Assembly (NCBI GenBank): GCA_964447495.1
Contig: CAYUTF010000015.1
Span: 10,387 to 56,065 of the forward strand
Reading direction: 5' to 3'
DNA from: an uncultured archaeon
Lineage (GTDB): Archaea > Asgardarchaeota > Lokiarchaeia > Sigyniarchaeales > SOKP01
DNA: 45,679 bases
The position numbers were made by a program, and so were the translations under genes. Positions within the stretch are counted from its first letter, which is position 1; every line of letters begins with the position of its first letter. Positions 1-45,679 of the stretch are shown here, one piece after another. The notes under the pieces are model-generated. The model was not told the DNA's origin. It saw nothing but the letters and a program-made list of their open reading frames with translations, and searched no databases.

Positions 1-266
1 AATTTTCTAAACCTCAAACAAAGACTCAAAAGATGTTTTGGTTATGTAAAACACTAAAAAAACTTATGATTCTTTTAGAAATTACGAAAGATGTAGACTT
101 GGTGAAAAATAGTTTAGTAATTGTTCTTAATTTGATAGATGATGTTCCTTTAGACAATTTTGAGAGGGTGGGAAAAGATATAAAAAACTTACCATTATAT
201 GAACGTGAGAAAATCAAACGAATTTTAAAAAAGACCCTACTTATAGAAAGAATCGAAGAACACTGA
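1..266 (+). CDS. Hypothetical protein, C-terminal part (5'-truncated by the window edge)
   Basis: The frame of ORF 33..266 is open back to position 3 (FSKPQTKTQK-MFW...), so the gene probably starts upstream. Helical-looking composition, no recognisable motif. Confidence 0.55.
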   Translation, partial: FSKPQTKTQKMFWLCKTLKKLMILLEITKDVDLVKNSLVIVLNLIDDVPLDNFERVGKDIKNLPLYEREKIKRILKKTLLIERIEEH

Positions 267-435
267 TGCAATATTATTCTTCTTCAATTTAATATCATGT
301 AAAAATCAGTTCGTTTCAAAAAAAGAAATTATAAATATTTAAAACTTTATTATTTATAAAAAAAATAATAGATTTTTTTTAATCTAAAGTTTATTTTTAT
401 TCAATAGGGATTTATATGATCTTTAAGATATACAT

Positions 436-442
436 GGAGGTG
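436..442 (+). promoter_or_regulatory. Shine-Dalgarno GGAGGTG
   Basis: Strong archaeal SD 7 nt before the in-frame ATT at 450. An in-frame TAG at 444 blocks any further upstream start. Confidence 0.65.
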
Positions 443-449
443 TTAGCAG

Positions 450-1175
450 ATTTTACATAATTTTTACCTTATCCATCAATATACAGGTATTTGCTTGATT
501 CATAGGAAATATGGAACCATAGAATTTAACCAAGATTTAGTTTCAGGGTTTTTAACAGCGCTTAAAGACTTTAGTGTTGAATTTTCCAAGGGAAGTGGAG
601 AACTTAAAATCATAGACATGCAAATATTTTATCTATTACTAGTTTTTAAGGAGGGAATTCTATGCACTGCTGCTGCAGATAAAAATGATGATGCTAAAAT
701 CACCCATAAGGTTTTAAGTGATATAATAGATAAGTTTGTGGATAAATTTGGAGATATTATTGAAGGATGGTCTGGGGACGTAAGACTTTTTAAGGATTTT
801 GAAAGTATTATTGATGAGATGCTAATAAGGGGAAGAGTTGCAGAAATTCAATTAAAAATCCCGATATTGAAAATCTATGAAAAAGATTTTCGTAAGTCCC
901 AGCAAAAAATAATGAAAAAAGGGCTAATACTCTCAGAAGAAGATTTACGAGTTGCTCAAAATCAAAAACCAAAATGGACGTTAAAAAGACTTCCTGCACA
1001 AGTGATAACACAAGGATTCTTAGATAAAGAGTTGTATAAGATCGCCCACTTGGCAGATGGATTTCATACTATTTCGGATATAGCAGAGGAAAGTGGTAAA
1101 CCCGAAAGAGAGATTCAAATCTTAATTGATGATTTAGATGATCTAGGACTATTGAAATTTATAGAGATTAAATGA
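450..1175 (+). CDS. Longin-like domain protein with C-terminal winged HTH (eukaryotic-signature-like); probable ATT start
   Basis: ORF 495..1175 extends in frame to ATT at 450, adding (I/M)LHNFYLIHQYTGIC, the expected first longin strands. GGAGGTG lies at 436-442. 'DLVSGFLTALKDFSVE' is a longin/roadblock-type helix, and the C-terminus 'ADGFHTISDIAEESG...LIDDLDDLGLLKF' is wHTH-like. Confidence 0.7.
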   Translation: MLHNFYLIHQYTGICLIHRKYGTIEFNQDLVSGFLTALKDFSVEFSKGSGELKIIDMQIFYLLLVFKEGILCTAAADKNDDAKITHKVLSDIIDKFVDKFGDIIEGWSGDVRLFKDFESIIDEMLIRGRVAEIQLKIPILKIYEKDFRKSQQKIMKKGLILSEEDLRVAQNQKPKWTLKRLPAQVITQGFLDKELYKIAHLADGFHTISDIAEESGKPEREIQILIDDLDDLGLLKFIEIK

Positions 1176-1208
1176 GATAGATTTTTTCTTTTTAATAACA
1201 AGATGGTT

Positions 1209-1388
1209 TTAGATGAATTTATAATACTTAACATATTCCCTTAAGAACGGGTTATATCTAAGGCCAATTTCATATTGATAGTGGCATTTAGGGCATTTTA
1301 ATGTAGTTGCTTTGATACCAAACGTTCCTTCACATGATTTTTGGTTCATAAGTGTTCCGCACTTATCACAATATACAATTTTAGCCAT
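1209..1388 (-). CDS. Small zinc-ribbon protein, 59 aa (below the ORF-track cutoff)
   Basis: ATG at 1388 to TAA at 1209: MAKIVYCDKCGTLMNQKSCEGTFGIKATTLKCPKCHYQYEIGLRYNPFLREYVKYYKFI, with two CxxC pairs. Confidence 0.75.
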   Translation of the reverse strand: MAKIVYCDKCGTLMNQKSCEGTFGIKATTLKCPKCHYQYEIGLRYNPFLREYVKYYKFI

Positions 1389-1506
1389 AATATTATTTTT
1401 AGAATTATTAATAAAAACTCCTCAATTTTTTTTGGACTGAATATCCATTTGAAATAAATCTGATAAGAAAGATAATCAAAAAATTTATGAAATTAAAAAC
1501 ACTTAA

Positions 1507-2988
1507 TTGTTTAGGATGAATGTGAATAAAGTAGAAGAAAATATTTATGAAATACCCCCCTCGACGTTAATGGCTCGTGTTGAGGGAACAATAAAGAAGT
1601 TCCAGATGAAAGTTCCAGTTCATATCTATGCTAACGAATATATCTTAGAAAAAATTAAATTAGATAGAACTCTTGATCAAATTAGCAATGTAGCATGCTT
1701 AGGAGGTATTCAGAAACATGCTATAGCCCTTTCAGATGCACATCAAGGATATGGTTTTTGTATCGGAGGTGTAGCAGGAACAGATGCTAATGATGGGATG
1801 ATCTCTCCTGGTGGCGTGGGATATGACATTAATTGCGGAGTTAGATTACTAAGAACAAATCTGTTTTTAAATGATATAAATAAAGAGCTTCCATCTCTAC
1901 TTGATAAAATTTTTAAAAATATTCCTTCAGGTTTAGGTTCAAAAGGAAAATTAAATATAAGTTACAAGGATTTAGATGAGGTTCTAGATACAGGTTTAAA
2001 TTGGGCTCTAAAACAGGGTTATGCATTGGAACAAGATCTACATCATTGCGAGGAAAATGGTTTTCTAAAAGATGCTAATTCAGAATTAATATCAGAAAAA
2101 GCAAAGCAAAGAGCTATTAAGCAACTTGGATCTTTAGGTAGTGGAAATCATTTCCTTGAAATCCAAAGAGTAGATGAAATATATGATAGAGCCATTGCTA
2201 AAAAATTAGGAATTATAAAAAAGGATCAAATTACAGTAATGGTTCATACGGGCAGTCGAGCTTTAGGTCATCAAGTATGTTCAGATTCACTTAGAAATGT
2301 TGAAAAAGCGATGAAAAAATATAATATTCAAGTTCCTGATAGGGAATTGGCTTGCGTACCAGCAAACACCAAGGAAGCAAAAGATTATTTAAGCCAAATG
2401 GCATGTGCAGCAAATTTTGGTTTTTGTAATCGCCAATTAATAACTCATTGGTTAAGAGAATCATTTCAGGAACAATATAACAAAAATACTGATGATATGG
2501 ATTTTCATCTAATATATGGCGTTTGTCATAATATATTAAAAATTGAAGAACATGAAGTTAATGGCAAAAAAATGCTCTTAAATATTCATAGAAAAGGTGC
2601 AACTAGAGCGTTTCCTCCTGGACATTCTGATATACCTCAAGATTATAAAAGTATTGGACAACCAGTATTAATACCTGGAACTATGGGATCAGCATCATAT
2701 TTGTGTGTAGGAAAACCAAAGGCAATGGATCTTACATTTGGTTCTACTGCACATGGTTCGGGGAGGTTAATGTCAAGATCTAAAGCAACCAAACAATATT
2801 GGGGATCTAAAATTAAAGAAGATTTGGGGAATAAAGGTATATTAGTAAAAGCCGCTTCAATGAAAGTTATAGCAGAAGAAGCTCCGGGAGCTTATAAAGA
2901 TATAGATCAAGTTGTTCAAGTTAGTCATGATTTAAATATTATTGAAAAAGTGGTAAGATTAGTCCCTGTGGGAGTTGTCAAAGGCTAA
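1507..2988 (+). CDS. rtcB: tRNA-splicing ligase RtcB (ATG at 1516 is an alternative start)
   Basis: Motifs DAHQGYGFCIGG, GVGYDINCG, GSLGSGNHFLE, HTGSR, HN, HRKGAT, GSTAHGSGR, EEAPGAYK. Confidence 0.97.
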   Translation: MFRMNVNKVEENIYEIPPSTLMARVEGTIKKFQMKVPVHIYANEYILEKIKLDRTLDQISNVACLGGIQKHAIALSDAHQGYGFCIGGVAGTDANDGMISPGGVGYDINCGVRLLRTNLFLNDINKELPSLLDKIFKNIPSGLGSKGKLNISYKDLDEVLDTGLNWALKQGYALEQDLHHCEENGFLKDANSELISEKAKQRAIKQLGSLGSGNHFLEIQRVDEIYDRAIAKKLGIIKKDQITVMVHTGSRALGHQVCSDSLRNVEKAMKKYNIQVPDRELACVPANTKEAKDYLSQMACAANFGFCNRQLITHWLRESFQEQYNKNTDDMDFHLIYGVCHNILKIEEHEVNGKKMLLNIHRKGATRAFPPGHSDIPQDYKSIGQPVLIPGTMGSASYLCVGKPKAMDLTFGSTAHGSGRLMSRSKATKQYWGSKIKEDLGNKGILVKAASMKVIAEEAPGAYKDIDQVVQVSHDLNIIEKVVRLVPVGVVKG

Positions 2989-3002
2989 GCGAAAATATTT
3001 AA

Positions 3003-3473
3003 CTATATGTCAAAGACAATATCAATAGTGACTTTTTCTTTTTTTTCCTCAATATTCATAAATGAATAAGTTATAGCTTTGACTTCAATTCCTATTTCAT
3101 GAACATTTTTATTAAATTTCTCTCCTTTGGCAAGCGCTTTTAACTGAAAATACCCTTTCTTCATAATAATTGATTGAACTTCTATATTGCTAAATACTAA
3201 TTCATCAACATCAAAAATATATAGAAATTCAGTCAAAAAATCTATACATAGTGCGTATTTATCTTCAGATTTAATATTAATTTCTCTTTCAATTTTATGG
3301 TCGATTTTTTCTAAACTGGGAGAAATTGTAGCCATAAGACTTAATGCTACTTGAGAAAATGCTTCTTCTATTGTTCTGCCCCAACCTCTTACTTTAACAT
3401 CAGCAGTATGGTCGATAAATTTGTATCCTGCTTCTCTCATTTTATTTAATTTATTCTTAAAAATATTTTTCAT
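3003..3473 (-). CDS. Archease (RtcB cofactor); likely start ATG at 3440
   Basis: DHTAD motif, EVKAITY, terminal FDI; convergent with rtcB. Confidence 0.95.
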   Translation of the reverse strand: MKNIFKNKLNKMREAGYKFIDHTADVKVRGWGRTIEEAFSQVALSLMATISPSLEKIDHKIEREINIKSEDKYALCIDFLTEFLYIFDVDELVFSNIEVQSIIMKKGYFQLKALAKGEKFNKNVHEIGIEVKAITYSFMNIEEKKEKVTIDIVFDI

Positions 3474-3559
3474 TTAGATGTATTTTTTTATTTTAAATTT
3501 ATTGCTCAAAATTATTTTTCTTAGGACTTTATATTTTTAAGTGAAAAGAAATCTATTGT

Positions 3560-4063
3560 ATGCTTTATACAATTCTAGATGATTTAATATTTTATCAGAT
3601 TTTAAGAGTTGTAATTAAATTTACTAATTTTGAAATAAAGCTATATGAATATTTCCTTCAAAAAACGGGGGTTTATCCTCAAAATATCATCACTATTGAT
3701 AATTTTGTTTTTTTCTTTGTAAATAACGAGGATTATTTCAAGGCAAAAGATCATATAAAGACAATTAGGAAAGAATTAATTAAAAAAGCACTAATAATTC
3801 GAGCAGAAAATACTCTTATTAATTTATTATACAGTTTATTTCCAGATCTATATATCCACGATATTAAAATTGAATGGAATTTTTATTCTGGAAAACGAGA
3901 AATTTCGATAAATTTTCTTTCATTTAAGGAAAGAGGGATCGCGATTGGACGGAATGGCGATTACATCAAAACAGTAAATGACCTTTTCAATAAATATATT
4001 CTATTTCAGAATGATGGTAAGCCAATAACAATAAAATGTATATCTATTAATAACGATCTATAA
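3560..4063 (+). CDS. Archaeal NusA-like KH-domain protein (divergent paralogue)
   Basis: 'IKFTNFEIKLYEYF..KTGV' N-terminus and 'RGIAIGRNGDYIK' second-KH GxxG motif. The first KH lacks GxxG. Start uncertain. Confidence 0.65.
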   Translation: MLYTILDDLIFYQILRVVIKFTNFEIKLYEYFLQKTGVYPQNIITIDNFVFFFVNNEDYFKAKDHIKTIRKELIKKALIIRAENTLINLLYSLFPDLYIHDIKIEWNFYSGKREISINFLSFKERGIAIGRNGDYIKTVNDLFNKYILFQNDGKPITIKCISINNDL

Positions 4064-4837
4064 TTACCAAGGAACATCTTTTAATCCTACTACATAAGCA
4101 ACCGTATTTGCAATGATGCTTACTGAAGGAGTTAATATGAGAAGAAAAATAACCATAAAAATATCTGGAGCCAAATAGAGATTTGGGAAAAAAAAGCTAG
4201 GTATTGAAGCAAATACAATAGCAAATCCCGCAAAATCTAGTTGGTCTATAACCCAAAAGGGGGCCCCACTTGCGATATTAACCCTTCTCTTTAGAAAAGA
4301 ACCTATTAAATCACCGATCCCAGCTCCATAGGAGCATAGAATAATTCTTATTAATATAATTAAAAACCCAATAGGAAAAGTTCCGCCTATAAAATAATAT
4401 TGATAATAGAAGATGTTGTTATAAAGCTTGTATATTCCAAGAGGAATTCCGATATCTGGAATAACTCTAATAATATCCCATAAAACCAAAAATAATAAAA
4501 ATATACCGAATGAAATTGGAATTCCAATAAAGAGAGGGCCTTTGATTAATCCATTCCAAGTTTTATGGTCTCCTAATATTCTTCTTCCATCCTTCCAATA
4601 CTTACCTCCATCAACAGGTTTTCCTTTACCAACGATTACCATACCTGCATTTGAAATGTATGCCGGAACGATAAAAAATAAACTAAAAATCAATAGAGCA
4701 ATCCAGTCAGCCCAAGAATAAAGTAATGAAATGATTATGAAATTTAACAACAGTAAACAAGTAAAGGACAGAGCTAAATACTTTGCTATTTTTGTATTTC
4801 GTTGCTTTTTATAGTCTTGATTACTTATTGAATCCAT
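4064..4837 (-). CDS. carS: CDP-archaeol synthase (CDP-2,3-bis-O-geranylgeranyl-sn-glycerol synthase)
   Basis: PAYISN, PVDGG..WKDGRRILGDHKTW, GDLIGSFLKRR, DQLDF, terminal LKDVPW. Confidence 0.93.
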   Translation of the reverse strand: MDSISNQDYKKQRNTKIAKYLALSFTCLLLLNFIIISLLYSWADWIALLIFSLFFIVPAYISNAGMVIVGKGKPVDGGKYWKDGRRILGDHKTWNGLIKGPLFIGIPISFGIFLLFLVLWDIIRVIPDIGIPLGIYKLYNNIFYYQYYFIGGTFPIGFLIILIRIILCSYGAGIGDLIGSFLKRRVNIASGAPFWVIDQLDFAGFAIVFASIPSFFFPNLYLAPDIFMVIFLLILTPSVSIIANTVAYVVGLKDVPW

Positions 4838-5085
4838 TTTTCATTCAATCAATTTAGTCTCAAATTAGATATTCTAATACTTAATGAAAATTAAATGTTG
4901 TTATAGAAAAGAGAATATAATAGAGTATTAATAATATTGCTCGGCAAATAAAAATCTTTTAAAACTCCGACATTAATATTATCAAATATTGATGTGGTTG
5001 TAGTTAATTATATTTTTAATTTATATTAATAATTTAACATCTAATCAATAATTTTGAGATTAATAATTAATCTTATATAGTAAGT

Positions 5086-5118
5086 TTGCATTCGAAATAT
5101 TAGTTGTTCGCATGGAAA
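5086..5118 (+). promoter_or_regulatory. Candidate mini-ORB (Orc1/Cdc6-binding) motifs upstream of cdc6
   Basis: TTGCATTCGAAAT (5086-5098) fits YTNCANNNGAAA. TTCGCATGGAAA (5107-5118) resembles the TTCCAGTGGAAA ORB core. Both sit in a ~300-bp very AT-rich intergenic region. Confidence 0.35.
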
Positions 5119-5138
5119 AAAACGTATGGTGACATTGA

Positions 5139-6461
5139 GTGTTGACTAACTCTAACAAGGATAACGATCTTTCTTTTAACATTGATAGATTTTATAAAGA
5201 TTATTTAAAGGGACCAACAATTTTCAAGAAACGCGAAGCTCTTGAACCATCATTTATACCAAATGAATTACCACATAGAGATTATGAAATAGAAAAAATT
5301 GCAGCAATCACAGCATGTGCATTAAAAGGAGACGTACCCCCAAATTTATTATGTTATGGAATGACGGGTACTGGAAAAACTGCTACAGTTAGATATATAA
5401 GTCAAAAATTAGCACAACATTGTAAAGGAAATACTCCATGGTGGATATATATTAATTGTAACGTTGTATCAACACCTTATCGTATTTTAGCTCATATATA
5501 TAATACGATTAGTAATAAAGAAAAAATACCTCCCACAGGATTGCCAAAGGATATCATTTTCAAAAAATTGCTAGGATTGTTAGATATTCGAGTAAAAGAT
5601 TGCATATGTTTTCTAGTATTAGATGAAATAGATATTTTAATAGGAAAAAAGGGAGGAAATGAAATTTTATATGACTTAACGCGACTTAATGAAAATTTAG
5701 ATTTTTGTCGCACTAGCCTGATAGGAATATCAAATAAACTGAAATTCATAGATTATTTAGATTCCAGAGTCACTTCAAGTTTAGGCGAAGAAGAACCTAT
5801 TGTATTTCATCCCTATAATGCAAACCAATTAACGGATATTCTTAGACAACGGGCAAATATAGCATTTCCTGATGGCGTAATTGAAGATGGTGTCATAAAA
5901 TTGTGCGCAGGATTAGCTGCTAAAGAACATGGGGATGCTCGAAAAGCCTTACAGCTTTTACGTAAAGCGGGAGAAATAGCAGCGAGAAAACATAATAAAA
6001 CTATTTCAGAAGCTCATGTCCAGAAAGCTCAAAAAGATATTGATAAAGATCATATTGTTGAATATATTTTATCGATGCCTCTTCAATCTCAATTGACAAT
6101 TACAGCGATCTTCCTTCTACATAAATATAATAAAGATCATATAATAACTTCTGGTGACATATATGAAGTACATACAGATCTTTCAAACAAGATTCCAGGG
6201 GTAAAACAGCTAACTAAAAGAAGGATCAGTGATTATATCAATGAGTTAGCATTAGCGGGATTAATTTCAGCCATAACTAAATCCTTGGGACACTACGGCA
6301 GAACAAAAATTATTAACTTAGATATAGATATTAATTTAGTGGAACGTGTATTAAATCAAATTCCTAAAATTAAAATGGCTAATCTCCTTAATTTTAAGCC
6401 AACATTATTACAAACAGATAAAGTAAGAGTAAAGAATAATGTTTTCAAAAGATTGCTTTAA
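5139..6461 (+). CDS. cdc6: Orc1/Cdc6 replication initiator
   Basis: LPHR, Walker A GMTGTGKT, Walker B VLDEID, FHPYNANQL, HGDARKAL, C-terminal wHTH with GHYGRT. Confidence 0.96.
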   Translation: MLTNSNKDNDLSFNIDRFYKDYLKGPTIFKKREALEPSFIPNELPHRDYEIEKIAAITACALKGDVPPNLLCYGMTGTGKTATVRYISQKLAQHCKGNTPWWIYINCNVVSTPYRILAHIYNTISNKEKIPPTGLPKDIIFKKLLGLLDIRVKDCICFLVLDEIDILIGKKGGNEILYDLTRLNENLDFCRTSLIGISNKLKFIDYLDSRVTSSLGEEEPIVFHPYNANQLTDILRQRANIAFPDGVIEDGVIKLCAGLAAKEHGDARKALQLLRKAGEIAARKHNKTISEAHVQKAQKDIDKDHIVEYILSMPLQSQLTITAIFLLHKYNKDHIITSGDIYEVHTDLSNKIPGVKQLTKRRISDYINELALAGLISAITKSLGHYGRTKIINLDIDINLVERVLNQIPKIKMANLLNFKPTLLQTDKVRVKNNVFKRLL

Positions 6462-7141
6462 GAAGAGAATTCCCATTCATTAATTTGGTTTATAATCTTT
6501 TCAAGAAAATAAATAGCTAAATTCTCGTCTTCTTTTTTTAGAAGCAGAAATAATTTAATTAAATGCTTACAAAATGTTTTAGTTTTAGCTCGTCTTGTTT
6601 CAAAATCATGACAATTATGTCTTATGTATTTTTCTTTTATACTTATTTTAACTATATAATTCTTTTCTTTGGATCCTTTAATTTTAGCTTCAATTATCCC
6701 CGCATTCTTATCATGTGTTATAATATTGATTGCATCGTCGGAAACAGAAACTGCTCTATTTAATGCTCCATTATCAATTAGTTTCTTCAGGAAGCTATTG
6801 AATTTATTTCCATTATTCATTTCAATTTCTTTTATAACATTATTTCGTTTTTTTTGAGATTTCATATTCTCCTCAATTTCCAACTGTCGTCCTTTTTGCC
6901 ATATTTTGAATTTTCGATATAATTTATCTGATAGTCTAAAATTTGAATTTTCATCTTCGATTAATAATCCACTTTTTAGAGCGTTATTTAGAAATGAAAT
7001 TGCTTCTTTTGGTAGATAGATAAAAAACTCGAAAATAATTTTATATAATAGATCATCATAAGATATGTAGGGTAGATCAATTATCTTCCAAATATACAAT
7101 AACATTTCATCAGGATTGTCTCGAGGAATAGTTAATTTCAT
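6458..7141 (-). CDS. SWIM-type zinc finger protein with N-terminal wHTH-like region
   Basis: 'KGSKEKNYIVKI...HNCHDF....FCKHL' fits the SWIM pattern (first Cys replaced by His). Lies 29 bp downstream of DP1 on the same strand. Confidence 0.65.
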   Translation of the reverse strand: MKLTIPRDNPDEMLLYIWKIIDLPYISYDDLLYKIIFEFFIYLPKEAISFLNNALKSGLLIEDENSNFRLSDKLYRKFKIWQKGRQLEIEENMKSQKKRNNVIKEIEMNNGNKFNSFLKKLIDNGALNRAVSVSDDAINIITHDKNAGIIEAKIKGSKEKNYIVKISIKEKYIRHNCHDFETRRAKTKTFCKHLIKLFLLLKKEDENLAIYFLEKIINQINEWEFSS

Positions 7142-7170
7142 TGAAATCGTCCTATACTTTTTTTAATAAT

Positions 7171-8928
7171 TTAATTATATAATTTTTGTATATCTAATGG
7201 GAAAAAAGTCAGGCTATCTAATTCTATTATTGGTACAATTCCAGGAGTAGGTGTGATTCCAAAACTCTTCATAAAGTCTGTTTGAGCTTGAAAGCATCCA
7301 GAATTGATTAATGAGACATGCCGATATCGATCAAAACCATTAATATGAATGTGTCCTGTATGAAAAATATCTGGTATCTTATCTATAACCAACCAATCTT
7401 TATCTAATGGTGCAATTTGAGTTTTTTCTCCAAAGATTGGTGCTAAATGTCTGGATATGAGAAACTCTTTCATTACTTCAGTAGGTTTATTAATATTAAA
7501 TTCATGAATCAACATGATCATATCATGAATACTCTCACCATGATATATCAAAGTATTTACTTCATGGGTTTGAATATAAGAGGGGTTGCCTAAGCAAACA
7601 ACTCCAAGATCAAATAATGCTTCACAATATTTCTTGGGAACTGCAGGACGAGGAATTGCATTTCTGACAGGTTCATGATTTCCTGCAGTATAGAATACCT
7701 TTATATGTTCGGGAATTTGAGCGATAAATTCGGTAGCTTTATCATATTGTTTATAAATGTCAGTTATATCAAGATCATTTTCTTGATTTGGATATACCCC
7801 AATCCCATCAATTAAATCTCCATTTATTACAAGATATTTTATTTTACTTGCCCGTTCTCTATAGTTTGCATTACCCGCTTTTCCATTTAAAAAAGCAATA
7901 AACTTCTTAAATAATTTTTCTTCAAACTCTTTACTTCCGATATGAGTATCAGAGATTAAAGCTATAGATAGAGGAAGATTCGCTGTATTTGGTTGATAAT
8001 CAGTAGGAATGTCAATTTTTGTGATATAATCTGCAAATATTATCCCGCTATTTCGGTTATCTCCGGGATTATAAGTTCCTTGAACATACATCATCTGATC
8101 ATATACAATGTGATTAAAAAGTTTATTATTTTCTTGATTTTCGCTGTCTTTGCGAATTAAAACATTAATAGAACCTGTTAAGTCTTCAATTTCAAAAAAA
8201 TAATTTTCATTTTTAGTTTGGCGAAAATTTTTCACTAGACCTATAGTAGATACCTCAGAGCTACTGGAAAGCCTAAGTATATTGTTAATATTTGTTGCTG
8301 AAAGCACATCAGATCTTTTTCTCATTAATTTATTTAATTTTGTAAATTTATCTAATGTTAAATTATAAAAATCGTTATAATCTCCATTGGTATATAACTT
8401 ACCAGTAGGATCTTTTAATATTTTATAATCGAAATCATAATCTTTAGCTATTGGTCGAAATAAAGAATTTGACTTAGTAGTTTCATAAGTACGGACAGAA
8501 TTCATGGCTTTAGGGGATACTTTTTCATTTATTGAACTAGTTTGAGGTAATTTTGAAGTGGGTAATGGCTTTGCACTTGCTTTTACTGATTTAAACAAAA
8601 TGGAGGGTTCCTCTTTATTAGTTTGTTGACATTTATTTTTTTCTTTTACTTCCAAATCAGGCTCGTTTTTCATGAGTATATCAGAATGTATAATATTTCT
8701 TTCCATTGTTTTAACGATTTCTTGATTAGAAAGTTTCTTCAGAATATCAGGGGTTAAATGGCTTTGAAACTGAGGTATAAAACTAGTCTCTTTAATGATT
8801 AATTCTAAATTCTGATGAGGATTTTCCATATTTAAAATCATTTCTAAAACAAAAGGGGTAATATTTATTCCAGAATTTACCAATTTTTTTAAAATGATTT
8901 GTTTCTGGTTAAGTTTATCGTCATTCAA
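7171..8928 (-). CDS. polB: DNA polymerase D small subunit DP1 (3'-5' exonuclease)
   Basis: OB fold (EIEDLTGSI) plus calcineurin-like motifs SDTHIGS, GDLIDGIGVYPNQ, GNHE, HG, RHLAP, HTGHIH, FQAQTDF. Confidence 0.96.
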   Translation of the reverse strand: MNDDKLNQKQIILKKLVNSGINITPFVLEMILNMENPHQNLELIIKETSFIPQFQSHLTPDILKKLSNQEIVKTMERNIIHSDILMKNEPDLEVKEKNKCQQTNKEEPSILFKSVKASAKPLPTSKLPQTSSINEKVSPKAMNSVRTYETTKSNSLFRPIAKDYDFDYKILKDPTGKLYTNGDYNDFYNLTLDKFTKLNKLMRKRSDVLSATNINNILRLSSSSEVSTIGLVKNFRQTKNENYFFEIEDLTGSINVLIRKDSENQENNKLFNHIVYDQMMYVQGTYNPGDNRNSGIIFADYITKIDIPTDYQPNTANLPLSIALISDTHIGSKEFEEKLFKKFIAFLNGKAGNANYRERASKIKYLVINGDLIDGIGVYPNQENDLDITDIYKQYDKATEFIAQIPEHIKVFYTAGNHEPVRNAIPRPAVPKKYCEALFDLGVVCLGNPSYIQTHEVNTLIYHGESIHDMIMLIHEFNINKPTEVMKEFLISRHLAPIFGEKTQIAPLDKDWLVIDKIPDIFHTGHIHINGFDRYRHVSLINSGCFQAQTDFMKSFGITPTPGIVPIIELDSLTFFPLDIQKLYN

Positions 8929-9197
8929 GGTTAATCATTTGTTTTAGAATTATGATATTAAATATACTTCACTATTAAATTATTTATTATTAAAGAAAAA
9001 ACATATTTTCTTTTTATACAAATAGACTAATAAAAATAACTGATTATAATGAAAAATTAGTGAACTCTCATTATTGAAATAAAAGTAGAGAATTAGCCTA
9101 TTAATAAATTACTTTAATTTGCTTGAAAAAAAATGAATAATATAACTTTAGTACTTGGTTTAATTTAAAAGTTCTTATAGCAAGGGTTTGTTCAAAA

Positions 9198-12100
9198 ATG
9201 GTTGAATTAAGTAGAGAAATGGAGCAGTATTTCAAAGAAATCCATGACCGCGTTGATCAATGTTATGCCATTGCGGAAATCGCGCGGAAAAAAGGTATAG
9301 ATCCAGAAAGGTTTGTCGAGTCTCCTCAAGCAAAAGATCTGGCAGGGAGAGTTGAAAAATTAGTAGGTCCTGAGGGTGTTGCTCAAATTATACGTGATTT
9401 AAAGAGAGAGGGAAAAAGTGATGATGAGATTGTATTTCAAGTAGTAACTGATATTTTAGACCAAAAGATTGGACAAATTAAATCATTAGATGATCGCGTC
9501 GAAAGAGCAATAAGAGTAGGTTTAGCTATTAAAACGATGGGAGTAGTAAGTGCTCCGTTAGAAGGTATTTCTAAAATATTAATAAGAAAAGATCAACAAA
9601 ATAGAAGATATTTATCTTTATATTTTGCAGGTCCAATAAGAGCTGCAGGAGGGACTACAGCTGCCTTATGTGTATTAATAGCTGATTATGTACGAAAAAA
9701 GTCAAACCTTCCTAAATACGAGGCAACAGAAGCCGAGATTGGTAGATATGTCGAGGAAGTTAAAATGTATGATAGAAGGGTCCATCTACAATATCCTTCA
9801 TCAAATGCTGAAATTAGATTTGCTGTTGAAAATCTTCCTGTTGAAATCAATGGTGATTCTACTGAAGATGAAGAAGTATCAGCTTTTAGAAATTTACCAA
9901 GAATAGAAACCAATAAAATTCGGGGAGGAGCATGCTTAGTTCTCAATGATGGAATTATATCTAAATCTCCAAAGCTTCTTAAAATTACTAAAACTATGAA
10001 GTTAGATGGTTGGGATTGGTTAGCGGATTTAAAAAAAATTGCACAAACAGAGCAAGAAATTGAAAAAAAAAAGGAACCAAAAAAAACCCAAAATCAAAAA
10101 ATTACACCAAATTTCAAATATATATCAGATATAATTGCCGGCAGACCTGTTTTTAGTCATCCATCTAAAATTGGTGGTCATCGTATTCGTTATGGAAGAT
10201 CTAGAAACACAGGTCTAGCAGCTGCAGGAATACATCCAGCTACTATGGCTATTTTAGATGATTTCATAGCAATTGGGACCCAATTAAGGATTGAGAGACC
10301 CGGCAAAAGCACAAGTATATGCCCTGTAGATTCAATTGAGCCTCCCTTAGTAAAATTGAAGAATGGAAATGTTGAAAAAGTAAAAACTAGAAAATTAGCA
10401 AAGAAGTATTTCCCAGAGATAAAAGAAATCCTTTTCTTAGGTGATATCTTGTTTGGATTTGGAGAATTTACTGAAAATAATCATAAATTAATTCCCTCTG
10501 GTTATGTGGAAGAATGGTGGGCTTTGGATTTAGAAAAAACGACTAAAAATCAAAAGAATTTAGATTCTGAAGTAGGAGGTTTTATTGAAGAACCTTTCAT
10601 AAATATTCCTAACGCAAAGCAAGCAATTGATTTATCTACAAAATTCAATATTCCCCTACATCCGAAATATACTTTTTTTTGGGATAATTTCGAATTTCAA
10701 GAATTAGAAAAGTTGAGGGGTGCATTAATTTCATGTTTCAATTCATCTCAAGGAAAGATTATTCTGGATATTGATGATGAAATTAAATTATTACTCGAGA
10801 AAGCATTTATTCCTCATCGAATCATTAATGGAAAAATATTATTCAATAAAAATATTAATTATACCTTAATTCGAATTTTTAACCTTCAAAATGGTGATAA
10901 AGTACACTTGGATAATTTTACTGATCCTTTTACATATTTTTACAATTACTCTTCAATAATCATAAAAAGCAAATATCCCTATTTCATGGGGACCAGAATG
11001 GGAAGACCAGAGAAATCCGAAAGAAAAAGCATGAAAGGTATTCACACTTTATTTCCTTTAAGTGATAAAGTTGGAAATTCAAGATTAGTTGAAAAAGCTA
11101 TAGAATTAGAAAAGATCAAAATTGATGTGTGTCGGAAATTATGTCCCAAATGTAATAATATCTCAATTTTTAATATATGTCCTGAATGTGGAACTCACAC
11201 TGTCTTACAAAAAATATGTTTGAATTGTAAGAAAAATTATCCTAAAAACGAAGACATATGCCCGCAATGTGGAGAACTTTTGAAGTTTTCTTCAGAAGCT
11301 GCATTTAATATGAAAAATCATATTAATTTAGTATTAAAAAAGAAGGGAATGAATTTACCTAAAAAATTCAAGGGAATAATAGGCTTAACTAATCAATTTA
11401 AGATTCCAGAACCGATTGAAAAAGGAATTTTAAGAGCAAAAAATGAATTATTAGTATATAAAACAGCAGAAATTAGATATGATGCCACAGATATTCCGTT
11501 AACCCATTTTAAACCGAATGAAATCAAGACAGAAGTTAATGTATTAAAGAAACTAGGTTATAACACAGATTATAAAGGAAAAGAATTAAAAGATGATAAT
11601 CAAATATGTGAGTTAAAAGTACAAGACATTCTTCTTTCAGAAGATTGTGCAGAATATTTCGTAAAAGTAGCTAATTTTCTTGACGATGAACTTGAATTTA
11701 TATATAATTTGGAGAGATTTTATAATATTTCGGAAAAAGAGGATTTAATAGGTCATTTAACAGTTGGTTTAGCTCCTCATACAAGTGCGGGAATAATTGG
11801 CAGAATCATAGGGTTTTCTCCCGCAAGATCTATTTATGCTCACCCCTTTTGGCATGCTGCAAAGCGTAGAAATTGTGATGGGGATGAAGATGGAATTATG
11901 ATGCTTTTAGATCCTTTATTAAACTTCTCAAGATATTATCTACCAAGTAAAATTGGTGGGCGGATGGATGCAACTTTAGTTATTTCAACAAAATTAGATC
12001 CAAATGAAATAGATGTAGAAGCTCATAATATAGATACACTCTATAAATACCCTATAGAATTCTTTGAAGCAACACAAAAATATTGTAATCCCTCAGAAAT

Positions 12101-12632
12101 TGAAGATTCTATGGATTTAGTAAAAAATCATCTTAAAAAAGGAAATAAATATGAAAATATTGGATACAATATACCTACTTCAGATATCAATAATGGTCCC
12201 ACTACAAGTTCTTATAAAACTTATGAAAATATGGACGATAAAATTGATGCTCAATTACATTTAGCAAAAATTATTAAAGCTGTTGATGAGAGGAATGTGG
12301 CTGAAAAAATTTTATCTACACACTTTAATCCTGATATACTTGGGAATCTGAGGAAATTTGCAGTACAAGAATTTAGATGTGTGAATTGCAATCAAAAATA
12401 TAAAAGACCCCCGATTTCAAATGCAGGAAATTGTCCAAAGTGCGGAGGTAATATTATTTTAACAGTTAATAGAGGAGGTATAGAAAAATATATACCACGG
12501 GCGATTAATTTATGTAAAACATTCAATTTGGATTCGTATACAATTCAGCGTATGGAACTTACTCAGGAATATGTTGAGAGTTTAACAAATAATCCTAAAG
12601 TAAAACAACAAAAGTTATCAGATTTTTTCTAA
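9198..12632 (+). CDS. polC: DNA polymerase D large subunit DP2
   Basis: YFAGPIRAAGGT, RYGRSRNTG, MGRPEK, Zn fingers, catalytic AAKRRNCDGDED, C-terminal FRCVNC..CPKCGG. No intein. Confidence 0.98.
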   Translation: MVELSREMEQYFKEIHDRVDQCYAIAEIARKKGIDPERFVESPQAKDLAGRVEKLVGPEGVAQIIRDLKREGKSDDEIVFQVVTDILDQKIGQIKSLDDRVERAIRVGLAIKTMGVVSAPLEGISKILIRKDQQNRRYLSLYFAGPIRAAGGTTAALCVLIADYVRKKSNLPKYEATEAEIGRYVEEVKMYDRRVHLQYPSSNAEIRFAVENLPVEINGDSTEDEEVSAFRNLPRIETNKIRGGACLVLNDGIISKSPKLLKITKTMKLDGWDWLADLKKIAQTEQEIEKKKEPKKTQNQKITPNFKYISDIIAGRPVFSHPSKIGGHRIRYGRSRNTGLAAAGIHPATMAILDDFIAIGTQLRIERPGKSTSICPVDSIEPPLVKLKNGNVEKVKTRKLAKKYFPEIKEILFLGDILFGFGEFTENNHKLIPSGYVEEWWALDLEKTTKNQKNLDSEVGGFIEEPFINIPNAKQAIDLSTKFNIPLHPKYTFFWDNFEFQELEKLRGALISCFNSSQGKIILDIDDEIKLLLEKAFIPHRIINGKILFNKNINYTLIRIFNLQNGDKVHLDNFTDPFTYFYNYSSIIIKSKYPYFMGTRMGRPEKSERKSMKGIHTLFPLSDKVGNSRLVEKAIELEKIKIDVCRKLCPKCNNISIFNICPECGTHTVLQKICLNCKKNYPKNEDICPQCGELLKFSSEAAFNMKNHINLVLKKKGMNLPKKFKGIIGLTNQFKIPEPIEKGILRAKNELLVYKTAEIRYDATDIPLTHFKPNEIKTEVNVLKKLGYNTDYKGKELKDDNQICELKVQDILLSEDCAEYFVKVANFLDDELEFIYNLERFYNISEKEDLIGHLTVGLAPHTSAGIIGRIIGFSPARSIYAHPFWHAAKRRNCDGDEDGIMMLLDPLLNFSRYYLPSKIGGRMDATLVISTKLDPNEIDVEAHNIDTLYKYPIEFFEATQKYCNPSEIEDSMDLVKNHLKKGNKYENIGYNIPTSDINNGPTTSSYKTYENMDDKIDAQLHLAKIIKAVDERNVAEKILSTHFNPDILGNLRKFAVQEFRCVNCNQKYKRPPISNAGNCPKCGGNIILTVNRGGIEKYIPRAINLCKTFNLDSYTIQRMELTQEYVESLTNNPKVKQQKLSDFF

Positions 12633-13841
12633 GCTACTTTTTTTTGAATCTAACAACATAATCGTATTATAGCATATTTCTAAGCATGCATTTAAATTTC
12701 TTGATGAACATCTTTCTGGTTTATCTTTTGACGAATGAATATATTTAGAATCTTTTTCTGAATGAAAACATGCTACTTGTAATTTTGTATGGGTTTTTTT
12801 AGCTAATGATCGAAAAGTAAGATAATCACTTTTTGGTCTTATTATCTTGTTGTAGTTTACTAAAGGTACACCTAGATTTTTAGCACAAATATTAAAATTT
12901 TTATTTAAATCTGTATTAATAGATTTTTGTCTAATACCAACTTTATTTAAAAGCCCAATGTAGGAACCAACCATATCAATGTTGATTGCATATGACTTTT
13001 CTAAATCATATGTTCTGGACAAGTCCTCTATATGCTTTTCGCAGAATCGCTTTGAACCAATCATGCCCCATTCTTCAGCTCCAACCCATAAGAATATCAC
13101 ATCATAATTTTCTAAAGGTGTTTTATTAACAATTTTTGCAAGTTCTAACAAAATCGATACCCCACTCGCATTATCAATAGAACCACATGAATTTTTTTTA
13201 TCATATATCAGTAGGAATATAAACAAAATAATTACAAATTCGATTAATGTAGTGATATAAACTAAATTTATTAAAAGGGTATCAGAAATCTGATCAGAAA
13301 AGAAATCAGCGATTATTAATAAAGATAATGAAATCATAACTACAAAATAGGGTAATATTATTGTTCTAAAGACAAAAAACAAAACATTCTGTATCCTATA
13401 AGGAACATTTGCAGAAAAGGAGTCATAATGGGCGCTAAAAATAATAAGTGGTCTCATTTTCTCCTTATTTTTCGCTTTTATCTTTGCATAAATGTTTTTT
13501 GATTGTTCTTTTTGAATAAGAGACATTTTTCGCATTGATGCAGACATATATTTTATCGCAAAATAGGCAGCAACTAATATAATTAACCGATAAAGAATTA
13601 GATAACTAAATAGTATAACGTAGGTAATTCTCATTAAAATCCTTTTAGGCCCCGTCCATTCAAAATATTCTGTTTTGGTTTTAATATTTCCTTGGTTTAA
13701 TACGTTATCAATATATTTAACAGCTAGGCTCTCTCCTTCGGTGGTGGCAGTACGGTTAAAAGCGAGATTTTTTACGTGGTTTATTGTTGCAGAATCATCA
13801 ACCAGTTCAGATTCCAAAATATTTTTCATCACATATTGCAT
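12618..13841 (-). CDS. M28-family metallopeptidase with inserted transmembrane segments
   Basis: SAHYD, GSIDNASG, GAEEWG, NIDMVG and HSSKD metal-ligand motifs, with hydrophobic helices between them. Confidence 0.85.
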   Translation of the reverse strand: MQYVMKNILESELVDDSATINHVKNLAFNRTATTEGESLAVKYIDNVLNQGNIKTKTEYFEWTGPKRILMRITYVILFSYLILYRLIILVAAYFAIKYMSASMRKMSLIQKEQSKNIYAKIKAKNKEKMRPLIIFSAHYDSFSANVPYRIQNVLFFVFRTIILPYFVVMISLSLLIIADFFSDQISDTLLINLVYITTLIEFVIILFIFLLIYDKKNSCGSIDNASGVSILLELAKIVNKTPLENYDVIFLWVGAEEWGMIGSKRFCEKHIEDLSRTYDLEKSYAINIDMVGSYIGLLNKVGIRQKSINTDLNKNFNICAKNLGVPLVNYNKIIRPKSDYLTFRSLAKKTHTKLQVACFHSEKDSKYIHSSKDKPERCSSRNLNACLEICYNTIMLLDSKKSSLEKI

Positions 13842-14130
13842 GATTTTGTAAACTTATCTAATTTTGGTTTTTTTTTTATTTGAATTTTGTATGTATTACT
13901 TACAAAAAATATATATAATTCACTTCAATTAAGAATTGAACCCATTTATAGAGTTGTTAACTGTACTTCAAACAGAAGTATGAAGTTTACTGATAATTTT
14001 TAGTTAGTTATGAATTGTTTAAAAACTCAAGAAATCCCCAACAAAAAAGATTTTTAAAATTTAAGTTCCTTAATACCTTAAACTAAAATATTAATTATAG
14101 ATATCTTTTTTTTACAATAATCTATAATTT

Positions 14131-14232
14131 GCAGGAGTCGCCAAGCCTGGTCAAAGTAAAATTACAACCAACGGCGCTAGACTGAGGTTCTAGTCTCATA
14201 GGAGTACGAGGGTTCGAATCCCTCCTCCTGCA
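14131..14232 (+). tRNA. tRNA-Leu(GAG) with a 17-nt D-arm intron at 21/22 (14155-14171)
   Basis: Acceptor GCAGGAG/CTCCTGC, anticodon arm CTAGA-CTGAGGT-TCTAG, long variable arm, GGTTCGAATCC. Removing the BHB intron restores GCCAAGCCTGGTCAACGGCG. Confidence 0.92.
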
Positions 14233-14352
14233 TTTCCATTAATAGGGAATTGAGCTCTAGAGAATAAGTAATTAACATAAAATACCAACTCTGATAACCC
14301 TATGATTCTATATCATGTCTCCTCTTATTATAATATAAAGTGAATTATAACT

Positions 14353-14545
14353 TTAGATACAATAATTGCATACGGTTCGTAAAATGAATATTTTCTCCTT
14401 CTTATCGTCGAATCGAATGTGAAGCATAAATTTTGCGGTCTCGATTCTCACATTACAAAGATCGTATTAGATAAGGTTGACGGGATTTTTGTAAATCTTT
14501 TTCGTTAGATAATTTATGCCTTTTTGATCTAAAAATATTTTTATT
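14353..14545 (-). pseudogene. Possible degraded small Zn-binding protein gene
   Basis: The minus frame reads ...INYLTKKIYKNPVNLI*YDLCNVRIETAKFMLHIRFDDKKEKIFILRTVCNYCI*, with an in-frame stop and a residual (Y)xxC...CxxC. Confidence 0.25.
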
Positions 14546-14613
14546 ATGACAGTATTAATTCATTAATATAGGTATTATTTCAATATAAAATATTAACAGG
14601 TAGTTGTGGATTC

Positions 14614-15627
14614 TTGTCTGTTGACACAAAAAAGTTACAAGCTTTACTTCAATGGTATAAGCAGAGTATAGGTGATAATTTAGTTGCCGCTCTTGTAGTA
14701 AACCGGGAAGGCCTAGTCATAGATGCACTAGTTAGTTCTCCAGAAAAAACGGTAGATGAAGAAATTATTGGAGGTGTTAGCGCTCTTGTAGAACCTGTAT
14801 TAACTAGAATCACAAAAGAATTTAGTTCGGGTTCTTTTGGAACGGGCACATTCGATACAGAAGAATATCGGTTCATATTTTGTGAAGCTGGTCCTGATGC
14901 TGTTTTTGTTACTGTTTTAACAGCAATTGCAGGAGTGGATCCTGTTTTTCCATATGCTTATTTGACAGCTGAGAAAATTGCGAGGATTTTTGATGGTAGA
15001 ACCGTTAGTCCAGTTATCCCAAAGCTTATTTCTACTAATAATGTTGCAAATATTGAAAGAAAAATAGAAAAATTACAAAAAATAAAAATCAAATCGGGAG
15101 AATATGCTTTTAAACTAATCTTGGGAGGAGATGGTGCTGTTGGAAAGACAAGCCTCGTTCATAGGTTTGTCGAAAATACTTTTGCAAAAGATTATAAATC
15201 AACTATCGGTACATCGATCATGAAAAAAGAATGTACTTTTAAAGAGTTAGAGAGCACGGTTCGATTTGTGATCTGGGATTTAGCAGGCCAGAGTCAGTTT
15301 AAACGAGTCAGAAAATCATATTTAGCGAATGCTGAAGCGGGGATCTTAGTGTATGATGTAACTAATCGTAAATCTTATGAAAATATTGAAAATTGGTATA
15401 ACGAAATTAATGAAGCTTCATCAAATATCTCTCTTATTTTAGTTGGAAATAAAATTGATTTGAAAGATAATCGCGAAGTTAAAACAACTGAGGGTAATGA
15501 ATTGGCAGAGAAATTGGGATTGTCTTATGTAGAGACATCAGCAAAAACCGGTGAAAATATTGATGATGCCTTCAAAATGCTTGCATTATTAATAGTTAAA
15601 AAATATGTTATTACTGAGGATATATAA
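14614..15627 (+). CDS. Roadblock/LC7 domain fused to a Rab/Ras-like small GTPase
   Basis: N-terminal 'LVAALVVNREGLVI...IGGVSAL...FIFCEAGPDAVFVTV' roadblock fold; G1 GDGAVGKT, G3 WDLAGQ, G4 NKID, G5 TSAK. TTG start. Confidence 0.9.
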   Translation: MSVDTKKLQALLQWYKQSIGDNLVAALVVNREGLVIDALVSSPEKTVDEEIIGGVSALVEPVLTRITKEFSSGSFGTGTFDTEEYRFIFCEAGPDAVFVTVLTAIAGVDPVFPYAYLTAEKIARIFDGRTVSPVIPKLISTNNVANIERKIEKLQKIKIKSGEYAFKLILGGDGAVGKTSLVHRFVENTFAKDYKSTIGTSIMKKECTFKELESTVRFVIWDLAGQSQFKRVRKSYLANAEAGILVYDVTNRKSYENIENWYNEINEASSNISLILVGNKIDLKDNREVKTTEGNELAEKLGLSYVETSAKTGENIDDAFKMLALLIVKKYVITEDI

Positions 15628-15631
15628 ATAG

Positions 15632-15777
15632 AGCCCCTGGTGGGATTTTCGCATTCTGGGTAAATCCCTGAACGTATTGAACCCACGACCGATTGATAAC
15701 TCGTTATTGCTTTAACAATAATTACGAATCAATCGCTTTTGGCGTCTAAAAGTACCATACCACTAAGCCACAGAGGC
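15632..15777 (-). tRNA. tRNA-Thr(CGT) with three introns: 22/23 (15738-15756), 37/38 (15698-15722), 59/60 (15646-15675)
   Basis: Acceptor GCCTCTG/CAGGGGC with U discriminator. Excising three BHB-bounded introns (19, 25 and 30 nt) from 146 nt gives a 72-nt cloverleaf with ATTGA-TTCGTAA-TCAAT and GTGGG-TTCAATT-CCCAC. Confidence 0.9.
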
Positions 15778-15828
15778 AATAAGTTGATTTAATTATTATA
15801 AATATTAAAAAATTATAAAATTTTCCCA

Positions 15829-16839
15829 ATGACTTCTGAAAATAATATTCACAATCTAGGAGAGATTCAATTAATTAGTATAATTGAAGATTTAGTTTTA
15901 AAGGAAGCAGGAGAGAAGTTGATTAAGGATGATGCTTTTTTTTTTGAGATGCCCGAATCCAATAAAATATTAATTCTAAATACTGATATGTTTATTTCCA
16001 CTACTGATGCGCCCATTGAAATGAATTATTTTCAAATGGGACGTAAATCAGTTCTTATGAATATAAGCGATTTAGTTGTTAAGGGTGTAAGACCTCAAGG
16101 TATAATTATTTCGTTAGGATTACCTCCGGATTTAAGTGTATCCCAATTCAAAGATTTGATTAAAGGTATAATTGATTATTCAAAAAAATGGAATTTGAAG
16201 TATCTTGGAGGTGACCTTAATAAATCTAAAGAAGTAATTATAAATCCTACGGTTTTTGGGTTTAAGAATCCTGAAACTATCATACATCGAAACGGGATTA
16301 AAAAAGGAGATATTCTATTAATAAACAATAAATTTGGATTAACTAGTGTAGGGTTCGATATCCTTCTCAATCGAGGGGGGGATGTAAAAGATTTTCCTAA
16401 ATATAATCGATCATTAACAAGTGTTTTAGAACCGAGTTTCTTAGGAACTGAAGCATATTTCTTGTCGGATAGGGGTTTAGCTAGTACAAGTATTGATTCA
16501 TCAGATGGTTTAGTAAAGTCATTAAGAGATTTAATGTTATCAAATAAAGGTTTCGGTTTTGAAATTGAATTTGATGAAGATTTAATAGATTCTGAAGCAA
16601 TTGAGTATTCACAGGATTTTAATATTTCTTTAGAAAAATTAATTCTTAATGGAGGAGAAGAGTTCATTCATTTATTTACAATTCATCCCGAAAATTATGA
16701 AGAAATAATCAAATTGGTCAACTTACATGGTGGATCATTAATTAAGGTTGGAAAGGTAATTTCTAAAGAGAAGATTTATATAATCAGGGAAGGTAAAAGA
16801 ATCGAAATAACAAATCAGGGTTATGAGCATTTTAAATAA
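15829..16839 (+). CDS. thiL: Thiamine-monophosphate kinase
   Basis: LGEIQLI, DDA, NTD, NISDL, GGDL, IDSSDGL, GGEEF. Confidence 0.92.
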   Translation: MTSENNIHNLGEIQLISIIEDLVLKEAGEKLIKDDAFFFEMPESNKILILNTDMFISTTDAPIEMNYFQMGRKSVLMNISDLVVKGVRPQGIIISLGLPPDLSVSQFKDLIKGIIDYSKKWNLKYLGGDLNKSKEVIINPTVFGFKNPETIIHRNGIKKGDILLINNKFGLTSVGFDILLNRGGDVKDFPKYNRSLTSVLEPSFLGTEAYFLSDRGLASTSIDSSDGLVKSLRDLMLSNKGFGFEIEFDEDLIDSEAIEYSQDFNISLEKLILNGGEEFIHLFTIHPENYEEIIKLVNLHGGSLIKVGKVISKEKIYIIREGKRIEITNQGYEHFK

Positions 16840-16954
16840 CTTAAACTTACTTTTTTGTTGATACTTTTGATTGCCATGTCAATTTATTTAAATATCACTA
16901 AAAATTTATGATATAAAGAGTATTATCAAATTATAAAAGAAGAGATGAAAAACA

Positions 16955-17518
16955 ATGAGTAAGGTTTTAATTTTATATGGAACAAGATATGGTACTACTA
17001 AAGGAATTTCAGATGAAATTGAAAAGAATATCCAAGAAAAGGGAATAGCTACCGAAAGTTACAATTTAAAAGAAACTGATCTGAAACAGATACCTCCTTT
17101 ACAACAATATGATGGTATAATTTTAGGGACGGGTATTAAAATAAAACAATGGACAAAAGCAGTTAAGAAATTTATTGACAAAAAAAAATTAGAACTAAAA
17201 GAAACGCAAGAAAAATTGGGGTTTTATGTATGCTGTGGAGAAGCCTCAAAAAAAGATAATATCAATAACGCGATAAATAACTATATTACGTCAAAACTAG
17301 GGAAAGTGGGTTTAAAGCCTGCTTTAATCGATGCTTTCGGAGGGGCTTATGATTTAACAGAAGGGTCTGCTATTACTGGCATGACAAGAAAGATTGTTAT
17401 CGGTATTATGAAAAAGGAGGAAGGGATTGAGAATCCTGAAGGAAAAATGCATGATTTTCGAGACTGGGAACAAATTAAAGAGTTTACCAATAACTTTCTT
17501 AAATTATTGGATAAATAA
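16955..17518 (+). CDS. Flavodoxin-domain protein (HemG/Flavodoxin_5-like)
   Basis: LYGTRYGTTKGI FMN loop, YDGIILG, FGGAY, DFRDWEQI. Confidence 0.85.
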   Translation: MSKVLILYGTRYGTTKGISDEIEKNIQEKGIATESYNLKETDLKQIPPLQQYDGIILGTGIKIKQWTKAVKKFIDKKKLELKETQEKLGFYVCCGEASKKDNINNAINNYITSKLGKVGLKPALIDAFGGAYDLTEGSAITGMTRKIVIGIMKKEEGIENPEGKMHDFRDWEQIKEFTNNFLKLLDK

Positions 17519-17770
17519 TTGACTGAATTGATACACTAAAAGAATTAATCATTTTCTTATTTCTTGACCAAGGCTTTTATCGAAATATTGAATTCAAAGA
17601 AGTCATAAATCTTTAATTTAATCATAAGAAATTAAAATAAATTTTTATATAAATTGAGGATTTCAAGTTCATAATATTAGAGATAAACTTTAAGTTAAAT
17701 TATTTATTATCAATTCTATTGATCAAGTTAACTAAAGAGCAAAAGTTATAACCTCTCTGAATGATCATTT

Positions 17771-17869
17771 GGGCCATTAGCGCAGGCAGGTAGCGCGGCA
17801 GGCTTTTAACCTGAAACTTGCTTATCAACGCAAGCAGGATGGTCGTGGGTTCAATTCCCACATGGCCCG
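17771..17869 (+). tRNA. tRNA-Lys(TTT) with a 25-nt intron at 44/45 (17816-17840)
   Basis: Acceptor GGGCCAT/ATGGCCC with G discriminator; D stem GCGC/GCGC; anticodon loop CTTTTAA; BHB CCTG-AAA-CTTGC/GCAAG-CAGG-ATG. Mature length 74 nt. Confidence 0.92.
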
Positions 17870-17969
17870 TTTATTTTTAATGATTTCTTAATCCTTTGAA
17901 AGTAAAAAAATTATATTTTAGTAAATACTATAATGCTAAATTTTATGTTTTTAGTTAAATCATCTAATT

Positions 17970-19004
17970 TTGCGTATCAAAATGGAAAAAACTACAGATA
18001 AATTACCATCTGATGAACCAGAACAATTATTAGTAAAATCACAAGATAATACTGACCCAAATTATGGATTAGAGCCGGAAAAAAGAAGTATTGATTCTTT
18101 ATTACAATATGGTGTTATAAATCTCGATAAACCCAGAGGGCCAACTAGTCATGAAGTTGTTTCATGGATTAGAAAAATTTTACAGATTCCTTTAGCGGGA
18201 CATGGAGGTACATTAGATCCGAAGGTAACTGGGGTTTTACCATGTGCTTTAGGAAAGGCAACAAGAGTACTATCAGCATTACTAACAGCTGGTAAAGAAT
18301 ATATTGGAATTATGTATCTACATAATCCCGAAAATATAAAAAAATTAGAAAAAGTATTTCAACTTTTTACGGGAGAAATATATCAAACACCACCTTTAAA
18401 ATCATCTGTAGTGAGAAAATTAAGAATTCGCGAGATCTATTATAATAAACTTCTTGAAGTGGAGAATAATCGTATTTTATTTTGTGTAGGTTGTGAAGCA
18501 GGAACATATATAAGAAAATTATGTTTTGATATTGGTGAAGCTTTATGCTCAGGAGCACATATGCTGGAATTGAGAAGAACAAGGGTTGGAAAATTTAGGG
18601 AAGATGATAGTCTAGTCACTCTTCAAAATGTTAAAGATGCGTTTAGGATATATATTGAAGAGGATGATGAATCATATCTAAGAAAAATAATATACCCTAT
18701 GGAAACGATGGTTGCTCATATCCCTAAAATATATCTTAGAGATACTGCTGTAGATGCTATCTGCCACGGTGCAGACTTAGCTGCTGCAGGAGTTTGTTTA
18801 GTTGATGCGAGAATAGATATTGCTTCGAAGGTTGCTTTAATGACTCTTAAGAAGGAACTTGTAGGGTTTGGTATAGCAAAAATGCATGCAATGAAGATTT
18901 ATAAAGCTAAATCAGGTATTATGGTAAGTACGAATAAAGTGTTCATGGAAAGAGGGACATATCCAAGATGGACTGAAACAAAAAGTAAAGATAAAGTAGG
19001 ATAA
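17970..19004 (+). CDS. cbf5: H/ACA pseudouridine synthase Cbf5 (likely start ATG at 17982)
   Basis: LDKPRGPTSHEV, GHGGTLDPKVTG, CEAGTYIR, ELRRTR, C-terminal PUA domain. Confidence 0.96.
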   Translation: MRIKMEKTTDKLPSDEPEQLLVKSQDNTDPNYGLEPEKRSIDSLLQYGVINLDKPRGPTSHEVVSWIRKILQIPLAGHGGTLDPKVTGVLPCALGKATRVLSALLTAGKEYIGIMYLHNPENIKKLEKVFQLFTGEIYQTPPLKSSVVRKLRIREIYYNKLLEVENNRILFCVGCEAGTYIRKLCFDIGEALCSGAHMLELRRTRVGKFREDDSLVTLQNVKDAFRIYIEEDDESYLRKIIYPMETMVAHIPKIYLRDTAVDAICHGADLAAAGVCLVDARIDIASKVALMTLKKELVGFGIAKMHAMKIYKAKSGIMVSTNKVFMERGTYPRWTETKSKDKVG

Positions 19005-19013
19005 TAGAAAAAT

Positions 19014-19646
19014 ATGAATCAAAAAGATGAACACTATTTTAATGAATTTTCAAATTCTAACGTAAAATTTCATACGGTATCTGTTAGTTTAAGGAAACAT
19101 TTATACATCTTTAAAACTATAACGGGTATATTCTCTTTCAAGAAATTAGATTTAGGAACAATGGTTTTAATTGAGAATATGATATTACCTAAAAACCCTG
19201 GTATACTACTTGATTTAGGATGTGGTTATGGTGCCATAGGTATTATATTAGCACATGAATCTCCTGAAAGTTCAGTTTATTTGACAGATATAAATAGGAG
19301 AGCACTTTGGTGTGCGAAGCAAAATATTCAGATTAATTTATCATCTTTAAAAAATAAAATGCATGTTCTCTATGGTAATTATTTTGAACCATTTAAAAAC
19401 AAAGAGATAAAATTTGAAGGTATTTATATGAACCCTCCTTTAAGATTAGGTAGAAAAGCATTTATAAAGCTTTTTGAAGAAATTCCTATTTATTTAAGGA
19501 AGAATTGCACATTTCAGTTCGTTATTAGAAAGAAAATGGGTTCGGAATATATTTATAACTACTTAATAGAAACTTTTACTAAAGAACATATTGAAATCAT
19601 ATGTAAGAGAAGTGGATATTGGGTCTTTAAATATATACAAGATTAA
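19014..19646 (+). CDS. RsmC/MTS-like class I SAM-dependent methyltransferase
   Basis: GIFSFKKLDLGT, LDLGCGYG, MNPP, SGYWV. Confidence 0.88.
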   Translation: MNQKDEHYFNEFSNSNVKFHTVSVSLRKHLYIFKTITGIFSFKKLDLGTMVLIENMILPKNPGILLDLGCGYGAIGIILAHESPESSVYLTDINRRALWCAKQNIQINLSSLKNKMHVLYGNYFEPFKNKEIKFEGIYMNPPLRLGRKAFIKLFEEIPIYLRKNCTFQFVIRKKMGSEYIYNYLIETFTKEHIEIICKRSGYWVFKYIQD

Positions 19647-19744
19647 ATTTTTACAAATAATTTAAGATATCGTGAGAACTCTTGAAAAAATAGTAAAATT
19701 TTTTAGAAATACAACACTTAATTAATAATAATTTGTGAGAATAG

Positions 19745-20011
19745 ATGATTTTTTTGACTAAAAAAAGAAAGATCGACGTTTTGCTCCATGAATTAGTTCC
19801 TAAGCATTATCTTCTAACAAAAGAGCAATCACAGAAATTGCTAGATCATTTTAAAATTACAATCAATGATTTGCCTCAAATGTTTGAAAAAGATCCTGTT
19901 GCCATAGCTATTGGAGCGAAAGAGGGAGATATTGTTAAAATTGTTCGAGATTCTCATACTACGGTAAAATCAGTAGATTATTACCGATATGTTAAAAAAG
20001 AAAAAGTTTAA
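19745..20011 (+). CDS. rpoH: RNA polymerase subunit H (Rpo5)
   Basis: HELVPKH, LPQM..DPVA, GDIVKIVRDS, YYRYV. Confidence 0.96.
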   Translation: MIFLTKKRKIDVLLHELVPKHYLLTKEQSQKLLDHFKITINDLPQMFEKDPVAIAIGAKEGDIVKIVRDSHTTVKSVDYYRYVKKEKV

Positions 20012-20054
20012 AGATTATTAACTTAAAAAATATTGATTATAGGTTTAAACAAAA

Positions 20055-23000
20055 TTGATTTCTGAAAAATTATCAAATAGCGATAAATGGGTAGTTCTGA
20101 AAAGTCTGTTCGATGAAAAAGGCTTAGTTCGACAACATCTTGATTCATATAATAATTTTATCAAATATGAAATGCAAGATATTGTTGATGAATCCGGTGA
20201 AGTTATCCCAGATATTCCAGGATTTAAAATTAAATTTGGGAAAATAAAAGTTGGTGTACCTAAAGTAAGAGAAGCAGATGGCGCTACTATGGAAATTACC
20301 CCAATTGAGGCTCGAATTAGAGAATTAAGTTACGCAGCAGATATTACCTTAGAAATGACGCCAATAACCATTGATGAACGTACCCAAAGGGAAGAGGCAG
20401 AAGAAACATTAGAAATTTATATCGGAAAGATTCCGATTATGTTAAAAAGCTGCCGTTGTCCGTTAGAATCTCTTACTGAGCAAGATTTAATTAATAGGGG
20501 AGAAGATCCTCTTGACCCCGGTGGATATTTTATAATAAATGGGACGGAGCGTGTATTGGTCACTCAAGAAGATCTCGCCCCTAACAGAATTTTGGCTGAA
20601 GAAGCTAGTAGAAGTTCAAGTGCAACCCATCAAGCAAAAGTATTTTCAACTCGAAGTGGATTCAGAGCACCAGTTACAATCGAAAGGAAAAAGGATGGTA
20701 ATTTAAGAGTCTCCTTTCCATCGGTCCCTGGTAAAATCCCATTAGCTATACTAATGCGTGCGTTAGGACTCCATTCTGACAGGGAGATTTTTGAAGCAAT
20801 TTCAGAAAATGAGGAAATTCAAAAAGAATTAATACCAGTAATAGATGTGGCTTCTGAGATTCAAGTTTTAAAAGATCCTGAAAAATCAGAACAAAATGCG
20901 CAAGATTATATTGGAAAGCGTGTTGCCATAGGGCAAACAAAAGACTATCGTATCAGAAGAGCTCTTCAAGTATTAGATCGATATTTATTACCTCATATTG
21001 GAAACACTGAAGAAGATAGAATAAAGAAAGCATATTATTTAGGACAAATGGCTCAAAAAGTTATGGAGTTAGCTTTAGGGCTTAGAGAGCCGGATGATAA
21101 AGATCATTATGCTAATAAGAGGTTAAAATTAGCAGGAGAATTATTTACATCGTTATTTAGAGTAGCATTTTTAAATCTTGTAAAAGATATAAAATATCAA
21201 TTAGAAAGAACCGCAGTCAGAGGAAGAGCACCAAATATTAAAACCGCTGTAAGAGCAGATGTTATAACTGAAAGAATCAGACATGCGTTAGCAACGGGAA
21301 ATTGGGTTGGTGGAAAAGCAGGAGTTAGTCAATTATTAAATAGAACAAATCATGTTGGAACCTTAAGTCATCTCAGAAGAGTAATATCTCCTTTGAGTAG
21401 AAGTCAACCTCACTTTGAAGCGCGAGATCTACATCCAACTCAATGGGGTAAGATATGTCCCGCTGAAACTCCAGAAGGCCCAAATTGTGGGTTAGTTAAA
21501 AACCTTGGACTCGCATCGATAATATCTGTAGGGGCAGATGAAAGAATTATAGAAAATATCTTAGTAGATTTAGGTGTAATACCTATAAATGAAGTTAAAA
21601 ACGTTAGAGGAGATAAGGTAAAAGTTTTTCTGAATGGAAAATTAGTAGGTATCCATCAAAAATATAATCCATTCATTCGACAATTAAGAGAAAAAAGAAG
21701 AAAAGGCGAAATCGGACAGCATGTTAACATTGGCTATTATCATGATTCGAAAGAAATTCAAATAAATTGTGATGCGGGAAGGGCTACCAGACCATTATTT
21801 GTAATTAAAAATAAAAAAACGCTTATTTCTAAAGATGATATTGAAAAAGTTATTCAAAGTAAATATATTTGGTCAGATTTGATTCATAAAGGGGTGATTG
21901 AATACTTAGATGCGGAGGAAGAGGAAAATGCATATATCGCAATGTTTGAAGAAGATATTACAGAGGAACATACTCATTTGGAGATTTCTCCAGCTGCGAT
22001 CTTAGGGATATGTGCTTCAATTATTCCATTTCCTGAACACAATCAATCTCCTAGAAATACTTACGAAGCAGGAATGGTAAAGCAAGCATTAGGGTTATTT
22101 GCTGCAAATATGCATTTAAGACTTGACACAAGAGGTCATACTTTACATTATCCTCAGCAACCATTAGTAATAACTAGTCCAATGGAAATAATTGGGATAA
22201 ATAAACGTCCTGCAGGGCAAAATTTTATTATAGCTATGATGAGTTATGAAGGTTATAACATAGAAGATGCAATTATTATCAATAAAGCATCAATAGAACG
22301 AGGTTTAGCCCGAAGTCATTTCTTTCGAACATATGATGCTGAAGAAAGGAAATATCCCGGAGGTGAGGTGGATAAATTTGAAATTCCGGAGAGGGGAGTA
22401 CGTGGATTCAAATCTGCTGAATCTTATAGATTATTATCTGAAGAGGATGGTATAATTGAACCTGAAACGTCTGTTAATGGAGGAGATGTGCTAATTGGTC
22501 GTACTTCTCCCCCAAGATTCATTAAATCTTATGAAGAATTTGAATTAATGCAACCTACTAGAAGAGAAACCTCAAAAAATATGCGTCATAATGAAAAAGG
22601 AATAGTTGATACCGTTATAATTTCTGAAACTGTTGATGGAAATAAACTTGTTAAGATTAAAGTAAGAGATTTACGCATTCCAGAATTAGGAGATAAATTT
22701 TCTTCCCGTCATGGTCAAAAAGGAGTACTAGGACTTATTCAACCCGGTGAGGATATGCCATTTACGTCAAAGGGAGTAATACCAGATATTATTGTTAATC
22801 CTCATGCTATGCCTTCAAGAATGACATTGGGTCAATTATTCGAGGGTATTAGTGGGAAGATCGCATGTAGTACGGGTAAATTGGGTGATGCAACGGCTTT
22901 TGAATGGAAGGACATAACTAAATTACAAGAGCAATTAGTTGATGCGGGGTTTGAATTCAATGGAAGGGAAGTAATGTATAATGGAATTACAGGTGAAAAA

Positions 23001-23426
23001 TATGAAGCAGGAATTTATTGTGCCCCAATTTATTACCAAAAATTATACCATTTAGTAGCAGATAAACTTCATGCAAGAGCAAGAGGTCCGGTTCAAATTT
23101 TAACCAGACAACCTACTGAAGGCCGTGCACGTGAGGGGGGTTTAAGATTCGGAGAAATGGAGAGAGATTGCTTAGTAGGTCATGGGTCTGCTCTATTATT
23201 GAAAGAACGACTTTTAGATGAGTCTGATAAAACCGTAATTTTGGTTTGTGAAAAATGTGGACTTTTAGCAGTTTACGACAGAAATAGGGATAAAAGATAC
23301 TGTCCTGTATGTGGAGAGGGCACTATAATCTCAAAGGTAGTCTGCTCATATGCATTTAAGTTGTTATTACAAGAAATGATGTCTTTAGGTTTAGCTCCGC
23401 GACTTAAATTGAAAGAAAAAATATAA
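20055..23426 (+). CDS. rpoB: RNA polymerase subunit B (Rpo2), unsplit
   Basis: GGYFIINGTER, ETPEGPNCGLVKNL, GDKFSSRHGQKG, RQPTEGRAREGGLRFGEMERD, C-terminal Zn finger. Confidence 0.99.
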   Translation: MISEKLSNSDKWVVLKSLFDEKGLVRQHLDSYNNFIKYEMQDIVDESGEVIPDIPGFKIKFGKIKVGVPKVREADGATMEITPIEARIRELSYAADITLEMTPITIDERTQREEAEETLEIYIGKIPIMLKSCRCPLESLTEQDLINRGEDPLDPGGYFIINGTERVLVTQEDLAPNRILAEEASRSSSATHQAKVFSTRSGFRAPVTIERKKDGNLRVSFPSVPGKIPLAILMRALGLHSDREIFEAISENEEIQKELIPVIDVASEIQVLKDPEKSEQNAQDYIGKRVAIGQTKDYRIRRALQVLDRYLLPHIGNTEEDRIKKAYYLGQMAQKVMELALGLREPDDKDHYANKRLKLAGELFTSLFRVAFLNLVKDIKYQLERTAVRGRAPNIKTAVRADVITERIRHALATGNWVGGKAGVSQLLNRTNHVGTLSHLRRVISPLSRSQPHFEARDLHPTQWGKICPAETPEGPNCGLVKNLGLASIISVGADERIIENILVDLGVIPINEVKNVRGDKVKVFLNGKLVGIHQKYNPFIRQLREKRRKGEIGQHVNIGYYHDSKEIQINCDAGRATRPLFVIKNKKTLISKDDIEKVIQSKYIWSDLIHKGVIEYLDAEEEENAYIAMFEEDITEEHTHLEISPAAILGICASIIPFPEHNQSPRNTYEAGMVKQALGLFAANMHLRLDTRGHTLHYPQQPLVITSPMEIIGINKRPAGQNFIIAMMSYEGYNIEDAIIINKASIERGLARSHFFRTYDAEERKYPGGEVDKFEIPERGVRGFKSAESYRLLSEEDGIIEPETSVNGGDVLIGRTSPPRFIKSYEEFELMQPTRRETSKNMRHNEKGIVDTVIISETVDGNKLVKIKVRDLRIPELGDKFSSRHGQKGVLGLIQPGEDMPFTSKGVIPDIIVNPHAMPSRMTLGQLFEGISGKIACSTGKLGDATAFEWKDITKLQEQLVDAGFEFNGREVMYNGITGEKYEAGIYCAPIYYQKLYHLVADKLHARARGPVQILTRQPTEGRAREGGLRFGEMERDCLVGHGSALLLKERLLDESDKTVILVCEKCGLLAVYDRNRDKRYCPVCGEGTIISKVVCSYAFKLLLQEMMSLGLAPRLKLKEKI

Positions 23427-23521
23427 AATCTTTTTCTAAGTTTTTATTTTTAATTTTAAATGAAATATTATAGTATCTAAAGAGTAGTTATATATAGAAA
23501 AAAAAATAAAAAAATTTATTA

Positions 23522-23938
23522 TTATATCACGAATCCAAGAAAGCTTGCCAGTCCGGGTATGAGCGTATAGAGAAGGAATAGAAAAAACAAGGTCAATAAT
23601 GATATCCATAAAGCATTATCCCACGCAACATCTAATAGAAATTTAGTAAGTAACAATATGATTAAAAAACCGATTATTGGAATTAAAAGCGTCAAATAAT
23701 TACCATCACTCCATGGAATTTCATTAAAAATTCCAAATACAGAACTAATTGCACCTAAAACCAATGGAATTACTAGAACACATATAAAAGCTAAAAGAAT
23801 TATTAAAAATTTTTTGTCAGAGGCTTTTGTTTTGTTCTCTATAAGCAATACCGCTATATAAATTATCAGAGTGACGATGACGGTCGCAAGAATTAACCAT
23901 AATATAAACATTAACGTTGCTTCAGCTTGAAATAGCAT
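23522..23938 (-). CDS. Hypothetical membrane protein (about 4 TM)
   Basis: Four long hydrophobic stretches. Confidence 0.75.
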   Translation of the reverse strand: MLFQAEATLMFILWLILATVIVTLIIYIAVLLIENKTKASDKKFLIILLAFICVLVIPLVLGAISSVFGIFNEIPWSDGNYLTLLIPIIGFLIILLLTKFLLDVAWDNALWISLLTLFFLFLLYTLIPGLASFLGFVI

Positions 23939-24073
23939 TTTTTATCCTTAATCCAATTTATTTGAATTAAATTTTTTTTTTTAATTATAGCTAATTTAAT
24001 TTTCTTCTTTTTTAAATATTGAGTATATAATTTGTAGATCGGAGAAATTAGTAATAGAATATTTTCTAAGAAG

Positions 24074-24313
24074 TTATATACCAAAATTAAGAAGGAAGAA
24101 GTGAAATGCAAAACCCAATAAAACAGATGCGATTGCAATAGAAATAACTGAAAGTTTTATTGATACTTCTCTTCCATATTTTGTATATATGACTAATATG
24201 ACTAAAGCAATGATTCCAATTACTAAGAAAAACCAAGCTAGAATCCATAAAGTTAATGAAGGGACTTCAAATTCACTTATTTGCAGTAAAGTTAATAACA
24301 TGAGACATTTCAC
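24074..24313 (-). CDS. Small hypothetical membrane protein (about 2 TM)
   Basis: Two hydrophobic helices around YTKYGRE. Start uncertain. Confidence 0.7.
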   Translation of the reverse strand: MKCLMLLTLLQISEFEVPSLTLWILAWFFLVIGIIALVILVIYTKYGREVSIKLSVISIAIASVLLGFAFHFFLLNFGI

Positions 24314-24545
24314 AATTTTTTCAGCGATAATTTAATTAAATAAAGATTTTTTTTTAATTTTATTAAATTATATATACAAAATTCACAATAAAAGTTTTTC
24401 AAATAAGTTGATTAAGCAAAAATTTATCTTGCCAATATCTTAAAGAGAAAAAATTTTAACTTATTTAATATTTAAATCTTAAAGAAAAGAACATAATATA
24501 ATTTAAAATATAGTAAAATACATGCTAAATAGAGTTGTATATTAA

Positions 24546-25328
24546 ATGCATTTTTTGAAAGAATTGATTGAAAATCCTAAATTAGAAAATCCCACAAAAA
24601 ATAACATGAATATACATCGCCATTTCTATCGATATTCTAAAGGTGATTTTATTGGTCCTGCTATTAAAATATCTTTAAGTAGTTCAAAAATATCAATGAA
24701 AGGATCTCATGAATTTGAAGATTTAATAACTGAGCTTGTTGTAAATTCTATATCTAATAACAAACAAGTATTAGATATTAAAGGAAATTTATTTTCAGGA
24801 GTAGATATAAATAAAACTTTAAGGGAATATGGTTTAAATTGGGATGTTAAACAATCAAAAGGACAAACTAAAAACTATAAAGCTGCAATTATTGAGAAAA
24901 TTAATAAAGAAACCTTATTGAAATTAATAGATGTTCTACGTGCAAATAGTTATTTCTTAATATCATTTGAATTAAATCCATCTTGTAAGGTGGTAACTAA
25001 AAAAAATATCCCGCAACCTTCCAAAAAAAAAGTAGAGGAAGATGATGTTAACAAAAGAATAAGTTTCTGTACAGGTAATATTGAAAATACGAATGATAAC
25101 CTTAAGAGTGTAATTGAGAATATAATTCCCGATTTTGCATCTGATTTACCAAAAAATTGGAAATCAATGGTTCTTCTAAATAACTATAAAATCACAGATA
25201 TCGAATTACCGAAAGATGTTAAAGACTCAAGGATGTTAAGGATTTTAGCAATTAGAAAAGGAAGGTTATCTCGTTCAATCGAAGTAGACTCTGAAATAAT
25301 AGAAAAGCAATATTCATTCGTTGTTTAA
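24546..25328 (+). CDS. Conserved hypothetical archaeal protein
   Basis: 260-aa ORF with HRHFYRYSKGDF.GP and terminal AIRKGRLSR. No function assignable. Confidence 0.75.
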   Translation: MHFLKELIENPKLENPTKNNMNIHRHFYRYSKGDFIGPAIKISLSSSKISMKGSHEFEDLITELVVNSISNNKQVLDIKGNLFSGVDINKTLREYGLNWDVKQSKGQTKNYKAAIIEKINKETLLKLIDVLRANSYFLISFELNPSCKVVTKKNIPQPSKKKVEEDDVNKRISFCTGNIENTNDNLKSVIENIIPDFASDLPKNWKSMVLLNNYKITDIELPKDVKDSRMLRILAIRKGRLSRSIEVDSEIIEKQYSFVV

Positions 25329-25430
25329 CAAGAAAAAATTAAAATATATACAAGCTAGTGTAAAATAATTTTATTTTTAAAGAAAAATTAATACATTTCA
25401 TTAATAATAGAAAAAAATAAGTGGAAAACC

Positions 25431-26021
25431 GTGAAAGAATTAAGTCCTTTGTTAAGATCCTTATTATTTATCATAGGAGGAGATATTGCGATAGAGATCG
25501 GTATTGAATTATTAAATTCAGAAAATAAGGATATTACCGATGAGGATATTACAGAAAATATTAAGGAAAGAATTGAATCTGAGGGGAGAAAAGTTGATTT
25601 TGAACCAGATGATAGTGAAATATTAAAATTAAATACTGTACGGAAAACATTATACAAATTATATAGTGAAAAACTTGCTCAATTTAGACGAATTCGTGAT
25701 AAATCTACAGGATGGTTTATATATTATTGGTGGCATGAATTTGATTTGCTTGAGGAAATCTTAATGGAGAAAAAGAAGTTAGTGGAAGGAAAATTAAGAG
25801 AAAGATTAGAATTTGAACAAGAGAATTATTTTTTCACATGTAAAAATTGTGTTGATAACAAAATAAAATATAACTTTGAGGATGCCTTCGAAATGAATTT
25901 TAGATGTCCTGAGTGTGGTGGTTCTTTAGAAGCACAAGATAATGATAAATTAATTCAATTCTTAAAGGAAAAAATTGCCAGATTAGAAAAATCTAACTTA
26001 ACTGTGGATTCTACCAAATAA
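25431..26021 (+). CDS. tfe: Transcription factor E (TFE alpha)
   Basis: LNTVRKTLYKLY, RIRDKSTGWFIYYW, Zn ribbon C..C / FEDAFEMNFRCPECG. Confidence 0.94.
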   Translation: MKELSPLLRSLLFIIGGDIAIEIGIELLNSENKDITDEDITENIKERIESEGRKVDFEPDDSEILKLNTVRKTLYKLYSEKLAQFRRIRDKSTGWFIYYWWHEFDLLEEILMEKKKLVEGKLRERLEFEQENYFFTCKNCVDNKIKYNFEDAFEMNFRCPECGGSLEAQDNDKLIQFLKEKIARLEKSNLTVDSTK

Positions 26022-26120
26022 GAAACCACATTCTAAATTCAAGGATATTTATATTTATCATTTGATATTATTAATTTTATATTCTTTTATATAGAAATTA
26101 TATTATATATAAGGAGATAA

Positions 26121-28139
26121 ATGACTAAAAGAATAGGTACTTGTTCAAAAGATTGCTATGGGTCTTGTGTCTTTATTGGAGAATGGGACGATCAAGCTCA
26201 TGAACGAAAATTTTTATATGCAAAACCTCTAAAAAACCATCCATATACTAACGGTTTTTTTTGTCAGAAATTAGGGAATCGTGAAAATTTAATCTATCAT
26301 CCAAGCAGATTAAAAGAAGCTCTAATTCGTATTGGTAATAAGGGTGAGAATAGCTTTAATGAAATTCCTCTAAATAAAGCAATATCGATTATTGGAGGAA
26401 AGTTAAAGGAAGTAATTCAGGATTATGGAAGTGAATCCGTATTAGCTGCTTTTAATGCAGGAAATAGTGGTCTTTTATCGAGATTTGCTCCATTAAGATT
26501 TTTTGGAAAATTAGGAGCAACAATTACAACAGGAGGCATTTGTAATGAGGGAGGTTGTGCAGGTCTGTCACAATTATTTGGAACTTATTCAACGACTAAT
26601 CCTTTTCAATTAATAAATCCTGAAACTTCTTTAATAGTGAATTGGGGTAGTGATGTTGTAAATAGGAATATTCATACCTATTATTTAATTAAAAAAGCCA
26701 TTAAAAATGGTGCAAAATTAATATCAATTGATTCTAGAAGAACTCCTATTTTTAATGATTCGGAGTTAAGCATATCGATTGCTCCTGGGATGGATTATTT
26801 ACTAGCCCAACTCATATTAAAGTTAGTTTTAGAAGAGGAAGCCCATGATAAGGATTTCTTAATGACATATACAGCGAATTTTGAGAAAATTTTATTAGAT
26901 CTAAATAAAATTGATAAGATTAAGATATTAAATCACTTAAAAATAAAATTAAATGTTGTTCAAGAATTAGTACAGAGAATAATCGAATGTAAACATCATA
27001 CTATTTTTAATATTGGTTATGGTATCCAAAAAGATTATTTTGGAGGCAGAATAGTCCAATTTATCGCTCTTATCCAAATACTATTAGGTAATATAGGCAA
27101 ACCAGGCACAGGTATAATTTATTCGCAGAGTGATTTCAATAGACCCATTATAAATCTTTTGATTAAATACATTACTCAAGTAGATTCTTATAAACCTCTT
27201 AAAAAAATTGAATTGATTTCCTTAGGACGGGAATTATCTACAAATGATTATAAAGTGCTTTTTGTTTATAATTTTAATCCTGCAAGTTCATTACCGAATC
27301 AAAATCAATTAAGAAAATCTTTATTAAGAGAAGACCTATTTATTGTAGTCCAAGAATTATTTTTAACTGAAACTACAAAATATGCGAATATTGTTATCCC
27401 TTCTAAATTTGATGTGGAATCAGATGACTTAATAGCTCCATATTACATCCCAGGACTTTCAATTAATCAAGCAGGGACATGTCCTTATGAAAATTGTTTA
27501 ACTAATTATGAATTTTATCAAAAATTAGCCTTAGAAATGGAATGGCAAAAATCAGATTTATTCCAAGAGAGTGATTTTCAATTAGTACAGAATGCTTTGA
27601 AACTTCTTCCTGATAATATACGGGAGAATATTAAGGATCACGGCTTCCATATATTTTTCAAAAAAAACGACATTCCGTTCAATAACCTCAAGTTTCCAAC
27701 ACTTAATGGAAAAATTCAATTAGATAATCTTTCTTTTAATTTTGGAGTTCATGAATTGAATGAAAAAATGCAAAGAAAATCAGATGAGTTTCTGCTAATA
27801 ACTCCATCATATAAATATTTTCTCCATTCTCAATTAGGGCAGATAAATTTTAATTTACTAGATGTTTTTGATAGGATTTACTTAAATCCACTAGATATTA
27901 AAAATCTAAAATTAGATGTTGGTCAAAAAGTATTGGTTTTTAATAATCTTGGGACTGCTAATTACATATTAGATGAATCTATATATCTTAGCCCTGGTAT
28001 AGCTTTGATTTATTCTGGAGTACCAATGATGTTTTCTAAAAGTGTAAATCCTAATCTCTTTATTTCTAGCAGATCAGAAGAATTAGGCTTTTCAGGAGCT
28101 TATAATTCAGCCATAATCAAGGTGAAAAGAAATGTATAA
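26121..28139 (+). CDS. Molybdopterin (bis-MGD/DMSO reductase family) oxidoreductase catalytic subunit
   Basis: CSKDCYGSC...C Fe-S motif, HPSRLKEALIR, GICNEGG, GNIGKPGTG, FNPASSLPN, ELFLTETTKYANIVIP. No Tat signal. Confidence 0.85.
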   Translation: MTKRIGTCSKDCYGSCVFIGEWDDQAHERKFLYAKPLKNHPYTNGFFCQKLGNRENLIYHPSRLKEALIRIGNKGENSFNEIPLNKAISIIGGKLKEVIQDYGSESVLAAFNAGNSGLLSRFAPLRFFGKLGATITTGGICNEGGCAGLSQLFGTYSTTNPFQLINPETSLIVNWGSDVVNRNIHTYYLIKKAIKNGAKLISIDSRRTPIFNDSELSISIAPGMDYLLAQLILKLVLEEEAHDKDFLMTYTANFEKILLDLNKIDKIKILNHLKIKLNVVQELVQRIIECKHHTIFNIGYGIQKDYFGGRIVQFIALIQILLGNIGKPGTGIIYSQSDFNRPIINLLIKYITQVDSYKPLKKIELISLGRELSTNDYKVLFVYNFNPASSLPNQNQLRKSLLREDLFIVVQELFLTETTKYANIVIPSKFDVESDDLIAPYYIPGLSINQAGTCPYENCLTNYEFYQKLALEMEWQKSDLFQESDFQLVQNALKLLPDNIRENIKDHGFHIFFKKNDIPFNNLKFPTLNGKIQLDNLSFNFGVHELNEKMQRKSDEFLLITPSYKYFLHSQLGQINFNLLDVFDRIYLNPLDIKNLKLDVGQKVLVFNNLGTANYILDESIYLSPGIALIYSGVPMMFSKSVNPNLFISSRSEELGFSGAYNSAIIKVKRNV

Positions 28140-28154
28140 ATAATCAATCTTTAG

Positions 28155-28682
28155 TTATTTCTTCTTTTTAATGAATGCTATATCCCCAAGTGTTGAGCTC
28201 GTTGACTTTTTCATATATTTACTACTTTGGGCACTTGGTTCAACCGCATCTATTTCTTTTAATATTTTAATATTATACATATTCTCAATTTTTTTTGCAA
28301 GTTTAATTGTAGGTTCTACTTTTCCTGCCTCGATTCTTCTTAATAATGACGGTTTTTCATTTAATTTTTGAGCGAATTGATCTTGGTTCAAACCTCTGGA
28401 AATCCTTGCCTTATGAATTATTTGAGCATAATTCGATGATATTTCAACATTCTCAAATTTGTCTTCTTTCCGATATATTTTTCTGGGAGGGGAAGCTTTC
28501 GGTTTTACTCCTTTTTTTTGACTATATTTTTTAGGAGGGTCATAAATTAATTTTCCTTCTTTAGCGCAGTTCTGGCAAACCGTGATTTTAGCCCCTTCAA
28601 TCAAAACTCTTTTACCCTTCCAGATCATCCCACCACATATTGGACATTGTTTATCAAATTCATTCATATTTTTATTTGACAT
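28155..28682 (-). CDS. mbf1: Archaeal multiprotein bridging factor 1 (aMBF1)
   Basis: CPICG...IEGAKITVCQNCA Zn ribbon, Cro-type HTH (ARISRGLNQDQFA..IEAGK), TLGD. Confidence 0.93.
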   Translation of the reverse strand: MSNKNMNEFDKQCPICGGMIWKGKRVLIEGAKITVCQNCAKEGKLIYDPPKKYSQKKGVKPKASPPRKIYRKEDKFENVEISSNYAQIIHKARISRGLNQDQFAQKLNEKPSLLRRIEAGKVEPTIKLAKKIENMYNIKILKEIDAVEPSAQSSKYMKKSTSSTLGDIAFIKKKK

Positions 28683-28747
28683 AGATTGACCTTAATTGAT
28701 ATTTTTATAAAGGATATAAGATATATATAACATTAAGTTCAGAACAC

Positions 28748-28760
28748 TTATAATTTTCGG
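28748..28760 (-). promoter_or_regulatory. Candidate BRE-TATA promoter of mbf1
   Basis: Minus strand CCGAAAA-TTATAA about 65 nt upstream of the ATG. Confidence 0.4.
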
Positions 28761-28923
28761 TTTTAAAGTAAGATTTGTTATAAAATATAACCTATAAACT
28801 TTTTAGAAATCGACATTTTAATGATACTTGAGTATTACCTTAAATTTAAATGAAAGAAAATTTATTATTAAATTAAAAAATTATCTTAAAAATTAAGACT
28901 AGTTAAGAAGGGGTAATTTCTTT

Positions 28924-30132
28924 TTGACCACAATTAAAGATAAGAAAAAAAAGGAAGAAACTAAAGATGGAGAATATTTAATTACATATACTAGACATTT
29001 AGAAAAGAGACTTCGTAATTTAGAAACGGAAAAGCAATTATTAGATGCTGAACGATTAAGATTAGAACAAGAATTACATAGTTTGAGAAATGAAATTGAT
29101 AGATTAAGAGAACCTCCATTAGTATCTGCCACAATCATAGACTTTTTAGATGATAAGGGAAGAGCTATAGTTAAAAGTTCTACAGGTCCCAGTTTTGTAG
29201 TAAATATGAGTAGAAAAGTCAAAAATGAGAAATTAACCCCTGGGACAAGGGTAGCCCTAAACCAGAGAACATTTGCTATTATGGAAGTTCTACCAACAAA
29301 ATTGGACCCATTCGTAAAAGGCATGGAAGTTGTCGATTCGGTCCCAGATATTTCTTATGAAGATGTTGGTGGTTTAGGAGAACAATTACAAGAAGTAAGA
29401 GAGACTGTGGAGTTGCCCCTATTAAAACCTGAATTATTTAAAAAGGTGGGAATTGATCCTCCTAAAGGTGTATTACTATATGGCGCCCCAGGAACAGGAA
29501 AAACATTAGTAGCTAAAGCTGTTGCCCATGAAACAAACGCAACTTTCATTAGAATCATTGGTTCAGAATTAGTGCAAAAATTTATTGGTGAGGGTGCTCG
29601 TTTAGTTAGGGAAATATTTAATTTAGCGAAAGATAAAGCCCCAACTATTTTATTTATTGATGAATTAGATGCTATTGGGTCTCAAAGATTAAAGATTGCA
29701 ACTTCTGGAGATCGTGAAGTTCAAAGAACTCTAATGCAACTTTTGAGCGAATTGGATGGATTTGAACAAAGAGGAGATGTTAAAATTATCGGTGCTACTA
29801 ATAGAATTGACATATTAGATCCTGCTTTATTAAGACCCGGAAGGTTTGATCGTATGATAGATTTTCCTATTCCTGATGAGGAATCAAGAACCGCAATATT
29901 TAAAATTCACATGAGAACTCTAAATATTGAAGGAAATGTCAATGTTAGAAAGTTAGTTGAATTGGCAGAAGGCGCTACAGGAGCAGATATAAAAGCAGTT
30001 TGTACTGAAGCAGGAATGTTTGCAATTAGAAAGGAAGCAGAGATAATAATTGAAGATGATTTTATTCAAGCTGTAAATAAAGTAATGCACAAACTTAATG
30101 ATAAAAACTTTGAATCACGATTATATTCCTAA
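28924..30132 (+). CDS. pan: Proteasome-activating nucleotidase
   Basis: Coiled coil, PP-OB fold, [34 protein letters not shown]-terminal HbYX motif (LYS). Confidence 0.97.
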
Positions 30133-30210
30133 ATAACGCCACTCATTATTATAAAATATTCATTGATTTCACTATTCGAGAATTTAAATTAAACTAATTG
30201 CTAATTTAAA

Positions 30211-30699
30211 ATGTCTGCTAGCTTTTTAGACTTAAGAAAGATCAAGGCAATTTCTGATTATCAATTTAATCCTATAATTACGGATATATTATTTGACATT
30301 GAAAATAATATAAAAATAGAATATTCAAAAAATACAAATAGAATTAAATATATCTATGATAATGATCAATTACTACTCTCTTTTAGACCTACAAATGGTT
30401 TTTTTACTCTAAGTCTATTTGCTGCTAAAAAGATAATACAAAACTCTAATAAACCTTTTTTACGAGTGATAGTTATGAGCGAAATATCTGAATTTATTAA
30501 AAAAGGTAGAAATGTATTTTGCAAACATGTGATTGACATTGATAATAATTTAAGACCATTAGATGAACTTATAGTAGTTAATGAGGAAGATGAATTATTA
30601 GGTATAGGGAGATTAATGATACCAGTTGCTTATGTTAAGGTGTTTAACATAGGTGTGGCAATAAAAGTTAGAAAAGGTATCTTTAAATCAAAAATATAA
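30211..30699 (+). CDS. PUA-domain protein (similar to the arcTGT C-terminal region)
   Basis: ISDYQF, SKNTNRI, GRNVFCKHV..D..LRP.DE..VV...DELLGIG, VRKG. Confidence 0.85.
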   Translation: MSASFLDLRKIKAISDYQFNPIITDILFDIENNIKIEYSKNTNRIKYIYDNDQLLLSFRPTNGFFTLSLFAAKKIIQNSNKPFLRVIVMSEISEFIKKGRNVFCKHVIDIDNNLRPLDELIVVNEEDELLGIGRLMIPVAYVKVFNIGVAIKVRKGIFKSKI

Positions 30700-30743
30700 A
30701 CATCAATTAATTATTATATAATAATCTTAGAATTAAAAAACCA

Positions 30744-31232
30744 GTGAAAAATGTGGTAAAATTACCCAAAGAAATGCAAAAAAAGGAAAATAGCAAACCA
30801 AAACGTCCAACTCCAGTTGCAAAAAGAGAAGGTCAGCATTATGGATCAAGACAGATGCGACGTCGAATGCAACAGCAAGGAATTGAAATGGATCAAATCA
30901 ATGCTACTAGAGTAATTATTGAAGGACCAGAAAAAAGTCTTGTAATTGAACAACCTGAAGTAGTTTTGATGAAACAAATGGGACAGGAAATATATCAAGT
31001 TATAGGGGAGGCAAATGAATATAACCCAAATGAAATTTCAATAGAACAAACAGAATCTCTAGAAACGGGTGAGCAAATTGAAGATTCAGAGGTTAAACCC
31101 AAAATAACTGAAAATGATATAATGCTAGTGGCTACTCAAGCTAATGTTGAAAGAGAGGAAGCTGAAGCGGTATTAAATGATTGCGATGGAGATATTGCGA
31201 AAGCTATCTTATTATTAAAAAATCGACCATAA
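30744..31232 (+). CDS. nac: Nascent polypeptide-associated complex protein
   Basis: RQMRRRMQQQG, IEQPEV, YQVIG, and a C-terminal UBA (DIMLVATQANV...GDIAKAIL). Confidence 0.93.
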   Translation: MKNVVKLPKEMQKKENSKPKRPTPVAKREGQHYGSRQMRRRMQQQGIEMDQINATRVIIEGPEKSLVIEQPEVVLMKQMGQEIYQVIGEANEYNPNEISIEQTESLETGEQIEDSEVKPKITENDIMLVATQANVEREEAEAVLNDCDGDIAKAILLLKNRP

Positions 31233-31313
31233 AAACTAAAAAAAACTAAAAAAAATAACAATTAAGAATTATCCACAATTTTGAATTTATATAATTTATT
31301 TGGAATTTAAATC

Positions 31314-31667
31314 ATGTCGAAAATTAAAAAGAAAAAAGCGAGTTATGAATCAACAATATCAAAGGAAAATATTAAATTTGAAAAAATAATTCAATTTTCC
31401 GGTTATGCCTTTCTACTAGCTCTAATTCTTTTAATGGGTGCTTGGGTTTTCTTAGATTTTATTCTAGATATTATTGAAATTGAATTAAATGCATCTACTT
31501 ATGCGATCATATTATTTACTGGAACAAATACCGCTATAAGTTTTGGTTTAGCATCAAAAATTAAGGAAAATAGGAGTCAAAAAAAGAAATTGTATTTTGA
31601 TTGGTTGCTTGGAGTTTTCTTAATTTCTATGATGGCTATCTTCGCGATAGCTATTTATCGATGGTAA
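31314..31667 (+). CDS. Hypothetical membrane protein (about 3 TM)
   Basis: Three hydrophobic segments. Confidence 0.7.
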   Translation: MSKIKKKKASYESTISKENIKFEKIIQFSGYAFLLALILLMGAWVFLDFILDIIEIELNASTYAIILFTGTNTAISFGLASKIKENRSQKKKLYFDWLLGVFLISMMAIFAIAIYRW

Positions 31668-31699
31668 AATTATCCTTAATTTTTGATTAATCAACCATT

Positions 31700-32029
31700 T
31701 TATTTGTAATCTTCTCTTGATGGATTAAACACATCAATTATCTCAGCTTCTTCTAAAATTTTAGCTCCATGTTTTTCATTTGATTGGAATATATAACTGT
31801 CGCCTTCTTGAGCTATAAATTCTCCATCTTCTGTATAAAATTGAATTTTTCCCTTTATTATATAACCAACTTGATGTTCTTTATGTGAATGTATTGGTAT
31901 TTCTGAATTTTTTTTAAGAATGAAATGACATAACATTAAATCACTGTTAAATAATAGAGTTCTTCTATAAATTCCCTTGAGCATTTTAATTGGCTTAATT
32001 TGATTTTTATTTTTGAAATTTCTATTCAT
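31700..32029 (-). CDS. Cupin-2 domain protein
   Basis: PIHSHKEHQ..Y..KG, EGD, H, DVFNPSREDY. Confidence 0.88.
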   Translation of the reverse strand: MNRNFKNKNQIKPIKMLKGIYRRTLLFNSDLMLCHFILKKNSEIPIHSHKEHQVGYIIKGKIQFYTEDGEFIAQEGDSYIFQSNEKHGAKILEEAEIIDVFNPSREDYK

Positions 32030-32441
32030 TTTAAAAAATTATTATTTCTAAAAGTTTACTTTAATTAATATAAGAATCTCTAATTTTAAATTTACATAAT
32101 TGGGAATAAATCATAAAATCAGTATCGCCGACATTTTTATATATTTAATGTTATTCTTTGAAAGAAGGTTATATCTAACAAAAAATTATGCTAGTGATTG
32201 ATTATGTATATGAAATAGGTAATCAAACACTATAATTTGATGATTTAAATTAATAAAATAAGTTTAAATTGGAAAGATAAATAAATTTTTATATCAGAAA
32301 AGGTAAAATATTAACGATAAGAACTGTTCAATTAATAAATTAAATCGGTTCTTCATTCCGACAAAATTAATTAACAGTTATTCTATATCGAACCTTATTT
32401 AGATGTAAGAATATTAGAATTGTATAGAGTGAAATATTACT

Positions 32442-34565
32442 ATGGTTTTGTTACCAGAACATAAAACAACAAAAAATAAAATAAGAAGTAATTTTTTACA
32501 AACACTGTTACCAAGAGTATTCAGGACTGAAGGTGATGTAGTCCCATTTGATCCCTTAAAGATTGAGGAAAGTATTATAAAAGAGACAGGATTAGATGAA
32601 ATCTCTGCTCATCAAATTACTGAATTAACAGTCCGAAGAATTATCTCGTCAGGTATAAAATTTCTTTCTGGACCCCATATTCGAGAGATTGTGTGTTCAA
32701 TCTTGTCAGAACAGCATTATGAAGAAGAGAGAAAACTTTATACAAGGATAGGTATGCCTTTAATGGATTATGAGGCAATTTTGGAAAAAGGTATAAACGA
32801 AAATGCTAATCAAGATATGAATCCAGAGAGTATTCATCATTGGGCGGCGAATAGAATATCAGATGAATATGCACTTTTAAGAATTTTAGATTCAGAAGAA
32901 GCTCATGCTCATCTCTATGGTGATATTCATATACATATGCTTCGATATTTTGATTTAAGACCTTTTTGTCAAGAATGGGACCCAAGAATGATACTTGAAA
33001 ATGGATTACCCCCAGTTGACAGTTGGGCTCATTGTAATAAATCTGGTCCTGCGGGAAGTCTGAGAGTGGCAGTAACTCATTTAGCAAAATGGCTTGGAAT
33101 CATTCAAGGAGAGTTTAGTGGAGGTCAAGGATATGATTATATAACCACTTTTCTTGCACCATTTACTAAAGGTCTTTCTGAAAGGGATATTGAACAATCA
33201 ATGCAGTGTTTAATCTTTGAAACAAATCAAATATTTGCTGCTAGAGGGGGTCAAGTACCTTTTACATCAATATCTTGCACTCCAACTGTTCCAGAGGGGT
33301 TATTAAATATTCCTGCTATAGGTGCTTATGGGAAAGTTATTGGAAGATATGGAGATTATAAAGAAGAATGCCTCAAGTTATTCGATGCATTAACTAAGGT
33401 TTATATTAAAGGGGATTATAACGGAAAATTATTTGCATTTCCGAAACACGAAATAAAAATAAAAAAAGAGTGGTTGAAAGAATTTGAACCCTCTTACTTA
33501 CAAGTAATGGAAGAGGTAGCTACAATGGGAACCCCTTATTTTTTAAATATGTGTCCAGATTGGATGCCCGATGAGATTCACAGTCAATGTTGTAGAAAAT
33601 TCCTCAGTGGAAATCAGATTATTAATAAATGTATTCTTGATCCAGAAAAAAGAAAAAATACGAATGTATGGGAAAATTACGTTACTATTGGTTCACTACA
33701 AAGTGTTAGCTTAAACCTTCCTAGATATGCTTATATGTCAAAATGTGAAGACGACTATTTTGGGATTTTGGATGATAAGATGGAATTATGTGCTAGAATT
33801 TTAAAAAAGAAATGGGATTTGATGGAGAAGCGACTTAAATCCGGACATTTACCTTTATGTAGTGGTAAAATTAACGGCGAATCAATATTTAAATTAAAGG
33901 ATCAAAATCTTTCTATCGGTTATACCGGCTTAAATGAATCCATTAAAAGTATCACTGGATTTGAAATACATGAAAGTGATTCTGCGTATAATTTTGGAAG
34001 AAAAGTGTTAGAATATATGGTTGCTAAATGCAATTCGATGACCGAGAGAGATAATAAGGTTTATTCTCTTTGGCAGCAACCTAGTGAGAATACGGCCAAA
34101 AGGTTAGCAGGATTAGATTTAAAACATTTCCCAAAAAAAGCAATACCTCAATCAAAAGGAATATCCGCCTACTACACTAATTCGGATCACATTCGTTATG
34201 ATGCAGATATCCCCTTGTCAAAGCGAATAAAATTACAGGGAGATTATCATCCCATTGTAAATGGTGGCGTTATTACTCATATCTGGTTAGGAGAACAGAA
34301 ACCGGATATTGACGGATTATGGGAACTCACGAAAAATATTTGCCTTAATACGAATACCGCCTATTTCACTTTTACTATTGATTTTACATTTTGTCCTCAT
34401 TGTCGAAAGATGTTCAGAGGCGGTCAATGGATTTGTCCACAGTGTCATTCCAATGATGTAAAAGTTTACTCTCGAATAACGGGATATTACAGTGAAGTAA
34501 ATAGATATAATGAGGGTAAAAAAGCGGAATGGGAATCACGTAAGAGAGAGAACTTAAATTTTTAA
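32442..34565 (+). CDS. nrdD: Anaerobic (class III) ribonucleoside-triphosphate reductase with ATP cone
   Basis: N-terminal ATP cone, ARGGQVPFTS, SQCCR, SLNLPR, YYTNS, GGVITH, CxxC...CxxC, glycyl-radical motif SRITGYY. Confidence 0.95.
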   Translation: MVLLPEHKTTKNKIRSNFLQTLLPRVFRTEGDVVPFDPLKIEESIIKETGLDEISAHQITELTVRRIISSGIKFLSGPHIREIVCSILSEQHYEEERKLYTRIGMPLMDYEAILEKGINENANQDMNPESIHHWAANRISDEYALLRILDSEEAHAHLYGDIHIHMLRYFDLRPFCQEWDPRMILENGLPPVDSWAHCNKSGPAGSLRVAVTHLAKWLGIIQGEFSGGQGYDYITTFLAPFTKGLSERDIEQSMQCLIFETNQIFAARGGQVPFTSISCTPTVPEGLLNIPAIGAYGKVIGRYGDYKEECLKLFDALTKVYIKGDYNGKLFAFPKHEIKIKKEWLKEFEPSYLQVMEEVATMGTPYFLNMCPDWMPDEIHSQCCRKFLSGNQIINKCILDPEKRKNTNVWENYVTIGSLQSVSLNLPRYAYMSKCEDDYFGILDDKMELCARILKKKWDLMEKRLKSGHLPLCSGKINGESIFKLKDQNLSIGYTGLNESIKSITGFEIHESDSAYNFGRKVLEYMVAKCNSMTERDNKVYSLWQQPSENTAKRLAGLDLKHFPKKAIPQSKGISAYYTNSDHIRYDADIPLSKRIKLQGDYHPIVNGGVITHIWLGEQKPDIDGLWELTKNICLNTNTAYFTFTIDFTFCPHCRKMFRGGQWICPQCHSNDVKVYSRITGYYSEVNRYNEGKKAEWESRKRENLNF

Positions 34566-34604
34566 CACTATTCTTTTTAAATAATTTGAAGTATTAATAG
34601 AACT

Positions 34605-34922
34605 ATGAGAGAAAAATTGACATTAGATGATATCCAACAACTTGTTGATGACTGGATTCAAAAGCATGGAGGTTATTGGTCTCCACTTTCTATGTTAAGT
34701 GCAGTTATTGAGGAATTAGGAGAAATCTCAAGAGAGATTAACTATTTAGAAGGTTATAAACCAAAAAAAGATAATAAAGAAAAATCAAATTTAGATGAGG
34801 AACTGGCAGATCTCATCTTTTCCATAATTTGTATTGCTAATCACTACAAGGTTAATTTAAGTGTAGAATTAACCAAGGTAATGGAAAAGTACTCGAAGCG
34901 AGATTCAAAAAGATTTCAATAA
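34605..34922 (+). CDS. MazG-like nucleotide pyrophosphohydrolase (YpjD-like)
   Basis: GYWSPL, EELGE..RE, EELAD, KYSKRD. Confidence 0.9.
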   Translation: MREKLTLDDIQQLVDDWIQKHGGYWSPLSMLSAVIEELGEISREINYLEGYKPKKDNKEKSNLDEELADLIFSIICIANHYKVNLSVELTKVMEKYSKRDSKRFQ

Positions 34923-34998
34923 AAGAATTAACAATCTCTTTATGCTAATTATATTTGATATTTTCTGCAAAATTTTAATTGTTTAAAATTTTCTCATT

Positions 34999-36207
34999 AT
35001 GAAAGATATCACAAAATTAAATATCAATATGTTACAAGAAGGATTAGAGAAACAGAAAATAATTAGGATTCTAGAGAAGAAACTTAAATTAGATCACACT
35101 TATGATGATGGTTCAATTTTAGGGTCTATGTGCACTGAACCATTAGATTTTGGCAAAGAGATATATTTTAAGTATTTATCTAAGAATTTGGGAGATCCAG
35201 GATTATTTTTAGGGACCGCAAGCCTTGAAAAAGAAATAGTGTCTGAACTTGGAGAACTATTTGGAGATAAAAACATAATTGGAACTTTTACCTCGGGTGG
35301 TTCAGAAGCGAATCTTATTGCTATGAGGATTGCAAAAAAATTACGACCAGATATTAAAAGACCTGAAGTAGTAGCTCCTAAATCTGCCCATATATCTTTT
35401 GATAAAGCTGCTGATTTATTAGACATAAAGTTAAGGAAAGTAAATTTGCTTGACAATTTTGAAGTCGATTTAAATCATTTCGAGGAATTAATAAATAATA
35501 ACACCTGTGGAGTTATTGGAGTAGCAGGTACAAGTTCTTTAGGATTAATAGATCCAATAGAAAAAATTGGTAGATTAATCGAAGGTAAAAATATTTTTTT
35601 CCATGTTGATGCCGCATTTGGAGGTTTTGTCTTACCGTTTCTTAAATATTTAAATTATAAAATTGAACCATGGGATTTTTCTGTCAAATTTGTAGGTTCA
35701 ATCACTGCAGATCCCCATAAAATGGGATTAGGATTAATTCCTACAGGTGGTTTTTTTATAAGAGATCCTCAAATTTTGCAAAAAACCGGTTTTGAAATTC
35801 CTTATTTAGCTGGAGGTAATTTTAAACATTTTCAAATAGTGGGTACAAGACCTGGTGGAACCGTGATATCTTTCTGGGCAATAATGAAATACCTTGGTTT
35901 AGATGGCTTTATAAGAGTAATTAAAAGATGTATGGATAATACTCATTACTTGATTAAAAGAATTTCAGAAATTAATGGAGTCAAATTAGCAGCTCAACCA
36001 AAAATGAATGTTGTTGGAATCACCACTGAAAATGGGGATAGTATCTGTGAAATTGATGAGGAATTGAGGAAAAAAAAATGGATGCTTGGAAAATTTAAAG
36101 ATTTTAATCTAATTAGGATTGTAGTAATGCCCCATGTAATGAAAGAGCATTTAGATTTGTTCATAAATGATTTAGAGCTCACTTTAAAAAAACTTGGAAT
36201 AAATTAA
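34999..36207 (+). CDS. mfnA: PLP-dependent tyrosine/aspartate decarboxylase
   Basis: ILGSMCTEP, NLGDPGLF.GT, SGGSEAN, HVDAAFGG, DPHKMG, GTRPG, RIVVMPH. Confidence 0.92.
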   Translation: MKDITKLNINMLQEGLEKQKIIRILEKKLKLDHTYDDGSILGSMCTEPLDFGKEIYFKYLSKNLGDPGLFLGTASLEKEIVSELGELFGDKNIIGTFTSGGSEANLIAMRIAKKLRPDIKRPEVVAPKSAHISFDKAADLLDIKLRKVNLLDNFEVDLNHFEELINNNTCGVIGVAGTSSLGLIDPIEKIGRLIEGKNIFFHVDAAFGGFVLPFLKYLNYKIEPWDFSVKFVGSITADPHKMGLGLIPTGGFFIRDPQILQKTGFEIPYLAGGNFKHFQIVGTRPGGTVISFWAIMKYLGLDGFIRVIKRCMDNTHYLIKRISEINGVKLAAQPKMNVVGITTENGDSICEIDEELRKKKWMLGKFKDFNLIRIVVMPHVMKEHLDLFINDLELTLKKLGIN

Positions 36208-36218
36208 AGATAACTATT

Positions 36219-36830
36219 TCAAATCTCAATATCTTTCCATGAATGAATTTTTAATACTTCTATATTTTTGCCGATAATACTTTCAATTTCCTCGATTTCT
36301 TCTAAAATTATCATATCTGCTTTATTATTTTTTTCATATATATATAACAAATCGAGATTTTTCCAATCCATATTCATCAACTGACTTATCAATCTATCAC
36401 ACTTTTTTTTAATACCCTGAAGAGCAATACCAGATAATGTAGGATTAATTTTTGAATAATCATTATAAATTAAAGGTCCACCACTCACTATTAGATTACG
36501 TGGATCAAATCCCAGATTTTTCAAAATTTTCTTAGAATGATTAGCAGAAAGTAAGATGTATTTATTTTCCTTGATAAGATTTTTTAATTCTAATATGTAT
36601 TCTTCTTTTGATTTTTTTGAGTTTGAATATAAATCTACTTGTAAATATTTAGCAAATAGAGGTTGAAGTTTGCTTTCTAAGGTATTTAATAATGAAGTAA
36701 ACAAATTTAGTTGATTTCCATTTAATTCAAAATTCGGAACACAATTTCTGATTAATATTTTAATTTCAAGTAAAGTATCAATAGCTTCTAAAAGGGATTG
36801 AACTTCTTTCGAATTAATCTTTAAAATCAC
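36219..36830 (-). CDS. DUF2100-like hypothetical protein
   Basis: 'KKILKNLGFDPRNLIVSGGPL...Y.KINP.L...AL.GI.KKC' pattern recalled for this archaeal family. Confidence 0.7.
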   Translation of the reverse strand: MILKINSKEVQSLLEAIDTLLEIKILIRNCVPNFELNGNQLNLFTSLLNTLESKLQPLFAKYLQVDLYSNSKKSKEEYILELKNLIKENKYILLSANHSKKILKNLGFDPRNLIVSGGPLIYNDYSKINPTLSGIALQGIKKKCDRLISQLMNMDWKNLDLLYIYEKNNKADMIILEEIEEIESIIGKNIEVLKIHSWKDIEI

Positions 36831-36968
36831 TTTATTCTTTTTCTATAATAATTAATATAAAAATAAATAATAAATAAGAATTTTATAATATCCCACTGAA
36901 ACATATTTATAAAACAAAAAATAATTAATTTATTAGGGTTAAAATTCTCGTAAAAAATGGAATAGAGA

Positions 36969-37784
36969 ATGGTTAAAGATAAAAAGAAAACTATAGGAAT
37001 TAAAACTACAAGATATTTCACAAAAACCTGCAGTAAATGTAAATTTGAATATCCAAACTGGTTTACGAATTGCCCAAGATGTGGTGCTGCATGGGATGAA
37101 GAAGAAGCACATGCAGATATAATCAGAGGAGATATTCTTAAAAAAACAATAAAGATCGTTGTAAAAATAACAGAGGAAGATTTTGATGAATCAATTGAAG
37201 ACGTTAAGCTAATTTTTAGCGCAGATCAAGGAAATAATTGGTATCAAATGAGTATGGAAAACAAGAAAGATTATTTTATTGCTGAAATTGCTGAGGTCCC
37301 AATTGGTTCTACCGTTATTTATTATATTGAAGTATTATTACAAAATGAAGAAACTATTATAGAAAATAATGAAGGCAATTATTTTTACTATAAAGTAGGG
37401 GCTCCTATTGAGCAAGAAACAAGTAATGGAGAAAAAAGAGAAAAAAGTGAATTAAAATCAGAGATTCCAATGGGAAAGTCTTTTCCATTAGAAGATGATT
37501 TTAAAATATCCCAATCAAATGAGTTTCGTAAACCTAATGTGCCTCAAAAAGACGTTTATTTCAAACCTAAGGGGGATCAACCAGTAAAATATGTTTCATT
37601 TGATAAACACCAAAAAATTATTGAACCAAATAAGACTCCCAAATATTACCAACCAGAAGATAATTTAACTATTTTTGGAAAACCACAGACTGAAATTGAT
37701 CCTAATTTAAAATTATGTCCGTATTGTAATTCAAAAATCAAAAAAGTCTGGAGTACTTGCCCTATTTGTGGTAGAGACTTATAG
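36969..37784 (+). CDS. Protein with N- and C-terminal zinc ribbons and a central beta-sandwich-like domain
   Basis: CSKC..CPRC; VKLIFS..QGNNW..MSM....FIAEI...GSTVIYYIEV; low-complexity linker; CPYC..CPIC. Confidence 0.8.
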   Translation: MVKDKKKTIGIKTTRYFTKTCSKCKFEYPNWFTNCPRCGAAWDEEEAHADIIRGDILKKTIKIVVKITEEDFDESIEDVKLIFSADQGNNWYQMSMENKKDYFIAEIAEVPIGSTVIYYIEVLLQNEETIIENNEGNYFYYKVGAPIEQETSNGEKREKSELKSEIPMGKSFPLEDDFKISQSNEFRKPNVPQKDVYFKPKGDQPVKYVSFDKHQKIIEPNKTPKYYQPEDNLTIFGKPQTEIDPNLKLCPYCNSKIKKVWSTCPICGRDL

Positions 37785-37833
37785 ATTTAGAAGAAGAATA
37801 AAATTTATAGTATAGATAATAAATAGAGTCATA

Positions 37834-39600
37834 TTATAATTTTGAACCACATTTGTTACAAAAAGCATAATCTGATGATAATATGGCTCCACATTGTTTA
37901 CAAACTAATAATTCTTTTGATTTTTGCTCTTTCGATTCTATTGTGTCAGTTTGAGTGGGTGTGAATGCAGTAAATGATGATGGCTCATTTTCTATATCAG
38001 CTACATTTGGTATAATCCTTAAAGTTGATGATTTTTCTTTAGATGCGCCTTCTTCACCCGTGAATGGAACAAACGTATCACTAATAATATCTTGTGTCGA
38101 TTCATCAAGTCTTTGGGATAATGTCTGAAATAATGAAGGAGTTCTAGTGTCTAATGGTCTAGTATCTAATGGTTCTTCTTCTAATGATTCAAAAGATGTA
38201 GTTTTTTTCTCTTTTTTCTCTTTCTTTAGTTTTTTTGGTTTCTTCATTGCATCAATTAATTGCTCGTGTTTTTCTCGAGCTATTTTCAATTTTTCCTCTT
38301 TATCTTGTTTCTTCTTTTCTTTTTCTAAACGTTTTTTCTCTTTTTTCGACATAATTTCCTGGGGCATATAATCAGCTAATGATTGGGATGTAGTTGTTGA
38401 TGCATGAGTGGGCATTTCTTGTTCAGGTTCAAATGTCATTGAAGCTGGTTTAGGTTTATGTGGTTCTTCTCTTCTAGATACCATAAAGGGAGTACTTCTT
38501 TCTCTTTCTTTTTGATAATTCTTCTTAGAAGTTTGAAAGCCATCTGGTGCAGGGGCTGGAATAGGAGTTTTTTGCGAAAATGGAACAGCTTTAGGTTTGT
38601 ACGTTTCTGGTTTTGTTAGAGTTGATTCAGTGGAAAAAGAAATGGATTCTGATTCAGTTCGGTCTTTAGGGCTAATCTGTGATAAAATTTCATCAGGTGT
38701 TTTAAATTCAATATCAGTTGCTTCTGGTGTAGAGATCTTGGGTTGATCTTGGAATTTTGGGGTTGGTTCTGGAACGGGAGGTGCTTCAAATTCAAACTCA
38801 GGCTCTGGTTTTATTGAGTGCGTTGATTCAGTGATATCCGACCGTATGAGTTCTGGAACGGGAGGTGCTTCATAATCAAATTTTGGTTCTTCTTCTAATG
38901 ACCGTATAGGAGGAGATAATTTAGGATATGTCGGCTCTGGAACAGGAGGTGCAGTATAATCATATCTAGGTTCTGCTAATGTTTCTAATTTTAATGGTAC
39001 TACAGGTGTAATAAGAGATATTTTTCCGGGAGCATATACCGTTTTCTTTGCAATTAGCTGATTCGGTACACCCTGTCCGATCATTAAACACGCTAATATA
39101 TAAAAACAGTCTCCAACACCATCCCCTGTTTTAGCTGAAGTCTCCATATAATAAAGATTAAAATCTTTGGTAAATTGGTTAATTTCCTCTATAGAGATCA
39201 TTCTCTGGTCTATTAGATCACTTTTATTACCAACAAGTAATAAGGGAATTTCTGATTTAATATTTGCTCTTACTTCTTCAATCCACTGTGGCAGATGTTC
39301 AAAACTAGAGGAATTGGTTAAATCAAATACTAAAACAGCTCCTAGTGATCCCCTATAATACATCGGTCTTATTGAGCTGAAACGTTCTTGCCCACCAGTA
39401 TCCCAGAGTTGGAGTTTGCATCGAATTGGCCCCTCTTCTGTATCTAATTCAATTGTTTTTACATGAAAGTCCACGCCGATAGTCATCTTATAATCTTCTG
39501 TAAAGAAACCTTTGGAAAAACGTAAGGTAAGAGCAGTTTTACCCACACCGCCATCCCCTACAACTATAGATTTAAATAAAAAATCATATTCTTCAGCCAC
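37834..39600 (-). CDS. Rab-like small GTPase with a ~400-aa Pro/Glu/Lys-rich tail and C-terminal zinc ribbon
   Basis: G1 GDGGVGKT, TIGVDF, KLQLWDTGGQERF, YYRG, NKSD, TSAK; three APPVPE repeats; CKQC..CNKC. Confidence 0.9.
   Translation of the reverse strand: MAEEYDFLFKSIVVGDGGVGKTALTLRFSKGFFTEDYKMTIGVDFHVKTIELDTEEGPIRCKLQLWDTGGQERFSSIRPMYYRGSLGAVLVFDLTNSSSFEHLPQWIEEVRANIKSEIPLLLVGNKSDLIDQRMISIEEINQFTKDFNLYYMETSAKTGDGVGDCFYILACLMIGQGVPNQLIAKKTVYAPGKISLITPVVPLKLETLAEPRYDYTAPPVPEPTYPKLSPPIRSLEEEPKFDYEAPPVPELIRSDITESTHSIKPEPEFEFEAPPVPEPTPKFQDQPKISTPEATDIEFKTPDEILSQISPKDRTESESISFSTESTLTKPETYKPKAVPFSQKTPIPAPAPDGFQTSKKNYQKERERSTPFMVSRREEPHKPKPASMTFEPEQEMPTHASTTTSQSLADYMPQEIMSKKEKKRLEKEKKKQDKEEKLKIAREKHEQLIDAMKKPKKLKKEKKEKKTTSFESLEEEPLDTRPLDTRTPSLFQTLSQRLDESTQDIISDTFVPFTGEEGASKEKSSTLRIIPNVADIENEPSSFTAFTPTQTDTIESKEQKSKELLVCKQCGAILSSDYAFCNKCGSKL
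38143..38172. repeat. 15-bp tandem duplication encoding PLDTR-PLDTR
   Basis: TCTAGTGTCTAATGG followed by TCTAGTATCTAATGG. Confidence 0.85.
38765..38973 (-). repeat. Three dispersed coding repeats EPx(F/Y)(D/E)(Y/F)xAPPVPE
   Basis: Units at about 38933-38973, 38851-38889 and 38765-38805. The 22-nt string TTCTGGAACGGGAGGTGCTTCA is identical in two of them. Confidence 0.85.
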
Positions 39601-39832
39601 TTGAGTTCAACCATTATAAAAGAATTTTATTGTAATATTATCAATTTTTTCTTTATACTTTAAGTTAATATAATAAATATAAATATAATTAAATATACTT
39701 TTGGAAATTTTAAAAGAGTGATATCATCTCAAGCATAAGGATGATTCTCAGATTTTTGATGTTTGTTAAAGATTTTAATCAATTCTTTTATTAAAATGGA
39801 TAATATATGCTAGTTAATAGAAATTCATAGAT

Positions 39833-40723
39833 TTAAGTGTTTTTTTTTCTATTAGTATTTCTTTTTGATGATCTATTTTCATACCAGTTATGAATCTCTT
39901 CTAAATCCTCAGAAGGGAATTCATAAGAATGGCTTAAATCAGGATAAATTTCTCTTTCTACTTCGTCTTTATAATTTTTAATTGCTTTTTGTATATTTTC
40001 TCCAAGATTTCCAAAGTATTTTAGGAATTTGGGTTTAAAATCGGTAAATATCCCTAGCATATCATGAAGAACTAAAATTTGTCCATCACAATATGGTCCT
40101 GCTCCAATTCCAATAGTAGGAATCTCAATAGATTCTGTGATTAATTTTGCTATTTGCCATGGGATACTTTCAAGGACTATTGAAAAAACACCTGCTTCTT
40201 GAAGATTCTGAGCAGCTTGAATTAGATTTTGTGCAGCCTTAACAGTTTTTCCTTGAACGAGAAATCCCCCAAATTGATAAATTGCCTGAGGAGTTAGTCC
40301 GATATGCCCCATAACTTGGATATCTGCTTTAATCATTGCTTTAATAATAGGAATTATTTCTGTTCCTCCTTCTACTTTAACAGCTTCTGCCCCTCCTTCC
40401 TGAATAAACCTTCCTGCGTTCTTTACTGCATCTTTTATATTGACTTTATATGAGAGAAAAGGCATATCACCTACCACCATAGCATTTTTTACACCTCGAG
40501 AGACAGCTTTAGTGTGATGTATCATTTCATCCATAGTAACTGCTAAAGTATTCCTATATCCTAATACCACCATTGAAAGAGAATCTCCAACTAAAATTAA
40601 ATCGATACCACATTGGTCAACAATTTTAGCAAATGCGTAATCATATGAAGTAAGAGTAACTATTTTTTCTCCTTTAATCTTCTTCTCGATTATTTTTCTC
40701 GCTGTTACTTTTTGTAAAGACAT
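39833..40723 (-). CDS. panB: 3-methyl-2-oxobutanoate hydroxymethyltransferase
   Basis: LTSYD, ILVGDSL, DMPFLSY, VKVEGG, HIGLTPQ, IGIGAG..CDGQILVLHD. Confidence 0.97.
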   Translation of the reverse strand: MSLQKVTARKIIEKKIKGEKIVTLTSYDYAFAKIVDQCGIDLILVGDSLSMVVLGYRNTLAVTMDEMIHHTKAVSRGVKNAMVVGDMPFLSYKVNIKDAVKNAGRFIQEGGAEAVKVEGGTEIIPIIKAMIKADIQVMGHIGLTPQAIYQFGGFLVQGKTVKAAQNLIQAAQNLQEAGVFSIVLESIPWQIAKLITESIEIPTIGIGAGPYCDGQILVLHDMLGIFTDFKPKFLKYFGNLGENIQKAIKNYKDEVEREIYPDLSHSYEFPSEDLEEIHNWYENRSSKRNTNRKKNT

Positions 40724-40801
40724 AATTTCAATTAACTAACCTCTTTTGAAAAAGATTATGAATTTTATAAAATAAATTTTTTCAATATTTACTAGGTATA
40801 A

Positions 40802-40873
40802 AGCCAGAGGGGAGATTCGAACTCCCGAATAATAACTCTGCAGGCTATCGCCCAACCTCTAGGCGACTCTGGC
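40802..40873 (-). tRNA. tRNA-Cys(GCA), intronless
   Basis: GCCAGAG/CTCTGGC acceptor, U discriminator, ATAGC-CTGCAGA-GTTAT anticodon arm, GGGAG-TTCGAAT-CTCCC. Confidence 0.93.
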
Positions 40874-41100
40874 AAATTCTATTGGTAATATAATATTATA
40901 AGAATATATGATAAAATTTGGGGTAAAATTTTAATATTTTCTTCTAACTCATACTCCTTGTTATTTTTTATCCTAAATTCCTTAAATTTAAAATATTCAA
41001 TAATCTTGTATTTGTGGGTTGTCATTCTTTCAAGAAACAATATCAATAAGATTTTTTAATATACTATTCATTAAATTACACTAATAATATTGAATGGGAT

Positions 41101-42135
41101 ATGATTGAAATGAATGCTAAGGATATTGATTTTTATTCATTAGGTTTCGAGTTTATTGAAACTAAAACGATGTTTATTTCAGATTATAAAAATGGAAAAT
41201 GGGATGGTGGAAATTTAATTCCTTTTGGAAATTTTGAAATTTCACCAGCAGCATGTATATTAAATTACGGTCAAGGGATTTTTGAAGGTATGAAAGCTTT
41301 AAGAACTAAAAAGGGAGATATTACTTTATTTAGACCTCAAGAAAATGCGAAGAGATTCAATAATAGCGCAGATAGAATGCTTATGCCTCGATATGATATT
41401 TCAAAATTTTTGGATGCTGTGAAAAAAGTAGTAAAAGCAAATGAAGAGTATATCCCTCCCTATGATAGTGGAGGAGCTCTATATATCCGACCTCTAATGA
41501 TTGGAAATGGTCCTATTTTAGGAGTGAAACCCGCTTATGAATATAAATTCATTGTCTTTACTATTCCGGTAGGATCCTATTTTCCTGAGGGTTTTGCAGG
41601 TGTTGATTTAGAAATTACTAAAGAATATACCAGAGCTGCACCCGGAGGGACAGGGGCAGCTAAAACATGTTGCAACTATGCTGGTTCGATGCTACCAGCA
41701 AAAGAAACAAAAGAGAGAGGTTTTGCTCAGGTTATCTTCTTAGATGCTGTAAATATGGAATACATTGATGAAGTCGGAACAGCTAACTTCTTTGCGATGA
41801 TAAAGGGAAGTTTAATTACCCCTAAATCAAGTGGAACTATATTACCTGGAATAACGCGAAAATCAATAATCTACTTAGCTTCACAAAAATTAGGTCTAAA
41901 TGTTGAAGAACGTGATATTTCATATAAAGAATTATTTGATGATTCTTGTACAGAAGCTTTTTGTACTGGCACTGCTGCTGTAATAACTCCAATAAAGTCT
42001 GTTGTTCTTGAAGATAATAAAAGAATTTTTAGCGAAGGAGAAGCGGGAGAAATAACAAGAAAATTGTATGAACTTTTAACTGGAATTCAGAGATTAGACA
42101 TTGAAGATGAATTTAATTGGATTATGAAAGTATAA
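41101..42135 (+). CDS. ilvE: Branched-chain amino acid aminotransferase
   Basis: LNYGQGIFEGMKA, FRP..N..R, LYIRP, K...NY, ILPGITR, GTAAVITP. Confidence 0.95.
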   Translation: MIEMNAKDIDFYSLGFEFIETKTMFISDYKNGKWDGGNLIPFGNFEISPAACILNYGQGIFEGMKALRTKKGDITLFRPQENAKRFNNSADRMLMPRYDISKFLDAVKKVVKANEEYIPPYDSGGALYIRPLMIGNGPILGVKPAYEYKFIVFTIPVGSYFPEGFAGVDLEITKEYTRAAPGGTGAAKTCCNYAGSMLPAKETKERGFAQVIFLDAVNMEYIDEVGTANFFAMIKGSLITPKSSGTILPGITRKSIIYLASQKLGLNVEERDISYKELFDDSCTEAFCTGTAAVITPIKSVVLEDNKRIFSEGEAGEITRKLYELLTGIQRLDIEDEFNWIMKV

Positions 42136-42167
42136 ATAATGAGGATTTATTTTTAAATTGTTGTCAT

Positions 42168-42713
42168 CTAGGATTTTTTCATTGAAATATGATTAATTAA
42201 TTTAAAAAAAGCCTGATTAATATTATAACCTGTTTTTGATGATATTTTTATATAATCGAAAATCAGTTCATTTCCTTCAATAATTTGATTAATATAATCA
42301 TCAACTATTTCAATTTCTTTCTGATCAATTAAATCAAACTTTGTTCCTATGATTAGAATAAGTATATGCCCTAATTGTTTTAATTTAAGTATCCATTTAA
42401 AAACTGTCTCTAACGTATTGAATCGAGAGAGATCAAACAATATTAAAGCGGCAATTGAACCCTCAACAAAATTATCTAATATTTCTTTAAACTGCTTTTG
42501 TCCAGCAAAATCCCACATTGTAAAATTATATTGCGTTCCATTAACATGAAGAATTTTGGAAAAAAAGTCAATACCTTTAGTTAATTCATTATTTTCATTA
42601 AAATCGTTATTAACTAATCGGTTTAAAAATGAAGTTTTACCAACACCGCCGTCTCCCGACACAATTATTTTAAAAACAACTGATTTTTTTAAATGAATTT
42701 TATCTGTTCCCAT
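42168..42713 (-). CDS. Stand-alone Rab/Ras-like small GTPase
   Basis: GDGGVGKT, TKGIDF, WDFAGQ, G4 variant TKFD, G5 variant SSK. Confidence 0.88.
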   Translation of the reverse strand: MGTDKIHLKKSVVFKIIVSGDGGVGKTSFLNRLVNNDFNENNELTKGIDFFSKILHVNGTQYNFTMWDFAGQKQFKEILDNFVEGSIAALILFDLSRFNTLETVFKWILKLKQLGHILILIIGTKFDLIDQKEIEIVDDYINQIIEGNELIFDYIKISSKTGYNINQAFFKLINHISMKKS

Positions 42714-42930
42714 TTATGTAGCAAAAATATGTTTTAATTTAATATGAGGTATTTAAAGAATAAAATAAAATTTTGTTAAATTTCTGGAAACACCATCGTA
42801 AAATGATATTAAAAAGCTAATAGAAATTCGCAATTTCGAAATTATAATTAAAATTTTTTCTGTTAATTAAAAAAACTGCTTACTTATATTGTTTAAATAT
42901 TGAGTTTACTTATTTCTTTTTATTCTTATA

Positions 42931-43041
42931 ATGACTCCTGTCAATGCCCTGGATTTTTGTCTTTTAGAAAAAAATATCTTTACTAATATCTTTTACCTAT
43001 ATATTTTTAAACCATTATATTGGTTTTTTGACAGGGGTCAT
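42931..43041. mobile_element. Candidate MITE or structured element with 14-bp terminal inverted repeats
   Basis: ATGACTCCTGTCAA (42931-42944) and TTGACAGGGGTCAT (43028-43041) match at 13/14. Non-coding AT-rich interior. Confidence 0.5.
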
Positions 43042-43142
43042 CCTTTCTTTATATATCATTATTATTAGGTTATCATTTATTATCAATGATAGAATATTAT
43101 TTCTTAAGTGAAAATTTATTAAAATTTATATTTAGGATCTAT

Positions 43143-43937
43143 ATGAAAGTTGGTTATATTCAAACATCCCCTATTTTTGGTGATAAGGATAAGAATTTTG
43201 AACAAATAAATATGATAGTTTCGAAAAGAAAGGCAAAAGTAATAGTATTGCCCGAGCTTTTTGCAACAGGATATACTTTTGTTTCAAAAAAGGAAGCTAA
43301 TTTGTTAGCAGAAGATTTAAATGGTAAGACTGCAGAATTCTTATTAGATTTAGCAAAAAAGACAAATGCTATCATAATTGGGGGTTATATTGAAAAAAAT
43401 GAGGGCGCTTTGTATAATTCTGCTATGTTAGTTTCTAAAAATGGAGTGGTGGGTAATTATCGAAAAATTCATTTATATTTTAAGGAAAAAATATGGTTTT
43501 CCCAAGGAAATTTACCATTTAAAGTCTATAGTTTCAAAGAATTTAATATAGGATTAATGATATGTTTTGATTGGTTTTTCCCAGAAACAGCTCGAACTCT
43601 TGCTCTCCATGGAGCCGATATAATTGCTCATCCAGCAAATTTAGTCCTTCCGTACTGTCAAAATGCAATGGTTACACGTTGCCTTGAAAATAAGATTTAT
43701 GCAATAACATCGAATAGAGTGGGAGAAGAAAAAAGAGGATTAGACCATTTTAAATTTACAGGAAAAAGCCAAATTACTTCCTATAATGGTGAAGTACTAT
43801 CTTCTGCTCCAGGAGAAGATATTTTCATGGATATAGTTAATATTGAAATAGAGAAAGCGAGAAATAAGTCTCTTAATGATTTTAATAATATTTTCGAAGA
43901 TAGAAAGATAGAATTTTATAATAATATATCTCATTAG
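43143..43937 (+). CDS. Carbon-nitrogen hydrolase (nitrilase family)
   Basis: E-K-C triad in LPELF, YRKIHL, ICFDW. MKVGYIQ at ATG 43143 is preferred over the ORF-track start at 43086. Confidence 0.9.
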   Translation: MKVGYIQTSPIFGDKDKNFEQINMIVSKRKAKVIVLPELFATGYTFVSKKEANLLAEDLNGKTAEFLLDLAKKTNAIIIGGYIEKNEGALYNSAMLVSKNGVVGNYRKIHLYFKEKIWFSQGNLPFKVYSFKEFNIGLMICFDWFFPETARTLALHGADIIAHPANLVLPYCQNAMVTRCLENKIYAITSNRVGEEKRGLDHFKFTGKSQITSYNGEVLSSAPGEDIFMDIVNIEIEKARNKSLNDFNNIFEDRKIEFYNNISH

Positions 43938-45313
43938 ATATTTTCTCTTAGTTTCATGATTTTTTTTTTTAACTTTTTTATTTGTGAATCTGCATCTAGC
44001 AAGTTATATATCAAGAAACTTTCGAGAATCTTAGTTGCTTTTTGATAACTATTAATACTATTAATGAAATCCCCATTTTTTTCATAATTTTCAGCCATTT
44101 CTAATACGAAGTCTAATTCTATCTTTTTTGACTTGTAATCATGCTCAAATATTATCTGTGAAATTTTAATGATGTCATCTTTTAATTTGAACTCTTTTGC
44201 TATAAAGAGAGCTTTATTGTATTCTTTAGAAGCGACTTCGTACGCTACATCTTTAGCAGCAGTTTTTCCCTTTTTTAGATATTGTTTAATCATTTTTTTT
44301 GCTGTTATTAGATCAATAGTGTTTAATTTTTCCTTTAGTTCAGTTAAATCGCCATTGTTAATAACAATATCAGAGATAAATTTCAATTTGGAAGATTTTT
44401 CATCGAAAGCGTCTTTTTTATTTTCTAAATTATGAGCTATTGTCTCTAATTTAATAGGAATTATCACTTTTTTCTCAAGAAGTTGATAAATCTCATATAA
44501 AACGATTTTTGTATTGATACTTACAATTTTTTTGACTTTATTTAAGAGATTATTAATATAAAAGAAGGATTTTGATAGGAGTATTTCTTTTACTATGTTA
44601 AAAATTGCTTTTTGGATTGGGTTCTCATTAATAGCTGCTAAATATTCGGGGGGAATAGAATGAGCTATTGTAAGAGGGAAGACGAGTTTGATATTAAAAG
44701 ATTTAACTAAAAAATCGATCATTTCACTAGTATTAACTGCTCCATTTTTTTGGAAATTGATTAATTCATTTTCAAATTGAATTTCAAATTGATAGAGGAA
44801 TTGAAACATTTGAGATCTCAAATGATCTGAAGCTTTTTCATCAAGTATGAGACATATTCTAATATAATCTCCATTCTTAAGAAGAATATTGAAATTTTCA
44901 TATTGAAATTCATAAACATGGTTTTCTAAATTAATATTAGCCTTTTTTTTCGCAATATTACCCGTTTCTGAAAAAATTATATTTGCTTGGATAAATCCAC
45001 TCAATAAATTAGTATCAATTTCTACATCAGAAACAGCATAATTTATGAAGGTTAATCCTGATTCTTTTTCTATAATTACAATATATTTAATACTTAGAAT
45101 ATCTAAAAATTTATGCCAAATTACTTCTCTTTTCATTTTCAATTCTTTTTCATATGAATCGATTTGAAATATCTCAAGAGAAGCATCAATTTCAAAACCT
45201 AATTGTTTTAATCGACGGTTTATGCAGTCCAAACATGACTTCCTTTCATCTGGGCAGCTTTTCAAATCATATCCACAGTTATACCCTAATCCATTTAGCT
45301 TAAAATATACCAT
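43934..45313 (-). CDS. Longin-like + wHTH + TPR-like helical protein with an N-terminal Cys cluster
   Basis: 'YIVIIEKESGLTFI...NLLSGFIQANIIFS...FQYENFNILL.NG..IRICLIL' longin pattern; IYQLLEKKVIIP wing; TPR-like C-terminus; N-terminal C-x6-C-x6-CxxC. Confidence 0.7.
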   Translation of the reverse strand: MVYFKLNGLGYNCGYDLKSCPDERKSCLDCINRRLKQLGFEIDASLEIFQIDSYEKELKMKREVIWHKFLDILSIKYIVIIEKESGLTFINYAVSDVEIDTNLLSGFIQANIIFSETGNIAKKKANINLENHVYEFQYENFNILLKNGDYIRICLILDEKASDHLRSQMFQFLYQFEIQFENELINFQKNGAVNTSEMIDFLVKSFNIKLVFPLTIAHSIPPEYLAAINENPIQKAIFNIVKEILLSKSFFYINNLLNKVKKIVSINTKIVLYEIYQLLEKKVIIPIKLETIAHNLENKKDAFDEKSSKLKFISDIVINNGDLTELKEKLNTIDLITAKKMIKQYLKKGKTAAKDVAYEVASKEYNKALFIAKEFKLKDDIIKISQIIFEHDYKSKKIELDFVLEMAENYEKNGDFINSINSYQKATKILESFLIYNLLDADSQIKKLKKKIMKLRENI

Positions 45314-45515
45314 GAAATTCTTACTCTATTTTTTACATTTCTGTGGTTGTAGTAAATCAAAGGTTTTTAAATCTTTATATAAAAGAATATTAAAATATAA
45401 GATATTTTGAATATAAAGAAAATTGAAAGAGAATATAATTTAGTGTTGTATATAATAATTTAGACTATTATAAAATAATAAAAAAGTAGTATGATTTAAA
45501 CGTAAATTAAGTATT

Positions 45516-45679
45516 TTAATATGCTTTTTTAATATCCTCGAATATTTTTTTATAATCTTGAGGTTTTCCTCCGGTCATAACGAAATCAACAAAAACTTTT
45601 AAACTTTTCATAAATAAATCAGCCGCAATATCTAAAACCCCTTTCTGGTTTTCCAATTCAAATTCAGTCCAAATGGTCA
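45516..45679 (-). CDS. Hypothetical protein, C-terminal fragment (5'-truncated by the window edge)
   Basis: Open frame ...TIWTEFELENQKGVLDIAADLFMKSLKVFVDFVMTGGKPQDYKKIFEDIKKAY*. Confidence 0.65.
   Translation of the reverse strand, partial: TIWTEFELENQKGVLDIAADLFMKSLKVFVDFVMTGGKPQDYKKIFEDIKKAY

Follow-up and report, generated by a model that had tools for sequence, protein, structure and literature searches.

The three interrupted tRNA genes of the analysed stretch (45,679 nucleotides; hereafter, the window) carry five introns that are very probably ordinary protein-spliced archaeal tRNA introns of Lokiarchaeia, subject to fast turnover, with the T-loop intron of tRNA-Thr(CGU) most likely acquired by conversion from another tRNA gene (Table 1). 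The stretch belongs to the MAG of a member of the Promethearchaeia (Lokiarchaeia); all 80 of the 80 relatives kept for the genome's EndA alpha subunit come from Promethearchaeota, other Asgard-named or unnamed archaeal MAGs (76-91% identity), and a Ras-family GTPase gene lies between the tRNA genes.

Table 1. tRNA genes, introns and ligation genes of the window (positions counted from its first letter)
Feature	Positions	Strand	Evidence
rtcB, 3'-phosphate RNA ligase	1507..2988	+	Pfam RtcB PF01139, E 2.8e-168, profile 1-426 of 426
archease, RtcB activator	3003..3473	-	Pfam Archease PF01951, E 1.5e-38
tRNA-Leu(GAG), class II, one intron	14131..14232	+	Rfam 44.3 bits; threader base score 37.5
Leu intron 21/22, 17 nt, D-loop/D-stem junction	14155..14171	+	relaxed BHB
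tRNA-Thr(CGU), three introns	15632..15777	-	threader base score 36.5
Thr D-loop intervening sequence, 17-19 nt, register ambiguous	15739..15760	-	
Thr intron 37/38, canonical, 25 nt	15698..15722	-	full hBHBh' motif
Thr T-loop intron 59/60, 30 nt	15646..15675	-	BHB with one central mismatch
tRNA-Lys(UUU), one intron	17771..17869	+	Rfam 57 bits; threader base score 38
Lys variable-region intron 44/45, 25 nt	17816..17840	+	HBh'-like
tRNA-Cys(GCA), uninterrupted, internal contrast of the window	40802..40873	-	

By the Infernal/Rfam tRNA model, the D-loop of the Leu gene is about 21 bases too long and the variable region of the Lys gene about 26. Scanning of the window by ARAGORN and by Rfam gave no call for the Thr gene, which was spotted as a GC-rich island on the minus strand. 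A home-made, BHB-constrained cloverleaf threader, which allows one intron per arm and treats U8, a D-loop GG, U33 and G53-C61 as obligatory, regained a 73-nt cloverleaf for the Thr gene once three segments were taken out. Cloverleaves with the conserved bases were regained for all three genes, at base scores of 36.5-38 compared with a null maximum of 28, and the identity bases are conserved in the exons spliced in silico. Compact orthologues are known for all three genes, and without its 17-nt intron the D-arm of the Leu gene equals that of its compact orthologues except for the last base (C versus T); a 19-nt register of this intron with four Watson-Crick pairs was dropped, as it is the 17-nt register that reproduces the orthologues' D-arm. 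The earlier note had placed five introns at five sites in these genes, and the analysis bears this out, with agreement on positions 21/22, 37/38, 59/60 and 44/45. For the remaining one, which the note had put at 22/23 of the Thr gene, the intervening sequence is real but the exact position is 1-4 nt off the two registers obtained, the one with the best BHB (15744-15760, 17 nt) and the one based on orthologues and Infernal (15739-15757, 19 nt). An insert homologous to it is present in the closest relative, G049.

The strength of the bulge-helix-bulge motifs was assessed with 5000 shuffles per intron, counting those that reached the observed combined BHB score. The score of the Leu intron (three of four central pairs, outer helix of 2 bp, inner helix of 4 bp) was reached by 4 shuffles, that of Thr 37/38 (four of four central pairs, outer helix of 7 bp, inner helix of 8 bp) by 17, that of Thr 59/60 by 63 and that of Lys 44/45, which has four Watson-Crick central pairs and an inner helix of 5 bp, by none. 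Four of the five introns thus have a BHB or a relaxed variant (HBh', hBH) beyond chance. The D-loop insert of the Thr gene fails, since 596 of the 5000 shuffles equalled the score of its best register, leaving no convincing BHB, and 4132 did so in the orthologue-based register, where only two of four central pairs form; either its boundaries are wrong or its mode of recognition lies beyond the model. That several of the motifs are relaxed, as had been claimed from the letters, holds: Leu and Thr 59/60 each have one mismatch in the central helix, and Lys 44/45 has almost no outer helix. Excision at these splice sites is predicted from the sequence.

A census of the genome with the same threader, at a base-score cut-off of 36 or more (control maximum 28 in 183 reversed region-strands) and leaving out six region-strands, among them the tRNA arrays on contigs C80 and C26, yielded 31 tRNA genes, of which 23 are interrupted by 37 introns in all, with site 59/60 accounting for ten, 21/22 for eight and 37/38 for four. 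The interrupted genes are scattered over more than 20 contigs. Six interrupted and eight compact genes added by eye bring the tally to about 29 interrupted genes of 45; 59/60 and 21/22 stand out as hot spots. Five clusters scoring 32-35 (C12:20992, C17:13120, C67, C77 and C80:4804) were set aside, being compact genes or unresolved ones to which spurious introns had been added, and 'tRNAs' with five to seven introns at base scores of 24-30 were rejected as products of the large BHB bonus in the ranking. The intron option of ARAGORN misplaced or missed non-canonical introns, and its intron calls were not used. Beyond tRNAs, the rRNA content of the MAG is limited to a 300-base LSU fragment with no SSU, and no BHB intron was found in cbf5 (17970-19004), which is intact with all its Pfam domains present.

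The earlier note had predicted a broad-specificity splicing endonuclease, and the genome does encode such a type. Of eight candidates, two and no more score above the Pfam cut-off as EndA homologues, both outside the window on contigs C196 and C3 and both with the N- and C-terminal EndA domains (PF02778 and PF01974). The protein of 201 aa (alpha, on C196) aligns over residues 21-201 with the catalytic subunit of Aeropyrum pernix (3P1Z_B, E 8e-36), whereas the alpha4 enzyme of M. jannaschii is alignable to it only from query residue 70. Within the N-terminal domain, the gap-free segment FFGSPLGINKPRLEYFSKP of alpha matches YYGQPLDVEKPRGADFEGP of 3P1Z_B, an insert with a lysine; the loop 'GINKPR' lies opposite 'DVEKPR', in which chain residue 44 is Lys, presumably the functional residue of the specific loop. 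Alpha also keeps Tyr, His and Lys ('VVYKKGPGLEHSPF...SVRKK') when compared with the A. pernix and the S. tokodaii/solfataricus-type chains, at sites that we take to be the catalytic triad positions of EndA, while in the protein of 205 aa (beta, on C3) 'DSAKF' replaces 'EHSVY' of M. jannaschii, so that the catalytic His has become Ser. [quoted passage not shown] We infer that the two proteins form a heterotetramer with the corresponding specificity. As in the crenarchaeal and Asgard enzymes (3P1Z, 3AJV), each subunit has a gene of its own, encoding about 200 aa, with the same Tyr/His/Lys and loop lysine in alpha and a His-less beta, without notable difference as judged here from sequence. Asgard archaea are reported to harbour an (alpha-beta)2 EndA with the L1 insert (Kaneta 2018, PMC5829648).

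The rtcB and archease genes of the earlier note were confirmed with Pfam. RtcB is activated by archease, and the two genes often cluster. Here they are adjacent and both Pfam families are full length; their convergent arrangement is a difference from the usual pair, since convergent genes are not co-transcribed and form no operon. In the proposed pathway, folding of the pre-tRNA would place the exon-intron junctions in a bulge-helix-bulge or a relaxed variant of it, the (alpha-beta)2 EndA, whose alpha carries the loop of the Crenarchaea/Asgard type (L1/CSL) with its conserved lysine, would cleave both junctions, and RtcB with archease would join the exons. The pair in the window would serve all spliced tRNAs, with no special tie to the Leu, Thr and Lys genes.

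Two other readings of the locus were weighed against this one. The earlier note had grouped the introns and the ligase pair into a candidate system, and the tRNA genes and rtcB-archease could indeed be a functional splicing island, co-regulated or co-inherited, given that all lie within 16 kb and that cbf5, an RNA-processing gene, follows tRNA-Lys. We consider this very improbable: the genes in between have unrelated roles, in replication and lipids (Cdc6/Orc1, both PolD subunits and CDP-archaeol synthase), rtcB and archease converge, the endonuclease genes are elsewhere in the genome and 23 of 31 tRNA genes are interrupted on so many contigs. Because interrupted genes sit on many contigs, the proximity to rtcB is a coincidence, as the note itself had allowed. 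It is also very improbable that the genes with introns are pseudogenes or artefacts of assembly, with the real tRNAs encoded elsewhere, for example in the array on contig C80, where Lys-UUU and a Leu are among about 20 compact tRNAs. C80 resembles a mobile element or virus (HNH nuclease, ARPP, SLOG and RyR domains, many family-less proteins), and neither the ARAGORN list nor the threader census of the genome contains a second Thr-CGU or Leu-GAG gene; an ARAGORN 'Thr-cgt' at C24:34759-34859 is by eye a tRNA-Ser(CGA). Moreover, the exons give perfect cloverleaves with conserved identity bases, and orthologous exons are 85-98% identical despite diverging introns. The Thr gene recurs unchanged or nearly so on contigs of three other runs (whole in X2 and X3, minus its last 9 bases in X5), none with a contig joint at any Thr intron, and its interruption is therefore not an artefact of a single-sample assembly. 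On the DNA contigs of four other runs no intron-less allele was seen, and one contig has a variant Leu intron region.

The interrupted genes were also compared with their orthologues in the genus. The intron content turns over rapidly, as orthologous loci differ in intron position between species. Among 30 Lys-UUU loci including our own, 22 carry an intron at 59/60, six are compact and two (our own and that of G035) have the 44/45 intron; of the 29 other Leu-GAG loci compared, 28 have no intron at 21/22; and the Thr-CGU orthologues display at least six intron configurations, one gene being compact. G049 has a Thr gene with the same D-loop and 37/38 introns as ours but without a T-loop intron. 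The earlier statement that the introns have no obvious shared sequence holds among the five, but Thr 59/60 belongs to a small cross-isotype family with the pattern 'GGATTTACCC..AATGCGAA', represented at this same position in Thr-CGU, Lys-CUU and Ser-UGA of our genome and in Lys-UUU of G045 and G049. The pattern matches once in the window compared with no match in 100 shuffles, and of the 41 genomes of the genus 3 contain its motif; in these three the reversed control gave no matches except one in G049. An all-against-all comparison of introns was marginal (score 24; for the best pair in each of 200 shuffles, the 95th percentile was 22 and the maximum 27).

The Thr 59/60 intron shares a 13-base identical core and 9 more bases with the Lys-UUU 59/60 introns of G045 and G049, our two closest relatives, whose own Thr genes have neither this intron nor its T-stem. 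The T-stem of our Thr gene reads GTGGG/CCCAC, whereas the other Thr loci read GGGGG in 24 of 24 cases, and CCCCC where complete; CCCAC is found in 34 of 35 Lys-UUU loci. Because both the intron and the T-stem match the relatives' Lys(UUU) and are absent from the relatives' Thr, gene conversion is suggested: a Lys(UUU)-type T-arm with its intron would have replaced the T-arm of tRNA-Thr(CGU), 2 kb away, at the DNA level, and this is the most likely route by which the intron arrived. The Lys-UUU gene of our genome, the putative donor, no longer has a 59/60 intron, so an extra intron loss must be assumed, and the homology flanks for conversion are short (15 and 6 bases). Arrival of the intron alone, through reverse splicing and reverse transcription or through transposition, with the change of G50-C64 to U50-A64 as an unrelated compensatory substitution, is the less favoured and in our view unlikely course. 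It draws on intron families known at one position in different tRNAs of Thermoproteales, where the mechanism is not established (PMC4090602), and on the 'GAAAA' 3' end common to all 59/60 introns, for which a BHB constraint is a sufficient explanation. Against it, the double T-stem change makes the Thr T-arm equal to that of Lys-UUU, with 21 of 21 exon bases around the intron identical, and U50-A64 is found in no other Thr orthologue. Close neighbours with identical T-arms are met again in Ser-UGA and Lys-CUU: a 59/60 intron of the 'GGATTTACCC' family occurs, among 22 distinct Ser sequences, only in Ser-UGA of our genome and of G045, and in both that gene adjoins Lys-CUU with the same intron family and the same T-stem, which would fit a second conversion, from Lys-CUU to Ser-UGA. 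The intron transposition families of Thermoproteales likewise comprise related introns at the same position in different isotypes of one genome; the family here is small (three copies in the genome, four gene types over three related genomes), and differs in that the flanking T-arms of donor and recipient are identical in two cases, once with a co-converted stem pair, which points to gene conversion. Whether the T-loop introns of the genus have in general spread by conversion as a cassette of T-arm plus intron, primed by near-identical T-arms of neighbouring genes and dragging exon bases (U50-A64) along, we regard as an even bet.

[quoted passage not shown] The introns described there for Thermoproteales and Asgard archaea have the same size of 17-30 nt, occur several per gene and occupy the D-arm, the variable region and the T-loop besides 37/38; as here, inserts in the D-arm are missed by standard tools and are often without a canonical BHB, and the best motifs are in T-arm inserts. 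The load of about one intron per gene is in line with the 0.91 that the preprint gives for non-focal Asgard families and is below that of Atabeyarchaeia and Freyarchaeia. The main text of the preprint names no Lokiarchaeia family ('Lokiarch' and 'Prometh' have 0 occurrences), and as far as seen the genus is a further member of the documented Asgard pattern, apparently outside the families named in that text. The novelty that the earlier note had seen falls away, because both the intron spectrum and the type of EndA are already in the literature on Asgard archaea (Kaneta 2018; Valentin-Alvarado 2024; the 2026 preprint), and the view of the origin of eukaryotic TSEN/RTCB splicing, on which the note had seen a bearing, is left as it was. 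The mechanism by which archaeal tRNA introns arrive was called unknown in a 2014 review (PMC4090602), and in the text of the preprint the mechanism of intron gain is left open for Asgard archaea.

Together, the data add one more genus to the known picture of interrupted Asgard tRNA genes with a broad-specificity, two-subunit endonuclease. Standard tools overlook such genes, Thr-CGU being unseen by ARAGORN and Rfam and Lys and Ser genes being hidden by T-loop introns, so that too few tRNA genes are called in Lokiarchaeia MAGs. If true, the conversion cassette would be a concrete footprint of the arrival of an archaeal tRNA intron, and the two cases of neighbouring genes with identical T-arms would offer a testable, DNA-level route of intron gain.

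Screening of the window, whose G+C content is about 30%, with Rfam revealed three tRNA genes (Leu, Lys(UUU) and Cys), of which ARAGORN reported Lys and Cys only and mis-read the Lys gene. A fourth gene, tRNA-Thr(CGU), was undetected by both programs in the window and was located as a GC-rich island inside a 200-base gap between ORFs; its 146 bases are predicted to fold into an acceptor stem around three additional hairpins. Threading with a home-made cloverleaf program (the threader) that permits jumps solely at junctions resembling a bulge-helix-bulge (BHB) confirmed the list of the earlier note, i.e. five introns at five positions in three tRNA genes of the window, bar an uncertainty of a few bases in the Thr D-arm. 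In contigs from three other runs the Thr gene shows no joint at any intron; it is complete in two of them and lacks its last 9 bases in the third.

Coordinates of tRNA genes, introns and other features; positions bearing the prefix G000 refer to contigs of the window's own MAG, the others to the window
Feature	Position	Strand	Remarks
Replication cluster	5139-12632		Cdc6/Orc1, 227-aa protein without family, PolD small subunit (DP1-like), PolD large subunit DP2
tRNA-Leu, class II	14131-14232	+	Rfam; D-loop ~21 nt longer than standard; 84 nt once threaded
Leu intron 21/22	14155-14171	+	Threader
337-aa GTPase ORF	14614-15627	+	Between tRNA-Leu and tRNA-Thr
tRNA-Thr(CGU)	15632-15777	-	GC-rich island; 73 nt once threaded
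Thr D-loop insert	15744-15760 or 15739-15757	-	Two registers
Thr intron 37/38	15698-15722	-	Threader
Thr intron 59/60	15646-15675	-	Threader
tRNA-Lys(UUU)	17771-17869	+	Rfam; ~26 additional bases past anticodon stem; 73 nt once threaded
Lys intron 44/45	17816-17840	+	Threader
tRNA-Cys	40802-40873	-	Rfam, ARAGORN; without interruption
tRNA-Ile(UAU)	G000:C19:36852-37060		Borderline census gene
Compact tRNA array	G000:C80:1-14000		Locus L168
Leu/Phe tRNA array	G000:C26:33639-34079
Probable tRNA-Tyr(GUA)	G000:C67:10738-10901		164 bases; parsed by eye
tRNA-like gene	G000:C77:4830-4979		150 bases
LSU rRNA piece	G000:C218:1200-1498		300 bases

As a control for the BHB motifs, the exons were kept fixed, every intron was shuffled 5000 times and the combined BHB score was compared with the observed one. 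The observed score was equalled or exceeded in 0 of 5000 shuffles for Lys 44/45, 4 for Leu 21/22, 17 for Thr 37/38 and 63 for Thr 59/60; for the Thr D-loop insert it was equalled or exceeded in 596 of 5000 in the best register and in 4132 of 5000 in the register derived from orthologues and Infernal. The central four-pair helix carries one mismatch each in the Leu and Thr 59/60 introns, and the outer helix of the Lys intron is nearly absent. Together, the shuffle counts and the helix defects indicate that the relaxed BHB features described in the earlier note are real and that one of the five inserts, in the Thr D-loop, is without any convincing BHB motif.

The window sits on contig C15 of a 3.8-Mb MAG of 223 contigs, in which Infernal found 63 tRNA-like matches, many of them 93-105 bases long; Thr-CGU was absent from these. 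The threader was run on both strands of 484 GC-rich intergenic regions, completing 962 of 968 region-strands, and at a base score of at least 36 it returned 31 genes (one, Ile-UAU, borderline), 23 of them interrupted, with 37 introns; the best base score in 183 reversed region-strands was 28. A tally of intron positions over the genome and its relatives, a check suggested earlier, showed 59/60 (ten) and 21/22 (eight) to be the most frequent in the genome census, next to 58/59 (one), 37/38 (four), 38/39 (two) and 43/44-45/46 (four), the remainder being scattered. Adding six interrupted genes by eye (Pro-CGG, Ala-UGC, Ala-CGC, Ser-CGA, Ser-UGA and a probable Tyr) and eight compact genes detected by Infernal or ARAGORN alone, and excluding the arrays on C80 and C26, we counted ~29 interrupted genes among ~45, with at least 45 introns, about one per gene. 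Given that the interrupted genes are spread over more than 20 contigs, closeness to rtcB carries no meaning; the proposed candidate system joining the introns to rtcB and archease is coincidental, as the earlier note itself had cautioned it could be. The identities of these two convergent genes were confirmed, and replication and lipid genes stand between them and the tRNA genes.

Several other loci of the MAG were unusual. C80, a 15-kb contig, carries ~20 compact intron-free tRNA genes on a single strand (four Ser, two Arg, two Glu, Ala, Leu, Lys, Gln, Asp, Ile-UAU, Thr, Met), intermingled with an HNH endonuclease, ARPP, a SLOG (YAcAr) domain, an RyR domain and family-less proteins; such content suggests a virus or a mobile element that supplies its own tRNAs, or else a contig binned in error. 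The C26 array consists of five tRNA genes (four Leu isoacceptors and Phe) head to tail with 5-7-base gaps and without long inserts, whereas native tRNA genes are scattered and interrupted. In the probable tRNA-Tyr on C67, positions 1 and 72 form a C-G pair, the T-loop is unusual (ATCAAAG), there are two or more long inserts and the CCA end is encoded in the genome; the tRNA-like gene on C77 contains a pair of hairpins resembling T-arms and two long helices that exclude each other. The LSU piece on C218 was the sole rRNA found in the MAG; SSU was not found.

Exactly two EndA homologues over the Pfam cut-off are present in the genome (contigs C196 and C3), both carrying N- and C-terminal domains. 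Residues 21-201 of the 201-aa protein align with 3P1Z_B, the Aeropyrum pernix catalytic EndA subunit (E 8e-36), gap-free across 'GINKPR'/'DVEKPR', where the loop lysine is chain residue 44, and the Tyr, His and Lys positions are kept. M. jannaschii alpha4 EndA aligns from residue 70 onward only. The 205-aa protein carries Ser at the site of the M. jannaschii catalytic His. The 80 relatives of EndA-alpha that were kept (76-91% identity) are all from MAGs labelled Promethearchaeota/Promethearchaeia, other Asgard phyla or 'uncultured archaeon'. Two paralogues, one with the loop lysine and the other with the catalytic His replaced, support the broad-specificity enzyme proposed in the earlier note, and the two genes are predicted to encode the (alpha-beta)2 architecture with the specific loop.

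Gene order (Leu-GTPase-Thr-...-Lys-cbf5) is conserved within the genus. The GTPase ORF, a typical Asgard signature protein, combines a small-GTPase domain of the Ras/Roc type at its C-terminus with 165 N-terminal residues that match no family. Leu-GAG is without interruption at 21/22 in 28 of 29 other loci, while in the relative G047 this site, like that of the window's gene, is interrupted, by an intron of 27 nt. At position 33 of Leu(GAG), where U is nearly universal, most other species of the genus searched (L134-L162) have C, their anticodon loop being CCGAGGC; that of the window's gene is CUGAGGU. In Lys-UUU (30 loci including our own), 22 carry a 59/60 intron and 6 are compact, the 44/45 intron being found only in our genome and G035. 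Thr-CGU is compact in G011 and has a 37/38-type intron as its sole intron at eight loci; in G049 the D-loop and 37/38 introns of our genome are present but the T-loop intron is absent. Other configurations are 28/29 with a T-loop intron, 28/29 alone, and a variable-region intron, either by itself or together with one in the T-loop. Intron content thus turns over fast in the genus, similar to the fast turnover described for other Asgard classes in a preprint (10.64898/2026.10.13.758758).

On contig C12, Lys-CUU and Ser-UGA carry 59/60 introns similar to that of Thr; an even closer likeness is seen to the 59/60 intron of Lys-UUU in G045 and G049, the two relatives that rank highest in flank identity. 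Over the stretch 'GGTCG' to 'TCCCAC', the 3' half of our Thr gene equals the Lys 3' half of these relatives at 21 of 21 exon bases and over most of the intron. The Thr T-stem is GGGGG/CCCCC in all 24 other Thr loci and GTGGG/CCCAC in our genome only, the latter being the Lys-UUU T-stem in 34 of 35 loci. Of the 41 genomes of the genus, 3 contain a 20-base motif of this intron family. Among 22 distinct Ser-UGA sequences, only those of our genome and G045 have a 59/60 intron, and in both the gene adjoins Lys-CUU with the same intron family and an identical T-stem. The simplest reading is that the Thr intron would have arisen by gene conversion, a cassette of T-arm plus intron passing between tRNA genes whose T-arms are nearly identical. 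Its weak points are that the donor gene in our genome would since have lost the intron, that the homology flanks are short and that the family-wise intron score is marginal (24, against a shuffle 95th percentile of 22 and maximum of 27). A review calls the mechanism of intron transposition unknown (PMC4090602).

Interrupted tRNA genes and a loop-bearing EndA in Asgard archaea are already published. In tRNA predictions on four Asgard genomes, one a Lokiarchaeota MAG, Kaneta et al. 2018 (PMC5829648) took gaps in the tRNA sets as a sign of undetected disrupted genes; they also reported (alpha-beta)2 EndA with an L1 insert for Asgard archaea. Valentin-Alvarado et al. 2024 (PMC11291895) described introns, frequently non-canonical and multiple, in 92-95% of the tRNA genes of three Asgard genomes. 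For non-focal Asgard families the preprint gives a figure of 0.91 inserts per gene, with D-arm inserts missed by tools and having the weakest BHBs and T-arm inserts the best; among 60 genomes, 44 have two EndA paralogues. Lokiarchaeia is not named in its main text, though its supplements may list the family studied here. The novelty implied by the earlier note is thereby removed, an intron spectrum already in print being what the note itself had said would do so. Splicing of the window's introns and the specificity of EndA are predictions, and what is added to the published picture is a modest lead on how tRNA introns move.

Follow-up and report, generated by a model that had tools for sequence, protein, structure and literature searches.

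A tRNA-Thr(CGU) gene with three predicted BHB introns in an uncultured Asgard archaeon

Can a stretch of archaeal DNA in which standard tRNA searches find nothing encode a working tRNA that is interrupted in three of its arms? The question arises from a locus in the window (i.e., the whole 45,679-nt stretch of DNA analysed here) that is absent both from the output of ARAGORN run on the whole window and from the Rfam gathering scan. A sequence-only reading had proposed a tRNA-Thr(CGU) gene with three introns at this locus (19 nt at 22/23, 25 nt at 37/38 and 30 nt at 59/60), a 72-nt spliced product, and intron making up half of the gene. All of these sizes and sites hold in our analysis. We show that the gene runs from 15777 to 15632 on the minus strand, that its ends form a 7-bp acceptor stem, and that introns occupy 74 of its 146 nt. 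The map is as follows.

15632..15777, minus strand: tRNA-Thr(CGU) gene, 146 nt, without encoded CCA, discriminator U
15757..15777, minus strand: exon 1 (gene 1-21), acceptor 5' strand, U8, D stem 5' strand and D loop to position 22
15738..15756, minus strand: intron 1 (gene 22-40), 19 nt, at position 22/23 in the D arm, relaxed BHB
15723..15737, minus strand: exon 2 (gene 41-55), 15 nt, D stem 3' strand, position 26, anticodon stem 5' strand and anticodon loop to 37, with anticodon CGT
15698..15722, minus strand: intron 2 (gene 56-80), 25 nt, at the canonical position 37/38, strict hBHBh'
15676..15697, minus strand: exon 3 (gene 81-102), 22 nt, position 38, anticodon stem 3' strand, variable loop, T stem 5' strand and T loop to 59
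15646..15675, minus strand: intron 3 (gene 103-132), 30 nt, at position 59/60 in the T loop, BHB with 3/4 central pairs
15632..15645, minus strand: exon 4 (gene 133-146), 14 nt, position 60, T stem 3' strand, acceptor 3' strand and discriminator

Removing the introns at the predicted cuts leaves a complete cloverleaf, with stems of 7, 3 (plus a U.U), 5 and 5 pairs according to the exact solver. ARAGORN accepts the 72 nt of joined exons as a full-length tRNA-Thr(cgt) [1,72] and makes no call on the uncut 146 nt. Against Rfam RF00005, the unspliced gene reaches 13.3 bits in a permissive scan, below the gathering threshold of 29, as expected of a gene that carries three inserts. The product has the anticodon CGT, the pairs G1-C72, C2-G71 and C3-G70, and T as its discriminator, features of a tRNA-Thr; G1-C72, C2-G71 and U73 are what we take to be the acceptor and discriminator identity features used by archaeal ThrRS. 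The three-intron solution ranked top both in the genome-wide solver and in the exact 72-nt solver, and the latter also returned three weaker solutions with different products. A split or permuted tRNA gene is excluded by the four colinear exons within one 146-nt stretch.

BHB geometry was scored at the exact intron boundaries. The claim of three BHB motifs stands insofar as all three are present, but intron 1 matches the motif only in a relaxed form and intron 3 contains one A.C mismatch. Intron 2 is a strict hBHBh', with a complete central helix (4/4), 3-nt bulges and long flanking helices on both sides. At intron 3, T-loop TTCA faces intronic CGAA in a central helix of 3/4 pairs, and the inner and outer helices have 5 bp each, the outer flank being the T stem and the inner flank a helix within the intron. 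At intron 1, D-loop TGGT (the G18 G19 region) pairs with intronic GCCA along the whole central helix (4/4), the inner helix has just 2 bp and no outer helix abuts. Shuffled introns scored as well as or better than the real ones in 93/5000 cases for intron 1, 10/5000 for intron 2 and 22/5000 for intron 3, and same-length alternative placements scored as well in 4/110, 0/104 and 0/99 cases, respectively. The minimum free energy (MFE) fold of the precursor (-49.4 kcal/mol, z = -4.12, equalled by 1 of 200 shuffles) displays the intron 2 motif intact, and lacks the intron 1 motif and the central helix of intron 3. The motifs of introns 2 and 3 are well beyond chance alone; that of the D arm requires other support.

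We compared the gene with its orthologs, which were collected as 28 syntenic loci through an adjoining conserved 337-aa ORF and by a DNA search of same-genus genomes. Of the 28, 20 are named Promethearchaeota or Promethearchaeia, four bear other Asgard candidate-phylum names, three are titled "uncultured archaeon" and one has a bacterial label, in agreement with the Asgard origin suggested beforehand (NCBI taxonomy places Promethearchaeota in the kingdom Promethearchaeati). The locus with the bacterial label (L036, titled Nanopelagicaceae bacterium) contains the archaeal gene pair in synteny and is probably a mislabelled bin. From all sources, 37 genes were extracted, namely 35 Thr(CGU) genes, our own included, and two Thr(UGU) paralogs; at least two pairs of loci are identical and possibly come from the same genomes, and there are 33 different protein rows. 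Insert positions were taken from a dynamic-programming alignment and from the exact solver, the solver being preferred as the alignment misplaced boundaries where anticodon stems differ.

The comparison of orthologous Thr(CGU) loci, which the sequence-only reading had recommended, gave an uninterrupted ortholog matching each junction. In L023, the first 42 nt are free of inserts and reproduce exons 1 and 2 plus 6 nt from the start of exon 3 as one continuous string, which fixes junctions 1 and 2, the latter within a slide of one base. In L024, introns 1 and 2 have homologs, intron 3 is missing and the 7-nt T loop is uninterrupted, which fixes junction 3. For junctions 1 and 3 no neighbouring cut reproduces the ortholog sequence, and the one-base slide at junction 2 gives the same product. 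Exon 1 itself finds a 100% match over query 1-20 or 1-21 in five same-genus genomes (G009, G017, G019, G021 and G022). One rejected candidate moved intron 1 by a single base (gene 21-39); it yields a perfect 4-bp D stem and is accepted by ARAGORN, but intron-free orthologs have T at position 22. Judging from these sequences, the U13.U22 mismatch made by junction 1 is real.

The exons are also under visible constraint. The spliced product is identical to mature L024 at 70 of 72 positions, and the sole difference is the T-stem pair 50:64, which is U-A here and G-C in L024. Among nine relatives compared, eight have G-C at this pair and the ninth, L048, keeps U-A. The anticodon-stem pairs 27:43, 28:42 and 29:41 covary among the orthologs as well. 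These covarying pairs indicate that the stems split by introns 2 and 3 are under pairing constraint. In 33 of the 35 orthologs intron 1 is missing; its single homolog, 19 nt long and at the same site in L024, has changed at both outer intronic positions of the central helix, and these still pair with T. The three-intron proposal is thus borne out by the spliced cloverleaf, by orthologs in which each intron in turn is missing and the exons stand joined, and by compensatory stem changes across introns 2 and 3, and we consider it very probable that the locus is a functional tRNA-Thr(CGU) gene with three protein-spliced BHB introns at 22/23, 37/38 and 59/60.

The D arm is the place where this reading is most exposed, as the gene might hold two true introns only, the D-arm insert being no EndA intron at 22/23 and either having other boundaries or being retained as an enlarged D loop. 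The motif of intron 1 is the weakest of the three in its helices, in its shuffle score and in its absence from the MFE fold, and a form-A alternative at 24/25 passes the cloverleaf test too. Furthermore, a recent preprint states, in its available text, that a substantial minority of intervening sequences, those in the D arm especially, are without a canonical motif, and it allows that some are not introns (bioRxiv 10.64898/2026.10.13.758758). A different removal of 17 nt from the D arm (gene 11-27) even outscored the chosen intron 1 in an early solver with looser rules and dropped out only once GG in the D loop was required; it deletes G18 G19, leaves the D loop without GG and contradicts the orthologs. 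Against the two-intron account, exon 1 is directly joined to exon 2 in L013, L015 and L023, exactly as the 22/23 cut would produce, and the homologous insert of L024 has kept the central helix despite its intronic-side changes. In addition, 10 resolved genes of the genome have D-arm inserts after gene positions 21-24, and about six of these inserts end in RCC(N)AA and are able to pair with the D-loop GG. We therefore allow the two-intron account a small chance.

The gene could also be a decaying relic, a former tRNA-Thr gene disrupted by insertions that yields no working tRNA. Half of it is insert, standard finders are blind to it, and threonine tRNA genes with UGU and GGU anticodons are present elsewhere in the genome: Thr(UGU) at C1:22980-23081 with one intron at 59/60, and Thr(GGU) at C29:21993-22125 with introns in the D arm and at 59/60. 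By the wobble rule, ACG codons might be decoded by a UGU tRNA. Decay is hard to reconcile with four stems that are intact after splicing, with exons that differ from the closest ortholog by one compensatory change, or with three inserts that all lie exactly at splice-competent motifs. The sole single-nucleotide polymorphism inside the gene, at window position 15713, falls in the terminal loop of intron 2, and the same architecture is common in the genome's other single-copy tRNA genes. Neither ARAGORN nor our census found a second Thr(CGU) gene, intronless or otherwise, in the draft genome (223 contigs, 98% complete). The only other ARAGORN "tRNA-Thr(cgt)", at C24:34759-34859, was rejected as a second copy since by eye its long variable arm, CGA anticodon and G discriminator make it a class II Ser(CGA). 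Taken together, we regard a pseudogene as very improbable. A faulty assembly or binning, e.g., a chimeric join of fragments, is an explanation that any metagenome bin of 223 contigs with 3.75% estimated contamination invites. Contigs from three of four independent DNA runs (X3, X5 and X6) nonetheless span the gene colinearly with no gap or joint (X4 contributed none there), and at least 35 loci show the tRNA in synteny with its flanking genes, so that an artefact is scarcely credible.

If the precursor is spliced, the genome appears equipped for it, as it encodes a predicted endonuclease for relaxed or non-canonical motifs and a predicted RNA ligase. A profile search found two PF01974 genes. 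The product of the first, on contig C196 (201 aa), has the catalytic chain of Aeropyrum pernix as its best match (3p1z_B, E = 8e-36), keeps Tyr, His and Lys, and contains a loop that aligns with the Crenarchaea-specific loop, with a Lys opposite K44. The second, a paralog on C3 (205 aa), aligns with the Methanocaldococcus enzyme and has its catalytic His replaced, as would be expected of a structural beta subunit. Previous work names K44, ties the Crenarchaea-specific loop to the cleavage of non-canonical introns and, in the sections available, describes (alpha-beta)2 EndA with an L1 loop in Asgard archaea (PMC5829648). The ligase gene, present once, lies inside the window and would act in trans:

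about 1678..2985, plus strand: RtcB RNA ligase, PF01139 match of 561 bits (G000:C15:12064-13371)

In the route that we propose, the 146-nt precursor would be transcribed, and at each intron a conserved piece of the tRNA would pair with the intron's 3' part into a 4-bp central helix. The exon pieces would be the GG-containing D-loop stretch, the 5' side of the anticodon loop and the T-loop TTCA. A heterotetrameric (alpha-beta)2 splicing endonuclease could then cut within both 3-nt bulges, RtcB would ligate the exons and probably circularise the introns, and the CCA end would be added last. We infer from sequence that splicing takes place, how the cuts are ordered and what becomes of the excised introns; of the 24 listed sequencing runs that contain the locus, none is recorded as RNA.

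Relatives of this gene differ widely in their introns. Among the 35 orthologs, one has no insert (L048), 20 have one, 13 have two, and the gene studied here is the sole one with three. Inserts occur at 22/23 in two orthologs, at 28/29 in 13, at 37/38 in 14, in the variable region 42-47 in seven (with ambiguous boundaries), at 58/59 in eight and at 59/60 in five; for 12 orthologs without the D-loop GG, which have no exact-solver solution, these counts rest on the dynamic-programming alignment. At least six intron positions are thus found at one locus, where exons are conserved and inserts differ. Change is also seen among close relatives. In a maximum-likelihood tree of the neighbouring protein, our genome, L023 and L024 fall into one clade (support 100/99), and its three members have three intron sets, namely 22/23, 37/38 and 59/60 in our genome, 22/23 and 37/38 in L024, and only 45/46 in L023. 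Rfam scores drop as inserts rise: intronless L048 scores 71.7 bits, nine orthologs with one intron lie at 49.8-63.4, and among seven with two introns Rfam finds three (48.1, 34.2 and 29.4 bits) and misses four.

Some tRNA alleles disagree with the flanking-protein tree. The tRNA genes of L013 and L023 are alike at 101 of 102 positions, yet their flanking proteins sit in different well-supported clades. L020 and L034, conversely, have near-identical flanking proteins and tRNA genes that are alike at 75 of 101 positions, with different intron sites, and L041 and L046 are another discordant pair. That tRNA alleles are out of step with the tree of the flanking protein suggests that whole tRNA genes, exons and introns together, may have been exchanged by recombination, perhaps between species. 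As a separate observation, the orthologs with the 37/38 intron only (L032 and L034-L045) have the D loop AGTCGTA without the usual GG at 18-19, which is unusual for an elongator tRNA.

The sequence-only reading had further supposed an under-reported, intron-rich tRNA set in this lineage. We therefore turned to an ad hoc, SPLITS-like census of the genome, seeded by the T-loop motif and requiring a T stem, a 7-bp acceptor stem and U8, with BHB-guided intron removal and validation of the product by ARAGORN; its counts exclude contig C80. The census resolved 40 tRNA genes, of which 26 have introns: 14 genes are uninterrupted, 15 have one intron, seven have two, two have three and two have four (the last doubtful). 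Neither ARAGORN nor Rfam overlapped 11 of the 26 intron-bearing genes, or seven of the 11 genes with at least two introns. Since so many intron-bearing genes are missed, tRNA complements of such bins are undercounted, which matters for annotation. The supposition is upheld for this genome in that the set is intron-rich and missed by scans; its framing is dated, as such sets are already in print for Asgard archaea, as far as the available texts go (PMC5829648, PMC11291895 and bioRxiv 10.64898/2026.10.13.758758).

The other three-intron gene is Asn(GUU) at C27:3834-3984, with inserts in the D arm, in the anticodon loop and at 59/60. Inserts of 29-34 nt at 58/59 or 59/60 occur in 11 credible genes, next to the 10 with a D-arm insert mentioned above. 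Census solutions at C8:49177, C19:36852, C17:6306 and C54:20011 and in two C77 genes stand without ortholog comparison and are possibly wrong, and at least 14 further candidate stretches are without a census solution. Four long stretches (C19:36852-37061, C64:11345-11522, C8:49177-49336 and C13:56976-57083; 210, 178, 160 and 108 nt) combine a good acceptor stem and T arm with interiors that are not convincingly solved, and may be tRNA genes with four or more introns.

The distribution of inserts points to two hot spots, and we infer that in both the exon strand of the central helix comes from universal tRNA sequence, namely TTCR in the T loop and the GG stretch in the D loop, so that any tRNA would offer the same landing site. 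In line with this, T-loop inserts end in YGAA plus two bases, and by our own reading about 6 of the 10 D-arm inserts share the ending given above. The core, or inner part, of the intron 3 hairpin recurs at 59/60 in Lys(CUU) and in a Ser-type gene on C12 of the same genome, and the genome contains no other convincing copy of intron 1 or intron 2. We distinguish a family A, a GGRATTTACCC hairpin found in Thr(CGU), Lys(CUU) and a Ser gene here and in Ala(GGC) and Lys(UUU) of congeners, and a family B in Asp(GUC) and Gly(CCC). When only the parts free of motif constraint were compared, three pairs beat the best pair of all 300 shuffled sets and a fourth was matched by 1 of 300. The strict family A pattern occurs in 9 of 42 genomes of the genus, compared with one for the reversed control, and in the relatives it sits in Ala(GGC) in seven cases and in Lys(UUU) in a single genome.

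A tentative interpretation, to which we give somewhat less than an even chance, is that the T-loop introns of the genus belong to sequence families that spread among tRNA genes for different amino acids and always land at 59/60, where the universal TTCR would give the exon half of the splice motif; it draws on few genes and is not proof of mechanism. If true, it would offer direct evidence, at the level of sequence, of one way in which introns reach the tRNA genes of Asgard archaea, a point left open by the 2026 preprint in its available text. More generally, turnover at one locus, with at least six positions within a genus, and introns shared across genes bear on how introns arrive and persist.

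Multi-intron tRNA genes and intron transposition in Thermoproteales were reportedly described by Sugahara in 2008 and Fujishima in 2010. [quoted passage not shown] It differs in belonging to another phylum, in being a mesophilic sediment or marsh organism with an AT-rich genome (31.3% GC), and in that its shared families all sit at 59/60. Likewise, a eukaryotic nuclear tRNA gene with one intron in each of the same three arms offers a parallel, but its splicing endonuclease complex is different and there is no sign of common intron descent.

Within Asgard archaea, the gene is a further example of a kind already published, and its novelty is modest. Hidden disrupted tRNA genes were inferred in Asgard bins in 2018 (PMC5829648), and in Atabeyarchaeia and Freyarchaeia 92-95% of tRNA genes were reported to have introns, more than half of these genes having several (PMC11291895, 2024). 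Goswami et al. (2026, bioRxiv 10.64898/2026.10.13.758758) describe, in the text available, genes with as many as five inserts, D-arm inserts that escape tRNAscan-SE, and gains that are recent and have happened repeatedly. Our gene shares with the systems of the last two reports, as their accessible parts describe them, several non-canonical BHB-type introns per gene, D-arm introns missed by software, the clearest motifs in the T arm and repeated recent gains, whereas those reports center on Atabeyarchaeia, Freyarchaeia and Jordiarchaeia. According to the preprint, cross-type intron families make up 28.3% of Thermoproteales inserts and 1.5% in its focal Asgard lineages (80% identity). Unlike those lineages, which have almost no cross-type families, we see sharing at 59/60, and in this respect the lineage studied here may be closer to Thermoproteales. 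In Lokiarchaeota, a tRNA-Sec with a 31-nt T-loop intron has been reported (Mariotti et al. 2016, PMC4989117, in the portion available); it comes from the same lineage and has a T-loop intron of about 30 nt like ours, but it is another tRNA with a single intron. Our literature search returned no paper that deals specifically with multi-intron tRNAs of Lokiarchaeia or Promethearchaeia, and the main text of the 2026 preprint contains no word beginning with "Loki" or "Promethe", although the genus may sit in its 90-genome panel. What the locus adds is a clean, junction-resolved case of tRNA gene fragmentation in the closest prokaryotic relatives of eukaryotes.

Two neighbouring tRNA genes in the window have inserts of their own:

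14131..14232, plus strand: tRNA-Leu(GAG), 102 nt, with a 17-nt D-arm insert
17771..17869, plus strand: tRNA-Lys(UUU), T loop intact, with 25 nt inserted in the variable region after gene position 45

The Leu(GAG) insert is absent from the 85-nt orthologs in L023, L024, L026 and L046 and looks like a recent gain in the lineage. ARAGORN calls the Lys(UUU) gene "tRNA-???", and Lys(UUU) of the congener L051 has a family-A intron at 59/60 and no insert in the variable region. Between the Thr(CGU) gene and a divergent ORF starting at 15829 lies a 51-nt spacer (15778-15828) with two AT-rich, TATA-like boxes that are kept at most orthologous loci. The spacer may be a shared bidirectional promoter region; it is common to the divergent ORF and the genome is AT-rich, so that the boxes carry no weight here. 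Intronless tRNA genes form clusters elsewhere. On contig C80 (15.2 kb), ARAGORN finds 21 tRNA genes for many amino acids, all intronless and on one strand, and the GC content is 34.8% compared with the genome-wide value given above. This contig could be a tRNA array of a virus or mobile element, or a binning contaminant. Smaller intronless clusters are found at C26:33639-34079 and C8:48193-48874.
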